Source: Paragordius varius (taxonomy: Eukaryota > Animalia > Nematomorpha). From it: 64,000 bases of DNA. The notes under the pieces were generated by a model. That model saw only the letters and a list, made by a program, of their open reading frames with translations, was not told the origin of the DNA and made no database searches. Each line of letters opens with the position of its first letter. Within the stretch, counting starts at the first letter, position 1. The position numbers were made by a program, and so were the translations under genes. The stretch is from assembly GCA_964247055.1 (NCBI GenBank), contig OZ176060.1:682001-746000 (forward strand), given 5' to 3'. Shown here piece after piece: positions 1-64,000 of this stretch.

Positions 1-19
1 GTAAAATTAATAAATTGTA

Positions 20-240
20 GACCCCTTTGATATTAAAAATGAGGTTTTTAAATAATGAAAATATTAGAGTTTTTAAATTAGGAATAAATATTGAAGTTTT
101 TAATTTAGAATAAATATTAGGGTTTTTTAAATATTGAAAATATTGGGTTTTTTACATAATGAAAATATTGAAGTTTTTATAAATAATTAAAATTTTGGGA
201 TTTTTTATAATAAAAATATTGGGGTTTTTTGAAATAATGA
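20..240. repeat. ~28-bp degenerate minisatellite (aataatgaaaatattggggttttt-like); related block at ~1310-1440
   Basis: About 7 tandem units from 50 to 240. The leader agacccctttgatattaaaaatgaggttttta recurs at ~1309-1340 with one or two substitutions and is followed by the same units. Confidence 0.75.
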
Positions 241-254
241 AAAGGCTATAAAAT

Positions 255-780
255 TTCAACAAATCAATCAATAATGTACTTTTTATAATATTTTACAAAT
301 TTGCTGGGTATAATTATACCCTTTTTTCAATCAAATCTTACATCCTTACCCCTTTAAAAATAAATTAATCAATAATGTACTTTTTTTAATGTTTAACAAA
401 TGAATGTTTGTATATACCTCGTGGATTATTATTTCAAATCACCTGTTCAAATCAGCTGATTATATCTTAAATTTCAAAAATTAATCAATTAATGTACTTT
501 TTATAATTTTGTTTTACAAATTTGCTGGGTATAATTATACCCTTTTTTAAGATCAAATCTAAAATTTCAAAAATTAATCAATTAATAATGTTCTTTAATG
601 TTTTATAATGTTGTTTTACAACAATGTTTATATATTGTGCCTCGTGGATTATTATTTCAAATCAGCTGATTAAAAACATTTATAAATACCCCTGTGAAAT
701 AAAATAAATGTACTTTTAATAATGTACTTTTTATAATGTTTTAAGCAACATTGTTGTCTGTGAATAACTAAATTTCGATT
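255..780. repeat. Degenerate ~100-130-bp tandem repeat containing a 16-bp palindrome
   Basis: aataatgtactttttataat-like core at ~269, 371, 490, 585 and 707-720. GGGTATAATTATACCC at 306-321 and 527-542. cctcgtggattattatttcaaatc at ~418 and ~640. Confidence 0.7.
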
Positions 781-1449
781 TTCAAAAAGTAAAAAAAGTA
801 TTTAATCATTTATTAATATTATTTTATATTTTAAATCTAAATTTATTATTATATATATGTATGCAAATGACATTGCAATTATTTTACAACTATATATTTT
901 TTCAAAATATTTTGAATCTCTTGAAATAATTAAATCTTAAAATTTTGAAAAAACAATTTTTAGTTTAACTAAGATATATAAACTACATTTTTACCAAATT
1001 ATTGTTTTTAAATAATAAAAAGGCCTTAAAATTTCAACAAACTGTATTTATAATTTTGTTTTATACAAATTTTCCTATAAATTACTATATTTTAATTTTA
1101 AATTTTAAAATTATTTAATCATTTATTAATATGTCACCTATAAAAGGGTAATTAACCCCTATTTTTAAGATTAATTTCAGAATAATTAAAATATATATAT
1201 AAATTAAAATAATATATAAAATAAAATAAAAAAATGTAAAATTAATAAAATTAAATTAAAAAATTAAAATATTTATAAAAAAATAAAATAATATATAAAA
1301 TAAAATATAGACCCCTTTAATATTAAAATTGAGGTTTTTAAATAATAAAATATTGGCGTTATTTAAATAATAAAATATTGGCGTTTTTTAAATAATAAAA
1401 ATTTAGAATTAATAAATAATTAAAATATTGGGATTTTTAAATAAAAAAA

Positions 1450-1575
1450 ATAAATATATAAATTCGATTATAAAAATAAATAAAATTATTAAATATTTAA
1501 ATAATTTTAATTAAATTTCATCTTTTTATACATTGTTTCATGAATTAATTAAATTAAATTGTACAATTATATTAA

Positions 1576-1613
<38 letters not shown>

Positions 1614-1777
1614 TAATTATATTTTATATTTTATTATTTTTTTTGAAAAAAAAAAACTTAAATATATTAATTCGATATAAAAATAAATAAAATTTAAATA
1701 TTTTAATAAAATTTTATATATTTTATCTTTTTATACATTGTTTTAAGAATAATTAAATTAATTGAAACAATTATTTT

Positions 1778-1835
<58 letters not shown>

Positions 1836-2171
1836 TAATTATATTTTATATTTTATATTATTTTTGAATAAAAAAAACTTAAATATATTAATTTGATATA
1901 AAAATAAATAAATTATTAAATATTTAAATAATTTTAATTAAATTTCATTTTTTTATACATTGTTTCATGTTAATTAAATTAAATTGAACAATTATATATA
2001 TATTATTTAATTATATATATTTTATTATTATTATTTTGAACAAATAAAATAATAAACTTTAATATATTAATTCGAAATAAAAATAAATAAATTATTAAAT
2101 ATTTAATTAAATTTTAATTAAATTTTATCTTTTTATACATTATTTCATATTAATTAAATTAAATTATTTTA

Positions 2172-2216
<45 letters not shown>

Positions 2217-3089
2217 ATATTGTTTAATTATATTTTATATTTTATTATTATTTTGAATAAAAAAAAACTTAAATATATTAATTCGATATAAATTTAAATA
2301 TTTTAATTAAATTTATAAATTTTATCTTTTTATACATTGTTTCATGAATTAATTAAATTAAATTAACAATTATTTTAAAACTATATATATATATATATAT
2401 ATATTGTTTAATTATATTTTATTATTTTTTTGATTAAAAAAACTTAAATATATTTAATTCTATTATAAAAATAAATAAAATTTAAATATTTTAATTTTAT
2501 AATTTCATCTTTTTATACATTGTTTCAAGAATAATTAAATTAATTGAAACAATTATTTTAAAATTATATATATATATATATATATAATTTTATTATTTTT
2601 AATTAAATAAAAAACTTAAATATAATAATATTCGATATAAAAATAAATAAAATAATTAAATTTTAATTAAATTTTATAAATTTTATCTTTTTTTTGTTTC
2701 ATAAATTAATTAAATTAAATTGCAACAATTATTTTAAAACTATATATATATTGTTTAATTATATTTTATATTTTATTAATTTTGAATAAAAAAAACTTAA
2801 ATATATTAATTTGATATAAAAATAAATAAATTATTAAATATTTAAATAATTTTAATTAAATTTCATTTTTTTATACATTGTTTCATGTTAATTAAATTAA
2901 ATTGAACAATTATATATATATTATTTAATTATATATATTTTATTATTATTATTTTGAACAAATAAAATAATAAACTTTAATATATTAATTCGAAATAAAA
3001 ATAAATAAATTATTAAATATTTAATTAAATTTTAATTAAATTTTATCTTTTTATACATTATTTCATATTAATTAAATTAAATTATTTTA

Positions 3090-3120
<31 letters not shown>

Positions 3121-3465
3121 TGATATTGTTTAATTATATTTTATATTTTATTATTATTTTGAATAAAAAAAAACTTAAATATATTAATTCGATATAAATT
3201 TAAATATTTTAATTAAATTTATAAATTTTATCTTTTTATACATTGTTTCATGAATTAATTAAATTAAATTAACAATTATTTTAAAACTATATATATATAT
3301 ATATATATTGTTTAATTATATTTTATTATTTTTTTGATTAAAAAAACTTAAATATATTTAATTCTATTATAAAAATAAATAAAATTTAAATATTTTAATT
3401 TTATAATTTCATCTTTTTATACATTGTTTCAAGAATAATTAAATTATCTGAAACAATTATTTTAA

Positions 3466-3513
<48 letters not shown>

Positions 3514-3615
3514 TAATTATATTTTATTATTTTTGTGAATAAAAAAGACTTAAATATATTAATTCGATATAAAAATAAATATAATAATTAAATTTTATAA
3601 ATTTTATAAATTTTA
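1450..3615. repeat. Satellite A, ~180-220-bp monomer with embedded (TA)n, ~12 units, with a ~0.92-kb higher-order duplication
   Basis: Recurrent aattcgatataaaaataaataaa...atctttttatacattgtttc...acaattattttaaaac(ta)n ttgtttaattatatttt. Block ~1870-2560 is repeated at ~2790-3470. Confidence 0.9.
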
Positions 3616-3619
3616 TCTT

Positions 3620-4230
3620 TGATAAAACATGAAAATATAAAAGACCTTCAAAAGACAACCCCATAAAACATTATTTTTAATGAATTGATTAATCAGCTGA
3701 TCTGGAAAAAATCAGCTGATTTTAAAAATATTTACAATATTAATGAAATTATACTATGGACAAAACGGTGTAAAAAATATAAAGACAAATATTTTTCCTT
3801 AAAAGACAACCCTTTACTTTTTAAACCTTAATTATTTAAAATATAACTGATAAATCAGCTGATCTGCAAAAAATTATTTGATTTTAAACCTATATATATA
3901 TATATATATATATACAATAAAAATTAAAATTATACTATAAAAACGTGTAAAAATGTAAATACAAATATTTTTATCAAAAGACAACCCCATAAAATCTCAT
4001 TAATTTTAAAATAAAACTTGATCAGCTGATCTGCAAAAAATATTAAATTTTAAACCTATATATATATATATATATAAGAGTAAAAATTAAAATTATATAC
4101 AGACAAAACGTGTAAAAAATATATAAAGACAAATATTTTTTTCTAAAAAGATAACCCTTTTACTTTATAAGATATTAATTTTAGAATAAAACTGATTTAT
4201 CAGCTGATCTGCAAAAAATTTTATTTTTAA

Positions 4231-4269
<39 letters not shown>

Positions 4270-4743
4270 GAAATTATATATACTATGGAAGGACAAAACG
4301 TGTAAAATTATAACAATTTTTTATTGAAAAAACCTTATAAAACCATATTTATTTTAGAATAAAACTGATTAATCAGCTGATCTGCAAAAAAACCTTTATT
4401 CTAAACTTATATATATAGAGTAAAAATTGAAATTATACGGACAAAACTTGTAAATATATAAAGACAAATAATTTTCCTCAAAAGACAAAAACCTATAAAA
4501 CCTTAATATTTTTAAAATAAAACTAATTAATCAGCTGTGCAAAATATTATTTGATTTTAAATCTATATATATATATATAGAGTAAAAATTGAAATTATAT
4601 ACGGACAAAACGTGTAAAAATATATAAAGACCAATATTTTTCCTTAAAAAACCAACCCCATACTTTTTAGTAAAATTATGATTTTTTTCTTAAAATAAAA
4701 CTGATTAATCAGCTGATATGCAAAAAAAATATTTGATTTTAAA

Positions 4744-4778
<35 letters not shown>

Positions 4779-5767
4779 TGAAATTATATATACTATGGAC
4801 AAACAAAACGTGTAAAATTATATAAAGACTAATATTTTTTTCTAAAAAAAACCCATAAAAATTTATTTTTTTTAATATATTTTATATTAAAACTGATTAA
4901 TCAGCTGATCTGGTAAAAATTATTTGATTTTAAACATATATATATATATATATATACAGTAAAATCTGAAATTATATACGGACAAACGTGTAAAAATATA
5001 AAGACAAATATTTTTTTCTAAAATAAAACATATTTTTTAGTTTTTATTTTTTTTAAATAAAAACTGATTAATCAGCTGATCTGCAAAAAATTATCTAATT
5101 CTAAACTTATATATATATATATATACAGTAAAAGTTGAAATTATATACGGATAAAACGTGTAAAAATATATAAAGACAAATATTTTTCTCAAAAGACCAA
5201 CAGATAAAACCTTATTAATTTTAAAATATACCTGATTAATCAGCTGATATACAAAAAATTATTTGATTCTAAACCTACATATATTTCTATTTTACATTTT
5301 ATATACTATGAAGTAAAAATATAAAGACAAATATTTTTTTAAAAAAAACCATAAAACCTTATTAATTTTAGAATATAACAGATTAATCAGCTGATCTGAA
5401 GAAAATTATTCGATTCTAAACCTCTATATATATTATATATATATATACAGTATTGAAATTATATACGGACAAAACGTATAAAAATATATAAAGACAAATA
5501 TATTTCCTTAAAAGACAACCCCATAAAACCTTATTAATTTTAAAATAAAATTGATTAATCAGCTGATCTGGCAAAAAAACATTTGATTTGAAACCTATAT
5601 ATTGAGTAAAAATTGAAATTATATATACTATAGACAAATTGTAAAAATATAAAGACAAATTTTTATTCTAAAAAACCAACCTTTTATTTTTTAAGTAAAA
5701 TCTTAATTTTTTTAAATAAAAACTGATTAATCAGCTGATCTGCAAAAAATTATTTTTTTTAATAAAC

Positions 5768-5811
<44 letters not shown>

Positions 5812-5912
5812 ACAAATAATTTTCTTAAAAAAAACATATTTTTTAAAAAATTTTGTTATTTTTATATTTAAAACTGATTAATCAGGTGATCTGCAAAATA
5901 TTTGATTTTAAA

Positions 5913-5963
<51 letters not shown>

Positions 5964-6098
5964 TGAAATTATATGAATAAAACGTGTGTAAATATAAAGA
6001 CAAATATTTTCTAAAGTAAAAACCCATAAAACCTTATTAATTTTAGAATAAAACTGATTTATCAGCTGATCTGAAAAAAATTATTTGATTTTAAACCC

Positions 6099-6146
<48 letters not shown>

Positions 6147-6811
6147 ACAGTAAAAATTGAAATTATACGGACAAATGGTGTAAAAATATAAAGACAAATA
6201 ATTTTTCCAAAAGAAAACATATTTTTTAGGAAATCTTAATTTTTTTATATTTAAAACTGATTAATCAGCTGATTTGAACAAAAACGTGTAAAAATATAAA
6301 GACAAATTTTTATTTTTTAAAAGACAACCTTTTACTATTTAAACCTTATTAATTTTTAAAAATAACTGATTAATCAGCTGATCTGAAAAAAATTATTCAA
6401 TTTTTAACCCCGATATATATATATATATATACAGTAAAAATTGAAATTATTATACGGATGACATTTAGTTTTATATTTAAAAATTTTTTTTTAATTTAAT
6501 ATTTGTTAGTTTTAATTTAATTTTAGCATAGTTTTTTATTATTTTTTTAAGTTTTAATTTTATTTAAATTTTTAGTTCTGAAAGCATTCAAAATTATTTT
6601 TTTTTTTTTAAATTTTAAAATAATAAATTTAAATTATTTTATTCTTCACCCCTATATATAGATAAGCTGAAATTATACGGACAAAACGTGTAAGAATATA
6701 TAAAGACAAATACGTTTTCTAAAAAAAAACCCATAAAACCTTATTAATTTTAGAATAAAACTGATTAATCAGCTGATCTGCATAAAATTATTTGATTTCA
6801 AATTTTTATAT

Positions 6812-6842
<31 letters not shown>

Positions 6843-7370
6843 GTAAAAATTTCATTATACTACGGACAAAACGTGTAAAAATATAAAGAAAAATATTTAT
6901 TTTTCAAAAAAACCCACATAAAACCTTAATTTAAAATAAAACTGATTAATCAGCTGATCTGCAAAAAATTTTATTTTTAACCTATATATATATATATATA
7001 TATATACAGTAAAAATTAAAATTATATACTACGAACAAAATATAAAAATATAAAGACAAATATTTTTTATAAAGATAACCCACCATACTTTATTAAAATA
7101 TTATTTTAGAATAAAACTGATTAATCAGCTGATCTGCAAAAAAAAAATTATTCTAAACTTATATATATATTTATATATATATACAGTAAAAATTAAATAT
7201 ATAGTATAAACAAAATGTGTAAAAATATATAAAGACAAATATTTTTCCTCAAAAGACAAAACCCCATAAAACCTTATTAATTTTAAAATTAAAACTGATT
7301 AATCAGCTGATCTGAAAAAATTATTCTTAACCCCTATATATAGAGTACAAATTGAAATTATAAATTATTT
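3620..7370. repeat. Satellite B, ~160-190-bp monomer with CTGATTAATCAGCTGATC box and variable (TA)n, ~22 units
   Basis: Monomer aaactgattaatcagctgatctgcaaaaaattatttgattttaaacc(ta)n cagtaaaaattgaaattatatacggacaaaacgtgtaaaaatataaagacaaat...ccataaaacc is repeated throughout. One ~200-bp unrelated T-rich insert lies at ~6460-6650. Confidence 0.92.
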
Positions 7371-7374
7371 TTTG

Positions 7375-7800
7375 ATTTATAAAATTGTTTTTCAGAATTG
7401 CGTAGAGAACTAACCAGCTTTTTTTCAAATTTGTCCCTGAATTTATCCGCCCTCTTGGGTAAAAAAAAACAGGTGGGTTTAGGCAGAAATTTAAATCCCC
7501 CTAAAATTTTTGAGTTTTTATCAGAAAATCAGTTTATTTAGTTTCAATAGTGTCTTTTTATTTTACAATTGCGTTCAAGGTCTCTAAGCCATTTTTTTCA
7601 AATTTGCCCCTGAATTTATCCGCCCCCTCTTATGTCAAAAAACAGTTTTTTTCAAAAAATTTAAATCTCTAAATTTTATGAGTTTTTTTCAGAAGTTTCC
7701 AGAAAATGAGTTTAATTTAGTTTCTAAAATGTAATTTTATTTTTTAAAATGTTTTTTTATAATTACCCCAAGAGTGACAAAGTTTGTCCTTTAAAAAAAA
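7375..7800. repeat. Repeat C, a comparatively GC-rich dimer of ~170-bp units; second copy at ~12590-13030
   Basis: aattgcgt...caaatttgYccctgaatttatccgccctcttgggtaaaaaaaacaggtgg occurs twice in tandem here and twice again at 12620-12900. Confidence 0.85.
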
Positions 7801-10190
7801 TGGCTTTTTAAGATAATATTTAGATATTTTTAAAATTTCTTATTTAGTTTAATCTCAATTAGTGTAAAAATAATTAAATTTAGTTTTTAAACAAAGTTTC
7901 TAGAAAACAGCTGATTTAGTTTAAAAAATTTTCTGGAATATTCAGGTTTATAGAGAAAATATTTAAAGATTTCTTAGAATTTCGAAATTCTTATGAAAAA
8001 ATGAGTTTTTTTAAGATAATATTTTTAGATATTTTTAAAAATAAATTGTTTTTAAACGAAATTTCTAGAAATTTAATCAGCTGATTTAGTTTCAAAAACT
8101 TTTTTTATGAAAAAAAAATCGGGTTTTCAAGAAAATATTAATATTTGGATATTTCTTAGAATTTATTTCCTTATTTTAGTTTCAATTATTGTAAAAAATA
8201 AATTTAGTTTTTTCAGAAATTTCCAGAAAATATATATCAGCTGATTTAGTTTTAAAAACTTTTTTTATAAAAAATCGCGTTTTCAAGATAATATTTAGAT
8301 ATTTCTTAGAAATTTCCAACTCTTATAAAAAAAAATCGGGTTTTTAAGATAATATTTAAATATTTTTTTTAAATTCGAAATTATTATAAAAAAAAAGTTT
8401 TTTTAAGATTATATTTAGATATTTTTTAAAATTCCTTTCTTATTCTAACCTCAATTAGTGTAAAAATAATCAAATAAATTGTTTTTAAACAAAATTTCTA
8501 AAAATTATATCAGCTGATTTAGTTTTAAAACTTTTTTTATGAAAAAAAATTGGATTTTTAAGATAATATTTAGATATTTCTTAGAATTTCGAAATTCTTA
8601 TGAAAAAGGGTTTTCAAGATAATATTTAGATATTTTTTAGAATTTCTCTAAAATTAATTAGTGTAAAAATAATCAAATAAATTGTTTTTAAACAAAAATA
8701 TTTCTAGAAATAAGATCAGCTGATTTAGTGTTAAAAACTTTTTTTCTTATAAAAAAATCGTTTAAGAAAATATTTAGATATTTCTTAGAATTTCTTTAAA
8801 AGTTTTGAAATAATGAATTTTTTATAATAAAATTTTAAAAAATTATTTCCAGAAAATAAATAATCAAAAAATTGTTTTTAAACGAAATTTCTAGAAAATA
8901 AATCACCTGATTTATTTTTTAATATTTAAAAAAATCGGATTTTCAAGAGAATATTTAGATATTTCTTAGAATTTCGAAATTCTTATAAAAAAAATGGGTT
9001 TTTAAGATAATATTTAGATATTTTTAGTAAAATCTAAATTTTTATGAAAAAATGAGTTTTTTTAAAATTATAATTAGATATTTCTTAGAATTTCTCAACT
9101 TTTATGTAAAAAAATAAGTTTTTTTAAGATAATATTTAGATATTTTTAAAATTTAACTCTTATGAAAAAATCGATTTTATTAAGATTATATTTAGATAAA
9201 TTTAAAATTTTTTAAAATTCTTTCCTTATTTTAGTCTCAATTAGTGTAAAAATAATCAAATAAATTGTTTTTAACAAATTTCTAGAAAATATATCAGCTG
9301 ATTTAGTTTTAAAAACTTTATTTTAAAAAAATTAGCGTTTTTTAAGATAATATTTAGATATTTCTTAGAATTTCGAAATTCTTATAAAAAAATAAGTTTT
9401 TTCAAGATAATATTTTTAGATATTTTTAATCAAATAAAATTGTTTTTTCAGAAGTTTCTAGAAAATATGAATCAGCTGATTTAGTTTTAAAAACTTTTTT
9501 TGTGAAAAAAATGTGTTTTCAAGATAATATTTAGATATTTCTTAGAATTTCGAAATTTTTATAAAAAAATAAGTTTTTTCAAGATAATATTTAGATATTT
9601 TTTAAAATTTCTCTAAAATTAATTAGTGTAAAAATAATCAAATAAATTGTTTTTAAACAAAAATATTTCTAGAAATAAGATCAGCTGATTTAGTGTTAAA
9701 AACTTTTTTTCTTATAAAAAAATCGTTTAAGAAAATATTTAGATATTTCTTAGAATTTCTTTAAAAGTTTTGAAATAATGAATTTTTTATAATAAAATTT
9801 TAAAAAATTATTTCCAGAAAATAAATAATCAAAAAATTGTTTTTAAACGAAATTTCTAGAAAATAAATCACCTGATTTATTTTTTAATATTTAAAAAAAT
9901 CGGATTTTCAAGAGAATATTTAGATATTTCTTAGAATTTCGAAATTTTTATAAAAAAAATGGGTTTTTAAGATAATATATAGATATTTTTAATCAAATAA
10001 ATTGTTTTTAAACGAAGTTTCTAGAAAATATATCAGCTGATTTAGTTTTAAAAACTTTTTTTATGAAAAAATTGGGTTTTCAAGAAATAAAATTTAGATA
10101 TTTCTTAGAATTCCTTCCTTATTTTATTCTCAATTAGTGTAAAAATAATTAATAATTGTTTTTAACAAAAATTTTACAGAAAATGATAGT
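7800..10190. repeat. Satellite D, ~150-200-bp monomer built from ~45-50-bp subunits plus an AATCAGCTGATTTAG box
   Basis: Subunit gggttttcaagataatatttagatatttcttagaatttcgaaattcttat. Box atttctagaaaataaatcagctgatttagttttaaaaac. A near-identical ~350-400-bp block lies at ~8640 and ~9605. Confidence 0.9.
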
Positions 10191-10232
10191 CAGCTGATCT
10201 GCAAAAAAATTTTTTGATTTTAAACCTAAATG

Positions 10233-10288
<56 letters not shown>

Positions 10289-10565
10289 CCTGTAAAATTA
10301 TAAAGACAAATATTTTTTCATATAACATATTTTTTAAAAAAATTTGTTTTTTTAAAATAAAACTGAATGATCAGCTGATCTGCAAAAAATATTAAATTTT
10401 AAATTTATATATACAGTAAAAATTGAAATTATATACGGACAAAACGTGTAAAAATATATAAAGACAAATATTTTTTTTAAAAAAACAACCCTTTACTATT
10501 TAAACCTTAATTTTAGAATAAAACTAATTAATCAGCTGATCTGGAAAAAATTATTTCATTTTAAA

Positions 10566-10604
<39 letters not shown>

Positions 10605-11064
10605 AAAATTAAAATTATATACGGACAAAACGTGTAAAAATATAAAGACAGATATTTTGCTTCAAAAGACAAAACCCCATAAAACCTTTTTAATTTTAAA
10701 ATAAACATTGATTAATCAGCTGATCTGCAAAAAATTTTATTTTTAACCTATATATATATATAGTAAAAATTGAAATTAGATACGGAAAAAAAGTGTAAAA
10801 ATATAAAGACAAATATTTTTTTAAAAAAACCCACATAAAACTTTTTAGGTGATATTTTGATTTTTTATTAAAAACTAAAACTAATTAATCAGCTGATCTA
10901 ATAATATTTGATTTTTAACCCCTAAAAATTGAAATTATATACGGACAAAACGTGTAAAATTATAAAGACAATAATTTTTTTTAAAAAACCCCATAAAACC
11001 TAATTTTGTTCAACTGAAAACTGATTAATCAGCTGATCTGCAAAAAATTATTTAATTTTAAATC

Positions 11065-11105
<41 letters not shown>

Positions 11106-11377
11106 CAGTAAAAATTATAAATATCTACGGACAAAACGTGTAAAAATATAAAGACAAATATTTTTTTTAAAAAAACCATAAAACCTCATTAATTTTAAAA
11201 ATATAATTGATTGATCAGCTGATATGCAAAAAATATAAAATTTTAAAACTATATATATATATAGTAAAAATTAAAATTATATAAATGTTAAAATATAAAG
11301 ACAAATATTTTTTTCTAAAACACCCATTAAATTTTATTAAAACCATTAATTTTGACTAATTAATCAGCTGATCTGGA

Positions 11378-11385
<8 letters not shown>
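10190..11385. repeat. Satellite B, second block (~8 units)
   Basis: Same monomer as 3620-7370. Confidence 0.9.
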
Positions 11386-11418
<33 letters not shown>

Positions 11419-11980
11419 TAATTATATTTTATATTTTATTATTTTTTTGAATAAAAAAAACTTAAATATATTAATTCGATATAAAAACAAATAAAATTTA
11501 AATATTTTAATTAAATTTAAATTAAATTTTATCTTTTTATACATTGTTTCAAGAATATTAAATTAATTGAAACAATTATTTTAAAATTATATATATATAT
11601 ATATATATATATTATTTAATTATATTTTATATTTTGTTATTATTATTTTTAAATATATTAAATAATAAACTTAAATATATTAATTCGATATAAAAATAAA
11701 TAAAATTTATATTTTATAAATTTTATCTTTTTATACATTGTTTTAAGAATAATTAATTAATTTGAAACAATTATTTTAAAATTATATATATATATATATT
11801 ATTTAATTATATTTTATATTTTATTATTATTTTTGAACAAATAAAATAATAAACTTAAATAAATTAATTCGAATTATAAAAATAAATAAATTATTAAATA
11901 TTTAAATAATTTTAAATTAAATTTCATCTTTTTATACATTGTTTAAAGAATAATTAAATTATCTGAAACAATTATTTTAA

Positions 11981-12020
<40 letters not shown>

Positions 12021-12120
12021 TAATTATATTTTATTATTTTTGTGAATAAAAAAGACTTAAATATATTAATTCGATATAAAAATAAATATAATAATTAAAT
12101 TTTATAAATTTTATAAATTT
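11385..12120. repeat. Satellite A, second block (~4 units)
   Basis: Same monomer as 1450-3615. The A-to-B junction at ~11930-12300 is nearly identical to ~3420-3800. Confidence 0.88.
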
Positions 12121-12124
12121 TATC

Positions 12125-13985
12125 TTTGATAAAACATGAAAATATAAAAGACCTTCAAAAGACAACCCCATAAAACATTATTTTTAATGAATTGATTAAT
12201 CAGCTGATCTGGAAAAAATCAGCTGATTTTAAAAATATTTACAATATTAATGAAATTATACTATGGACAAAACGGTGTAAAAAATATAAAGACAAATTTT
12301 ATTTCTAAAAGACAACCCTTTACATTTTAGGTGAAATTATGGTTTTTTTCTTAAAACTAAAACTTATTAATCAGGTGATCTAGACAAAAAAATTATTTTA
12401 ATTCAGACCTATATATAGTAAAAATTAAAATTATATATACTATGAACAAAATAAAATATAAAGACAACCCCATACTCTTTAGGTGAAATTATGATTTTTT
12501 TATTAAAATTAAAAATTATAAATCAGCTGATATGCAAAAAATTTGATTTTAAACCTATATATATATAAAGTAAAAATTAAAATTATAAATTATTTTTTGA
12601 TTTATAAAATTGTTTCAGAATTGCGTAGAGAACTAACCAGCTTTTTTTCAAATTTGCCCCTCAGTTTATCCGCCCTCTTGGGTAAAAAAAACAGGTGGGT
12701 TTAGGCAGAAATTTAAATAGTCCTAAAATTTTTGAGTTTTTATCAGAAAATCAGTTTATTTAATTTCAATTAGTGTCTTTTTATTTTACAATTGCGTTCA
12801 AGGTCTCTAAGCCATTTTTATCAAATTTGTCCCTCAGTTTATCCGCCCTCTTGGGTAAAAAAAACAGGTGGTTTTTAGGCAGAAATTAAATTCCCCTTAA
12901 AATTTTATGAGTTTTTTTCAAAAGTTTATAGAAAATGATAATCAGCTGATTTAATTTCTTTTAAAAATGTAATTTTACTTTTTAAAATATTTTATGATTA
13001 TCCCAAGAGTGACAAAGTTTGTCTTTATTATAAATTGTCACTGAATAATTTTAATAACTTATTTAAAATCGGGTTTTTAAGATAATTTATAGATATTTTT
13101 TAGAATTTTCCAACTCTTATTTAAAAAAATGGGTTTTTAAGATAATATTTTTAGATATTTTTAAAAATAAAAATTGTTTTTAAACAAAATTTCTAGAAAA
13201 TAAATCAGCTGATTAGTTTTAAAAACTTTTTTATGTAAAAAAATGGGTTTTCAAGATTATATTTAAGATATTTTTTAGAATTTCGAAATTCTTATAAAAA
13301 AATAAGTTTTTTCAAGATAAAAATTAGAAATTTTTAATAAAATAAATTGTTTTTGAACAAAAATTTGTAGAAAATATGGATCAGCTGATTTAGTTTTAAA
13401 AACTTTTTTTGTGAAAAAAATAATGAGTTTTTAAGATAATATTTATATATATCTTAGAATTTCGAAATTCTTATAAAAAAAGTTTTTTTCAGATAAAATT
13501 TTAAAATTCTTTTCTTAGTCTATCCTTAATTAGTGTAAAAATAATCAAATAAATTGTTTTTTTAGAATTTTCTAGAAAATAAATCACCTGATTTAGTTTA
13601 AAAAACTTTTATTATAAAAAAAATCGAATTTTCAAATTATATTTAAAGATTTCTTAGAATTTCCAAAATCTTATATGAAATAATGAGTTTTTAAGATAAT
13701 ATTTTTAGATATTTTTAATAAAATAAATTGTTTCTAAACAAAGTTTCTAGAAAATAAATCAGCTGATTTAGTTTTAAAAACTTTTTTATAAAAAAATCGG
13801 GTTTTTAAGATAATATTTAGATATTTCTTAGAATTACCCAACTCTTATCTGAAAAAATCTGTTTTTAAAATAATATTTTTAGATATTTTTAATAAAATAA
13901 ATTGTTTTTAAACAAAATTTCCAGAAAATAAATCAGCTGATTTAGTTTTAAAATGTAATTTTATTTTTTAAAATGTTTTTAATTG
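12125..13985. repeat. Second B-C-D series (B ~12125-12590, C ~12590-13030, D ~13040-13985)
   Basis: Same order and junction sequences as 3620-10190, including the B-to-C junction attataaattattttttgatttataaaattgttt(tt)cagaattgcgtagagaactaaccagc. Confidence 0.88.
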
Positions 13986-14049
13986 CACCATGGATTAGTA
14001 ATTTTTGTTTTTACAGTATTTTATTTTAATGGTGATTGATTATTTCACA

Positions 14050-14856
14050 CACACATTAGTGTATGGAAAAAAACAACAAAATGACAAATAAAAACGCTCC
14101 CTTAACGCCAATGTTAGATTTTAAAGCCCGCTAACTTTAAACTAAGTGGGCTTGTTGTTTTTTTCCATACACTACTGGGTAACTTGCCCTACACAGTAGG
14201 GTATGGAAAAAAACAACAATAGGGTGATTAAACTATAATTTTCTTTCTTTTTTTCCATACATTACTGGAGAATTTGCAACACAGGAATGTATTAAAAAAA
14301 GAAACGAGATTATAGTTTATTTAACAGTTTTTTTGTTTTTTTCCATACACTACTGTGTAGGGTAAATTGCTTTAACTATAGTGGGAATGAAATAAATAAT
14401 TAAATTGCACACTGTTTAAATTTTTCCATACACTACTGTGTTGCAAATTCCTCAGTAGAGTATGGAAAAAAGAAACGAAATTAGAGTTTATTTACCTTTT
14501 TTTTAGTTTTTCCCATACACTACTGTGTAGGGCGAATTACTCAGTAGTGTATGGAAAAAAACAACGAAAATAATTGTTTTTCGTCATTTTTTTGTTTTTT
14601 CCATATACTACTGTGTAGGGCAAATTACCCGGTATTGTATGGGAAAAACAATAATATATGACCAAATATTTATTTTTTTACTGTAGCATATGGAAAAAAG
14701 AAACTAAATTATAGTTTATTCACCATGTTTTCGTTTTTTCCATACACTACTGTGTAGGGCAAATTGCCCAGTAAGGTATGGAAAAAAATAACAAGCCCAC
14801 TTAGTTTAAAGTTAACGGGCTTTAAAATCTAACCTTGGCGTTAAAGAAGCGTTTTT
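14050..14856. mobile_element. Non-coding foldback/MITE-like element: ~80-bp inverted repeats enclosing ~7 hairpin cassettes
   Basis: 14091-14170 (aaaacgctcccttaacgccaatgttagattttaaagcccgctaactttaaactaagtgggcttgttg...ccatac) is the reverse complement of 14776-14856 with about 5 mismatches. The internal cassette is ttttttccatacactactg-loop-cagtagtgtatggaaaaaa. No ORF and no clear target-site duplication. Confidence 0.7.
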
Positions 14857-15768
14857 TTATGTTTTTGTAAAAAATAAAATGAAATTTTATAAAATTTTAA
14901 ATTTAAAAAAAATAATTTATTTAAATTTATTAATATTTATTTAATTTATATTTATTTAATTTGTTAATTATTTATTAAAATTTTAATTTATTAATTTTAG
15001 ATTTTTCAAGAAAAAATAATATATATGATATATCTCTTATTAAAATATTAAAAATTAAGTTATAAAAAATATTTTTACCTCATTAAAGTTTAAAATAAAA
15101 AAATTTTTTTGCAAAAAATCTAAAAAATTTATAAATTTTAAAATTATAATTTAATTTATATTTATTTATTTAGTTTATTAATTTATTAATTTTTATTATT
15201 TTTATTTTATTATTTCAAATTTTTCCAAGAATATAAATATTTTGTATAAAATAATTATATTATATAATATCAACACATTATAAATTTATTATTATAAATT
15301 GCAACAATGTAATAATACAATGTATGTACAGGCAAATATATCCAAATCAGCTGTTTTTTTATGAAAATTATATTTTTTTAAATTTTCTATTATATTTAAG
15401 TAATTTTCTAAAAATTTTTATAAACAGCTGATAAAAATATAAATTTTTAAAATATATATTTATTTAATTTATTATTTTTTAATTTTTTGATAATTTTACA
15501 TTTAAAATTTAAAAAATTATTAGTATAATGAATATTTTAATTTTAGTTATTTATTAAAATTTAAAACTATTTTATTAAAATTTTAAAAGATTATTAATAT
15601 AAAAAAATTTTTTTTAAAAAAAAAATTAATTTTATTTATTTAAATTTAAATAATTAATAATATAAAAATATTTTTATGTTAGATTTATTATATTTTTAAA
15701 AATGTAATATTTTTTTTTATATTTTATAAAAACAATTCAAAATTTTAAAATTATTTTAAAAAATAGTT

Positions 15769-18410
15769 TCAAAACAATGTTGCAACAATGAGTAAAAGTA
15801 ATGCAGAATCCAATAAAATTGTCGTCAGGTGATTGCGTGAATGAATGAATGAACCAGATGATTTCTTGGTTCCGCCCCCGTGAACAGCTGATAATAAATA
15901 TAATTTTTTAAATTTTTAAAATTTTAATAATTTTATAATATATATTTTAAATTATATTATAAATAATTATTTATAAAAAAATAAAAATATATATGATAAA
16001 AAATAAAATATATAAATTTTATTTATTCTTATTAATATATTTAAATACAGTATAAAATAATATTTAAACACACAAAAAATTAAAAAAATTAAAAAAATAT
16101 TAAAATAAAAATATATGTTAATATATATTAAATTTTTTTATTTTAACAAAGGAGATATTTAATTTATCAAAAAAATAAATTATTTAAATATATATATATA
16201 TATTATTTAATAAATTATAAAAAAATATAAAATAATAACAAAATAAATTTATTTTGTAAAAATATATAAAATATTAAATACAAAAAATAAATATTAAATA
16301 AAAATATTTTATTTAAATAATTACAAAATAAATTTATTTTTATAATTTAAATTAAAATAAAATATAAATAATATATATTTAAAATAAAAATTAAAAAGAA
16401 TTTATAAAATAAAAAAAACAAAAAAAAAACTTGGAGGCACACTGGGTGGACCAGTGGGTGATGGGGGAAGCGGGCTCGCCCCATCAGCTGGTGCAGCGGG
16501 GGGCGCTGCACTTGGGGTTGTGGGAACCGGTTCCTAAATTAAAAATTAAAAAAAAATTTTTTTTAAAAAAAATATTTTTTTAAAAAACAATTAATTTTTA
16601 TAAAAATATTATTAAAAAACAATTAATTTTTACTTATATAATTATTTTGAAATGAAAAAATTATTAAATTTTTCTAAAAATTAAGAAAAAATAAGTAAAT
16701 GTATAAAAATAAAAAAATTATTTAAAAATAATTAATTAATTTTTATCTTTTTAATATTTTTTGATTATATTTAAAAATATTTTTATATTAATTTGAAAAT
16801 CAAAAAAATTAATAGATAAGATATTTTATGATTTTTATAAATTATTATTTTTTATTATATTTAAAAATAATTTAAATTTAAAATATTTTTTATTTTTGAT
16901 TATTTTTAAATCAATTAATTTTTAAAAATTTAAAAAATAAAATATTTTAAAAATTTAAAAAAAATATTTTAAATTTAAAAAATAAAATATTTTTTATTCA
17001 AAAGTAATATTTTAACGATTAATAATTATTTTTATAATTAGAAATAAATAAAAAAAATTTATTTAAATAAATTTAAATAAACTATTTTATTTTTAATTAT
17101 TTTTTTTATTTCTTAAATATTATATACTTTTAGATATTATTTTATCAACTTTTATAATAAATATAAAAATAAAAATAAACTACAATATAAATAAAAATAA
17201 ATAAAAAGATTTAAATAATAATTTTAAAAAAATATAAATAATATAATAAATATTTTAAAATAACAAATAATAAGTATAAATAAAATTTATTTACAAGAAA
17301 TTAAAAAAATAATTTAGTTTATAAAAAAAAATAAAAATTAAAAAATTAAAATAAACTTCTCTCTTCACAATTTTGGCTAAAATCTGTTTTTTGACATTCG
17401 AAGCCTAAAAAAATTAAATATTTTAAATTAAATTAATTTTAATAAAAAAATTTATACAAATATATTTTTTTATATTTTTACAAAAATTAATAATTAAAAA
17501 TATTTATTTATTTTTAATTATAATTTAAATTAAAAAAATTATTTTTATAAAAATTATTTATTAAAATAATATATTAATTATTTTTAAAAGAATAAATTAT
17601 TTATATTTGAAAAAAATATTAACGAAATTATTAATCATAATTAAAAAAATTCACAACTCTTTTTTGTTATAATTTAAAAAAATTAAATAATTTAATTATT
17701 AAAAAACTAATATAAAATAATTTATTAAAAAATAAATTAAATAAATTAAATATAAAAAAATTGTAAAAATTACTAAATCTTAAATTAATAATTGTTAAAA
17801 TAATATATAACTATTTTTATAATAGTTAAAAAATATAAAATAAAAAAATATATAAAAAAAATAATTTTAATATTTTTTTTAAATTATAAATAATATAAAA
17901 AATGTTAATAATTTTGAACAATTAATAATATATTAATAAAAAATAATTAAATAAATTATAAAATTAAATAATAAATTTAAAAATTAAATACACAAGAATA
18001 AAATCAATATTTTTATTTAAAAAAATAAAAAATTTAAATTAAAATTGTGTATAAAATATATTTTAAATAATATCAATAATAAAAAAAAATATTTTTAAAA
18101 AAAATAAATTAAATAAATTACTAAATCTTAAATTTAAACAATTATTAATATATTAATAAAAAAAATTTTTAAATAAATTATTAATTAATTAATTTTAAAA
18201 AATATTATTATTTTTCAAAAATAAAAAAATTTAAAAAAAACTTCAAAATAAAAATAATATAAATGGTAAAAAAAATTTAAAAAAATAATTATTAATTTAA
18301 AAATTAAATTAAATTAAAAAAATAAAATAAAATTATTAAAAACTTACATCAGCTGATATTTGGAATACGATGGAAAATGCCACAAGGAATATCGGAATTA
18401 ATTTATTCAT
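15769..18410 (-). CDS. Gene 1: small secreted Pro/Ala/Ser/Thr-rich protein, probably GPI-anchored, 110 aa, 4 exons
   Basis: Exons 18410-18348, 17404-17357, 16533-16431 and 15887-15769 (333 nt), all GT-AG, phases 0/0/1 consistent. Translation: MNKLIPIFLVAFSIVFQISADASNVKKQILAKIVKREEPVPTTPSAAPPAAPADGASPLPPSPTGPPSVPPTVHGGGTKKSSGSFIHSRNHLTTILLDSALLLLIVATLF*. It has a hydrophobic N-terminus with small residues at the likely cleavage site, and a C-terminus of small residues, a polar spacer and a hydrophobic tail. Confidence 0.88.
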
Positions 18411-19653
18411 AAATTAATTTTTTATATTTATTTATTTTTTATTTAAATTAATTTTTTTTATAATTAATTTATTTTATTTTAAAATATTAATATTTTGCGT
18501 TTTTCAAAAATATTAGAATGTTCTAAATATAATATTTATGTTTATTTATAATTATTCTAATATTAAGTAATATAAATAAAAAATAAACAAAAAATAAATA
18601 AAATAATAAATTAAAAATAAATGATAAATTAAAAAAATATTTAATAATTGATGTTTTTTATAAATATTTTTATTATTAATTATATTTTTTTATTTTTTCT
18701 AGATTTAATATTAAAAATTTTTTCAAATATTTTATAAATTTTAATTTAAAATATTAAAAATTTAAAATATTTTAAATTTATAATATTTTTAAAAATTTTA
18801 AATTTGAATAAATTATATTAGAAAAAATATATATATAATATAAATATTAATATAATAATTTAAAATAATTTAATTTATATTAAATTTTTGTTTAAATATT
18901 AAAAAAATATTAACTAAAACAACAGGATTTAAAAGTAAATTATATTTTATTAAAAATTAATTATTATTAAATTAAAAACTTATTTTAATAAATTTTAATA
19001 TATATTAGAAAAAAATATATGTATATTATAAATATTATCAAATATTATATTAATAATTTTTTGTATAATTATATAAAAAATTGTAAATTATAAAAAAAAT
19101 ATTATTAATATTTTTAATAAATTATATTTTTTTAACCAAAAAAATATTAACTAAAACAACAGGATCTAAAAATAAATTATATTTTATTTTTATTAAAAAT
19201 AAAAAAAATGTAAAAAAATAAGAAAAAAAACTAAAAATTAATAAAATTAAATAAAATAGTCAATACAAATAAAAAAATTAAAAAATATTTTTTTTTTCTT
19301 TTTTTTTTAATAAATTTTAAAATTCAATAATTTATAAAACATTATTAATTTAATTCTTTAATTTTAAAAATAAATGCAGTATTATAAATAAAAAAATTAT
19401 TGAAAACTTATATTAGTAATATTTTAAAAAAATTATTTTATTAATTTAATATAAAAAATAAAATAAATTATATTTTTAACCAAAAAAATATTAACTAAAA
19501 ACAGGATCTAAAAATAAATTATATTATTTTTATAATAAAAAATAAAAAAAATGTAAAAAAATGTAATACATTGTTGCTAAAACAATGTTTATAATTATAT
19601 TTTTTTATATTTTTCTTTAGGCGAATTTTTTATTTTTTTATTTTTTAACCAAA

Positions 19654-19685
<32 letters not shown>

Positions 19686-21135
19686 AAAATATATAAAAAT
19701 ATTTATTTTTATTATTTTTTATAAATATTTATCTTGATAAAATTGTTTTTTTTTGAAAAAAAAATATTTTTAAAAATTATTTGGGATATTCCGCTAAAAA
19801 AGTTAATATTTATATATAAAATAATTTATTTTATAAATATATATTTTTTTAATACATTTTTTATATTTTATTTTTATTATATATATATTTTTTGTTTTTA
19901 AATATTTTAAATATATTTAAATATTATTTTATTATTTATTTATTTTTTGAAAATATTTTTTTAGTTTTAATTTATTAAATATTATACATAAATATAAATA
20001 TAAATATTGTTTTTATTTAAATTAATATTTATTTAATAATAAAATTTTTAAAATTTAAATCACACATTAATAAAATTTTAAAAAATTATATTAAAAGTAA
20101 TAATTATTATTAAAAAAAAAATATTTTATTAAAATAAAATTAAAATATTTTAAATTTGCAAAAAAATATTTATTTTTGCATAAAATTATTTTTTTTATAT
20201 ATTATATATATATATATAATAATTTTTAAATAAAAAATAGGTTACGCATTTTTTTATCTTAGAATAATAATAAATAATTATTTTTATTTAAAATAAATTT
20301 TTATTAAATAAATAATTATAAAAATTTTGAAAAAAAATTTTTTTAAATAAAATTATAAATATTATATTAAATATAATATTAAAATAATTTTTATAAATAA
20401 TATATTTAATTTTAAATTTAAAAAATTTTCATATATAAAATTTAATATGTTTTAATTTTTTTATATGATTTTTAATTATTTATTTAAATATTTTATGGTT
20501 TCTTAAAATTATTAAATAATTTATATTATATAATTTTATAAAGTTAAATATTTAATATATTTTTTATTTGTAATATTAATTTATTTTAATTTAAATATCA
20601 GTAAATTTTGAAAATTATTTTTTTTTTTATTGTAAATTTACTTTATTAAAATAATTCATATTTTTTAATTAAATAATTAATAATTTTTAAATTTAATTAT
20701 TAAAATTTAATTTAATTTTGGTTTAAATTAATATTGCAAAGATAGTTTATAATTATTTATAATAAATTTTAAATTATTTTATTTTATTTAAATTATTTAA
20801 ATATATATAATTTTATTTAAATATATTATTTTAAATTTAATATTTTTTAAAATTTAGAAAATAAAAAAATAATTTTTTTTATTTTTTTATATTTTTTTAA
20901 TAATTTTTTATTTTATTTAAAAATTAAAAATTAAATATGTATTTAAATATTAATTTATTAATATTTAATATTTAATGTATATATATTTTATAATATTTAA
21001 TTATATGTTTTTTTTAAATTTATATATTTTAATATTTTTAAATATTTTTTTAGATATTATCACCCATATGATTTTGTGAATATTTGAAAAATTAATTTAA
21101 TTTTATCAAAAAATAAAATATAATTAAAATAAAAA
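18411..21135. promoter_or_regulatory. 2.7-kb interval between divergent genes (putative shared upstream region) with a ~45-bp block in three copies
   Basis: It lies between the two inferred ATGs. aaaaatattaactaaaac(aac)aggatYtaaaaRtaaattatatt occurs at ~18903, ~19140 and ~19485. Regulatory function is not demonstrated. Confidence 0.35.
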
Positions 21136-24100
21136 ATGAAAAATAAAATTTTTAATAATTTATTTAATTTATTAAATTTATATTATTTTAATAATTTAAT
21201 AATTTTTAAATTTAAAATATTTTTTTTATTTTCGATATTTATATTTTTAAATTTCAATAATATGATTTTCATTCATTCACAAAATCATCCCAATGACAAT
21301 CAGCTGTCTCAATCAGGTGATTTTTAGTATTTTTTTATTTAAATATATTTTAATTTTTTAATAATTATTTCATATTTTATAAAATTTATTTTCCATTTTA
21401 TTTTTTTAAATTGTTTATTTTATTTTATTTCCTTTAATTTTTTATTAATTATATATTTTTATTATTTAATATTTTTAATTTAATATTATTTTTTTAATAT
21501 TGAACATTTTTTTAATTTTTAATAATTTATTTTTTTATTTTATTTATTGTATTATATTTTCTAAATATTAATTTTTTTATTTTATTTTTTACTAAAATTA
21601 TATTTTATTTTTTTTATTATTTTTTTATATTTTATAAATAATTTATTTATTTTGGAAAAATTTAATTTATTTTTTTATGAAAATTATTATTATTATTTTT
21701 TTGGATTTAAATTTTTGATTATTTTTTTATTTTATTTTTTTAATTTAAATTTTTTTTAAAATATTTTTAAATTAATTATTTATTTATTTTCTTATATTCT
21801 TATTTAAAAAAATTATATATATTATTATATAAATTATTATTTTTATATTTGGTTTTTTTATTTTTTTACTATTAATTTATATTTAAAATTATTTATTTTA
21901 ATTCTATTTTTTATTTTTTTTACCATTTTTATTTTATTATAAATTTAAATATTTTCATATTTTTATTAAATTTAAATATTTTAATATATAATATTTTTTG
22001 ATTTTTCATAATTTTAAATTTTATAATTCATTATTTATTAAGATTAGTATATTTATTTTATTTAAAATCAAATATTTTTTTTTATTAAATTTAAATATTT
22101 TATTAAATAATATTTTAATATTTTTTTTAGATTTTTCTTATTTAACTGACAATTCAAATGATCTTGAAAAAAATCCAAAAAGTATATTTTTTTATTAAAA
22201 AAATTTATTTTTTTTTAAAAATAATAAAATATATAATTAATTGTTTAAAAAATAATTTTTTTTAAATAAATTTATTAAAATATTAATTATTATTTAACAA
22301 AAAATTATATTTTATTAAAAGAAAATTAAATATTTTATATAATTTTTAATTATTTTGTATAAAATAATAATAATAAAAAAATGTAAAATTTTCAAATATT
22401 TATTTAAAAGATAAAACAAATAAAAAAAAATTTTCCTAAAAAATAAAAAAACTATTATTTTATTTTTTAATTAAGATATTTTTATTTATTAATTAAAAAA
22501 TAAATATTTTTTATTTTTTATTAATATAATTAAGTAATTTAAAAACATATTTATTCAATATAAATATAAATTTTATAATAAATTATATTTTTATGAAAAA
22601 ATTTTGAATTAAATAATATTTTTTTCATAAAAAATATTTTTTAAATTTAATAAAATTAATTATAAATTTAAATATTTTTAATAATAATAAGTAAATTAAA
22701 TATTTTTTCTATATTATTTTATTAAATTTATAAAATTTATTAATTTAATTATATAATTATTAAAAATATTTAATTTAATAACATTTTAAAAAAATAAAAT
22801 AAAAAAATTTTTTTTTAATTATTTTATTATTAATATTTAAATAAATAATAAATTTTTAAAAAATTAATATTTTTTAATATTTTCTTTATATAATATAAAT
22901 ATTTATATTTTAATATTTAAATAAATATTTTTTTATAAAATAATTTTTCTAATTATTTTTAGTTTTTGCAAGTTCGTATGGCCGTAATGTTATTTCCATT
23001 GATCAGTAAATTATTTTTTTTATTTAATTTTATTTTTTATTTTTGTTTTTTTATTTTAAAAATAAAAAAAATTTAAAATATTAAAAAAAAATTAAAATAA
23101 AAAATAAATATTTTATTTTGTTTTTTTATTAAAAAAAATTAATTATATTTTCCAAAAATAATTTATATTTTTATATAAATTATTTTTCAATATTTAATAA
23201 TATATTTTAATTTTATATTTTTTTTATTAAAATTAAACAATTAATTTTTATCTTTTAATAAATATTTTTTTTATTATTTTACAGATTTTTAAAATTTTTA
23301 AACTTTTTATTTTTTTTATTATTAAAAAATTATAAATTATTAAAATAATTATTTTAATATTTTTTTTTATATTTTTTTTTATTTAATTTTTTTTAATTTT
23401 TTTAATTTATATTTTTTTCATAATTTTATTATATTTTTATTTATTTTTTTATTAATTTTTAATAATATATAAATGATATTTATTTTATTAAATAAAATAT
23501 TTATTCATTATTTTTTAATTTTTTAAATTATTTATTATTTATTTTATAATAATATTTGATTTTTATTTAATTTTTTATTAATTTTTAATATATTTTTTTT
23601 TATTTAATTTTTTTTATTTTATTATATTTTTATTTATTTTTTTTATATTTTCATATATTCATTGTTTCATTTATATTTTATTATATTATCATTTTTTTTA
23701 TATATTATTATTTTTTTTAATTTTTTTAATTTTTTATATCATTTTATATCAATTTATTATTTTTATAATTTTTTTATATAAATTTTAATTGATAACTTAA
23801 ATTATTTTATTTTTTTAATTTTTTTATTTTATTTTAATAAATTTTTATTTTTGATAATTATTTTAATATTTTTATTTTTACTTTTTAATAAATAATTTTT
23901 TAATTTTATTTTATTTTTTATATTTTTTGATTAAAAATTAAATTTTTTAATTAAAAATTAAATTATTTTTTGAATTTTTTTAAAATATTTTTTTTAAGTT
24001 TTTTTTAATTTTTAGTAAAGTTGACATAGTCAATGAAAGGAAAATTTAAAATATTTTGAAAAAAAATTAAAATTTTAAAAAAATCACTATTTTATTTTAT

Positions 24101-27100
24101 ATTTTTTTATATTTTACATATAAAAAATTAACAAAAATTATTTAAATAATTATTTATTTATTTTACTTTTTGAATTATTTTTAAATTGAAAATTAGATAA
24201 TTAATTAATATTTTTATATTTTAATTTATATTTTTATTTTTTTTTAAATTTTAAATAATTAATTTAAATAAAAAATAAACAATTAATTTTTATTTTTTAA
24301 TAAATATTTTTTTATATTTTTTTTTATTTATATTATTTTAATTATTTTTTTATTAAATATTAATTATTAATTTTTTTATTATTTAATATATTTATTTATA
24401 ATTTAATTTTATAAAAATAAAATACATAATTTTATTTTTTTAATTTTATTTTTTTTATTTGTAATTTATTTATAAAAATTAAATATTTTTTTAAATAATA
24501 TATTTTTTACTTTTTAAAAAATAAATAATTAATTAAATTATTTAAAATTACATAATTTTTTTTATTTTTTTAACTTTTATTTTTAAAAAAAATTTAAAAA
24601 TTAAATATATATTTTTTAAAATTAAATAAATTTTTTATAATTTTTAGTAGAGCTGACATCTTATTGGTTAAAGAAAGGAGAATTAATTTAAAAATTACTA
24701 AAAAAATTTTTTTATATTTTTATAAAATTATTAAAATTATTTTAATTAATTTGTTTATATTAAATATAAATATATTTAAATATATTTTTAATAAATATTT
24801 TTAAAATTTAAAATTATAAATTATATTTTTAAAAAATAAATAATTTATAGTTTTAAAAATTTTTTTAAAAAACAAAAACTGACATCTTATTAATTAAAAT
24901 TTATAAATTTTTTAATAATATTTTCAATATTTTCTAAATAATATACATTTTTTATTTTTTCTAAAAAAGCAATTAATATATTTAATTATTTATTTTTAAA
25001 AAATAAAAAATTTAAAATATTTTTTTTTAAAAAAAATAAAATATAAAATTTTTTATAAAAAATTTAAAATAATAATTAAATATTTATATATATTTTAGTA
25101 AAGCTGACATCTTATTGGTTAAAGAAAGAAGAATTAAACCGGAATTTGTCATTCCAGATGATTTAATTGAAAATCCAAATCCACAAATTGATTTTCCTGG
25201 AAATTTCGTAAAAAAAATTATATTTTATTTAATTTTTTTTTTAAATTAAAATTAATTATTAAAAATAATATTTTTTTAATATTTATAAAAATAAAAAATA
25301 AAAAAGTAATAAAAATTCAAAAAAAATTAAAAAAAATATTTTTCTTTATTAAAATAATAAACATTTAGAATTAAAATTAATATTTTTTTATAAATATATA
25401 TTTATTAATTTTATAGAAATATATAAAAAAATAAAAAAAATCAAAAAAAAAAAAATTAAAAAAATTGAAAATCCTAATCCACAAATTGATTTTCCAGGAA
25501 ATTTTGTAATTTTTTTTTATTTTTTATAAAAAATATATTATAATTAAAATAAATATATTAATTATAAATTTTATTAATTTATTTAACATACTTTTAAAAA
25601 AAAATTACTAAATTAAAAAAATGAAAAAATCAAAAAAATAAAAAAAAATAAAAAAAATTAAAAAAAACGAAAAAAATAAAGAAAATCAAAAAAATTAAAA
25701 AAAAATAAAAAAAATTAAAAAAAACGAAAAAAATAAAGAAAATCAAAAAAAATTAAAAAACGAAAAAAAATTAAAAAAAAAATATTTTTTTATTAAAATT
25801 AAAATAATAAACATTTATTTTAAAATTAAAATAAATTTTGTTTTTTATCTAAATTGATTTTTATAAAAAAAACGAAAAAAATAAAGAAAATCAAAAAAAA
25901 TTAAAAAACGAAAAAAAATTAAAAAAAAAAATATTTTTTTATTAAAATTAAAATAATAAACATTTATTTTAAAATTAAAATAAATTTTGTTTTTTATCTA
26001 AATTGATTTTTATAAAAAAATTTAAAAAATCAAAAAAAAAAGAACAAAAAAATTAAAAAACGAAAAAAAATTAAAAAAAAAATATTTTTTTATTAAAATT
26101 AAAATAATAAACATTTATTTTAAAATTAAAATAAATTTTGTTTTTTGTCTAAATTAATTTTTATAAAAAAATTTAAAAAATCAAAAAAAAGAACCAAAAA
26201 ACTAAAAAAAAAATTAAAAATCCAAATCCACAAATTGATTTTCCAGGAAATTTTGTAAAATTTTTTTATTTTTTAATAAAATTTATGTATATTTTTAAAT
26301 AAATAATAAAATTATTATTTTTATTAAATTAAAATAATATTTTTTTTAATATTTTTTGTTTAATTAAAAAAAAACGAAAAATAATTTTAAATTAAAACGA
26401 AAAAAAATAATAATTGAATAAAAAGAAAAAAAAATATTTTTTTTTATTAAAATTAAAAAATAAAAAAAATATTAAATTTTATTAATTTTTTATAAAAATA
26501 TATAAATTATTAAAATAAAATTTAATTATTATAAAAAATAAAAAAATAAATAAAAAAAACGAACAAATTAGAAAAAAATAAAAATCTAAATCCGCAAATT
26601 GATTTTCCAGGGAATCTTGAAATTTTTTTTATTAAAATTAAAATAATAAACATTTAAAATTAAAAATTATGTTTTTATTTTAAATTAATTAATTTTATAA
26701 AATTATTAAATTGGTTAGTTTTATTTTTCTCTTTATTATAAAAATATAAAAATTATTTAATTTTTCATAATTTTTATTTAATTAATTTTTAAAATTCAAA
26801 TAAATAAATTTCATAAAGAAAAAAAAATATTTTTTTTGTATTAATAAATTAATTTTATTAAAAATAAAAAAAAATTAAAAAAAACGAAAAAAAAATTGAA
26901 AATCACAAATAAATTTTCCTGGTAATTTTGTAATTTTTTTTTATTATTCTTATTATATTTTTTTATTTTTTAATAAATTATAAAATAAAATTTTTTTTTA
27001 AAATAAAAATAATTGATTTTTTAATATTTTTTATTTAATTTTTTATATAATTTTTAAAAATATCATATTTCCAAAAAAATTAAATCCACAAATTGATTTT

Positions 27101-30100
27101 CCAGGGATTTTAATTTTTTTATAAATTTTTAAAATTAATTTAAAATTAAAATGAATTGAATTTTTAATATTTTATTATTTAATTTTTAAATGTTTTTTAT
27201 TTAATTTTTAAAAATATTATATTTCCAAAAAAATTGAAAACGAAAAAAAATTGATATCCACTTATAAATTTATAATAAATATTAATAATTCAAAAAAATA
27301 TATTATTTTTTAAATTGTTTATTAATATATTTTTTTAAAAAAATTATTATATTAAAAAAATTTTAAAAATAAAAAATTAAAAAATTAAAAAAACGAATAA
27401 TTATACAATTTAATAAAATCAATTAATTTTAATTAAAAATAAAAAAAAACGTAAAAATTAAAAAAAGAAATAAAATAAATCAATAAATAATTTAAAAAAT
27501 ATATAATTTATATAATTTTGATTAAAAAATTAAAAAAAAATAATAAAATAAAAAAAATAAAAAAAATTCAAAATCCAAATCGGCAAATTGATTTTTTCTG
27601 GGAATTTCAATTAAAATATATTTTTTAAAATTAATTATTTTTATGAAATTAATATTTAATAAAAATAAATAAATTAATTTTATAAAATTATATGAAAAAT
27701 TAAAAAATATTTTTTAAAATTAATCAATTTTATGAAATTAATATTTAATAACAATAAATAAATTAATTTTATAAAATTATATAAAAAATCAAAATTATTT
27801 TTAATATACTTATTTTAAACAAATTTTTTTAAATAAAATTTTTTTTATTTAAAATATTTTTTAAATTATATAAATTTAAATAAAAAATAATATAAATAAA
27901 TATAATGTTTTTATATAAATTTTTTTTTTAAATAAATTAATTTTTTAGAGAAAACAAGAATTAATTTTTAAATAAAATATTTTTTTTCAATTTTAATTAA
28001 TTTATTTTGATTTAAAAATATATTCTTTAAATAATTATGAATAAATATTTAAACTTTTTTAATATTTTTTTATTAAATTAATATTTTTTTATATTAGAAA
28101 ATTAAAATGAATTAAATTATTACAAATAAAAAAATATAAATAAAAAATTATATTTTTTTTAATTTTTTTATTTAATTTTTATTTTTTAAAAAAATTATTT
28201 TTTTTAGAGAAAACAAGAATTAATTTTCAGTCAAACTCAAAAACCAGATTTTTCAAGAAAAAACCGAACGGAAAAAAGCGAAAATCAGCTGATCGGATCA
28301 GCTGGTGCTTCTCATCAAATTATTGTAAAATATTTAATTTATTTTATTTAATAATATTATTTTTAATTATAAAAATTATTTTGAAAAAACAAAATTAATT
28401 AAAAAATTTTTAATAATTTTTTGAAATAATTTTTTATTTAAAAATAATTTCTTTTTATTTTATTTAGAAATAAATTTATTTTTATTTAAAAATATTTTTT
28501 TTGGAAAAAAAATATTATTTATATTATTTTTTTATTAATAATATTGTTTGATTATTGTAAAATATTATTCATTTTTTAAAAAAAAATTAAATTAAATAAA
28601 TAAATTTTTTTTTAAGTTAAATAAAATAAACAATAATAATATTTTTTCTAAAACACTTCTTATTAAATTAATAAATGGTTTTTTTTATTAAATTTTTTAT
28701 TTAAAAAAATATGATTAATTTTAATTTTTCAAAAAAAATTTTTTTTTGGAAATAAATATTTAATTTTATTTTATTTAATAATAATATTATTAATTATAAA
28801 AATTATTTTGAAAAAATTTATCATATTTAACATAAAAAATTTATTAATTTTTTAATTTTTTAGAAAAAAAATTCGAAATATTTTTGATTAATTTTTTTAT
28901 TTTATTAAATAATTTGATGTTTATTTAAAAAAATAAAAAATATTTTTGATTAATTTTTTTATTTTTTTATAAAATTTTTTATTAAATTAAATTATCATAC
29001 CAATAACCTTGTTTTTTATTAAAATATTGGAAATATTATTTTTATTTAATTATTTTATTATTTAATTTAATAATTTTATTTTTATTTAATAAATAAATTT
29101 AAAAAAATAATTTTTATAAAAATATATTTTTTTTATAAATATTTACATAGTAAAATTTTTTTTTAAAAAATATATAAAATAATTTTAATAAATATTTTTT
29201 TATATTTATTTTAATTTAATAAAAAAAATTTATAAAAATATTATATTTTTAATATATAATGAGTTTAAAATATAATATTTAAATAAAAATTATTTTTTAA
29301 ATTTTTTGAATTCATTCATATAATTTTTAAATTAATATTTTTATTTATTAAAAAATATTTTATTTTGTTTTTATATTTATTGAATATTTTAAAATAATTA
29401 TATTTAAAAAATTAATTACAACCAAAATAAAATTATAATTAGTATCGATTTTAAAAAATAACAAAAATATTTTTATTATTTGAAAAAAATATTATTTTTT
29501 TAAATTTAAAATATTTAAATATTAATATTTATGTTTATTAATAAATATTTTTATTAAAATATAATATTTTAGATTTTCCTATCTTGATATTTATATTAAT
29601 TTAAAAATATTATTTTTATTTTAAATATATTATTATTTTTTTTATATTTTTAATTATTTTTAATTTCAAAGTCTCAAATCAAAAAGCAGAATTCTTCCCA
29701 CGTGACAGGAATTGGAAAAATTGATAAAAAGGGTTTTATTTTTTTATTTACTAAAATAAATAATGTTTATATTATATATTTTTTAAAAAATTTTAGAAAA
29801 ATTTAATATTATAATACTTTAATAAAATTTTAATTTTCTTTACTAAAATATTCTTAAATATTATTTTCAATTAAAATAAAAAAACATTTAATTTATTCAA
29901 TATTTATATTTATTTTAATATAAAATATATTTTTTATTTTCAATTTAAATATTTTTGTTTTAATATTAAAATTTTTAAAAAAAACATATAAATATTATTT
30001 TATTTTAATAATTTATTTTTGGAAATATTTTTTTATTTAAATAATTTAGTTATTTTTATCAAAAAATAATATTTATATTAATTAATAAAAATATCATATT

Positions 30101-33100
30101 TTTTATAAAAATAATTTTTTCATTTAAAAAAATTTTTTTATTAATATTTAATATATTTTTTAAAACATTTTATATTTTAAAAAAAAAATTTATTAATTAT
30201 TTAATATTTAATTATTTTATTAAATATTTAATTAAAATAAATATTTTTTTAAATAAATTTTTTAGATCAATCTCCAGGATATTTCGGAAATGATGGATTC
30301 TTATTTCATTCTGCAGTAGAAATTAATTTTTTTATTTTTTTTAATTTTTTATAAAAAAAAAAATGTAATATTTAATTTTTTATAATTTATAAATTTTATT
30401 TATATTTTTTGAAATATATTATAAAAAATTTTAAAAAAAATTACAAAAAAATTTATTTATTTTTTTATTAACTTTTTTTAATTATTATAAAAAATATTAA
30501 AATAAATTAAAAAAATAGTTATTTATAATTTTTTTAATTCTTTTAAAATATATATAAAAAATATTAATATAAATTAAAAAAAATATAATTATATTTTTAT
30601 TATTTTTTTATAATTCTTTCTTTTATTATTTTTGTAAAAATATAATTTTAATATTTAAAAAAATATATTTTATTTTTATAAAAAAAATATGAAAAATTTT
30701 TTATGACAAAATACAAAAAATTTTGAAAATAATATTATTACAAATTTTTTTTTAAAAAAATATAATATTAGTTTTTTATTTTTTTTATTTTTTTTAAAAA
30801 AAAATATTTTTTAATTATTTAAAATTTTCACACTATGAACAACAACAGCTGATTTATTAAAAAAAATTTAAAATATATTATAAATTTTTTATAAAATATA
30901 CAATTTTATATTTTATTAAAAAAAATATCTTTTTTTATAAAAATTTTTTAAAATATTTTTTAATTATATTTATAAAAATAATAAATTTTTATTATATTTT
31001 TTAATTTTTTTAAATCTTTTTTTATTTTTAAAAGAAAGTTTTTTTTTAATTTTTATTTTTGAAATTATTTTTTTTTAGAAAAATATTTTATTTTTATAGT
31101 TTTCCCATTATGAAACGACAACAGCTGATATTTATGGATCAGGTGATTCAAATCTTTACCGAATCGATAAAAGTGCTCATCAGCAGATTTCTAATTTAGA
31201 AAAATCTCAAAAAAAGTTATTTTTTAATTTTTAAAAAAAAAATATTTTTTAATTTTAAAAATATTTTAAATAAAAAAAATAATTAATATAATTTATTTTT
31301 ATATTGTTAATAAATTTATTAATAAAAAAATAATTTAATATTTAATATATTTTTATATAAAAATAAAAAAATAAAAAAATAAAAAAAAAGTGCTCATCAA
31401 CAGATTTCTAATCTAGAAAAATCTCAGAAAAAGTATTCATATTTAAATATTAAATATTTTTTAATTTTTTTTTTAAAAAATATAAAATATATTTTTTTAT
31501 TTAAAAATATTTTTGAATTTTGAAAAAATTTTAAATAAAAAAAATAATTAATATAATTTATTTTTATATTATCAAATTTATAGATAAATATTTAATATAT
31601 TTTTATTTTTTGTTTTTTTATGTTATTTTTAGAAATTTTACTAATATTAATTTTATTCATATAAACATTTAATATATTTATAAAGTAATTTTAAAATAAA
31701 AATAAATAAGAATATATAGTTAAAAAAATAAAAAAAAAGTTATTAAAAAAATAAAAAATCTAAAAATTAAAAAATAAGAAAAATTTTTATTTTTATTAAT
31801 TTATTTTAAAATTAATCAATTTAAAAAACAGCTGATTTTATAATAAAAAAAATTTTATTTTTAGCATTTCAGTAAAAAAAATTCAGGGGAAATAAAAAAA
31901 TCAAAAATTAAAAAATAAAAAAAAATCAAAAAAACAAAAATCAAAAAAAATTTTAGAAAATAAAAGAAAAATAAAAAAAAATTCTATAAAAATAAAAAAA
32001 ATAAAAAAAAAAATAAAATCAGCTGATTTTTTATTTAATTTTTAGCATTTCAGTTAAAATAATTCCTGGGATTTAATTATTTTATTTAATTTAAAAAAAA
32101 AATAAAAAAATAAATTAACAAAATAAAAAAATTAAAATTAATTTTACCGAATTGCTAAAAGTTTACATCAGCTGATTTTCTATTTTTTACTATCTCAGTA
32201 AAAATAACTAATTTTTTATTATATTTTAAAAAAAATAAATTAAGAAAAATTTATAAAAAAATTATATAAATTTAAAAATAAAATAAATAAATTTTTTTAT
32301 TTTTTGTTATTTAATTTTTTTATAAACAGCTAATTTTTCAATAAAATTTATTTATTTTTAGCATTTCAGTAAAAATAATTCCTGAAATTTCCTTATTATT
32401 TATTTAAAAAGATTAAATGAAAATAAAAAATAAAAAAAAAAATTTATTTTCAATTATTTTATATATTTTCATAATTTTTTTTAAAAATTTAATAAAAATA
32501 AAAATTAAAAAAAATAAAAATTTAATATCAGCTGATTTTATATTTTAGCATTTCTGTAAAAATATTCCTGGAATTTTTTATTATTTTTTTTTTAAATTTA
32601 AAAAAAATATAAAAAACATATTAAAATTATAAAATCAAATTATAAAAAAATTTAAAATTTAAAAAATAAAAAAATTAAAAAAATTAAATAAAATAAAAAA
32701 ATTAAAAAAATTAAATAAAATAAAAAATTGAAAAAATTTATTTTTCATTATTTTATATATTTTCATAATTTTTTTAAAAAATTTATTTTAAAAATAAAAA
32801 TTTAAAAAAATAAAATTAAATAATTGAATATTTTAAAATCTATAAAACATCAGCTGATTTTTTTAGTTAAGATTTTAATGTTAATTTTAAAAAATCAAAA
32901 ACATAAAAAATTTTATAAAAAATTAAAAAAATATAAAATTAAATAATTAAATAATTTAATAAATTTAAAAAAACAACTGATGTTTTGTATTATATTTTTA
33001 ATGTTAATTTTATAAAATTTAAAAAAAATTTAATAAAAAAAATAAAAATTTAATATCAGCTGATTTTATATTTTTAGCATTTCTGTAAAAATAATTCCTG

Positions 33101-36100
33101 GGAAATTAATAAATTAAAAAAATTAAAAAATATTAAAATTATAAAAAAAATATTTTTTTAAAAAATTAAATAATTTAAATAATAAAATCAAATGTATATT
33201 TTAATATTTTTTGTTACTATTTTTATAGTTTTTTTAAAATTTAAAAAAAAATTTATAAAAAAAAATTATAAAAAAATAAAAATTTAATATCAGCTGATTT
33301 TATATTTTTAACATTCCTGTAAAAATAATTGCTGGAATTTTTTTTTTTTTAAAAAATATTAAAAAATTAAATAAAAATTTTTTTATTTTTTTATTAATAA
33401 ATTTTTTTATAAAAAACAGCTGAGTTTTTATTTAAAAAATTTATTTTTAGCATTTCAGTAAAAATAATTCCTGGGATATTAATATATTAAAAAAATAAAA
33501 AAAATTAAAAAAAATATTTTTTTAAAAAAATTAAATATAATTTTTATAAAAAAAAATTAAAAAAAAAATAAAATTAAATAATTAAATAAATTTAAATCTA
33601 TAAAACATCAGCTGATGTTTTTTATTATATTTTTAATGTTAATTTTTTAATTTTTTTTAAAAAATATATTAAAAAATTAAATAAAAAAAAATATTTTTTA
33701 AAAATTTATTTAATAAATTTCAAAAAAACAGCTGATTTATAATTAAAATTTAATATCACCTGATTTTTTATTTAAAAAATATTTTAATAGCATTTCCGTA
33801 AAAATAATTCCTGGAATTTTCGTAAATCATTCTCAAGACGTTTATGGCATTGATGGAAGGAGAAGGCTGGATCAGCTGTTCCCATCAGCTGATTCGGAAA
33901 AAGTCCTATCATATGTGAACCGAACATCAAAAAGTATGCGAAACAGCTGATATTTTAAAAATTGGATATTTTTTATTAAAGCAATTAATATTTTTATTTG
34001 ATTTATATTTTTACTTTGGTTAATATTTATATATTTAATTATTTTTATAGAATAAATATATTTTGTAAAAAATTTATATTTTTTGCATGTTAACCGAACA
34101 TTAAAAAGTAGGCGTGATTATATTTTAAAATATATAAATATTTTTTTAAATATCAAAATAATACATTTCAAAGCAATTATAAATATTTATATTTAGTTTA
34201 TGTATCTAAATTTTGGTAAATATTTAAATATATTTAATTTTATTTTTTATAGAAAAAATATTTTTTTAAAAAAATTTATATTTTTTAAATGTTACCCGAA
34301 CATCCAAAAGTATGCAAAACAGCTGATACATTAAAATTTTTAATAATAATTTTTGGTTTTAAAATAATTTGAAGCAATATATTTATATTAAATTTAATTA
34401 TTTTATTTTTAAATTTTATTTAAAAATCATAATTTTTTATTTTTACATGTTAACCGAATACAACAGCTGATATATGGAAAATATATTAAAATTTTTTTAA
34501 AAATTATAACTGTTATTTAAAGGATTTATATATATTTATATTAAGTTTATGTTTCTAAATTTTGGTTAATATTAATATATTTTATTTTAATTTTTCGATA
34601 AAAATAATTTTTAGTCCGTAAAATATATATTCTTAATCACATGGTAACCGAACTTAAATGGGTTTAAAAAAACAGTTGTTTTTTCCAATGATTTTTCGAA
34701 TAAATATATTTTATAAAATTTTAATTATACAATTAATTTTTTTATAATTTTATTATTTTTAATTTTTAAATTTATTAATTTTGAAAAAAAATATTATAAA
34801 GATTATTAAATTATAATTATTATTTATTTTTTATATATTAAAGATATTTAATTTAAAAAAATTGTTTTTATTAATAAGAATAAACATTATTTTAAATAAT
34901 ATTTAAATATTATTATATAAAAAATTTATTTTTAAATTTTATATTAATTATAATATTTTAACCTGATTTTTTATAAAAATAAAGAAAATATATATCTAAT
35001 AAATTTTTAATTAATTTGTATATTCAAATATTATAATTTTTATTTAAAAAATTATATTTTAAAATTATTTATTATTTAATAAATATTTATTTTATTTATT
35101 TTTTAAATATTATTAAAAACAGCTGGTAATAATTCTCAGCTGATTGGGGATTATGATATAATCGATAAATTTAATGAAGTCGAAACAGCTGTTCCCATCT
35201 TTATTGACCGGACTGAGAAAGGTTAAAATAAAAAAAATGATTTTTTTATTTTTTATATTTTTAATAAATTTTTTTTTTTTAATTTTTTAATAATTTTATA
35301 AACATATAAAAAAATATTATATTTTTTGAAAAAATATTATTTTATTTAAATTTTTATAGTATTATTCATATTTTTAATAATATTTTGAATTTTATTTACA
35401 TTTTTATATTAAAATTTATCAGTTTTATGAATTTTATTTTTTTATTCTATTAATTATTTTATATAAATTTATTAATAATAATTTTATTTATATTTAGAAT
35501 TTTTTTATATTTTTTATGCAAATTAAATTATTTATATAATTTTTTATATAATATTTTTAAAAAAATATTTAAAATTATTTTATTAATTTTATTTATTAAA
35601 AAAATTATTTTTTTTGTTATTTTTATCATTATATATTTTATTTATATTTAATTATAAAAAATCTTAATTTTATCTATATTAAATATTTATTTTTATTATA
35701 ATGTTTATTTTATTAATAGAATAAATATTATTTTCAATAAAATAATTTTTTAAAAAAAAATTTTAATATATTATTAAATTTTTAATTATTATTATTTAAT
35801 ATTTTGAATTAATTTAGTTAATATTTTTAAAACAGCTGATAATCAGGTGATCGGCGAAAATAACAAGGTTGACTTAACTGGAAAAGGTCATTAATTTAAA
35901 AACTAAATTAATATATTTTATTAAAAAAAATATAAATATAAAAATATTAATATATTTTAAATTTATATGATTTAAAATTTAATATTAATATATAAAAATA
36001 TCACTAAAAACTTTGAAATTTCAAAAATTATAAAAATTATAGATTTATTTTAATATATTATTATTTTTTTTTCATTAATATTTTTTAAACTATTTTATAT

Positions 36101-39100
36101 TTTAGAGCAAAATTTAAATAATAAATGTTCAGTATTTATTATACATATAGAAAAAAAATTAATATATACTAAAAGTTTTTTGATTATTTATTAAAATTTT
36201 TTTTAATAAAATTCAAATAAAATTAATTATATTTAAATAATAATATATTATTTATTAAATACAAATCTTTTATTAAATATTTAATTTATTTTAAATTCTT
36301 AAAAATATATGTTTATTAATTAAATTAATATTTTTATTTTTAAAATTAATTATTTTATATTTTTTAAAATTATTATTATCATATAATAAAAAACTAAAAT
36401 ATATTAAAAAATTTTATTATAAAAAATTAATTAATTATATTTATTTAAAATATTATAAAAAAATATAATTATTAAATAATTTTAAATTTTTTATAAAAAT
36501 AATATTTTTTAAATCAGCTGAGCAAAATTTGATTAGTGGAGGGAAACATATGGAAATACAAACGGAAAAAAGTTTTTAATTTTTTTTAAATTTAATATTT
36601 TTAATATTTTTTAATATATTTTTTTTAATTTTTTTATTTATTTATTTTTTTATTTTTATTTTTTATAAATTTTTTAATATTTTTTTTTATATTTTTTATT
36701 AATATTTTTTTCATTTATTTTTTTTACATTTTAATTTTTTTTAATATTTTTTTGATTTTTGAATTTTTAATTTATTATTTTTAATTTCTTTATATATATT
36801 TTTATTTAATTATTATTTTATATTTTATTTTCTTATTTTTTTGATTAATTTATTTAATTTAAATTTTTTTATTTTATTTTATATTTTATTTTTTTTTTAT
36901 TTTTTTAATTTATTTTATTTTTAATTTTTTTTATTTTTTAATATTTTTTTTTATATTTTTTTTTATTTCTTTATATTTATTTTATTTTAATTTTAAAATG
37001 TTTATATTTTTTTTAATTTTATTTTTTTAATATTTTTTTATTTTTTAATTTTTTATTTTTTTATTTTTATTTTTTTTATTTATTTATTATTTTATTTTTA
37101 TTTTTTATAAATTTTTTAATATTTTTTTTTATATTTTTTATTAATATTTTTTTCATTTATTTTTTTTACATTTTTTTTAATATTTTTTTGATTTTTGATT
37201 TTTTAATTTATTATTTTTAATTTCTTTATATATATTTTTATTTAATTATTATTTTATATTTTATTTTCTTATTTTTTTGATTAATTTATTTAATTTAAAT
37301 TTTTTTATTTTATTTTATATTTTTTTTTTTTTTATTTTTTTAATTTATTTTATTTTTAATTTTTTTTATTTTTTAATATTTTTTTTTATATTTTTTTTTA
37401 TTTCTTTATATTTATTTTATTTTAATTTTAAAATGTTTATATTTTTTTTAATTTTATTTTTTTAATATTTTTTTATTTTCATTTTTTTAATTATTTTTTT
37501 TATTTTTATATTTTTTTATTTATTATTTTTATTTTTTTTATCTTTTAATTTAATTGAATTTTTTATTTTTTTATTTGATGTTTATGTATTTTTTAATTTT
37601 TTTTAATATTTTTAATATTTTTATTTTAAATTTTTTTTGTTTTATTTTTAATTTGTTTTTAATATTTAATTTTAACTTTTAATTATTAATTTTATTAGGT
37701 TTTTATATTTGAATATTTTAAATTTTTTAATAATTTAATTATTTATTTTTTTTTTAAATTCATTTTCTATTCAGTTTAAATAATATTTTTTTTTTATTTT
37801 TTTAATTTATTTTGAAATATTTTATTTAATTAATTTTAATTTTATTATTTATTTTTATTTTAATTTTTTTATTATCACAATTTACTTAAATAATATTAAA
37901 TAATTATTCTATATAAAATAATTAATAATTGATTTTCTTTATTTATAATTATTTTTAATTATATATATTTTTTTATATTTATTTTAATGAATTTTAATTT
38001 ATGAATGTTTGAATTTTTCTAATATATTTATTTTTATTTTTTAATAAATTTTTTATTTTTTTTTAATTAATATAATCAAAAAAATTTTTTTTTTAATTTT
38101 CAAACATATGACAAAAATTAATTTTTTTAATTGTTTTTTAATTTTTATTATTTTTATATTTTTTTATTTATTTTTTTTATTTCCATTATTTTATATTTAT
38201 CTTTAATAAAATTTTTATTTTAATTTTTCTAATTATTATTTATTTTAAATTTTTTAATTTTTTTAATTTTTTTATTTTTTTTTAATTTTTTTATTTTTAT
38301 TTTATTTTTTATTATTTTTTTATTTTTTATTTTTTTTATTTTTCATTTTTTTAAAATTTAATATTTTTTATTTTATTTTTATATTTTTTTATTTTTTTTT
38401 AATATTTTTGTTTATTCTTTTATTAAATTTTTATTTTTAAAATATAAATAAATTTTATTTTTTTTTAACTTTTTAATATTTTTTTTTATATTATTTTTAT
38501 TTTTTAATTTTTTTTATTTTATATTCTTTAAATATTTTTTTTAATTTTTATTTTTATTTTTTATTTTTAATTTTTATAGTTCAATCAGAAAAAAGCACAA
38601 TTCCATTTAATTTTTGGAAAGAAACAGCTGATATTGGAAAAGATATTAAAACAGATGTTTTAAAAGTATTTTTTATATTTTATTTTAATATTTTTTTTCA
38701 AAATTATTAAATTTATATATTTTATATATATTACATTTATTTAATTTTTATTTTATACTTTAATTATTTTTAGAAAACAGCTGATATTAATATATTAAAA
38801 CAGATGTTTTAAAAGTTAATTTTTTATTTTATTTATTTTTGTTTTAAATTTAATTATTTTAATTATATTATAAATATTTTAATTATATTATAAATATTTC
38901 AATTCCATTTTAATTCAATATTAAAAAATTTTATTTTTTTATTATAATAATTTATTATTTTATTTATTAACAAATTTATATTTTTTAATATATTAATTTA
39001 TTTTAATTATTTTTATTATAATTTATTTTTTTTAATATTATATATTTTATTATTTTTTAAAACATTTATGAAAAAGCAGCTGATGTTAAAAAAACAGCTG

Positions 39101-42100
39101 ATATTGAAAAAAAAGTTAATTTTTTATTTTATTATAAAATTATAATTTTATATATTTTTATTTTAATAATTTATTATTTAATTTCTTTTAAAATTATTGA
39201 ATTTATATAATTTGAATAATTAATAATTTTTAAAAAAATTATTTTATTTTAAATTTTTTAAACATACTGATATTAGAAAATTTAAAATTTCAAATTAAAT
39301 TTTATTTTTAAAAATAATTAATTTTTTTAAATATATTTCTTAAAAAAATATTAATTTTAGATAATTAACTTCTATTTTTTAATATTTTTATAAATTATTT
39401 TTTTAAATCAGCTGATCGAAAGAAATATTACAGACGATTATGAACCGAAAACCCCAGAATTTTCAAAAGGTATTTTATTAAAAAAAATATTTTTTTTATA
39501 AATTAAATAATTTTAAAAAATAATATTAAAAATAATTTATTTAATAATTTACTATTAAAAAAAAATTAAATTATAAAAAAATTTAAAAATTATAAATTTT
39601 TTAAAAAATTATTTTATATTTGAGCAAAATTTAAATAATAAATTATTAATATCCTTAATATATATATATATATATATATATATTAATTTAAAATATTATT
39701 TTTTAACAAATTAATTTATACTTATATAAAAAATTTTAATATTTTATTAAAGAGTTTATAAAATAAAATTAAAAATTAATCAATTATAATTAAATAAAAA
39801 TATTGTTATCTTATTAAATACAAATCTTTTATTAAATATATTTAATTTATTTTGATTTTTTTTAAATAAGTTTTTAATTTAAATAATATTTTTATGTTTA
39901 AAATTAATTATTTAATATTTTTTAAAATTATTATTATCATATATAATGAAAAAAAATATATTAAAATATTTAAAATATGATTAATTTAATTAATTCTATT
40001 TATTTCATAATTATTAATAAATATAATTATTAATAAATATTTTATTTATAATAATTTTAAATAAATTTTTCTTTTTTATAAAACAATCAGCTGAGCAATA
40101 TTTAATCAGTGGAGGGAAACATATGGAAAAACAAACAGAAAAAAGTTTTTTAAATTTTTATTTTTTTTAATATTTTTTTTAAATTTTTTATATTTTTAAT
40201 TTTTTATTTATTTAATATTTTTTCATTTATTTTTAAATTTAATATTTATTTAATATTTTATTTTTTTTTAAATTTAATATTTTTTTTATATTTTTTTATA
40301 TTTATTGTTTTTTTTTATTTTAATTTTTTTAATTATTTTTTTTTATAATTTTTTTATATTTTTTAATTAATTTTTTTATTTTTTTTTTAATTTATATTTT
40401 TTTATATTTTTTTTATATTTTTTTAATTTTAGTTTTTTTTTAATTTTTTTTCATTTTATTTATGTTATTTATATATATTATTATTTTAATTAATTGTTAT
40501 TTTTTTATTTTTAATTATTTAATTTATGTTAATTAAAATTTAATTTTTTTTTAAATTTTTATTTTTTTATTTTTTTATTTTTATCATGTGTTAATTTTTT
40601 TTATATTTTTATCTATATAATATTAATTTTTTTAGTTTATATTTATATGTTTTATTTTTTTAATTAATTTATTTTTATATTTTTTTATTTTTTTATATTT
40701 TATTGTTTTTTATTTTTATCTATATAATTTTGATTTTTTTATATTTTTATATTTATTTTTTTTAATTAATTTATTTATCTTTTATTTTATTTATATAATT
40801 TTATAATAGAAAATCTTTTACATTTATTATATCAATATATTGCATTTTATTTTTTAATCTTAATTTTTTTATCATTATTAATTATTATTTTTTTTTAATA
40901 TTTTAATATTTATTTTATTTTTTTATAATATATATTTTATTTTTGATTTTTTCTTTACTTTTTATTTTTAAAATATTTTGTTCTTTTATTATATTCATTA
41001 ATTTTTTAATATTTTTTTTTAAATTTTTTATAATTTTTTGATTTTTTTTATATTTTTATTTTTATTTTTTTATTTTAATTTTTAATACATTTTTTTTATT
41101 TTTATTTTTTTTAATTGAATTTATTTTTTATTTTTTTTTATTTTTATATTTTTTATTTTTTTTAATTGATTTATTTATTTTTTATTTTTTTTTATTTTTT
41201 TTTAAATTTTTTATATTTTTTTGATTTTTTTTATATTTTTATTTTTTTAATTTTTTTTTAATTTAATTTTTTTTTATTATAATAATTAGTTCAACCAGAA
41301 AAAAGCACAACTCCATTTAATTTTTGGAAAGAAACAGCTGATATTGGAAAAGACATTAAAACAGATGTTTTAAAAGTTATTTTTATATTTTAAATTTTTT
41401 AAATTTTAATATTTTATATATTAGTATATTATTATAATTTATTATAAAATTATTAAATTTATATATTTTTTTTCTAAGCAAATTTTTAATAATTATTTTT
41501 ACTATTCGTAAAAACAGCTGATATTGGAAAAGACATTAAAACAGATGTTAGTATTTTTTTATTTTATTTCAAAATTCAAATTAATAAATTTTATATTTTA
41601 AAATCATTAAAATTAATTATATTAATTGCATTATTTTTATTTTAATTTTTATTTTAATTTTTAAAAAAATTAATAATATAAAAAATGATAATAATTTTCA
41701 AGGAACAGCTGATATTAAATTAATAAATTGGATAAATTTATATTTTAATATTTTAAAATTATTAAATTTATTAATATTTAATAAAAATAATTTTATTTTT
41801 TTCTTAATTTAAATTTTTTAATATTGATAATTTTATTAAATTTTTTAAAACATTTTTTTAAAAAATCAGCCGATATTAAAAATATAGATGTTTTGAAAGT
41901 TTATTTTTTTAGGTTATTTTAAAATTATTAAATTTATATATATTATAAATATTTATTAATTTATTATTTAATTTTTTTATAAAAATAAATTATTTTATAT
42001 AATTGAATATTATATATTTTTAAATATAATTTATCAATTAAAATTTTTAATTATTATTTTAATTAGTATTTCTCTTGATTTTTTAATATTTTAATTTTTA

Positions 42101-42804
42101 TATTAAATTTATTTTTTTAATTAAATTATTAAATTTATTATTTTAATGTAATTCTTTAATTTATAAAATTTTATTTTATATATTTTTATTTTTTAATAAT
42201 CAGCTGATCGAGAAAAATACTACAGACGATTATAAACCGAAAACCCCAGAATTTGGAAAAGGTAATAAAATAAAATATTAAAAAATTTTTTTTTAATTTT
42301 TTAATTTAATAATTTTTAATTTTTTTATATAAAATATTTTTTTAATTTTTTAATTTAAATTTATAAATATATTTTTTTTAAAATAATTTAATTTTTTTTA
42401 AATTAAATAATTAATTATAGAATATTTATATTTTTTTATCAAATTTTATAATTATTAAAATTAATATTTTTTTAAATTATAATATTTTTTATTCTTTAAA
42501 AAAACATTATTTTAATTTGATAATTAAAAAAATTATAACATTTTTATATTTTAAAAAATTTAAAAAATTTATAACATTTTTATTTTTAAAAAAAATTAAC
42601 AAATAAATACATAATATTTTTAAATATGATTTATTAAATAATTTTAAAAATTAAAATTGTTATTTTTATTTAATTTTGATAAATTATTTTTTTTAAAAAA
42701 AATTATATTTTTAAAATAAAATTTATTTATTATATATATATATATATATATATAATTTAATAATATTATTAAAAATTTAATATTTTAAAAAATTATAATT
42801 TTAT

Positions 42805-42848
<44 letters not shown>

Positions 42849-44186
42849 CATCATATAAATTTTCTTTTGACCGCCATTTTGAACATCAGCTGACGGAGAA
42901 ACCAGAAACTTCCACGAGGAAAATCAGTTTTTTAAAATTTTAAAATTAAAAATTATTTTAAAATTAATATTTTTTAAATATAAAAATTATAATTTATTTG
43001 TTTTTATATTGATATAATAATTTATAATATTTTATTAATTTTAAAATACAAAATCTTATAAAATTAAAAATTAATTTATATTTATAATATATTTATTTAA
43101 TTTATTTCTAAATTAAAAATTATATTTCATAATTATATATTTTATTATTTATATTCTATTATAATATTTGAATTATTATTTATTTAAATTAAAAATTAGT
43201 TTATTAAATATTAAATTTTTAATTTTAAATAATTTATTTTTCTTATTTTTTAAAATTAAAATTATAATTTTCACTTTTTTTGTGAATAAATATTAAATTT
43301 TAATTTATATATTTTATTATTGAATAATTAATTTTTTTATAATATTTATATAATAAATATTATTTATAAAATTTTTTAATTTATAATATTGTTGTTTTTA
43401 AATAAATATTAATATAAATATATTTTTAATATATAATTATTCATATTGTTGTTTTTAATTTTTATTTAAAATAATTTTTATATGTTTTATTTTATCGAAA
43501 ATAAATTATATATATTTTTGTAAATTTTTTTTAAAATTTTTTTAAAAAATTCTTTTTTTCTTTTTTTATTTTTTTATCAAATAATTTTTAAAAATAAATT
43601 TTTTATTAAATAAATATTTTAAATAAAAAATAAAATAATATTTTTGTTTTACAAAAAAAAATATTTATTTTTATTTTTAAATTTTAAACTAAATTTATTG
43701 AAGGTGCAGACAGCCAAAAATTTGATTTTGATGGAGGCCGCCATTTTGTCTTCCGCACTTCGACAGTCCAAGATTCGTCTACTCCAAGTAAAAAGTTTTT
43801 AAATTTATAAAGTTTATTTTTTAATTAATTTTTTTATATTAAAAAACAGCTGTTAATTAATTAAAATATAGTTATAATTATATATTTTAATAAATTTTTT
43901 TAACATAATATAAATTAATTTTTATTTTTAATTAATTTTTTGATTTTTTAAAAAAATATTTAACTATTTTTAAATCAAATTTGTCTTTAAGAATAATTTT
44001 ATTTAAAAAAAATTATTTTATTTAAAATATTATTATTTTAAAAATCTTATTTTATTTTTATTTTTAATTTTTTTTGTAAAACAGCTGTTTATTGATAACA
44101 TATTTTTCTAATTAAATTTTTATTTTTTTTATTTTTAATTAATTTTTTAGAACAGCTGTTTATTAATTAAATTTTTGTATATATAT

Positions 44187-44219
<33 letters not shown>

Positions 44220-47200
44220 TATATTATAAATTTTAATAAATTTTTTTAAAATAATATAAATTATTTTTATTTTTAATTAATTTTTTAATATTAAGAACAG
44301 CTGATAAAAAAATTTATTTATATTTTTAAAATAAAAAAATTTATTTTATAATTTTTAATTAATTTGTTATTTATGTTAATCAATAAAATGTTTAGATATT
44401 TTATTTATTAATTTTTTAAAATAATATATTTCATAAACAGCTGTTTATTAATAAAAATATTTTTTAGTTTATAATTTTTAAATAATAATAATTTTATTTT
44501 AAAAATAAAAAATAATATTTTTATTTTAAAAATAAAAAATAATAATTTTATAAATATAAAATTTTCTTTAAAAATATCAATAATTTTTGTTTAAGTTATT
44601 ATTATTTTACAAAATCCAATTTTTAATATTTTTAATTTATATGAATATTTATAAAAAAAAGCTGTAAAATTCTATATTTTTAAAAGTATTAAAAATTTTT
44701 ATTTAAATAAAAATTAATAATATAATTATTATTTGTTTATTTAATTTTAAAAATCAATAAATATAAATAAATTAACTTAAAATTATATTATTTAATATAA
44801 AATTATTTTTTATGTTTCAAATCAGCTGATAATATAATAATAAAATTTATATTTATAAAATATTATTTAGATTAATTTGAAAAAATAATTAATTTTATCT
44901 TAAAAACAGCTGCTTTTAAATAAACTATATATTTTTAAAACAGCATAATTAATAATATAAAAAATTAAAAATTGATAAAATTAAATATAAAAAATATATA
45001 ATTTAAAAAAAATTATTTTTAATAAATTAATTATTTTAAAAAAATTAATTAATTTTTTTTATTTTTAAACAGCTGATAATATAAATATTAATAATATAAA
45101 AAAATTAAAAATTAATAAATAACAAATATATAATTTTTAAAAAAACTATTTTTAATAAATTAAATATTTTATCAATAATTATTTTTCATTTTCAAAAACA
45201 ACTGCTGATTATTAAAAAAATATTTAATATTATATTTATATTTTCAAATAAATTTATAATTATATATTTATATAAATATTTTATAAAATATAATTATTAT
45301 AATTTAATAAATAAATTATTTTAAAAATAAATTTATAATTATTTTTTAAAAACAGCTGATAATATAATTATAAATTCTGGAATCGATAATGAATTAACGG
45401 ATATTGGAGGACGTTCTGAAAAAAATTTATATGAACAGGTGATTTAATTTAAAAAATTATTTTTTTTTTAAAAAAATAAAATTTTTAATTTATTAAATAA
45501 ATATTTTAATTTTTTTTAATTTTCTAAAAAAAATTTAAAAATAAATTTAAAAAAATAAAAAATAAAATTTTTTTATTTTGTTTAAATTAATTTTAAATTT
45601 TTTTAAAAATATTATTTATTTTTTTAAAAATATTATTTATTTAAAATATATTTATTAAAATTTATAATATTTTTTATTTAACAAAAATAATTATTTAATA
45701 TATATATTTTCTTAGATAAATAATTTTTATAAATTTATAAAAAAATTATTTTTTTCATATTATTTTAATTTATTTATTTTTTAATTATTTTTTTTATTTA
45801 AAATATATTTCAATATTTTATTTTTTTTTTTTATTATACAATTATTTTTATAAAAAATATATTTTTAAAATTAATTTTTTTATTCTTTTATTTTTTATTT
45901 TTTTTTAAAATTATTTTTTTTTAATTTTTTTATTTTGATTATGTTTAAATTTATTTTTTTTAAAACTATATATTTATTTAGATTGAAATTTATTTTTTTA
46001 TTTAAAAATTAAATATTTTTTAATTACTTTTGAATTAAAATTTAAAAAAGATTTAAAAAATAAAAAAATTGAAAAATTATTTTAAAATTTATTTTTAAAT
46101 TAATAAATAAATTTTTTTTTAATTATTTTTTATTTTTTTAATTTATTAATATTTAAAAATAAAATAAAAAAAAAATAAAAAATTTAAAAAAACTAAAAAA
46201 ATATATTAAAATTTATTTTTTAAATTTATTATTATTTTAAACAAAATAATAAAAAAATTATTTTAATTCATTAATTATTTTTAAATTTATTTTTTTAAAA
46301 AATAAAAAATTAAATTTTTTTTTTTTTAATTTTTTTATTTTTTATTTTAATTTTCCTTAGAACATTGAAAGCGATTGGCTTTCTGTCGGAAAGAATGGAA
46401 GTTCTGACGTGGCTTTCGCCCTTATCGATGAGATCGGTCATGACTCAGCTGTTTCGGTTATTAGGAACCCTGAAAAACAGCTGATCAAAGTTTCTAAAGT
46501 AATTTTAGAAAGTTTTTTTTTGAAAGAAATCTATAATTGTGACAAAAAAACGAAAAAAATTGATAAAAATTTAAAAAAATTCAAAAAAATGACAAAAACT
46601 GACAAAATTGAATAAAAATTGACTGAAACAGCTGATTTTGTAAAAATCTACAAAAAAACACCTAAACAGCTGTTCAAATCAAAAAGTTAAAATTTTAAAT
46701 TATTTTTAGTTTAAATTTTTCACAAAAAATTGAAATTAAATTGTGCACTCATCGATGAGATTGGACATGACTCAGCTGTTTCTGTCATCAGGAACCCTGA
46801 AAAACAGCTGATTAAAATTTCTAAGAAGGTTAGTTCAGAGAATTTTTTGAAAGAAATTATAAAAATGAAAATATTGATAAAAATTCAAAAAAACAGCTCT
46901 TTTTATTATAAATTTTAAGAAAAAAGGCTATTTTCGAAAGAAAAATACAAAAAAACGTACAAAATTAAACAAAAATTGTTTAAAACAGCTGTTTTGCTTA
47001 AAATTTCTAAAAACAGCTGATTTTTATATGATTCCAAATTTTAAAAATTTTGTACATTTATTGCCCTCATAGATGAGATTGGACATGACTCAGCTGTTTC
47101 GGTTATTAGAAACCCTGAAAAACAGCTGATCAAAGTAACTAAGAAAGTGATTAAAGTTTCGAAAAACATTTTTTATAAAGGAATTTGATATATTAAAACA

Positions 47201-50200
47201 GGTGTTATAATATTTTTATTTAAAAAAAGCTGTTTTTTGAAGAAAAATACAAAAAATGACAAAATATCGGACAAAATTGAAAAAAATTGTTTAAAACAGC
47301 TGATTTGGGCTAAAAATGTTGAAAATATATAATATCCGTGAAAAATTAAATTAAAATTGTTTAAACCAGCTGATTTTGCTCTTATAAAATTCACCTAAAC
47401 AGCTGTTTACATCAAAAAGTTTTAATTTAAAATTATTTTTAGGTTTAAATTTTTTACAAAAAATTGAAATTAAATTGTGCACTCATCGATGAAATTGATC
47501 ATGACTCAGCTGTTTCTGTCATAAGGAATCCTGAAAAACAGCTGATAAAGTTTTAAAGAAAGTAATTTCAGAATTTTTGTTAAAAAGAATTAAATATGTT
47601 TAATTTAAAACATTTGTTTTTGATATAATTCTTTAAAAAAAGGCTGTTTTTCTTGAAAATTTTAAAAAATTGACAAAAAATGACAAAATATTTATTAGTC
47701 AGCTGTTTCTTATAAAAAACCCTGAAAAACACCTGAAAGTCTCCAAGAAAGTAATTTAAAGTTTTTTTTAAAAAAAATCTATAATTGTGACAAAAAACGA
47801 AAATAAAATGAACAAACAGCTGTTTTCTGAACAAAAATACAAAATATCCGTGAAAAATTGAATAAAAATTGTTTAAAACAAGTGATTGGGCTAAAAATTC
47901 AAAAAAATGACAAAAACATACATTGAATAAAAATTGACTGAAACAGCTGATTTGAGTGAAAATTGTTAAAAAATCTAAAAAAAACAGCTGATAATACTGT
48001 AAAAAGTTTAAAAAACAAATTTATTAGATATTTTTTAAATTTTTTAAAAAAATGAAAGTTCTGACGTGGCTTTTGCCCTTATAGATGAGATTGGCCATGA
48101 CTCAGCTGTTTCTGTCATCAGGAATCCAGCTGAAAAACAGCTGATTAAAATTTTTAAGAAAGTAATTTTTCAAGATTAAAAGTTTGATAAAATCTATATT
48201 TGTGACAAAAAAACGAAAAAAAAACCGTCAAAAATTGATAAAAATTCTAAAAAAACAGCTGATCTGGGTTAAAAAAATTTATTATTACAAAAAAAAAATT
48301 AAGACCAAAACAGCTGATTTTGTAAAAATCCGACAAAAACAGCTGATAATACTGTTAAAAGTTTAAAAATCAAATTTATTTTAAATTTTAAAAAAATGGA
48401 AATTCTAGCTGAAAGACAGCTGATTAAGGTCTCCAAGAAAGTAATTTTGATGATAAAAAGTTTGATAAAACATTTTTTATGAAAAACAGCTATTTTCCAA
48501 AGAAAAATACAAAAAAACGTAAAAAATTAAACAAAAATTGTTTTAAATTCAAAAAAACGAAAAAAATTGATAAAAATTCATAAAAATTGATTGAAACAGC
48601 TGATTTGATAAAATAATTTAGAAAATACAAAATATCCAAAATCTAATAAAAATTGTTTAAAACAGCTGATTTTACCATTAAATCTACAAAAAACATCTGT
48701 TCACTCATAAAGATTTAATTAAAAATTATTAGAATTATTTCGGTTTAAATTTTTTGTTAAAAAAATTGTTGAAATAAAATTTTGCCCTCATCAATGAGAT
48801 TGGACATGACTCAGCTGTTTCGGTTATCAGGAACCCTGAAAAACAGCTGATTAAGGTCTCCAAGAAAGTAATTTTTAAAGATAAAAAGTTTGAAAAAACC
48901 TTTTATGAAAAAAAATGAAAAAATTGATAAAAATTCAAAAAAACAGCTGATCTGGGCTAAAAATTTTAAAAAGTGACAAAAACCGGGAAAAATTTAATAA
49001 AAATTGATTTTAAACAGGTGATAATTTAATTTACAAAAAACAGCTGATTATATCAAAAAGTTAAAATATAAATTTATTTTATTAATTTTCTCCAAAAGTT
49101 AGTTTAAGCTTTTGCCCTCATTGATGAAATTGGTCATGACTCAGCTGTTTCTGTCATCAGGAACCCTGAAAAACAGCTTTTTTCGGAAAAAAATGCAAAA
49201 AACCTTGAGAAATTGAATAAAAATTGTTTGAAACAGCTGTTTTTAATATATTTTTTCAAAAAAAGCTGTTTTGGTTAAAAAATAGAAAAAAAGCGTGAAA
49301 AATTGAATAAAAATTGTTTGAAACAGCTGATATGAGTTAAAATTGTTAGAAATACAAAATATCGGACAAAATTTTGTAAAAATTGTTTAAAACATCTGAT
49401 TTGGATTAAAAATGTTAATAAAACGGCTGTTCATTCATAAAATTAAAAATAATTAGATTTATTTATACTTAAATTTTTCGTAAAAAATAGTTGAAATAAA
49501 ATTTTGCCCTCATAGATGAGATTGGACATGACTCAGCTGTTTCTGTCATCAGAATCCAGCTAAAAACACCTGATTAAAGTTTCTAAAAAAGTAATTTTTG
49601 GAAAGTTTTTTTAAAAAAAATTAATAATTGATTGAAACAGCTGTTTTTAATATATTTTTTCAAAAAAAACTGTTTTCGGAAGAAAATTCAAAAAAACTGT
49701 GAAAAATTGAATAAAAATTGTTTAAAACAGCTGATTTGATAAAAAAAAAAAGAAAATATAAAAAATCCGACAAATATTGAATAAAAATTCATTGAAACAG
49801 CTGATTAAGTTAAAATTGTTAAATCTACAAAAAACAGCTGATAACACTGTAAAAAGTTTAAAAATCAAATTTATTGGATATTTTTTAAATTTTTTAAAAA
49901 AATGGAAGTTCTGACGTGGCTTTTGCCCTCATCGATGAGATTGGTCATGACTCAGCTGTTTCTGTCATCAGGAACCCTGCTGAAAAACAGCTGACTAAAG
50001 TTTCTAAAAAGGTGATTTTTAGAAAAAAAATTGATATCAAAATTATGAAAAAACGAAAAAAATTGATGAAAATTCAAAAAATTGATTAAAACAGCTGTTT
50101 TCGAAAGAAATATACAATATGTGAAAAATTGAATAAAATAGATCTACAATTAACTCAGCTGTTTCGGTTATTAGGAACCTTGAAAAAAAGCAGATTAAAG

Positions 50201-53200
50201 TTTCTAAGAAGGTTATTTTAAGTTTTTTGATAGAAAATGAAAAATATTTAATTAAAACAGCTTTTTTTGAAAGATAAATACAAAAAACCGTAAAAAATTG
50301 AATAAAAATTATTTGAAACAGCTGTTTCGGTTATTAGGAACCTTGAACAACAGCTGAACATAATTAAAAAAGTATTATTTAACATTTTTATTTTAAAAAA
50401 ATCTATTTTATAAAGGAATTTTATATATCAAAACAGCTGTTTTTAATATATTTTTTTTTAAAAAACTGTTTTTATTAAAAATGATCTGGGTTAAAATGTT
50501 TTAATTATGACAAAAACTGACAAAATTTGAATAAAAATCGATTGTAACAGCTGATTTTGTACAAATCAATAAAAACAGCTGATTTATATATGATTTAGAA
50601 TTTTAAAATAAAATTGTAATTTTATACATTTATTGCCCTTATCGATGAGATTGGACATGACTTAGCTGTTTCTGTCATCAGAAATCCAGCTGAAAAACAG
50701 CTGACCAAAGTACCTAAAAAGGTTATTTTAGAAAGTCTTTTGAAAGAAATTTGATTTTAAAAATAACTAAAAAAAATTAAAAAATAAAAAAAGGAATAAA
50801 GCAGCTGTTTTTTCATTAAAAATTGATAAAATTAGAACAAAAAGTGACAAAATTGAATAAAATATTGACTGAAACAACTGATTATGATAAATTAAAAAAA
50901 ATTTAACAAAACAGCTGTTTTTTTAAAAATTATAATTTGATAAAATTAAGTCTAAGTGTTAAATCAAAAACAGCTAATTAAAGATTTTTATAACGAAAAA
51001 CAGCTGTTTATGGAAGAAAAATATAAAAAAATTAAAGAATACAGCTCTTATCATATTTCTAAATCACCTGTTTTTATCATAAATCATGAGCAACAGCTGA
51101 TCACAAGTTTTTATGGTGATTTGTCAGTTGTATTAAAGGAAAAAAATTAAGATTTCCATAAAATTAAAAAAACAGCTGTTTTTCTAAAAAATGCAACATT
51201 ATGTTTATTTCAAGTCAGCAGTAGCTGATATATATATTTTAATAATCAAAATTTTATTTATATATTTTAAATAATCAAAATTATATATATATATATATAT
51301 TTTAGATATAAAAATTAAAATTATATATCATGGAAAATATTTTTTAAATAAATTATAAAATAATTTAATATCTTTTTTAATTTTCAAAACTATAAAATAT
51401 AAATTACTTAAAATTTAAATTTTGTAAATTTATAAATATATAATATCTTATATATAAATTTTAAGTAAACCTGTTTCTAATATGTATTAAAAAATTTATA
51501 TTATAAAATATTTTTTTGGATAAATTATTAAATAATATATTTAGTAAAATAATTATAAAATAAATTATTTTTCAAAAAATTATCAAAATTAACAAAAATT
51601 TATAAAATAAATTATTTTTTGGAAAAACTATCAAATAATTATAAAATAATTAAAACGATTATATATTCAAATAATATAATAATAAATGAATAATTTAAAT
51701 TTTTCAAATATATAATTAAAATTATAAATATTTTAAATTCTTCTTATAATTATTTTAGAAACCACTATCATCTGATGGAAATGCGAAATCAGTTGATCTG
51801 CCTCCTTTTTCGCACACATTCATCCCATCAGCTGCTGTTGACTTTAGAAAATTTCAAACAGCTGTTCCAACTAATAATATTGGAAATAATAATAATTTTC
51901 AAATTCCTACTGATTATGATTTTGGTATATAATTTTATGAACAGCTGATTTTTTAATAAATTTTATAAGACAGCTGTTTTAGATATATATATTTAATAAT
52001 TTAGCTGTTTCTATATAAATTTGCATCTTTGAAAAATATATTTGAAAACAGCTGTTTTTCTAAAAAAATTCAATAAGACATGAAAATTTTCAAATTCTTA
52101 CTGATTATAATTTTGGTATTTAACTATTTTTTTCATAAAACAGCTGATATCTTATTAAATTATTTGTCTAAAACAGCTGTTTTTAGATGGATATATATTT
52201 ATTAATATATTTTTAAAATTCATTTTAGTTAAAAATAAATTTAAATTTTTTTGAAAATAAAATATATTTTAAAAACAACTGTTTTTATTAAAAATTCAAG
52301 AACATTGATATTTTCAAATTCTTACTGCTTATGATTTTGGTATTTATATATTTTTTTTATAAAACAGCTGTTTTTTATTATTCTTAAACAGCTGTTTTAT
52401 ATAAATATATATATATTAATTATTTTGTTTAAATTTATTTATATTTATAAAACTTTTAATAAGCTGTTTCTATATATATATATCTTTTTAATATCTTTTA
52501 TTTTTATTTATATATATTTAATAGATAATAAAATACATTTTAACAGCTGTTTTTGTTTATAATTCACAAAACATAATAATTTTCAAATTCCTACTGATTA
52601 TGATTTTGGTATTTTTTTTATTTTTTTCATAAAACAGCTTATTTATTTTAGATTTTTAATAATTTAATTTTTTTTTAAAGAAACCGCTTCAGATAAATAT
52701 TTTTATATAATTGTATTATTTATATAATTATTGAACTTTTAAAACAGCTTTTTATATATTTATTAATATTTTGTTAACATTTATTTATATTAATATAAAT
52801 TTAATAAATTTTAATTTTTAAAAGATATATTTTAAAAACAGCTGTTTTTACTGATTATGTTTTGGCAATAAATTTAAAAACAGCTGTATATATATATATA
52901 TATTACATATAAATTATTCTTTTAACATCTTATTTATATAATTAATAATTTTATTTAAAACTTTTATTATATTCTTAATATATTTTTTATATATTTAATA
53001 TTTTATTTAAATTTTTAAAAATAATAGATATTTTAAAAACAGCTCATTTTCTAACAAATCAAATAAAAATGATAATTTTATAATTTATTTTATCGATTTT
53101 TTTAAAGAAAATTAAAATAATTTATATTAAATATAAATTAATTTATATAAAAAACAGCTGGCTTATTAAATTTTAATATTTTTTTAATTTAAAATAAAAG

Positions 53201-56200
53201 AATTAATTTTATAATAAAAATAAAGATAAAATATTTTTTTAAATATTAAAAAAACAGATAATTTATTAATTTAATTTAATAAAAAATATAAATTTTTTAA
53301 CATCAGCTGATAATAAAATCTCTTTAAAACAAATGATTATTTCACTATTGTTATAAAATTATGAAAATATTTTTTAATAAAAATTAATTAATTTTATATT
53401 AAAATTAAAAAACAGCTGATTTATAAAAAAAACAATTTAATTTTTTAAATTTTTTAAATATAACATAAAATAATTTATTATTTAATAAAAATGTTATAAA
53501 TAATAATATTAAAAAAATTATATATTTTCATAAAAAAGCAGCTGATTATTTAATTTTTTAAATTTTTTAAATTTAATAAATAATTTATAATTCTTAATAA
53601 AAATGTCTAAAAGTAATTTTTTTTTAATTTAATAGAAAATAAAAAAAACTTCGATAAAATAAATTTCTATATAAAAAACAGCTGTTTTATAAAAATTTTC
53701 ATTTTTAATTTAATATAGAATAATTTATTTTTGAATAAAAATTATATATTATTAAATTTATTTTTTTAATAAAATTATTTATTTATATAAAAAACAGCTG
53801 ATTTATAAAAAAATTAATTTAATTTTTTAATTTTATAGAAGAAATTGGGCATAATAGAAATTTCGAACAAACTTTTCAAAGGCCGAAACCTCTAACAGCT
53901 GGTTTTTTAATTTTTATATTTTTTAAAAAAATTTAAATATTTTTTAAAATTTGATATTTTTTTATTTTTATTCATTTTTGTCAATTTAGAAGTATTAATA
54001 ATTAATATTTAAAAAATATAAATTTATATAAAAATAATTTAGAATAAATATTAAATTTAATATAATTTTATTTAAAATTTATTTTTCTTTAAAAAATATA
54101 AACTTTAATAAAAATACATTAAATTCTTTTTTTATTATAATTTTTTAAATTTTTTATTGAAAATATAATATTTTTTAAATTATTATTAAATTTAATTTTT
54201 TAAATTTTTTTATTTTTTAATTTTTTAATTTTTTAATTTTTCTTTTGTATTAATAAATGAAAAAAAAAATTTTAAATATAATTTTAATTATTCAAATAAT
54301 TATATTTATATTTAAATTATTTTTATTTATATTTTTAAATTTTTTCTTAAAAAATAAAAAAATTAAAATATTTTTTTTTAAATATATTTTTAGATTATCC
54401 AAATTTTATTGATCATATTGGAAGTTCTCATTTTCAATCCACGAGGTTTTTTTATTTTTTAAATTTAAAGAATTTTTGAAATCAATATTTTGAATTTTAG
54501 AATAGTTTATGAATTATAATTTATCTTATTTTTACTTAATTTTAAAATTTATTTTTTAAATTATATTAAATAAATATTTTTAATTTTCCAAAAAAAACTA
54601 AATAAATACATATATTTTATGATTTCTCTCACCTGTAATTTATTTATTCAAATATTAAATTTTATCAAAAAAAGTTTCAAACAATATTTATTAATATTTT
54701 ACAAATTTAATTTTTTAAAACTAATTAATTAATTTTTCATAATTTTTTTATTTAAAAAAAAAATTTAATTTTTACTTTTAGGATTATTTATTTAAATTAT
54801 TTTCGAAAAAAAAAATTTTGCATATTTTATTGAATTGAAATAAATATTTTATTATATTTTTTTATTGAAAATTTTTTAAAATTATGTTTCAATACAATAA
54901 AAAATATATTTATAAATTTTTTTGAAATTCTAAAAAAATATTTTAATTTTTATTATATCAAAAAATTAAATATTAAATATATTTTAATATATTTAATATT
55001 AAATTTAAAAAAATATTTTAAAATTCTATATTTTAATAAAATTAATTATATATTTTTAAATAAAAATTAAATATTCATATTAAAATTAATAAGAAATATT
55101 TTTTTTATAAATTTTTTTTTAAAAAATTCTATTTTTTAAATATTTAAATTCTACTTTTAAAAAATTATTTAAAATCTTTTTTTGAAAAAAAAGCTAAAAA
55201 AAATATATTTGATTTTTTAAGATTATGAAAATTATTTTTAAAAATATATTTTCTTTAATTTTTTATTTTATATAAAAAAATAAAATTTAGAAATTTTAAT
55301 ATTATTAGTTTTAAAAAATTATAAAAAAAAATTTTTTTATTAAAAAATAATTTTTTTAGTATTGAAACTCAAAAACCTTTCTCACCTGATTTATTATTGC
55401 CGAGATCAGCTGTTCCCCTAACTGCAAAAAGTGTGAAAAGGTGATTTTAAATTAAATTTAAAAATTATATAAAAATTAATATTTATTAAAAATTAAATAT
55501 TTTATTAAATATTTATTTAAAATTAAATATTTAAAAATTGAATATTAATTTTTAAATATTTAAAAAATAATTTTAATATTAAATTAATTATTATATTAAA
55601 ATTTATTTAAAATATTTATATATCTTTTAAAACAAAACTATAAAATATTAAAAATTTAAAATAATTTATTAGTTTATTAAAAGTAAAAAAAATAATATAT
55701 AATATTTATTTATCAATCATTTTAAAATTAAATAATTTAATTATATGTATTTATATTAATTTAGAAAATTTTTTTAATTTTTTTTCAATATTTAAAATTT
55801 TTTTGTATTTTTTAATTTTTTTAATAATTTTTATATTTATTTAATTAAATATATCAGAATATTATATCTTTTAAAAAATTTTAAATTTTTTTAGTTTTTT
55901 GAAATTTTTTATTTTAATTTTTTTTTTATTTTTAATAATTTTTGGTAATATTATTAATTCAAATATTTTAATTTTACGAAAAAATATTTTTTAAATACTT
56001 TTTTTTAATAATAAAAATTAATTTATTTTTTAAATTTTTTAGTTTTTTTAATTGTATTAATTTTATTTTTAAATTTTTTTGTTTTTGTTAATTTTAAAAT
56101 ATTTTTTTAATTATTTTTATATTTTAAAATAATTTAGTATTTTGCAAATTATAATTTTTTATTTTTTTTATTTTTTTATTTTAATTTTTTTTTTAATATT

Positions 56201-59200
56201 TTTAGAATAACCGCCCCCTTTAGACGTCAATTATTTACGACAACACCTGTTCGTCCCATCAGCTGTTTAATTATTTTTTATTTAATTTTTTAAAAAATTA
56301 TATTTATTTATTTTTATATATTTATTTTAAATTATAAAATTATTAAAAACATAAAAATATATTAAAAAATATTTTATTTAATTTTAAATTTATTTTTTTA
56401 TTTAAAATTTTTTTAATAAATAAAGCTTTTATGATTTTTTATTTATTTTTATAAAAAAAAAATTTATATTTATTTATTTATTTTTTAAATTATTTTTACC
56501 TTTAAAAAATAATTAAATTTTAATATTATATTTTAATTAATTAATTATTTATTTATTTTATATTTTAGTATATATTTTTTAAAAAATAATTTTTTAATAT
56601 TGTTTTATTTAAAAAAAATAATTTTATGTATTTTTAAATTTTAATAAAATATAAAAAAAATAGTTTTTAATATTTTTTATAAATAAAAAATTATATTTTA
56701 TTAAAAAAATTAATTTTTAATTTAAAAAATATTTTTTTAGTATTTTCTAGAAGAACTTTGCCATCTATACCAGGTTTTTTATTTTTTTTATTTTTTTTTA
56801 TTTTTTTTATATTATTTATTATTTTTTATTATTTAAATAAATTATATAAATATTTTTTTAGTTTTAAATATTCTATTATTTAATTTTTTAATTTTTTTTT
56901 AATTTTTTTTTCAAAATATTATTATTTAATTTATAATTTTATAAAATATTTTTATTTAATTTTTTTTAGATTATTAAATATTAACTGTTAATTTTTTATT
57001 TAAAATTAAATAAATTAGTATCATTTTATGTTTTTATTAAAAATTTTATAATTTTTTTTTATTAATTTTAATCTTTTAAATAATGTTTTGTAATATTTAT
57101 TTATAAAAATTTTTTTTGAATATTTTTAACAAATTAACTCTTTAATAAATATAAAAAATTTATATTTTAATTATTTTCAGTTATTTTAAAATTAAATAAT
57201 ATATATTTTTTTAAAAAAAAATTAATTTTAATTTAAATAAAATATTAAATATTTAAATATTGAATAATATTATAAATTTATATTAATTTAATTATATAAT
57301 TTTAAATAATAAATTAAAATTTTTAATATATTTTTATTAATTTAAATTAAGTTTTATATATTTTATTAAAATAATTTAAAAATTTATTTAAATAAATTTT
57401 TTTTAAATCAGCTGTTAGATTAGAAACAGCTGGTTTTGGAAGTTCTAGAAGTTCGGTTATTACACGTGCCCGTTTTACAGGTAAAAATAAAAAATATTTT
57501 TAAATTATTTTATTTAATATTTTTTACAAATATTAAAATAAAAATATTTTAATAAAGTTTATTAAAAAAATATAAATAAATAAATAAACATATATATATA
57601 TATATATACAATATTAAAAATTAAATTAATTATTTTTTTAAATAAATATTTTTTTTTTAAATAATTTTAAATAATAATATTTTTAATAATATAAATATAA
57701 ATAAAAATTAAAAATATTTGAAAAAAATTGTTAAAAATAATAAAAAAATAAAAAAAAATAAAAAAATAAAAAAAATAATTAAATATAAATAAATACATAT
57801 ATTATATATATATAATTTAAAAAATTGGAAAAAAAATATTTATTAAAAAGGAAAAAATTATTTTTATTTTAAAGATTTTAAATAAATAAAAAATTAATTA
57901 ATTTATAAAAATATATTTTTTTAACTTTGAAAATTATAATTTGAGTAAATTAGAAAATTCATGAAATATTTAAAATAATTAATTTTAAATTTTATTAGGT
58001 TTTTGTAATTAAATAATAAAATTATATATAAATTAATTTTTTAATATTTTTTCAATAAAATAAAATTAAATAATTAATTTTTTAGTTTTAAAAAATAATA
58101 TTTTAATTAATATTATTATTATCAATAAATTTAATTAAATATAAAACTAAAATATATTAAAATATTTTTTTTTCATAAAAAATAAATTATTAAATAGATA
58201 AATAATTTTTTAATAATTTATTATTATTATTAGTAGTATATAATTTAATTTTATTATTTTTAAAATTGAAATATATATTTTAGATAATTAAATATAAAAT
58301 ATTTAATAAAAAATTTTTTATAAAAAAATATTTTTTTAATATTTTTTATTTAAAGCGCCACCTTTTCGTCCGCAAACGCCCAGGCTTTCGCCTTTTACCA
58401 TTAATTCTGGTAATTAAATTTTTTTTAATTTATTTAAAAAATTATATTTTATTAATTTTTAAAAAATATATTATTAAAATATATTTAATATATATAAATA
58501 TTTTTTTTTGATTTAATTGTTTTTATTAAAAATATTATAAAATTATTAAAAAAATTAAAAAAATATATTTTACTTTTTTATTTTAAATATTTTTATAGAT
58601 TAATTTAAATATAATTTTATTTTTTAATATATATTTTAGACTGATTTTTTTATATTTTAATTATAAAATTTTTATATTTTTAAATATTTTTATTTTTTAA
58701 ATTTCTTATTTTTTTATTTAATAATTTTTTTAGTTCCCCCAATAACAAGAACTCCACCAGCTGTTTTACCACCTGGTTTACCTAGAGGTAATATTAATAA
58801 AAAATAATTTTTTTATTTTTTTAAATATTTTTTTTATTTGAAAAATAAAATAAACTTTTTTATTTTATGAAATATTATATAAATAATAAATTTATTAAAA
58901 TATTTTTAATTTATTTTATAATATTATAAAATTAAATTTTTAATTAAAAATATAAAAAAAAATTATATAAAATTATTTTTTATTAAAAAAAATAAAATTT
59001 TCTTTTTTTATTTTTCAATATAAAATTAAAAAATTTCAAAAAAAAATTTTATTTTTATAATTTTTTAATTTTTATTTTTTATTTTTTTAATAATTAAAAA
59101 TATTCGTTTATTTTTAATTTTTTTGTTTGTATTTTTCTACTTATAATTTTTTTTAATATTTTTTTATTTTATTTTTTTTTAAAAAATATTTTTTTAAATA

Positions 59201-62200
59201 ATTTTAATTTATTTTTTTAATTATATATATAAAAGTTATGTAGAAAATAAATTTTTTTTATTTATTAATAATTTTTCGTTTTTTATTTTTGAATAAAAAT
59301 AAATTTTTTTAGTCCTTTTTTGTTAAAATAAAAATAAAAAATAAATTAAAAAAATTAATTATTTTAATTTTATTATTTTATTATATCTTTCATTATTTAA
59401 AAATTTTCTTTTTTTATTTTTTATTTTTATTTATTTTTTAATTTTATTTATTTTTTAATTTTATTTAAATAAATAAAAAAATTTAACATGTTATAAATTG
59501 AATTTTTATTAATATAGAAATAATTTTTTTTAAATATATAAAAAAATTAAATATATTTAAATATTTTAAATTTTTATTAAAATATAAATTATTTTTTTTT
59601 TAAATTTCTTAATTAAATTATATAATTTTTTTTTAAATTTTTTTTTTATTTTTTAATTTTTTTTATTTTTTTAGCAAATATTTTTTTTTTAAAAAAAAAA
59701 TAATTAATCTAATAATTAAAAAAAAAAATTATTATTTTTTATTATTCAATTATTTAAAAAAAATATTTTTTTAGTTTAAAGTATATTATGTAAAAATTAA
59801 ATATAATTAATTTTTTATAAGATTTACACTATAAATATATTTTTATTAAAAATATTTTTATTTTGTGTTTTTTTAAAATTAATTTTATTGAAAATATTTT
59901 TATTTTATTTTTTTTATAATTATTAATTGTTTATTAAAAATTTTATGTATTTTTAAATTTTTATTTTTTTTCTTTATAAATATAATATTTAATATTTTTT
60001 AAATAAAAAATATTTATAAAAAAAAAATAATTATTTTTTTATTTTATTTATTTTTTTACTATTTATATTTTATAATTATTAAATTCATTTAGTTTTAATT
60101 TTTTTAAAATGAACAAATAAATATATTTTATATTTTAGTTTTTTATTTTTTTTAATTTTTTTGTTTTGTTTAATTTTTTTTAATTAAAATATATATATTT
60201 TTTAAGAAATTCAATAATTTTTTTTAATTTTTTTATTTTTATAAATTTTAAGGTTTTTTTTTATTTTTTTATTTTTTTAATTTTTTTTATTTTATTTTTA
60301 ATATTTTTTATTTTTTCAATTTTTAATATTTTTTTTTAGTTTTTGTCCCAATGAGCATAATGGCAATGAATATGGATGAATGGCAATGCGAATTCGATGT
60401 AAAATTATTTTTTAAGAAATCAGCTGTTTTTTAATTATTTTTAAATAAAATAATTTAAAAAAAAATTAAAATTATAAATATTTTGACTTTTATAAATTAA
60501 TTATTTATTATTAAATTTTAAAATCACAATTTTTTTATTATTAAATATTTTAAATTATGAAAAATTTTTTAAAATTATAATATTTTAATTTTAAATATTT
60601 AAAATTTAAAATTTTTAGATTATTTAATAATATTATTTTCAAAAATTAAAATAAATAATTATTTTAATATTCTAATTCATAAATTTAATTATTTATAATT
60701 TATTTAAGATTTTAATTTTTATTTAAAGAACAGCTGTTTATTAAATGTTAATTATATATTAAAATAATTATAATCTTTAATATTTTCTAAAAAAAATTAT
60801 TTTCATATTTTTCAAAAACAGCTGTTTTTATTTCCACTAGAGTATAAAAATAAATGCAAACACGAAAGAAATTAATTTTAAATGCAAATCAGCTGATGAT
60901 TAATTAATCAATTAAAAACTAAAAAAAAATATTTATAAATTCAAATGATAAATTAATAATTTTATTAAATAATTAATTATAAAATTATTTATTTAATATA
61001 TAATATCAAATATTTTTATATATTATACATTTAAAAGAATCAAAACAGCTGTTTTTTCTTAAATATTTTTTATAAAAAAAAATAAAAAATTATATTATAA
61101 TTTTAATATTCTAAAATATATATATTAATAATAAATTTAATTATTTCATATTATAAATATTATATTTATAATTTTTAAAAATCAGCTGTTTTCAATATTT
61201 CCACTAGAGTATGAAAATAAATGCAAACAGGAAAGAAATAAATTTTGAATGCAAATCAGCTGATGGAATATATCCTATGCCGGGAAAGAATTGTGTTTGG
61301 TAAATAAAATTTAAAAAAAATTTTATAAAAAAAATTTAAAATAATTTTATAAAAAAAATTAATTTAAAATATTTTTTATAAAAAAAATTAAAAAAAAATA
61401 AAATTATTTATTATAAAATATTTTTAAATATTTTTAAAATAATATTTTATGTAAATTTTTTATTTTTTGAAAAATAAATAAATTTATTTTAAAAAATTTT
61501 ATAAATACATTTTTTTATTTTTTTTTAAATTATTATTTTTTTTACATTTTTTATTATTAAAAAAAATTGAAATTTAAAAATTAATGAAAATTGAATGATT
61601 TAAAAAAATATTTTTATAAAAAAAAATAAAAAAATAATTTATAAAATAAATTTATTAAAAAAATTAAAACATTTATTTTTAAAATAAATTTATTTTTTAT
61701 AAAAATATAAAAATATTAAATTATTTTTGTTTTAATTTTTTAATAAAATATTTTAAATTAAATATATTTATAAAAAAACATTTTTAAATAATTAGTTTTA
61801 ATAAAATAAAAAAATTTAAAATTTAAATAAATTTTAAAAAACTTTTTAAATATTATTTTTTAATCAAATTTTTTATTTTATATCTAAAAAAATAATTTTT
61901 TATTTTTTTTTATAAATTAAATAATATATTATTATATAAATATTTAAAAAATTTTTTATTTATATAATTAATTTTTTATATTTTAAATAAATATTTTTTT
62001 AAATATTATTATTTAAATATTTTTATAAAAAAAATTATATATTAGTAATTCAAATAAAAAAAAATATTTTTTAATAAAATTTTTTTTTTATTTTCTGTTT
62101 TCAGGTATGTTGCTTGTTCCAATTTCTATGCTTGGTTCATGTGTTGTCCACATGGAACACTTTTTGATGTTCGGTCAAACATTTGCGAAACAGCTGATAA

Positions 62201-62219
62201 AATAACATGTGATTATTGA
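21136..62219 (+). CDS. Gene 2: large, probably secreted low-complexity protein with a Pro/Thr/Ser/Arg-rich linker and a C-terminal peritrophin-A (ChtBD2/CBM14) chitin-binding domain, ~951 aa, 34 exons
   Basis: Hand-built exons: 21136-21316, 22131-22181, 22963-23005, 25099-25207, 28208-28324, 29672-29732, 30266-30315, 31100-31215, 33791-33933, 35123-35221, 35836-35886, 36518-36571, 38580-38665, 39412-39469, 40091-40144, 41290-41375, 42204-42261, 42846-42926, 43704-43787, 45356-45438, 46361-46498, 50974-51129, 51759-51924, 53839-53901, 54394-54445, 55360-55440, 56206-56264, 56741-56773, 57412-57480, 58356-58409, 58734-58787, 60340-60398, 61208-61299, 62105-62219. The total is 2856 nt, all GT-AG, with one open frame across 33 junctions. 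Least certain: the start codon (21136 vs 21262) and both ends of exon 22 (alternative acceptor 51004). A hydrophobic stretch IFFLFSIFIFLNF precedes IHS-QN. Confidence 0.85.
24011..24895 (+). pseudogene. Three partial copies of the exon 4 5' end inside intron 3
   Basis: tttag|TAAAGTTGACATAGTCAATGAAAGG at ~24011, tttag|TAGAGCTGACATCTTATTGGTTAAAGAAAGGAGAATT at ~24643, and ctgacatcttatt at ~24879. Confidence 0.85.
25464..27610 (+). pseudogene. Six or more partial copies of the exon 4 3' end (NPNPQIDFPGNF) inside intron 4
   Basis: Copies at ~25464, 26218, 26581, 26898, 27082 and 27571. Three of them retain the gta donor. Confidence 0.9.
25650..26180. repeat. Intronic A-rich ~150-190-bp tandem triplication
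   Basis: aaaaaacgaaaaaaaattaaaaaaaaaatatttttttattaaaattaaaataataaacatttattttaaaattaaaataaattttgttttt occurs three times. Confidence 0.8.
30821..33480 (+). pseudogene. Echoes of exon 8 (5' end, 3' end, middle) and seven echoes of the exon 9 5' end
   Basis: Exon 8-like at ~30823, ~31387-31436 and ~32142. tttag|CATTTCNGTWAAAATAATTCCTGG at ~31858, 32038, 32356, 32543, 33071, 33306 (AG lost) and 33444. Confidence 0.9.
34086..34665 (+). pseudogene. Four echoes of the exon 9 3' end
   Basis: atgttaaccgaac... at ~34087, 34289, 34447 and 34640. The first two keep AAAA|gta. Confidence 0.8.
35890..42261 (+). repeat. Tandem duplication of a three-exon cassette (exons 12-14 and 15-17)
   Basis: AEQNLISGGKHMEIQTEK/AEQYLISGGKHMEKQTEK; IQSEKSTIPFNFWKETADIGKDIKTDVLK/IQPEKSTTPFNFWKETADIGKDIKTDVLK; LIERNITDDYEPKTPEFSK/LIEKNTTDDYKPKTPEFGK. 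Exon lengths are identical (54/86/58). Shared intron anchors at 36105/39621, 36253/39812 and 36370/39930. Confidence 0.92.
36660..37480. repeat. Intronic T-rich ~430-bp tandem duplication
   Basis: Block starting ttttataaattttttaatatttttttttatattttttattaatatttttttcatttatt at ~36661 and ~37102. Confidence 0.75.
46500..50930 (+). pseudogene. Array of ~13 copies (~300-450-bp period) of the exon 21 3' part (ALIDEIGHDSAVSVIRNPEKQLIKVSK) plus spacer, in intron 21
   Basis: Copies at ~46742, 47059, 47476, 47697 (degenerate), 48051, 48396 (deleted), 48781, 49111, 49503, 49901, 50152, 50316 and 50633. Confidence 0.93.
52080..52870 (+). pseudogene. Four echoes of the exon 23 3' end (FQIPTDYDF|gt)
   Basis: ttttcaaattcYtactgattatgattttggtat at ~52087, 52311 and 52580, and a truncated copy at ~52849. 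Confidence 0.85.
60815..60903 (+). pseudogene. Upstream echo of the exon 33 5' half with an intact acceptor
   Basis: tttccactag|AGTATAAAAATAAATGCAAACACGAAAGAAATTAATTTTAAATGCAAATCAGCTGATGATTAA versus the functional exon at 61208. Confidence 0.88.
61250..62210 (+). other. Peritrophin-A/ChtBD2 domain split over exons 33-34
   Basis: C-KSADGIYPMPGKN-C-VWYVA-C-SNFYAWFMC-C-PHGTLFDVRSNI-C-ETADKIT-C has spacing C-x13-C-x5-C-x9-C-x12-C-x7-C, matching the established six-cysteine peritrophin-A pattern, with conserved aromatic residues and a CPxGxxF motif. Confidence 0.93.
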
Positions 62220-62359
62220 CAACAGCTGTTATTGAATTGTTATTGAAATAAATTTATTAATAATTTATAATTTTATATAATTTATTTATTTGATTATTAA
62301 ATTTATTAGTATTTTTAATTTATATTTTTAATGATTTTTCTAGAACTAAATTTTTTTTC

Positions 62360-62750
62360 AAAAAAATGCGAAACAGCTGATAAAATAACATGTTATTACT
62401 GAACAGCTGTTATAATTAAAAATTTAATAAATTAATAAATTTTTAATAATTATTTATGTTATAAATATATAGACATATATATATATATATATAGTAATTT
62501 TTAATTAATATTCTTTAAATATTGAACATATATTTTCGAAAATACTAAAATTGCGAAACAGCTGATAATGTGATTACTGAACAGCTGTTATTGAATTGAT
62601 ATTGAAATAAATATTATAATTAATTGATTTATATAATCAATTATATATATAATTTATGTATTATTAATTTTTTTTACATATTTATTATTTTAGATATATT
62701 TTTAATAAAAGTAGATAAAATTACATGTGATTCTTGAACAGCTGTTAATA
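62360..62750 (+). pseudogene. Three echoes of the terminal exon end, including the stop codon
   Basis: gcgaaacagctgataa...atgtKattactgaacagctgtta at ~62368 and ~62553, and a more decayed copy at ~62713. Confidence 0.8.
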
Positions 62751-62799
62751 ATTATTTACGTTATATAATTTATAAATATAATTAATATTGAATATATAT

Positions 62800-64000
62800 A
62801 ATTTGGTTTAAAATGGTTAAAAATACAAAAAATCCGACAAAAATTGCATAAAAATTGATTGAAACAGCTGATTTATTTGAGCTAAAATTGAAAAATACAA
62901 AATATCCGTAAATTGAATAAAAATTGTTTGAATTTTGTAGAAAATTCTGAAAATTGACAAAAATTGTAAAAAAATTGAATAATTAAAATAATCTACCAAA
63001 AACAGCTGTTCATATCAAAAAGATTTGATTTATTATTAGATTTATTTCTTAAATTTTTTGTTAAAAAAATAGTTGAAATAAAATTTTGCCCTCATAGATG
63101 AGATTGGTCTTGACTCAGCTGTTTCTGTTATTAGGAACCCAGCTGTATAAAATAGCTGACTAAAGTTTCTAAAGTAATTTTTCAAGATTAAAAGTTTGAA
63201 AAAATCTATATTTGTGACAAAAAAACGAAAAATAAACCGTCAAAAATTGATAAAAATTAAAAAAAAATGACAAAAATTGATAAAAATTGAAAAAAAACAG
63301 CTGATTTGGTATAAAATTGTTAAAAATACAAAAAATTCGACAAAAAATGAATTAAAATTGTTTAAAACAGCTGATTTTTTTATTAAATCTACCAAAAACA
63401 GCTGTTCATTCATAAAGATTTAATTAAAAAAAAATAGAATTATTTCAATTTAAATTTTTTGTTAAAAAATTGAAATAAAATTTTGCCCTTATCGATAAGA
63501 TTGGTCATGACTCAGCTGTTATTGTCATCAGAAACCCTGAAAATCAGCTGATCAAAATTTCTAAGAAGGTTATTTTACAAAGTTTTAAACTTTAATAATT
63601 CTTTGAAAAAAAGAAAAAAAATGAAAAAAATATAAAAAGTTGATTAAAACAGCTGATTTGGTTTAAAATGGTTAAAAATACAAAATTTGAATAAAAGTAG
63701 TTTAAAACAGGTGATTGGGCTAAAAATTCTAAAAAAATGACAAAGACTGACAAAATTCAAAAAAAAATTGAATCAAACAGCTGATTTTTATTAATTTAAA
63801 GAAATAAAAAATAAAAAGTGGTGATTGTCTAAAAAGTTTAAAATTAAATTTATTCTTTTTTCAATATATTTTAAATTTTTTCAAAAAATGAAATTATTTT
63901 CATTCATCGATGAAATTGGTCATGACTCAGCTGTTTCGGTTATCAGGAACCCTAAAAAACAGCTGATTAAAATTTCTAAAGTAATTTTAAAAGATTTTTT
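62800..64000 (+). repeat. Second array of the exon 21-derived repeat, downstream of the gene 2 stop and running off the window
   Basis: Coding-like blocks at ~63085, 63481 and 63898, with the same spacer as 46.5-50.9 kb (tctatatttgtgacaaaaaaacgaaaa; aacagctgttcattcataaagatttaatt). Confidence 0.92.

Follow-up and report, generated by a model that had tools for sequence, protein, structure and literature searches.

Genes, repeats and CAGCTG sites of the window

The window, the whole 64-kb stretch of DNA analysed in this study, comes from a very AT-rich animal, probably a horsehair worm; it has a base composition of 11% G+C (C 5.4%, G 5.6%) and holds two satellites, a spliced gene on the + strand and arrays of exon-like copies, and the hexamer CAGCTG recurs through all of these, an exact count giving 205 sites (positions 453..63965, unstranded). 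Satellite A consists of ~175 bp monomers at 3624..7362 (+ strand), with further blocks at 10184-11403 and 12131-12586, and has one TTAATCAGCTGATCTGCAAAAA box per monomer. Satellite B, whose ~177 bp units are built from 60-bp sub-repeats, occupies 7883..10115 (+ strand) with a second block at 13050-13954, and carries AAATAAATCAGCTGATTTAG in each unit, three copies having CACCTG at the same column. Within the gene, intron echo family C (31824..33828, + strand) is a set of repeats in which the exon at 33790 has been copied over its acceptor region and initial ~30 nt; in each copy ATCAGCTGATTT precedes the copied TTTTAG by 17-35 nt. The preliminary description had pointed to an echo of an exon sequence near 32166, and it was located at 32169, in family C, where it reads ...CATCAGCTGATTT, the source exon (31140-31198) reading ...CATCAGCAGATTT at ~31180, with recognisable homology over ~50 nt. 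Additionally, nine motifs lie in and at the 3' end of a ~6% GC intron (43847..45358, + strand), the last of which, at 45353, is the probable acceptor, while several others echo that exon start (CTGATAATATAAT). Exon-like copies (…LIDEIGHDSAVSVIRNPEKQLIK…) separated by spacers form an array at 46361..51105 (+ strand), with four motif columns per unit, one pair in the spacer and the other coding (SAV, QLI), and the array unit appears again past the gene's stop codon, at 62813..63979 (+ strand). The last coding exon (62100..62219, + strand), which holds a CBM_14 chitin-binding domain, has a motif in ...CETADKITC... and another just past the stop. Most of the intronic motif copies trace to duplicated exon edges.

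With reference to chance expectation, about 200 copies had been estimated earlier by hand, with well under one expected, and the exact count agrees with this. The expected number in the window was 0.11 (order 0), 0.16 (order 1), 0.14 from 100 dinucleotide shuffles (maximum 2), and 0.4-0.7 when letters were shuffled inside blocks of 50-200 nt, which kept the motif's own letters in; the motif is at least 290-fold above the local-composition expectation. Across exons, introns and satellites there is one site per ~90-300 bp. The motif also forms the G/C islands that had been described in AT-rich intron: eight copies account for 34% of all G/C in 43.8-45.34 kb (6.1% GC), and six account for 32% in 52.9-53.84 kb. 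The density is, however, very uneven, as a motif-poor control stretch of 11.6 kb and 5.8% GC (16600..28200, unstranded) holds only 2 CAGCTG, compared with ~60 predicted from the density of the 43.8-45.3 kb intron, a difference of ~30-fold between AT-rich stretches of equal composition.

Independence, grammar and conservation of the sites

Approximately 130 of the 205 copies fall in three large families, namely satellites A and B and the exon array, as would be anticipated if a few amplified repeat families or a mobile element merely happened to contain the motif. However, when the repeats were collapsed by masking the core and clustering the ±50 nt flanks, 59 flank families were obtained, 47 of them singletons, and the loosest threshold still left 30, so that 30-59 independent CAGCTG families stand against fewer than one expected and the enrichment reported earlier outlasts the collapse. 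The 47 singletons have nothing in common beyond ~±5 nt and, inside families, the motif is far better conserved than the remaining unit. The hexamer is also common to unrelated repeats, as had been proposed (175-bp satellite A, 177-bp satellite B, the repeat at 453/663 and the exon array). Pure hitch-hiking is therefore already contradicted by this analysis, and we consider it hardly credible. A MITE or transposon terminus was considered as well and is not supported, in so far as the singletons lack the more extended shared sequence of such an element.

The sites conform to a 10-12 bp palindrome, AAW-CAGCTG-WTT, and the A/T-flanked context noted in the preliminary description was recovered, with 161 of the 205 lying within A-W-CAGCTG-W-T (commonest flanks AAA.ATT 25, AAT.ATC 23, AAA.TTT 21, AAA.ATA 20 and AAT.ATT 12). 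Among the singletons the ±2 flanks are symmetric and near-invariant, 45/47 having A at -2 and 44/47 having T at +2, and these columns are near-invariant in the repeat alignments too; G or C bases that stand alone in this gene have no such ±2 flanks. The ±1 flanks of the singletons are strand-asymmetric (A at -1 in 34/47, T at +1 in 20/47; p 0.006), and in 28-46.3 kb of the + strand gene A..A flanks outnumber T..T flanks 18 to 1. The only enriched variants are CACCTG (12) and CAGGTG (13), each ~110 times expectation, the same two that had been named as the main variants; they are about equally frequent on one (sense) strand, and both occur at repeat columns holding CAGCTG. Again, 42 of the 75 one-off variants fall in the two central positions (p 7e-5), with 25 G/C-to-C/G swaps there against 4 at positions 1 and 6. 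This variant spectrum shows a sequence-specific reader of CA-SS-TG, and not generic GC-biased conversion.

For the analysis of conservation, motif G/C columns were compared with other consensus G/C columns in paralogue alignments only. In four repeat families the motif columns were 92-98% conserved against 65-83% elsewhere (p 2e-4 to 9e-12), namely 126/128 vs 503/666 in satellite A (p 9e-12), 79/84 vs 240/337 in satellite B (p 3e-6), 148/160 vs 157/243 in the array spacer (p 2e-11) and 129/135 vs 314/376 in the exon-like part of the array (p 2e-4). The fifth family, intron echo C, displayed the same trend (42/44 vs 70/80), which was not significant. Within the same repeat copies motif G/C diverges 5-16 times less than other G/C, and the earlier claim that the motif is exempt from the A/T decay around it is borne out; equal rates of change at motif and other G/C sites, which the preliminary description would have taken as a refutation, were not observed. 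The earlier suggestion of a signal either maintaining or actively generating the hexamer holds in its first part, as the slower divergence and the excess surviving collapse support the view that something maintains it; its second part stays a suggestion, and the two motifs in the AT-rich 11.6 kb count against a mutational or de novo generator acting uniformly. This conservation among paralogous copies could also come from sequence-specific repair or conversion instead of selection.

Within ~2.4 kb of coding sequence (~794 codons), 28 motifs were noticed in all three frames, most of them exon-internal, and the motif density of the gene peaks in and beside exons. CAGCTG encodes 9 of the 12 Gln-Leu pairs, while codons lying elsewhere use CAG for ~28% of Gln and CTG for ~7% of Leu, and 17 of the 28 Ala codons (61%) lie inside the motif, as GCT in xCA-GCT-G. 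The preference in exons is shown to act at the nucleotide level and not at the amino-acid level.

Possible readers and rival explanations

The explanation we prefer, tentatively and at somewhat less than an even chance, is that a symmetric dimer with E-box grammar recognises the site in double-stranded DNA, that purifying selection preserves it, and that the duplication of exon edges and satellites has increased its number. CAGCTG would be the core of a palindromic cis-element, AAW-CAGCTG-WTT of 10-12 bp, recognised by a symmetric, dimeric, sequence-specific factor that requires CA and TG, favours GC at the centre and tolerates CC/GG. Functional sites would be retained by purifying selection while a strong AT-ward mutation bias erodes nearby G/C that is free of constraint, and copy number would be raised whenever exon edges and satellite monomers already carrying a site are duplicated. 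As a guess, satellite monomers and tiny GC-poor exons might be where the element marks or slows transcription, or organises chromatin. We infer that the reader is a protein and that it is a bHLH, and the effect of its binding is likewise conjectural. The strand-asymmetric ±1 flanks and A-run are not predicted by a purely symmetric DNA reader, and one site per 90-300 bp far exceeds, to our knowledge, any documented transcription-factor usage, which counts against this DNA reader.

A modification or short-patch repair system might instead recognise CAGCTG and restore or create the word regardless of function, an orphan methyltransferase with a mismatch endonuclease, as in Dcm/Vsr, being an example. 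Since such a drive ignores function, the word should accumulate everywhere, coding sequence included, and its excess extends to every class of sequence and every reading frame, with protein composition paying the price; moreover, AT-ward transitions are scarce among the one-off variants (17 vs 205 intact sites), the motif outlasts other G/C columns in non-coding satellites, and the cyanobacterial HIP1 (GCGATCGC) behaves alike. The ~30-fold density spread among AT-rich stretches argues against it, as do the decayed motif copies, which persist at 3-6 times expectation, and CpG, which is not depleted (O/E 1.45-1.8) and gives no sign of general cytosine methylation. We know of no HIP1-like drive system in animals, and we regard this origin as unlikely.

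At the RNA level, the sense AAAACAG|CUGAU could serve as 3' splice sites, CURAY-type branch sites or exon-definition enhancers, or self-complementary copies could pair and bridge long introns, and tiny exons lost in AT-rich introns would be the targets of such a splicing signal. Judged from the sequence, CAG|CTG appears to open ~8 of 26 exons, one at 35120..35125 (+ strand), where there is no other AG upstream and the frame opens, and others at 35833, 36515, 39409, 40088, 42201, 45353 and 57409 (+ strand); paralogue similarity (39409 vs 42201, 36515 vs 40088) starts at the motif. Two or three exons, on sequence grounds only, appear to end CAGCTG|GT (28299..28304 and 53896-53901, + strand) or CAGCT|GT (56260, + strand). 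These edges, the motif upstream of the copied acceptor in family C, the sense direction of the asymmetric flanks and the high density in or next to exons are consistent with a splicing role. Nevertheless, the eight acceptors are only marginal (p 0.05) because motif AGs constitute 16.5% of all AGs, 13 exons use plain TTTTAG acceptors and lack a motif in the preceding 70 nt, and most coding copies are exon-internal. The symmetric ±2 flanks and the equal frequency of CACCTG and CAGGTG on the sense strand also speak against an RNA signal, as does the equal protection of the motif in two satellites of unassigned transcription status, and we consider it quite improbable. Still less probable is a break or recombination site, at which a nuclease or transposase-derived enzyme would cut CAG|CTG and repair would yield tandem exon-edge echoes, so that the motif marks duplication joints and spreads with them. 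Most intronic copies do lie at the 5' edge of recognisable exon start or end echoes, and the arrays are full of motif, but unit boundaries in tandem arrays cannot be phased, and the apparent edges coincide with the onset of constraint (the exon start) and so need not be duplication joints. A cut site should moreover erode, and not be the best-conserved part of the copies, and the exon-internal copies in three frames are left unexplained.

Comparison with known systems and significance

With regard to a symmetric DNA reader, promoter E-boxes of Drosophila have AWCAGCTGWT as their published extended consensus, and the grammar is also close to that of MyoD- and E-protein-type bHLH factors. AP-4/Cropped (bHLH-LZ) resembles the motif in its CAGCTG core, in a site that is palindromic because AP-4 is an obligate homodimer, and in its minor site CACCTG, tolerated here with CA..TG invariant; the flanks found here show two-fold symmetry at ±2 but not at ±1. 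AP4 forms only homodimers, and in ChIP-seq it binds CAGCTG and, less often, CACCTG (PMC3698521, PMC7914591); CAGCTG is also a recognised housekeeping promoter element, the known elements being near promoters (PMC1779564, PMC3375229). Unlike the AP-4 E-box, the motif examined here is not centred on promoters or enhancers at ordinary density, but is found at the spacing given above in exons (all frames), introns, the 3' flank and satellites, and it reshapes protein composition; AP-4 is a candidate reader.

HIP1 (GCGATCGC) exceeds expectation 15-300-fold, is conserved and has been connected with orphan methyltransferases (PMC5861425, PMC4390886). Like the motif of this study, it is a short palindrome in orders-of-magnitude excess, present in several frames inside genes and conserved above the neutral level; the excess found here is at least of that 15-300-fold order, coding sequence in three frames included, and conservation exceeds that of the neighbours in paralogue alignments. 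HIP1, however, is a GC-rich word of bacteria, associated with two orphan methyltransferases and possibly with transformation, whereas the present motif occurs in the nuclear DNA of an animal whose genes are spliced and whose GC content is ~11%. Sequence-specific repair that protects and enriches a palindromic word, as by Dcm/Vsr (CCWGG, enterobacteria), would likewise give slow G/C decay; its known effect on word frequencies is modest, and we know of no animal example of a very-short-patch repair signature. As with the CENP-B box and the shared box of Meloidogyne centromeric repeats, two unrelated ~175 bp satellites, A and B, have one box per monomer, and this box is the best-conserved part of otherwise diverging monomers, like the protein-binding boxes of satellites. 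Contrary to CENP-B-type boxes, the motif is not confined to (peri)centromeric satellite, being at least as dense in the exons and introns of the gene.

We found no published description of this motif. It is possible, though rather doubtful, that it represents an animal nuclear iterated-palindrome system, in which a dedicated AAW-CAGCTG-WTT reader (an architectural bHLH or a modification or repair enzyme) overrides codon and amino-acid choice, holds G/C islands in decayed introns and satellites, and is coupled to exon definition and to the exon-edge duplication characteristic of this genome. Such a system, linked to splicing, would parallel cyanobacterial HIP1 in a eukaryote, and would offer a eukaryotic setting for the study of hyper-abundant palindromes, whose function in bacteria has resisted explanation for decades. 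The recognition of exons of 40-130 nt within ~5% GC introns could also find an explanation in it. If one word of 10-12 bp is actively kept per few hundred bases throughout genes, their coding sequence among them, a force beyond protein function and ordinary regulation would be shaping both genome and proteome. Gene finders, codon-usage models and selection scans for hairworm genomes will be biased unless the motif is modelled. Beyond the preliminary description, this study also noticed the motif at likely splice junctions (CAG|CTG acceptors), with asymmetric flanks and at duplicated exon edges.

Abundance of CAGCTG before and after repeat collapse

The window is 89% A+T, with 3453 C and 3553 G among its 64,000 nt, and the preliminary description held that the hexamer CAGCTG is hyper-abundant in it. 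The counts bear this out, as 205 exact copies were observed against an expectation of 0.11 from base composition, 0.16 under a first-order model, 0.14 (maximum 2) in 100 dinucleotide-preserving shuffles, and 0.4-0.7 when letters were shuffled only inside blocks of 50-200 nt with the motif letters kept in. CAGCTG takes up 820 of the 7006 G/C bases in the window; the runner-up hexamers with G/C all fall far below it, and all the frequent ones overlap it.

About 130 copies lie in three large families: satellite A, a 175-bp repeat at 3.6-7.4, 10.2-11.4 and 12.1-12.6 kb; satellite B, a 177-bp repeat at 7.9-10.1 and 13.1-14.0 kb; and an array of exon-like copies at 46.4-51.1 and 62.8-64.0 kb. For repeat collapse, the core and 2 nt on each side were masked, and flanks of ±50 nt were compared by composition-aware alignment scores and clustered by single linkage, with shuffled flanks as calibration. 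This replaced plain BLAST of the flanks, which over-merged all sites because of the overlap between adjacent windows and the low complexity of their A/T flanks. With 4e-4 false positives per pair, 59 flank families were obtained, including 47 singletons, and 30 remained at the loosest threshold tried. The excess therefore persists at 45-fold or more after collapse, and repeat copying does not abolish the enrichment.

Decay, variants and extent of the site

Repeat copies were gathered by profile search with no requirement that the motif be present, and the G/C columns of the motif were compared with all other columns having a G or C consensus. Motif columns were better conserved in satellite A (126/128 versus 503/666, p 9e-12), satellite B (79/84 versus 240/337, p 3e-6), the array spacer (148/160 versus 157/243, p 2e-11) and the exon-like part of the array (129/135 versus 314/376, p 2e-4), and the comparison was not significant in echo family C, a group of intronic copies of an exon edge (42/44 versus 70/80). 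The ±2 columns are near-invariant too in the repeat alignments. Divergence at motif bases was 5-16 times below that at the remaining G/C sites within these copies, so that the exemption from A/T decay proposed at the outset holds and these bases do not diverge like the rest of the G/C. CpG-methylation decay was ruled out by a CpG O/E of 1.45-1.8.

One-mismatch relatives number 75 in the window against the 205 intact sites. A strong AT-ward bias should yield TAGCTG, CAACTG, CAGTTG and CAGCTA; together these four transition products were found 17 times. Changes at the two central positions account for 42 of the 75 (p 7e-5). CACCTG (n=12) and CAGGTG (n=13) each occur at ~110 times expectation and about equally often on the + strand, and they occupy the flanks and repeat columns in which CAGCTG is also found. 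G/C swaps were noticed 4 times at outer positions 1/6 and 25 times at positions 3/4, a position dependence which points to a protecting agent that reads CA-SS-TG specifically, the grammar of an E-box. Generic GC-biased gene conversion predicts equal swaps at positions 1, 3, 4 and 6, and was ruled out by these same counts.

The conserved site extends beyond the hexamer. Among the 47 independent sites, that is, the singletons of the flank clustering, -2 is A in 45 and +2 is T in 44, while -3 to -5 are mainly A and +3 to +5 mainly T; A-W-CAGCTG-W-T fits 161 of all 205 sites. These A/T-run flanks suggest that the element is a palindrome of 10-12 bp, displayed as ATCAGCTGAT in the satellites and mostly as AAACAGCTG(A/T)T in the gene. 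Within the gene an isolated G or C lacks such runs, which rules them out as a trait shared by G/C islands at large.

Exons, splice junctions and intronic copies

Between about 28 and 62.2 kb the + strand carries a gene of at least 26 small exons, the last of which is a CBM_14 chitin-binding domain. Within ~794 codons that could be framed (from the sequence, with one exon possibly mis-framed), CAGCTG occurs 28 times and in all three frames. CAG-CTG encodes 9 of the 12 Gln-Leu pairs, and among non-motif codons CAG makes up ~28% of Gln and CTG ~7% of Leu. Likewise, 17 of the 28 Ala codons take the form GCT in an xCA-GCT-G context, which accounts for the recurring tripeptides TAD, SAV and SAD. This codon bias towards the motif means that the force acts at the nucleotide level and thereby shapes the protein.

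In approximately 8 of the 26 exons the motif's own AG is predicted to be the sole possible acceptor (TTTTTAAAACAG/CTGAT..., the slash marking the junction), an excess that is only marginal (p 0.05) because motif AGs make up 16.5% of all AGs. In two paralogous exon pairs similarity starts exactly at the motif acceptor, and two or three exons end at CAGCTG/GT. Motif pairs spaced 13-18 nt were also noticed in exon interiors or along exon edges, at 28286-28304, 33873-33891, 35120-35142, 39077-39100 and 57409-57432; the spacer at 35120-35142 is GTAATAATTCTCAG, flanked by GT and AG.

Exon starts or ends have recognisable echoes in the introns, and many of the intronic copies of CAGCTG form the 5' end of such an echo. 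Examples are 44823 and 45070 (from the exon start at 45353), echo family C, which lies upstream of the 33790 exon, and the echo at 32169 (from the exon at 31140). The equally AT-rich 11.6 kb at 16.6-28.2 kb (5.8% GC) have a few very small G/C islands and only 2 CAGCTG, against the ~60 expected if the motif were as dense there as in the 43.8-45.3 kb intron, which argues against uniform generation of the word in A/T DNA. Rather, duplicated exon edges and satellite monomers may seed CAGCTG, and the seeded sites would be kept as the rest of the copy decays. The stretch 16600-28200 may be intergenic, may represent one long intron, or may contain upstream exons of this gene.

A three-exon block is tandemly duplicated (36515-39470 versus 40088-42260; …SAEQNLISGGKHME…, …FNFWKETADIGKD…, …QLIERNITDDYEPKTPEF…), its exons still similar and its introns no longer so. 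For the 46-aa array exon at 46361-46498, HMMER returned five matches among 1.84 billion representative proteins, and the two traced to contig (E-values 1e-27 and 2e-13) are giant bacterial adhesin-like surface proteins with HYR / SprB-type repeats, which suggests a hyalin-repeat-like extracellular domain; the single exon had no Pfam match.

Candidate agents and neighbouring features

What the preliminary description observed is borne out in every respect; it attributed the word to a binding, modification or repair signal that maintains or generates it. Maintenance by a sequence-specific agent is supported by the collapse-proof excess, the slower divergence and the CA-SS-TG variant spectrum. 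We tentatively favour a dimeric reader of double-stranded DNA with AP-4-like E-box specificity, together with purifying selection. AP4 is reported to bind solely as a homodimer, and in ChIP-seq CAGCTG is bound and CACCTG less often (PMC3698521, PMC7914591); CAGCTG is also a Drosophila housekeeping core-promoter element and peaks upstream of fly and human start sites (PMC3375229, PMC1779564). A HIP1-like repair or modification drive (PMC5861425, PMC4390886) ranks next, as a less probable source of the same maintenance.

Read along the sense strand, the two flanks differ, with A at -1 in 34/47 and T at +1 in 20/47 independent sites (p 0.006), and at 28-46.3 kb A..A outnumber T..T flanks 18 to 1. 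This is at odds with a purely symmetric DNA reader, and a component acting on RNA or coupled to transcription may still contribute; an RNA or splicing role is nonetheless rather unlikely. We consider a break or duplication site more doubtful still, and pure hitch-hiking on repeats, given the families left after collapse, very improbable. Our literature search found no publication describing a CAGCTG motif in Nematomorpha, no such motif in hairworm genome preprints searched on motif and composition terms, and no match for the string AWCAGCTGWT.

An isolated island of 105 nt and 63% GC lies amid pure A/T at 16432-16535, with one CAGCTG inside. A closed four-hairpin junction is predicted for both of its strands (z -3.4 for +, -4.7 for -), and neither Rfam nor tRNA scanning, run across the entire window with the island included, gave a match; the island is possibly an undescribed small RNA gene. 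An 88-bp tandem repeat at 14421-14679, which lacks CAGCTG, has a hairpin-capable internal inverted repeat in its unit (CCATACACTACTG...CAGTAGTGTATGG). In each satellite A monomer at 3624-7362, a length-variable (TA)n microsatellite adjoins conserved blocks (ACGGACAAAACGTGTAAAAATATAAAGACAA). Nucleosome-sized monomers, each with a single motif, make up satellite A (~175 bp) and the unrelated satellite B (~177 bp) alike.

Follow-up and report, generated by a model that had tools for sequence, protein, structure and literature searches.

Pseudo-exon copies with codon-like variation probably fill an intron of a Paragordius varius gene for a chitin-binding protein

Tandem exon duplication arrays have been surveyed and comprise mutually exclusive and cassette exons as well as unannotated duplicated intronic exons (PMC9013439). 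The locus described here, in a 64-kb window (the whole stretch of DNA analyzed, 64,000 nucleotides), resembles such arrays in that head-to-tail copies of an exon (exon 21) occupy the neighbouring intron, carry splice donors and an open frame, and differ mainly by silent changes. Unlike in the surveyed arrays, the 5′ third to half of the exon is missing from the copies, as is a good acceptor; their private changes are neutral, a quarter of the copies are frameshifted, and they are known from DNA alone.

Interlocus gene conversion and unequal crossing-over keep gene fragments similar to a functional neighbour, as in the CYP21A2/CYP21A1P pair; the theory of concerted evolution is said to have been treated by Ohta and Innan. 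The exon 21 locus shares with that pair the apparently non-functional copies beside a functional one, the mosaic haplotypes and a homology-limited exchange in a conserved core. It differs in that the fragment is a 90-nt exon part, intronic and present in about 10-50 copies, exchange is seemingly anchored on a 6-nt motif, and the K3 of the array (0.29) far exceeds the level to which homogenising conversion would reduce it. In programmed gene conversion, silent donor cassettes (chicken Ig pseudo-V segments, Borrelia vlsE, trypanosome VSG) are set apart by replacement changes and serve protein diversity. Like them, the exon 21 copies are truncated, seemingly unexpressable, open in frame and placed beside one expressed copy; unlike them, they encode the same peptide, and the host gene specifies a chitin-binding matrix protein. 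The replacement differences expected of diversity-generating cassettes were not seen, the shared variation consisting of 15 synonymous changes and three conservative replacements. Models of intron gain or splice-site duplication, reportedly those of Rogers 1989 and of Li, Tucker, Sung, Thomas and Lynch 2009 (Daphnia), concern single events. In these models, a tandem duplication that breaks once in the exon and once in the intron leaves a whole exon plus outward-pointing partial copies, as at this locus, but the exon 21 array is multi-copy and shows allele-like variation.

The host gene is multi-exon, and its product is a repetitive secreted protein with a chitin-binding domain at the C-terminus. 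The terminal exon passed the Pfam CBM_14 gathering score (E 4.2e-5, 24.0 bits, cut-off 22.1), the match being limited to profile positions 18-53 of 53, since two exons share the domain. Exon 21 has the acceptor ttccttag| and the donor AAA|GTAATT (the bar marks the splice point). Its 3′ 81 nt, starting at 46418, are the source of the copied sequence, and both of its CAGCTG boxes lie inside this part. The exon at 53839-53901 has its acceptor TAG| 5 nt before ATTGGGCAT.

46361-46498, plus strand: exon 21, 138 nt, 46 codons, phase 0 to 0, recognized by splice sites, frame and exon chain
51759-51924, plus strand: exon 22, beginning in phase 0, to which the exon 21 donor is predicted to be joined
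53839-53901, plus strand: later exon (EEIGHNRNF...), by eye similar to the copied unit, as if long diverged from it
62105-62219, plus strand: terminal exon with stop codon, chitin-binding peritrophin-A domain (Pfam CBM_14)

The 64-kb window was searched with a 29-nt core, exactly and with three mismatches. Twelve sites were found against 0 expected (the exon, nine intron copies, 63097 and 63909), and a 13th, at 63494, was spotted by eye. Intron 21 contains nine near-complete and four partial copies of the 3′ ~85 nt of exon 21 plus the GT donor, in agreement with a preliminary description that had counted about ten well-preserved intronic copies of this exon part. The family extends beyond this intron: three further copies lie past the stop codon of the host gene, and contigs from a DNA run of the same organism suggest ~50 copies across the genome. 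Near-complete copies are named below by the position of their D codon (46427 in the exon), and partial copies by their approximate start.

46745-46834, plus strand: copy c46754; core intact; GAG|ATT, thence 69 nt to the donor GTTAGT; zero private changes
47063-47152, plus strand: copy c47072; core intact; private S>T; ATA makes an out-of-frame TAG| 5 nt before GAG|
47479-47567, plus strand: copy c47488; decayed, with GAA (AG lost), G>D, TCT>TTA and a 1-nt deletion with in-frame stop
48075-48167, plus strand: copy c48084; long type, homology reaching ~30 nt further 5′ (from ~48048); +GCT, TAG| before GAG|, S>F
48784-48873, plus strand: copy c48793; core intact; D>N; haplotype AAG GTC TCC, common to partial copies 47699 and 48396
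49114-49178, plus strand: copy c49123; ends at the second CAGCT(G), joined there to another intronic module; GAA; no donor
49506-49596, plus strand: copy c49515; decayed, with two 1-nt deletions and CAGCTG>CACCTG
49925-50017, plus strand: copy c49934; long type, homology from ~49898; +GCT, I>T; zero private changes
50635-50727, plus strand: copy c50644; +GCT, S>L, I>T, S>P; frame intact
47699-47756, plus strand: partial copy 47699; without the 5′ third, heavily decayed, GTAATT kept
48396-48446, plus strand: partial copy 48396; long-type, internal deletion joining TTCT to AGCTG
50152-50217, plus strand: partial copy 50152; starts at the first CAGCTG box; P>L; second box destroyed (AAGCAG)
50316-50385, plus strand: partial copy 50316; intronic AAACAGCTG module fused to the core exactly at CAGCTG; 3′ half decayed
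63088-63986, plus strand: second array past the stop codon; copies 63088-63179, 63485-63574 and 63900-63986; continues beyond the window edge

In exon 21 and its intron copies, variant alleles were distributed over codon positions 1/2/3 as 4/4/24 (1/2/15 for shared alleles). Synonymous alleles numbered 23 and replacements 9, against an expected synonymous share of 23-29% (~27%; binomial p=1.6e-7), which corresponds to an overall dN/dS of ~0.14. Mean pairwise K12 was 0.055 and K3 0.29 (K3/K12 ~5). Among G/C sites, 9 of 10 third positions varied vs. 4 of 19 first and second positions; among A/T sites, the counts were 9 of 15 vs. 2 of 31. Base composition thus does not account for the third-position bias, which holds at both kinds of site. 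When the ~50 copies in the same-organism DNA contigs were considered, all five variants at ≥5% were third positions. The 18-codon table returned all 12 synonymous codon sets listed beforehand, the replacements seen once each (G>D in copy 47488, D>N in copy 48793 and S>L in copy 50644), the single-nucleotide core deletion, which lies in copy 49515, and the whole-codon indels (+GCT in five copies, +/-AAG). Neutral decay from a single founder was rejected: dN/dS on the full alignment, for which a value near 1 had been named in advance as refuting the idea of protein-level selection, was ~0.14, and ~0.07 for shared variants. Such decay cannot yield the codon pattern, and the earlier suggestion that protein-level selection lies behind the variation is upheld.

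As the preliminary description had proposed, dN/dS was computed separately for shared and private variants. Shared variants (15 synonymous, three replacement of the I/T, V/I and S/F type) gave ~0.07. Truly private changes (3 synonymous and 7 replacement in the intron copies, 0 and 9 in the far copies past the stop codon) gave ~0.9-2, ~27% synonymous being expected under neutrality. The two classes differed (Fisher p=5e-5 with all copies included, 0.011 with the intron copies only), although private changes are few (19) and some may be shared with other members of the ~50 genome-wide copies. Three of 12 copies are frameshifted, and the partial and far copies bear replacement changes and broken boxes. 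Purifying selection acting now on each copy is not indicated, since only the shared variants are biased toward synonymous change. Because shared dN/dS is ~0.07, private dN/dS is ~0.9-2 and frameshifts occur, the coding imprint appears to be inherited or imported, and the copies now to be decaying neutrally. Private decay in the intron copies amounts to only ~1 change per 87 nt, whereas K3 is 0.29, so the third-position differences must be older than the copies. Some sites carry three alleles, which calls for at least three founders.

These data are best explained, with a probability that we put at about 0.5, by a pseudo-exon array that arose through CAGCTG-anchored tandem duplication and unequal exchange and was seeded from at least three deeply diverged functional exon versions. 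The repeat unit would consist of the 3′ 81-87 nt of exon 21, the GT donor and a stretch of intron. Units would have been multiplied and reshuffled through local duplication and unequal exchange, with breakpoints on the CAGCTG boxes that saturate the genome. The codon-like variation would not have been born in the copies, but inherited or imported from the source versions, which may have been alleles, homeologous chromosomes or former functional exon duplicates. Variants would have recombined inside the 90-nt core; elsewhere the low-complexity A/T background offers no long stretch of good homology. The copies would be absent from mature mRNA and, once seeded, each would have decayed neutrally, collecting replacement changes and frameshifts, being cut short at CAGCTG and losing boxes. 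The shared/private split favors the more conservative model of the preliminary description, an archive built from diverged functional versions.

The reported mosaic shuffling of variants was borne out, with four gametes at 100 of 153 site pairs, a count to which recurrent third-position mutation may have contributed; exchange is the probable main source. The flanks are mosaic as well: unit 48084 matches 49934 in its upstream flank and 63097 in its downstream flank. Module junctions fall at CAGCTG in c49123 and in partial copies 50316 and 48396. This hexamer occurs 205 times in the 64-kb window vs. 0-6 times for other G/C-containing palindromic hexamers. The genome is extremely A/T-rich, with neutral DNA of ~5% G+C.

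Several observations count against a pseudo-exon array with diverged sources. No source of deeply diverged functional exon versions was found in the same-organism read contigs; nor was any extra copy of the exon 21 5′ half at ≥82% identity, gaps there proving nothing. Reads from relatives yielded nothing usable for this stretch. Two DNA samples, which may be one specimen, shared nearly all 31-mers and gave no sign of the high allelic diversity that an allele archive would need. The conserved block, from ~15 nt before the in-frame AG to +6 past GT, is what would be expected of a real small exon, too. Finally, copies outside the gene or without AG or donor are the most decayed, as would also be predicted if the others were live exons.

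The splice sites of the copies bear on this last point. Taken literally, the preliminary claim that no copy has a usable in-frame AG is wrong. A phase-0 AG is present as GATGAG|ATT in 9 of 12 copies, and AAAAACAG|CTG provides a second in-frame AG; judged by the gene's own acceptor profile, however, GAG|ATT is poor. It scored -2 to -4.7, while the minimum among the gene's 29 predicted acceptors was -0.7, and none of these 29 is a GAG acceptor. Given this poor score, the copies are more likely non-exonic. The phase-0 GT donor, ascribed earlier to most copies, is kept by all that extend that far, and GT plus A at +4 is retained in all 15 copies and partials.

It is nevertheless conceivable, though unlikely, that some copies are live in-frame cassette exons of 22-24 codons (IGHDSAVSVIRNP[A]EKQLIKVSKK), predicted to be spliced through GAG|ATT and the GT donor. 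They would add repeats to a protein built of like-sized exons, and the silent pattern (K3/K12 ~5) would reflect ordinary purifying selection. The end of exon 21 and the start of exon 22 are both phase 0, the shared indels are whole codons, and size and spacing resemble those of the gene's other exons. In 9 of 12 copies the AG and the donor are 66, 69 or 72 nt apart, distances all divisible by 3; frameshifts affect three copies and truncation one. In contrast, private changes in the intron copies (3:7) show no synonymous bias, and downstream of the AG the four best candidates have 0 synonymous and 2 replacement private changes. A better, out-of-frame TAG| competes 5 nt upstream of GAG| in four copies, two of which look no less well preserved than the others. 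In every copy, the acceptor-like site with the highest score is TCAG|CTG (7.6-11.3, the upper range of real acceptors), and splicing there would shift the reading frame that leaves exon 21. Upstream of the AG, too, variation stays with third positions (5 of 6 variant alleles). GAG/GAA, which removes the AG, and ATC/ATA, which creates the out-of-frame TAG|, vary as freely as other third positions; they are silent in the full exon and would matter to a cassette exon. Exon 21 words were absent from all RNA runs queried, and the one RNA run used for contigs yielded none on exon 21 or its copies, a weak observation that does not prove absence.

Readings in which the copies still exchange with the expressed exon are less probable. 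We doubt the broadest of them, by which CAGCTG-anchored recombination would regularly place copies of exon edges, taken from diverged homologous chromosomes (alleles or homeologues), in the neighbouring intron and swap them with the expressed exon, so that intron arrays would form a genome-wide germline archive or reservoir under second-order protein-level selection. Quite doubtful, too, is a local germline reservoir, in which CAGCTG-anchored crossing-over or conversion would cycle cores through the expressed exon and purge replacements, the constraint being second-order selection on a shared pool. Mosaic haplotypes and flanks and the CAGCTG junctions are consistent with it, and every exon 21 state except ATC at codon 6 is also seen in some copy. 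Far copies are more decayed than those near exon 21 (p=0.017), and the 10 codons around the two boxes show no third-position diversity at all (p=5e-5), as frequent box-initiated exchange could produce. However, a K3 of 0.29 implies that exchange is not much faster than mutation. The indirect selection acting on a copy would then presumably be about as weak as the mutation rate and could work only in an extremely large population. Private changes are unconstrained, and since all copies specify one peptide, their insertion into the exon would yield no protein diversity. The bolder proposals of the preliminary description, interchangeable cassettes or an unconventional splicing route, found no support.

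A function at the nucleotide level, the copies persisting as CAGCTG-box arrays or as decoys for splicing (poison exons that use TCAG|CTG with the GT donor, for instance), is about as doubtful as the local reservoir and is suggested by motifs in the DNA; codon periodicity would then be a relic of exon origin. Both CAGCTG boxes and ~6 nt on each side are invariant, third positions included, and CAG|CTG forms 8 of the 29 predicted acceptors. The excess of CAGCTG, the high TCAG|CTG scores and the retained GT with A at +4 point the same way. Boxes are lost in decayed copies, however, and variation at 18 of 29 third positions but not at first and second positions is left unexplained, which makes such a function a supplement to the pseudo-exon explanation rather than a substitute. 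An assembly artefact, in which haplotypes or paralogues were stacked as a false tandem array, is very improbable: nothing direct favors it beyond its being the sole model that needs no biology for side-by-side allele-like variants, whereas the array's sampled 31-mers were present at 0.85-0.89 in four runs from two samples (possibly the assembly's own data), contig depths were 222-322 for copy-specific and 222 for exon-specific contigs, and stacked haplotypes would not be expected to differ, as the units do, in length, in the order of modules and in where they are truncated.

We consider it most likely that the exon 21 copies are dead and stem from several working versions that the exon had in the past, and that they do not represent a new splicing or cassette system. 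Were the copies spliced, the finding would shrink to ordinary repeated mini-exons overlooked through their weak GAG acceptor. If the pseudo-exon reading is true, (i) the array lets several old and functional forms of one exon be read side by side within an intron; and (ii) the 6-nt CAGCTG marks sites of local duplication and exchange in a genome whose neutral DNA is so poor in G+C.

Exon 21, the exon whose 3′ part recurs with its GT donor as copies in intron 21, belongs to a gene predicted on the + strand by simple exon chaining (∼30 small exons, ∼25 to 62.2 kb, with consistent phases). The last exon of the gene matches CBM_14, a chitin-binding peritrophin-A domain (E 4.2e-5, over Pfam's cut-off), and the protein outside this domain is repetitive. 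The sequence is eukaryotic and extremely A/T-rich (10.9% G+C over the whole window), and the 1-kb stretches between exons have mostly 3–8% G+C.

Features of the gene and its surroundings (window positions)
46361-46498, + strand: exon 21, 138 nt, phase 0 to 0, donor AAA|GTAATT
31866-33460: upstream of exon 9, seven to eight copies of its 5′ edge, 180-530 nt apart
36518-39469 and 40091-42261: tandem duplication, 3.6 kb, three exons (12-14 and 15-17)
53839-53901: exon encoding EEIGHNRNFEQTFQRPKPLTA, similar in motif order to the copied unit (DEIGHD...RNPEKQL)
62366-62760: three copies of the end of the terminal exon (last ∼40 nt with the stop codon, and the following CAGCTG box), downstream of the gene
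35123, 35836, 36518, 39412, 40091, 42204, 45356, 57412: predicted exons that start at CAG|CTG

At ≤3 mismatches, the 29-nt core of exon 21 was found at 12 sites in the window, with 0 expected, and a 13th core copy was spotted by eye. Intron 21 contains nine near-complete and four partial copies. Three further copies (far copies) lie past the stop codon at 63.1–64.0 kb, and the array continues beyond the window edge. The conserved block extends from GCC (Ala) to six bases beyond the GT donor, and the flanks are scarcely alignable. In one DNA run from this organism, ∼45 contig pieces stack on the 3′ part of exon 21 only, and their summed depth (∼12,000 vs. ∼220 for the exon-specific contig) indicates roughly 50 copies.

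In exon 21 and the intron copies, variant alleles were distributed 4/4/24 over codon positions 1/2/3, and 23 synonymous and 9 replacement changes were counted, when 23–29% synonymous changes were expected (p=1.6e-7). The mean pairwise divergence was 0.055 at codon positions 1+2 (K12) and 0.29 at position 3 (K3). Each of the codon variations listed in the preliminary description was reproduced by our codon table. All five variants present at ≥5% in the same-organism DNA contigs are at third positions, which is partly independent support for the silent-site pattern. Base composition or a G/C-to-A/T mutation bias was ruled out as the source of the period-3 pattern by both site classes. Outside the CAGCTG boxes, G/C sites were variable in 9/10 cases at position 3 vs. 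4/19 at positions 1/2 (p 0.001), and A/T sites in 9/15 vs. 2/31 (p 0.0002). The ten codons that surround the two boxes have no third-position diversity (p=5e-5), which would reflect either constraint on the extended box itself or a peak of exchange at this place.

Variants were classed as shared when present in two or more copies and as private when the change was in one copy only. Three silent "private" changes of c48793 (copies are named by the window position of the core anchor) were reassigned to shared ancestry because they were found again in partial copies. The dN/dS comparison proposed in the preliminary description separated the two classes: ∼0.07 for shared variants (synonymous : replacement 15 : 3) and ∼0.9–2 for private changes, with 3 : 7 in the intron copies (dN/dS ∼0.9), 0 : 9 in the far copies and dN/dS ∼2 when all were pooled (Fisher, shared vs. 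all private, p 5e-5; intron copies alone, p 0.011). A frameshift is present in 3/12 copies and a truncation in one, and the partial copies show broken boxes as well as replacement changes. The coding imprint thus resides in old or imported variation, and the decay of the copies is that of non-coding DNA. In the intron copies, private changes amount to only ∼1 per 87 nt at a third-position difference of 29%; therefore the silent differences are older than the copies. Sites with three alleles imply at least three founders. These data best support reading the region as an archive in which diverged functional versions of the 3′ part of exon 21 are stored.

Live mini-exons, in which the copies themselves would be spliced, are unlikely, but several features are as this alternative predicts. 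The conserved block is shaped like a small-exon footprint, its phases are compatible with exons 21 and 22, other exons of the gene are similar in size, and decay is worst in copies without the AG, without the donor or outside the gene. Taken literally, the earlier denial of an in-frame AG acceptor in any of the copies was incorrect: a phase-0 GATGAG|ATT is present in 9/12 copies (the position reads GAA in three), AAAAACAG|CTG is a second phase-0 AG, and the stretch between the first AG and the donor measures 66, 69 or 72 nt in 9/12 copies. However, with an acceptor profile built on the 29 predicted acceptors of the gene, GAG|ATT scores −2 to −4.7, when compared with a lowest score of −0.7 among the gene's acceptors, and 0/29 of these are GAG. 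In four copies a better TAG| lies five bases upstream but out of frame, and TCAG|CTG, which scores highest as an acceptor in each copy (7.6–11.3), would break the frame after exon 21. No constraint is visible in the private changes. GAG/GAA and ATC/ATA, the two third positions that are relevant to a cassette exon and silent in the full exon, are as free to vary as other third positions. In-frame upstream acceptors were not found in the non-conserved flanks of the copies. A 21-nt micro-exon via AACAG|CTG was rejected, as it leaves the constraint on the preceding 17 codons unexplained. Run searches identified no RNA run that contains exon 21, and the RNA run X9 gave no contig against a 201-nt stretch at exon 21, results that do not imply absence of splicing. 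The copies as snapshots of one evolving exon at different times were ruled out (private decay ∼1% vs. K3 of 0.29), because in a neutral copy decay should be no slower than silent-site change in the exon.

The array is embedded in a sequence rich in CAGCTG. This hexamer occurs 205 times in the window, compared with 0–6 times for other G/C-containing palindromic hexamers (TTCGAA, 21), and holds 11.7% of the window's G/C bases; its commonest context is AAAACAGCTGATTT. The array module junctions fall on CAGCTG. The second CAGCT(G) of c49123 is the switch point into another intronic module, in partial copy 50316 the intronic AAACAGCTG is joined to the core at the box, and partial copy 48396 has a deletion with an end at AGCTG. 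Unit 48084 is similar to 49934 in its upstream flank and to 63097 in its downstream flank (about 4% different in each case), but its core differs from each at about 12% of sites. This discordance, together with four gametes at 100/153 site pairs, points to exchange within the core. Literature searches on CAGCTG in A/T-rich genomes returned nothing. For eight of the 29 predicted exons the start lies within the box, as ...aaa(a/t)cag|CTG, mostly in phase 2 with G|CT read as Ala. The hyper-abundant motif is thus also the most frequent acceptor shape in this gene.

Exons 12–14 and 15–17 are 93% identical, with K12 (0.068) about equal to K3 (0.076), and therefore show no silent-site excess. Between the two sets, intron lengths are hundreds of bases apart and the introns are unalignable. 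Flank divergence was dropped as a clock: alignments of A/T-rich flanks came close to shuffled controls, and the introns of these duplicated exons already fail to align at a K3 of only 0.076. The exon 9 edge copies comprise a CAGCTGAT box, the acceptor and the first ∼26 nt of exon 9, and lack a donor. Third positions hold their shared variants (TCC/TCA/TCT, GGA/GGG), with singletons elsewhere, at few sites; the AG is lost in one copy and a 1-nt deletion is present in one. The terminal-exon end copies share a silent TAT>TAC and have two replacements and a 7-nt deletion. In the 53839-53901 exon, the TAG| acceptor sits where four copies have ATAG, and a (D/E/Q)xIG motif repeats close to the beginning of many of the gene's exons. 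This suggests that the protein may have been assembled from exonised CAGCTGATTGG-type units.

Outside the gene, a lone 40% G+C island amid 5% G+C (16437-16529) is open on both strands, with a Pro/Ala-rich minus-strand frame, and may represent a first exon or a different element. A foldback-like element (14040-14870) has 129-nt terminal inverted repeats (14084-14212 and 14734-14862, 91% complementary) that enclose many nested hairpin units with the motif TTTTTCCATACACTACTG...CAGTAGTGTATGGAAAAA. Several satellite families (3600-12300; ∼1 kb period, one ATCAGCTGAT box per unit) occupy the first 13 kb of the window, where no conserved gene was seen on either strand.

A word-index protein search with the exon 21 peptide found no homologue, and five exhaustive HMMER hits, all to very long T/S/D-rich proteins and each the sum of 15–28 repeats worth ∼3 bits, were rejected as repeat-inflated chance matches. 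Metagenomes scanned by DNA pattern and by peptide yielded nothing. Runs labelled as organisms B–E contain 6–23% of the array's sampled 31-mers (46300-50930). X5 reads gave no contig against the exon 21 stretch, and the sole X6 (organism C) contig, at depth 2.8, has the flanks of an organism A contig and could be carry-over instead of an orthologue. The 31-mer sharing and this contig reflect either satellite sequence shared among relatives or sample carry-over.

The observation in the preliminary description was right, and its conservative interpretation, an allele archive, is the best supported. Its bolder proposals, interchangeable cassettes recombined into the expressed exon or unconventional splicing, are not supported: the copies encode one peptide and recent changes are unconstrained. 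Unequal exchange would build and shuffle the archive of exon versions, and the archived copies would now be in decay. The functional sources could be (i) alleles of a very diverse population; (ii) homeologous chromosomes; or (iii) former functional exon duplicates.
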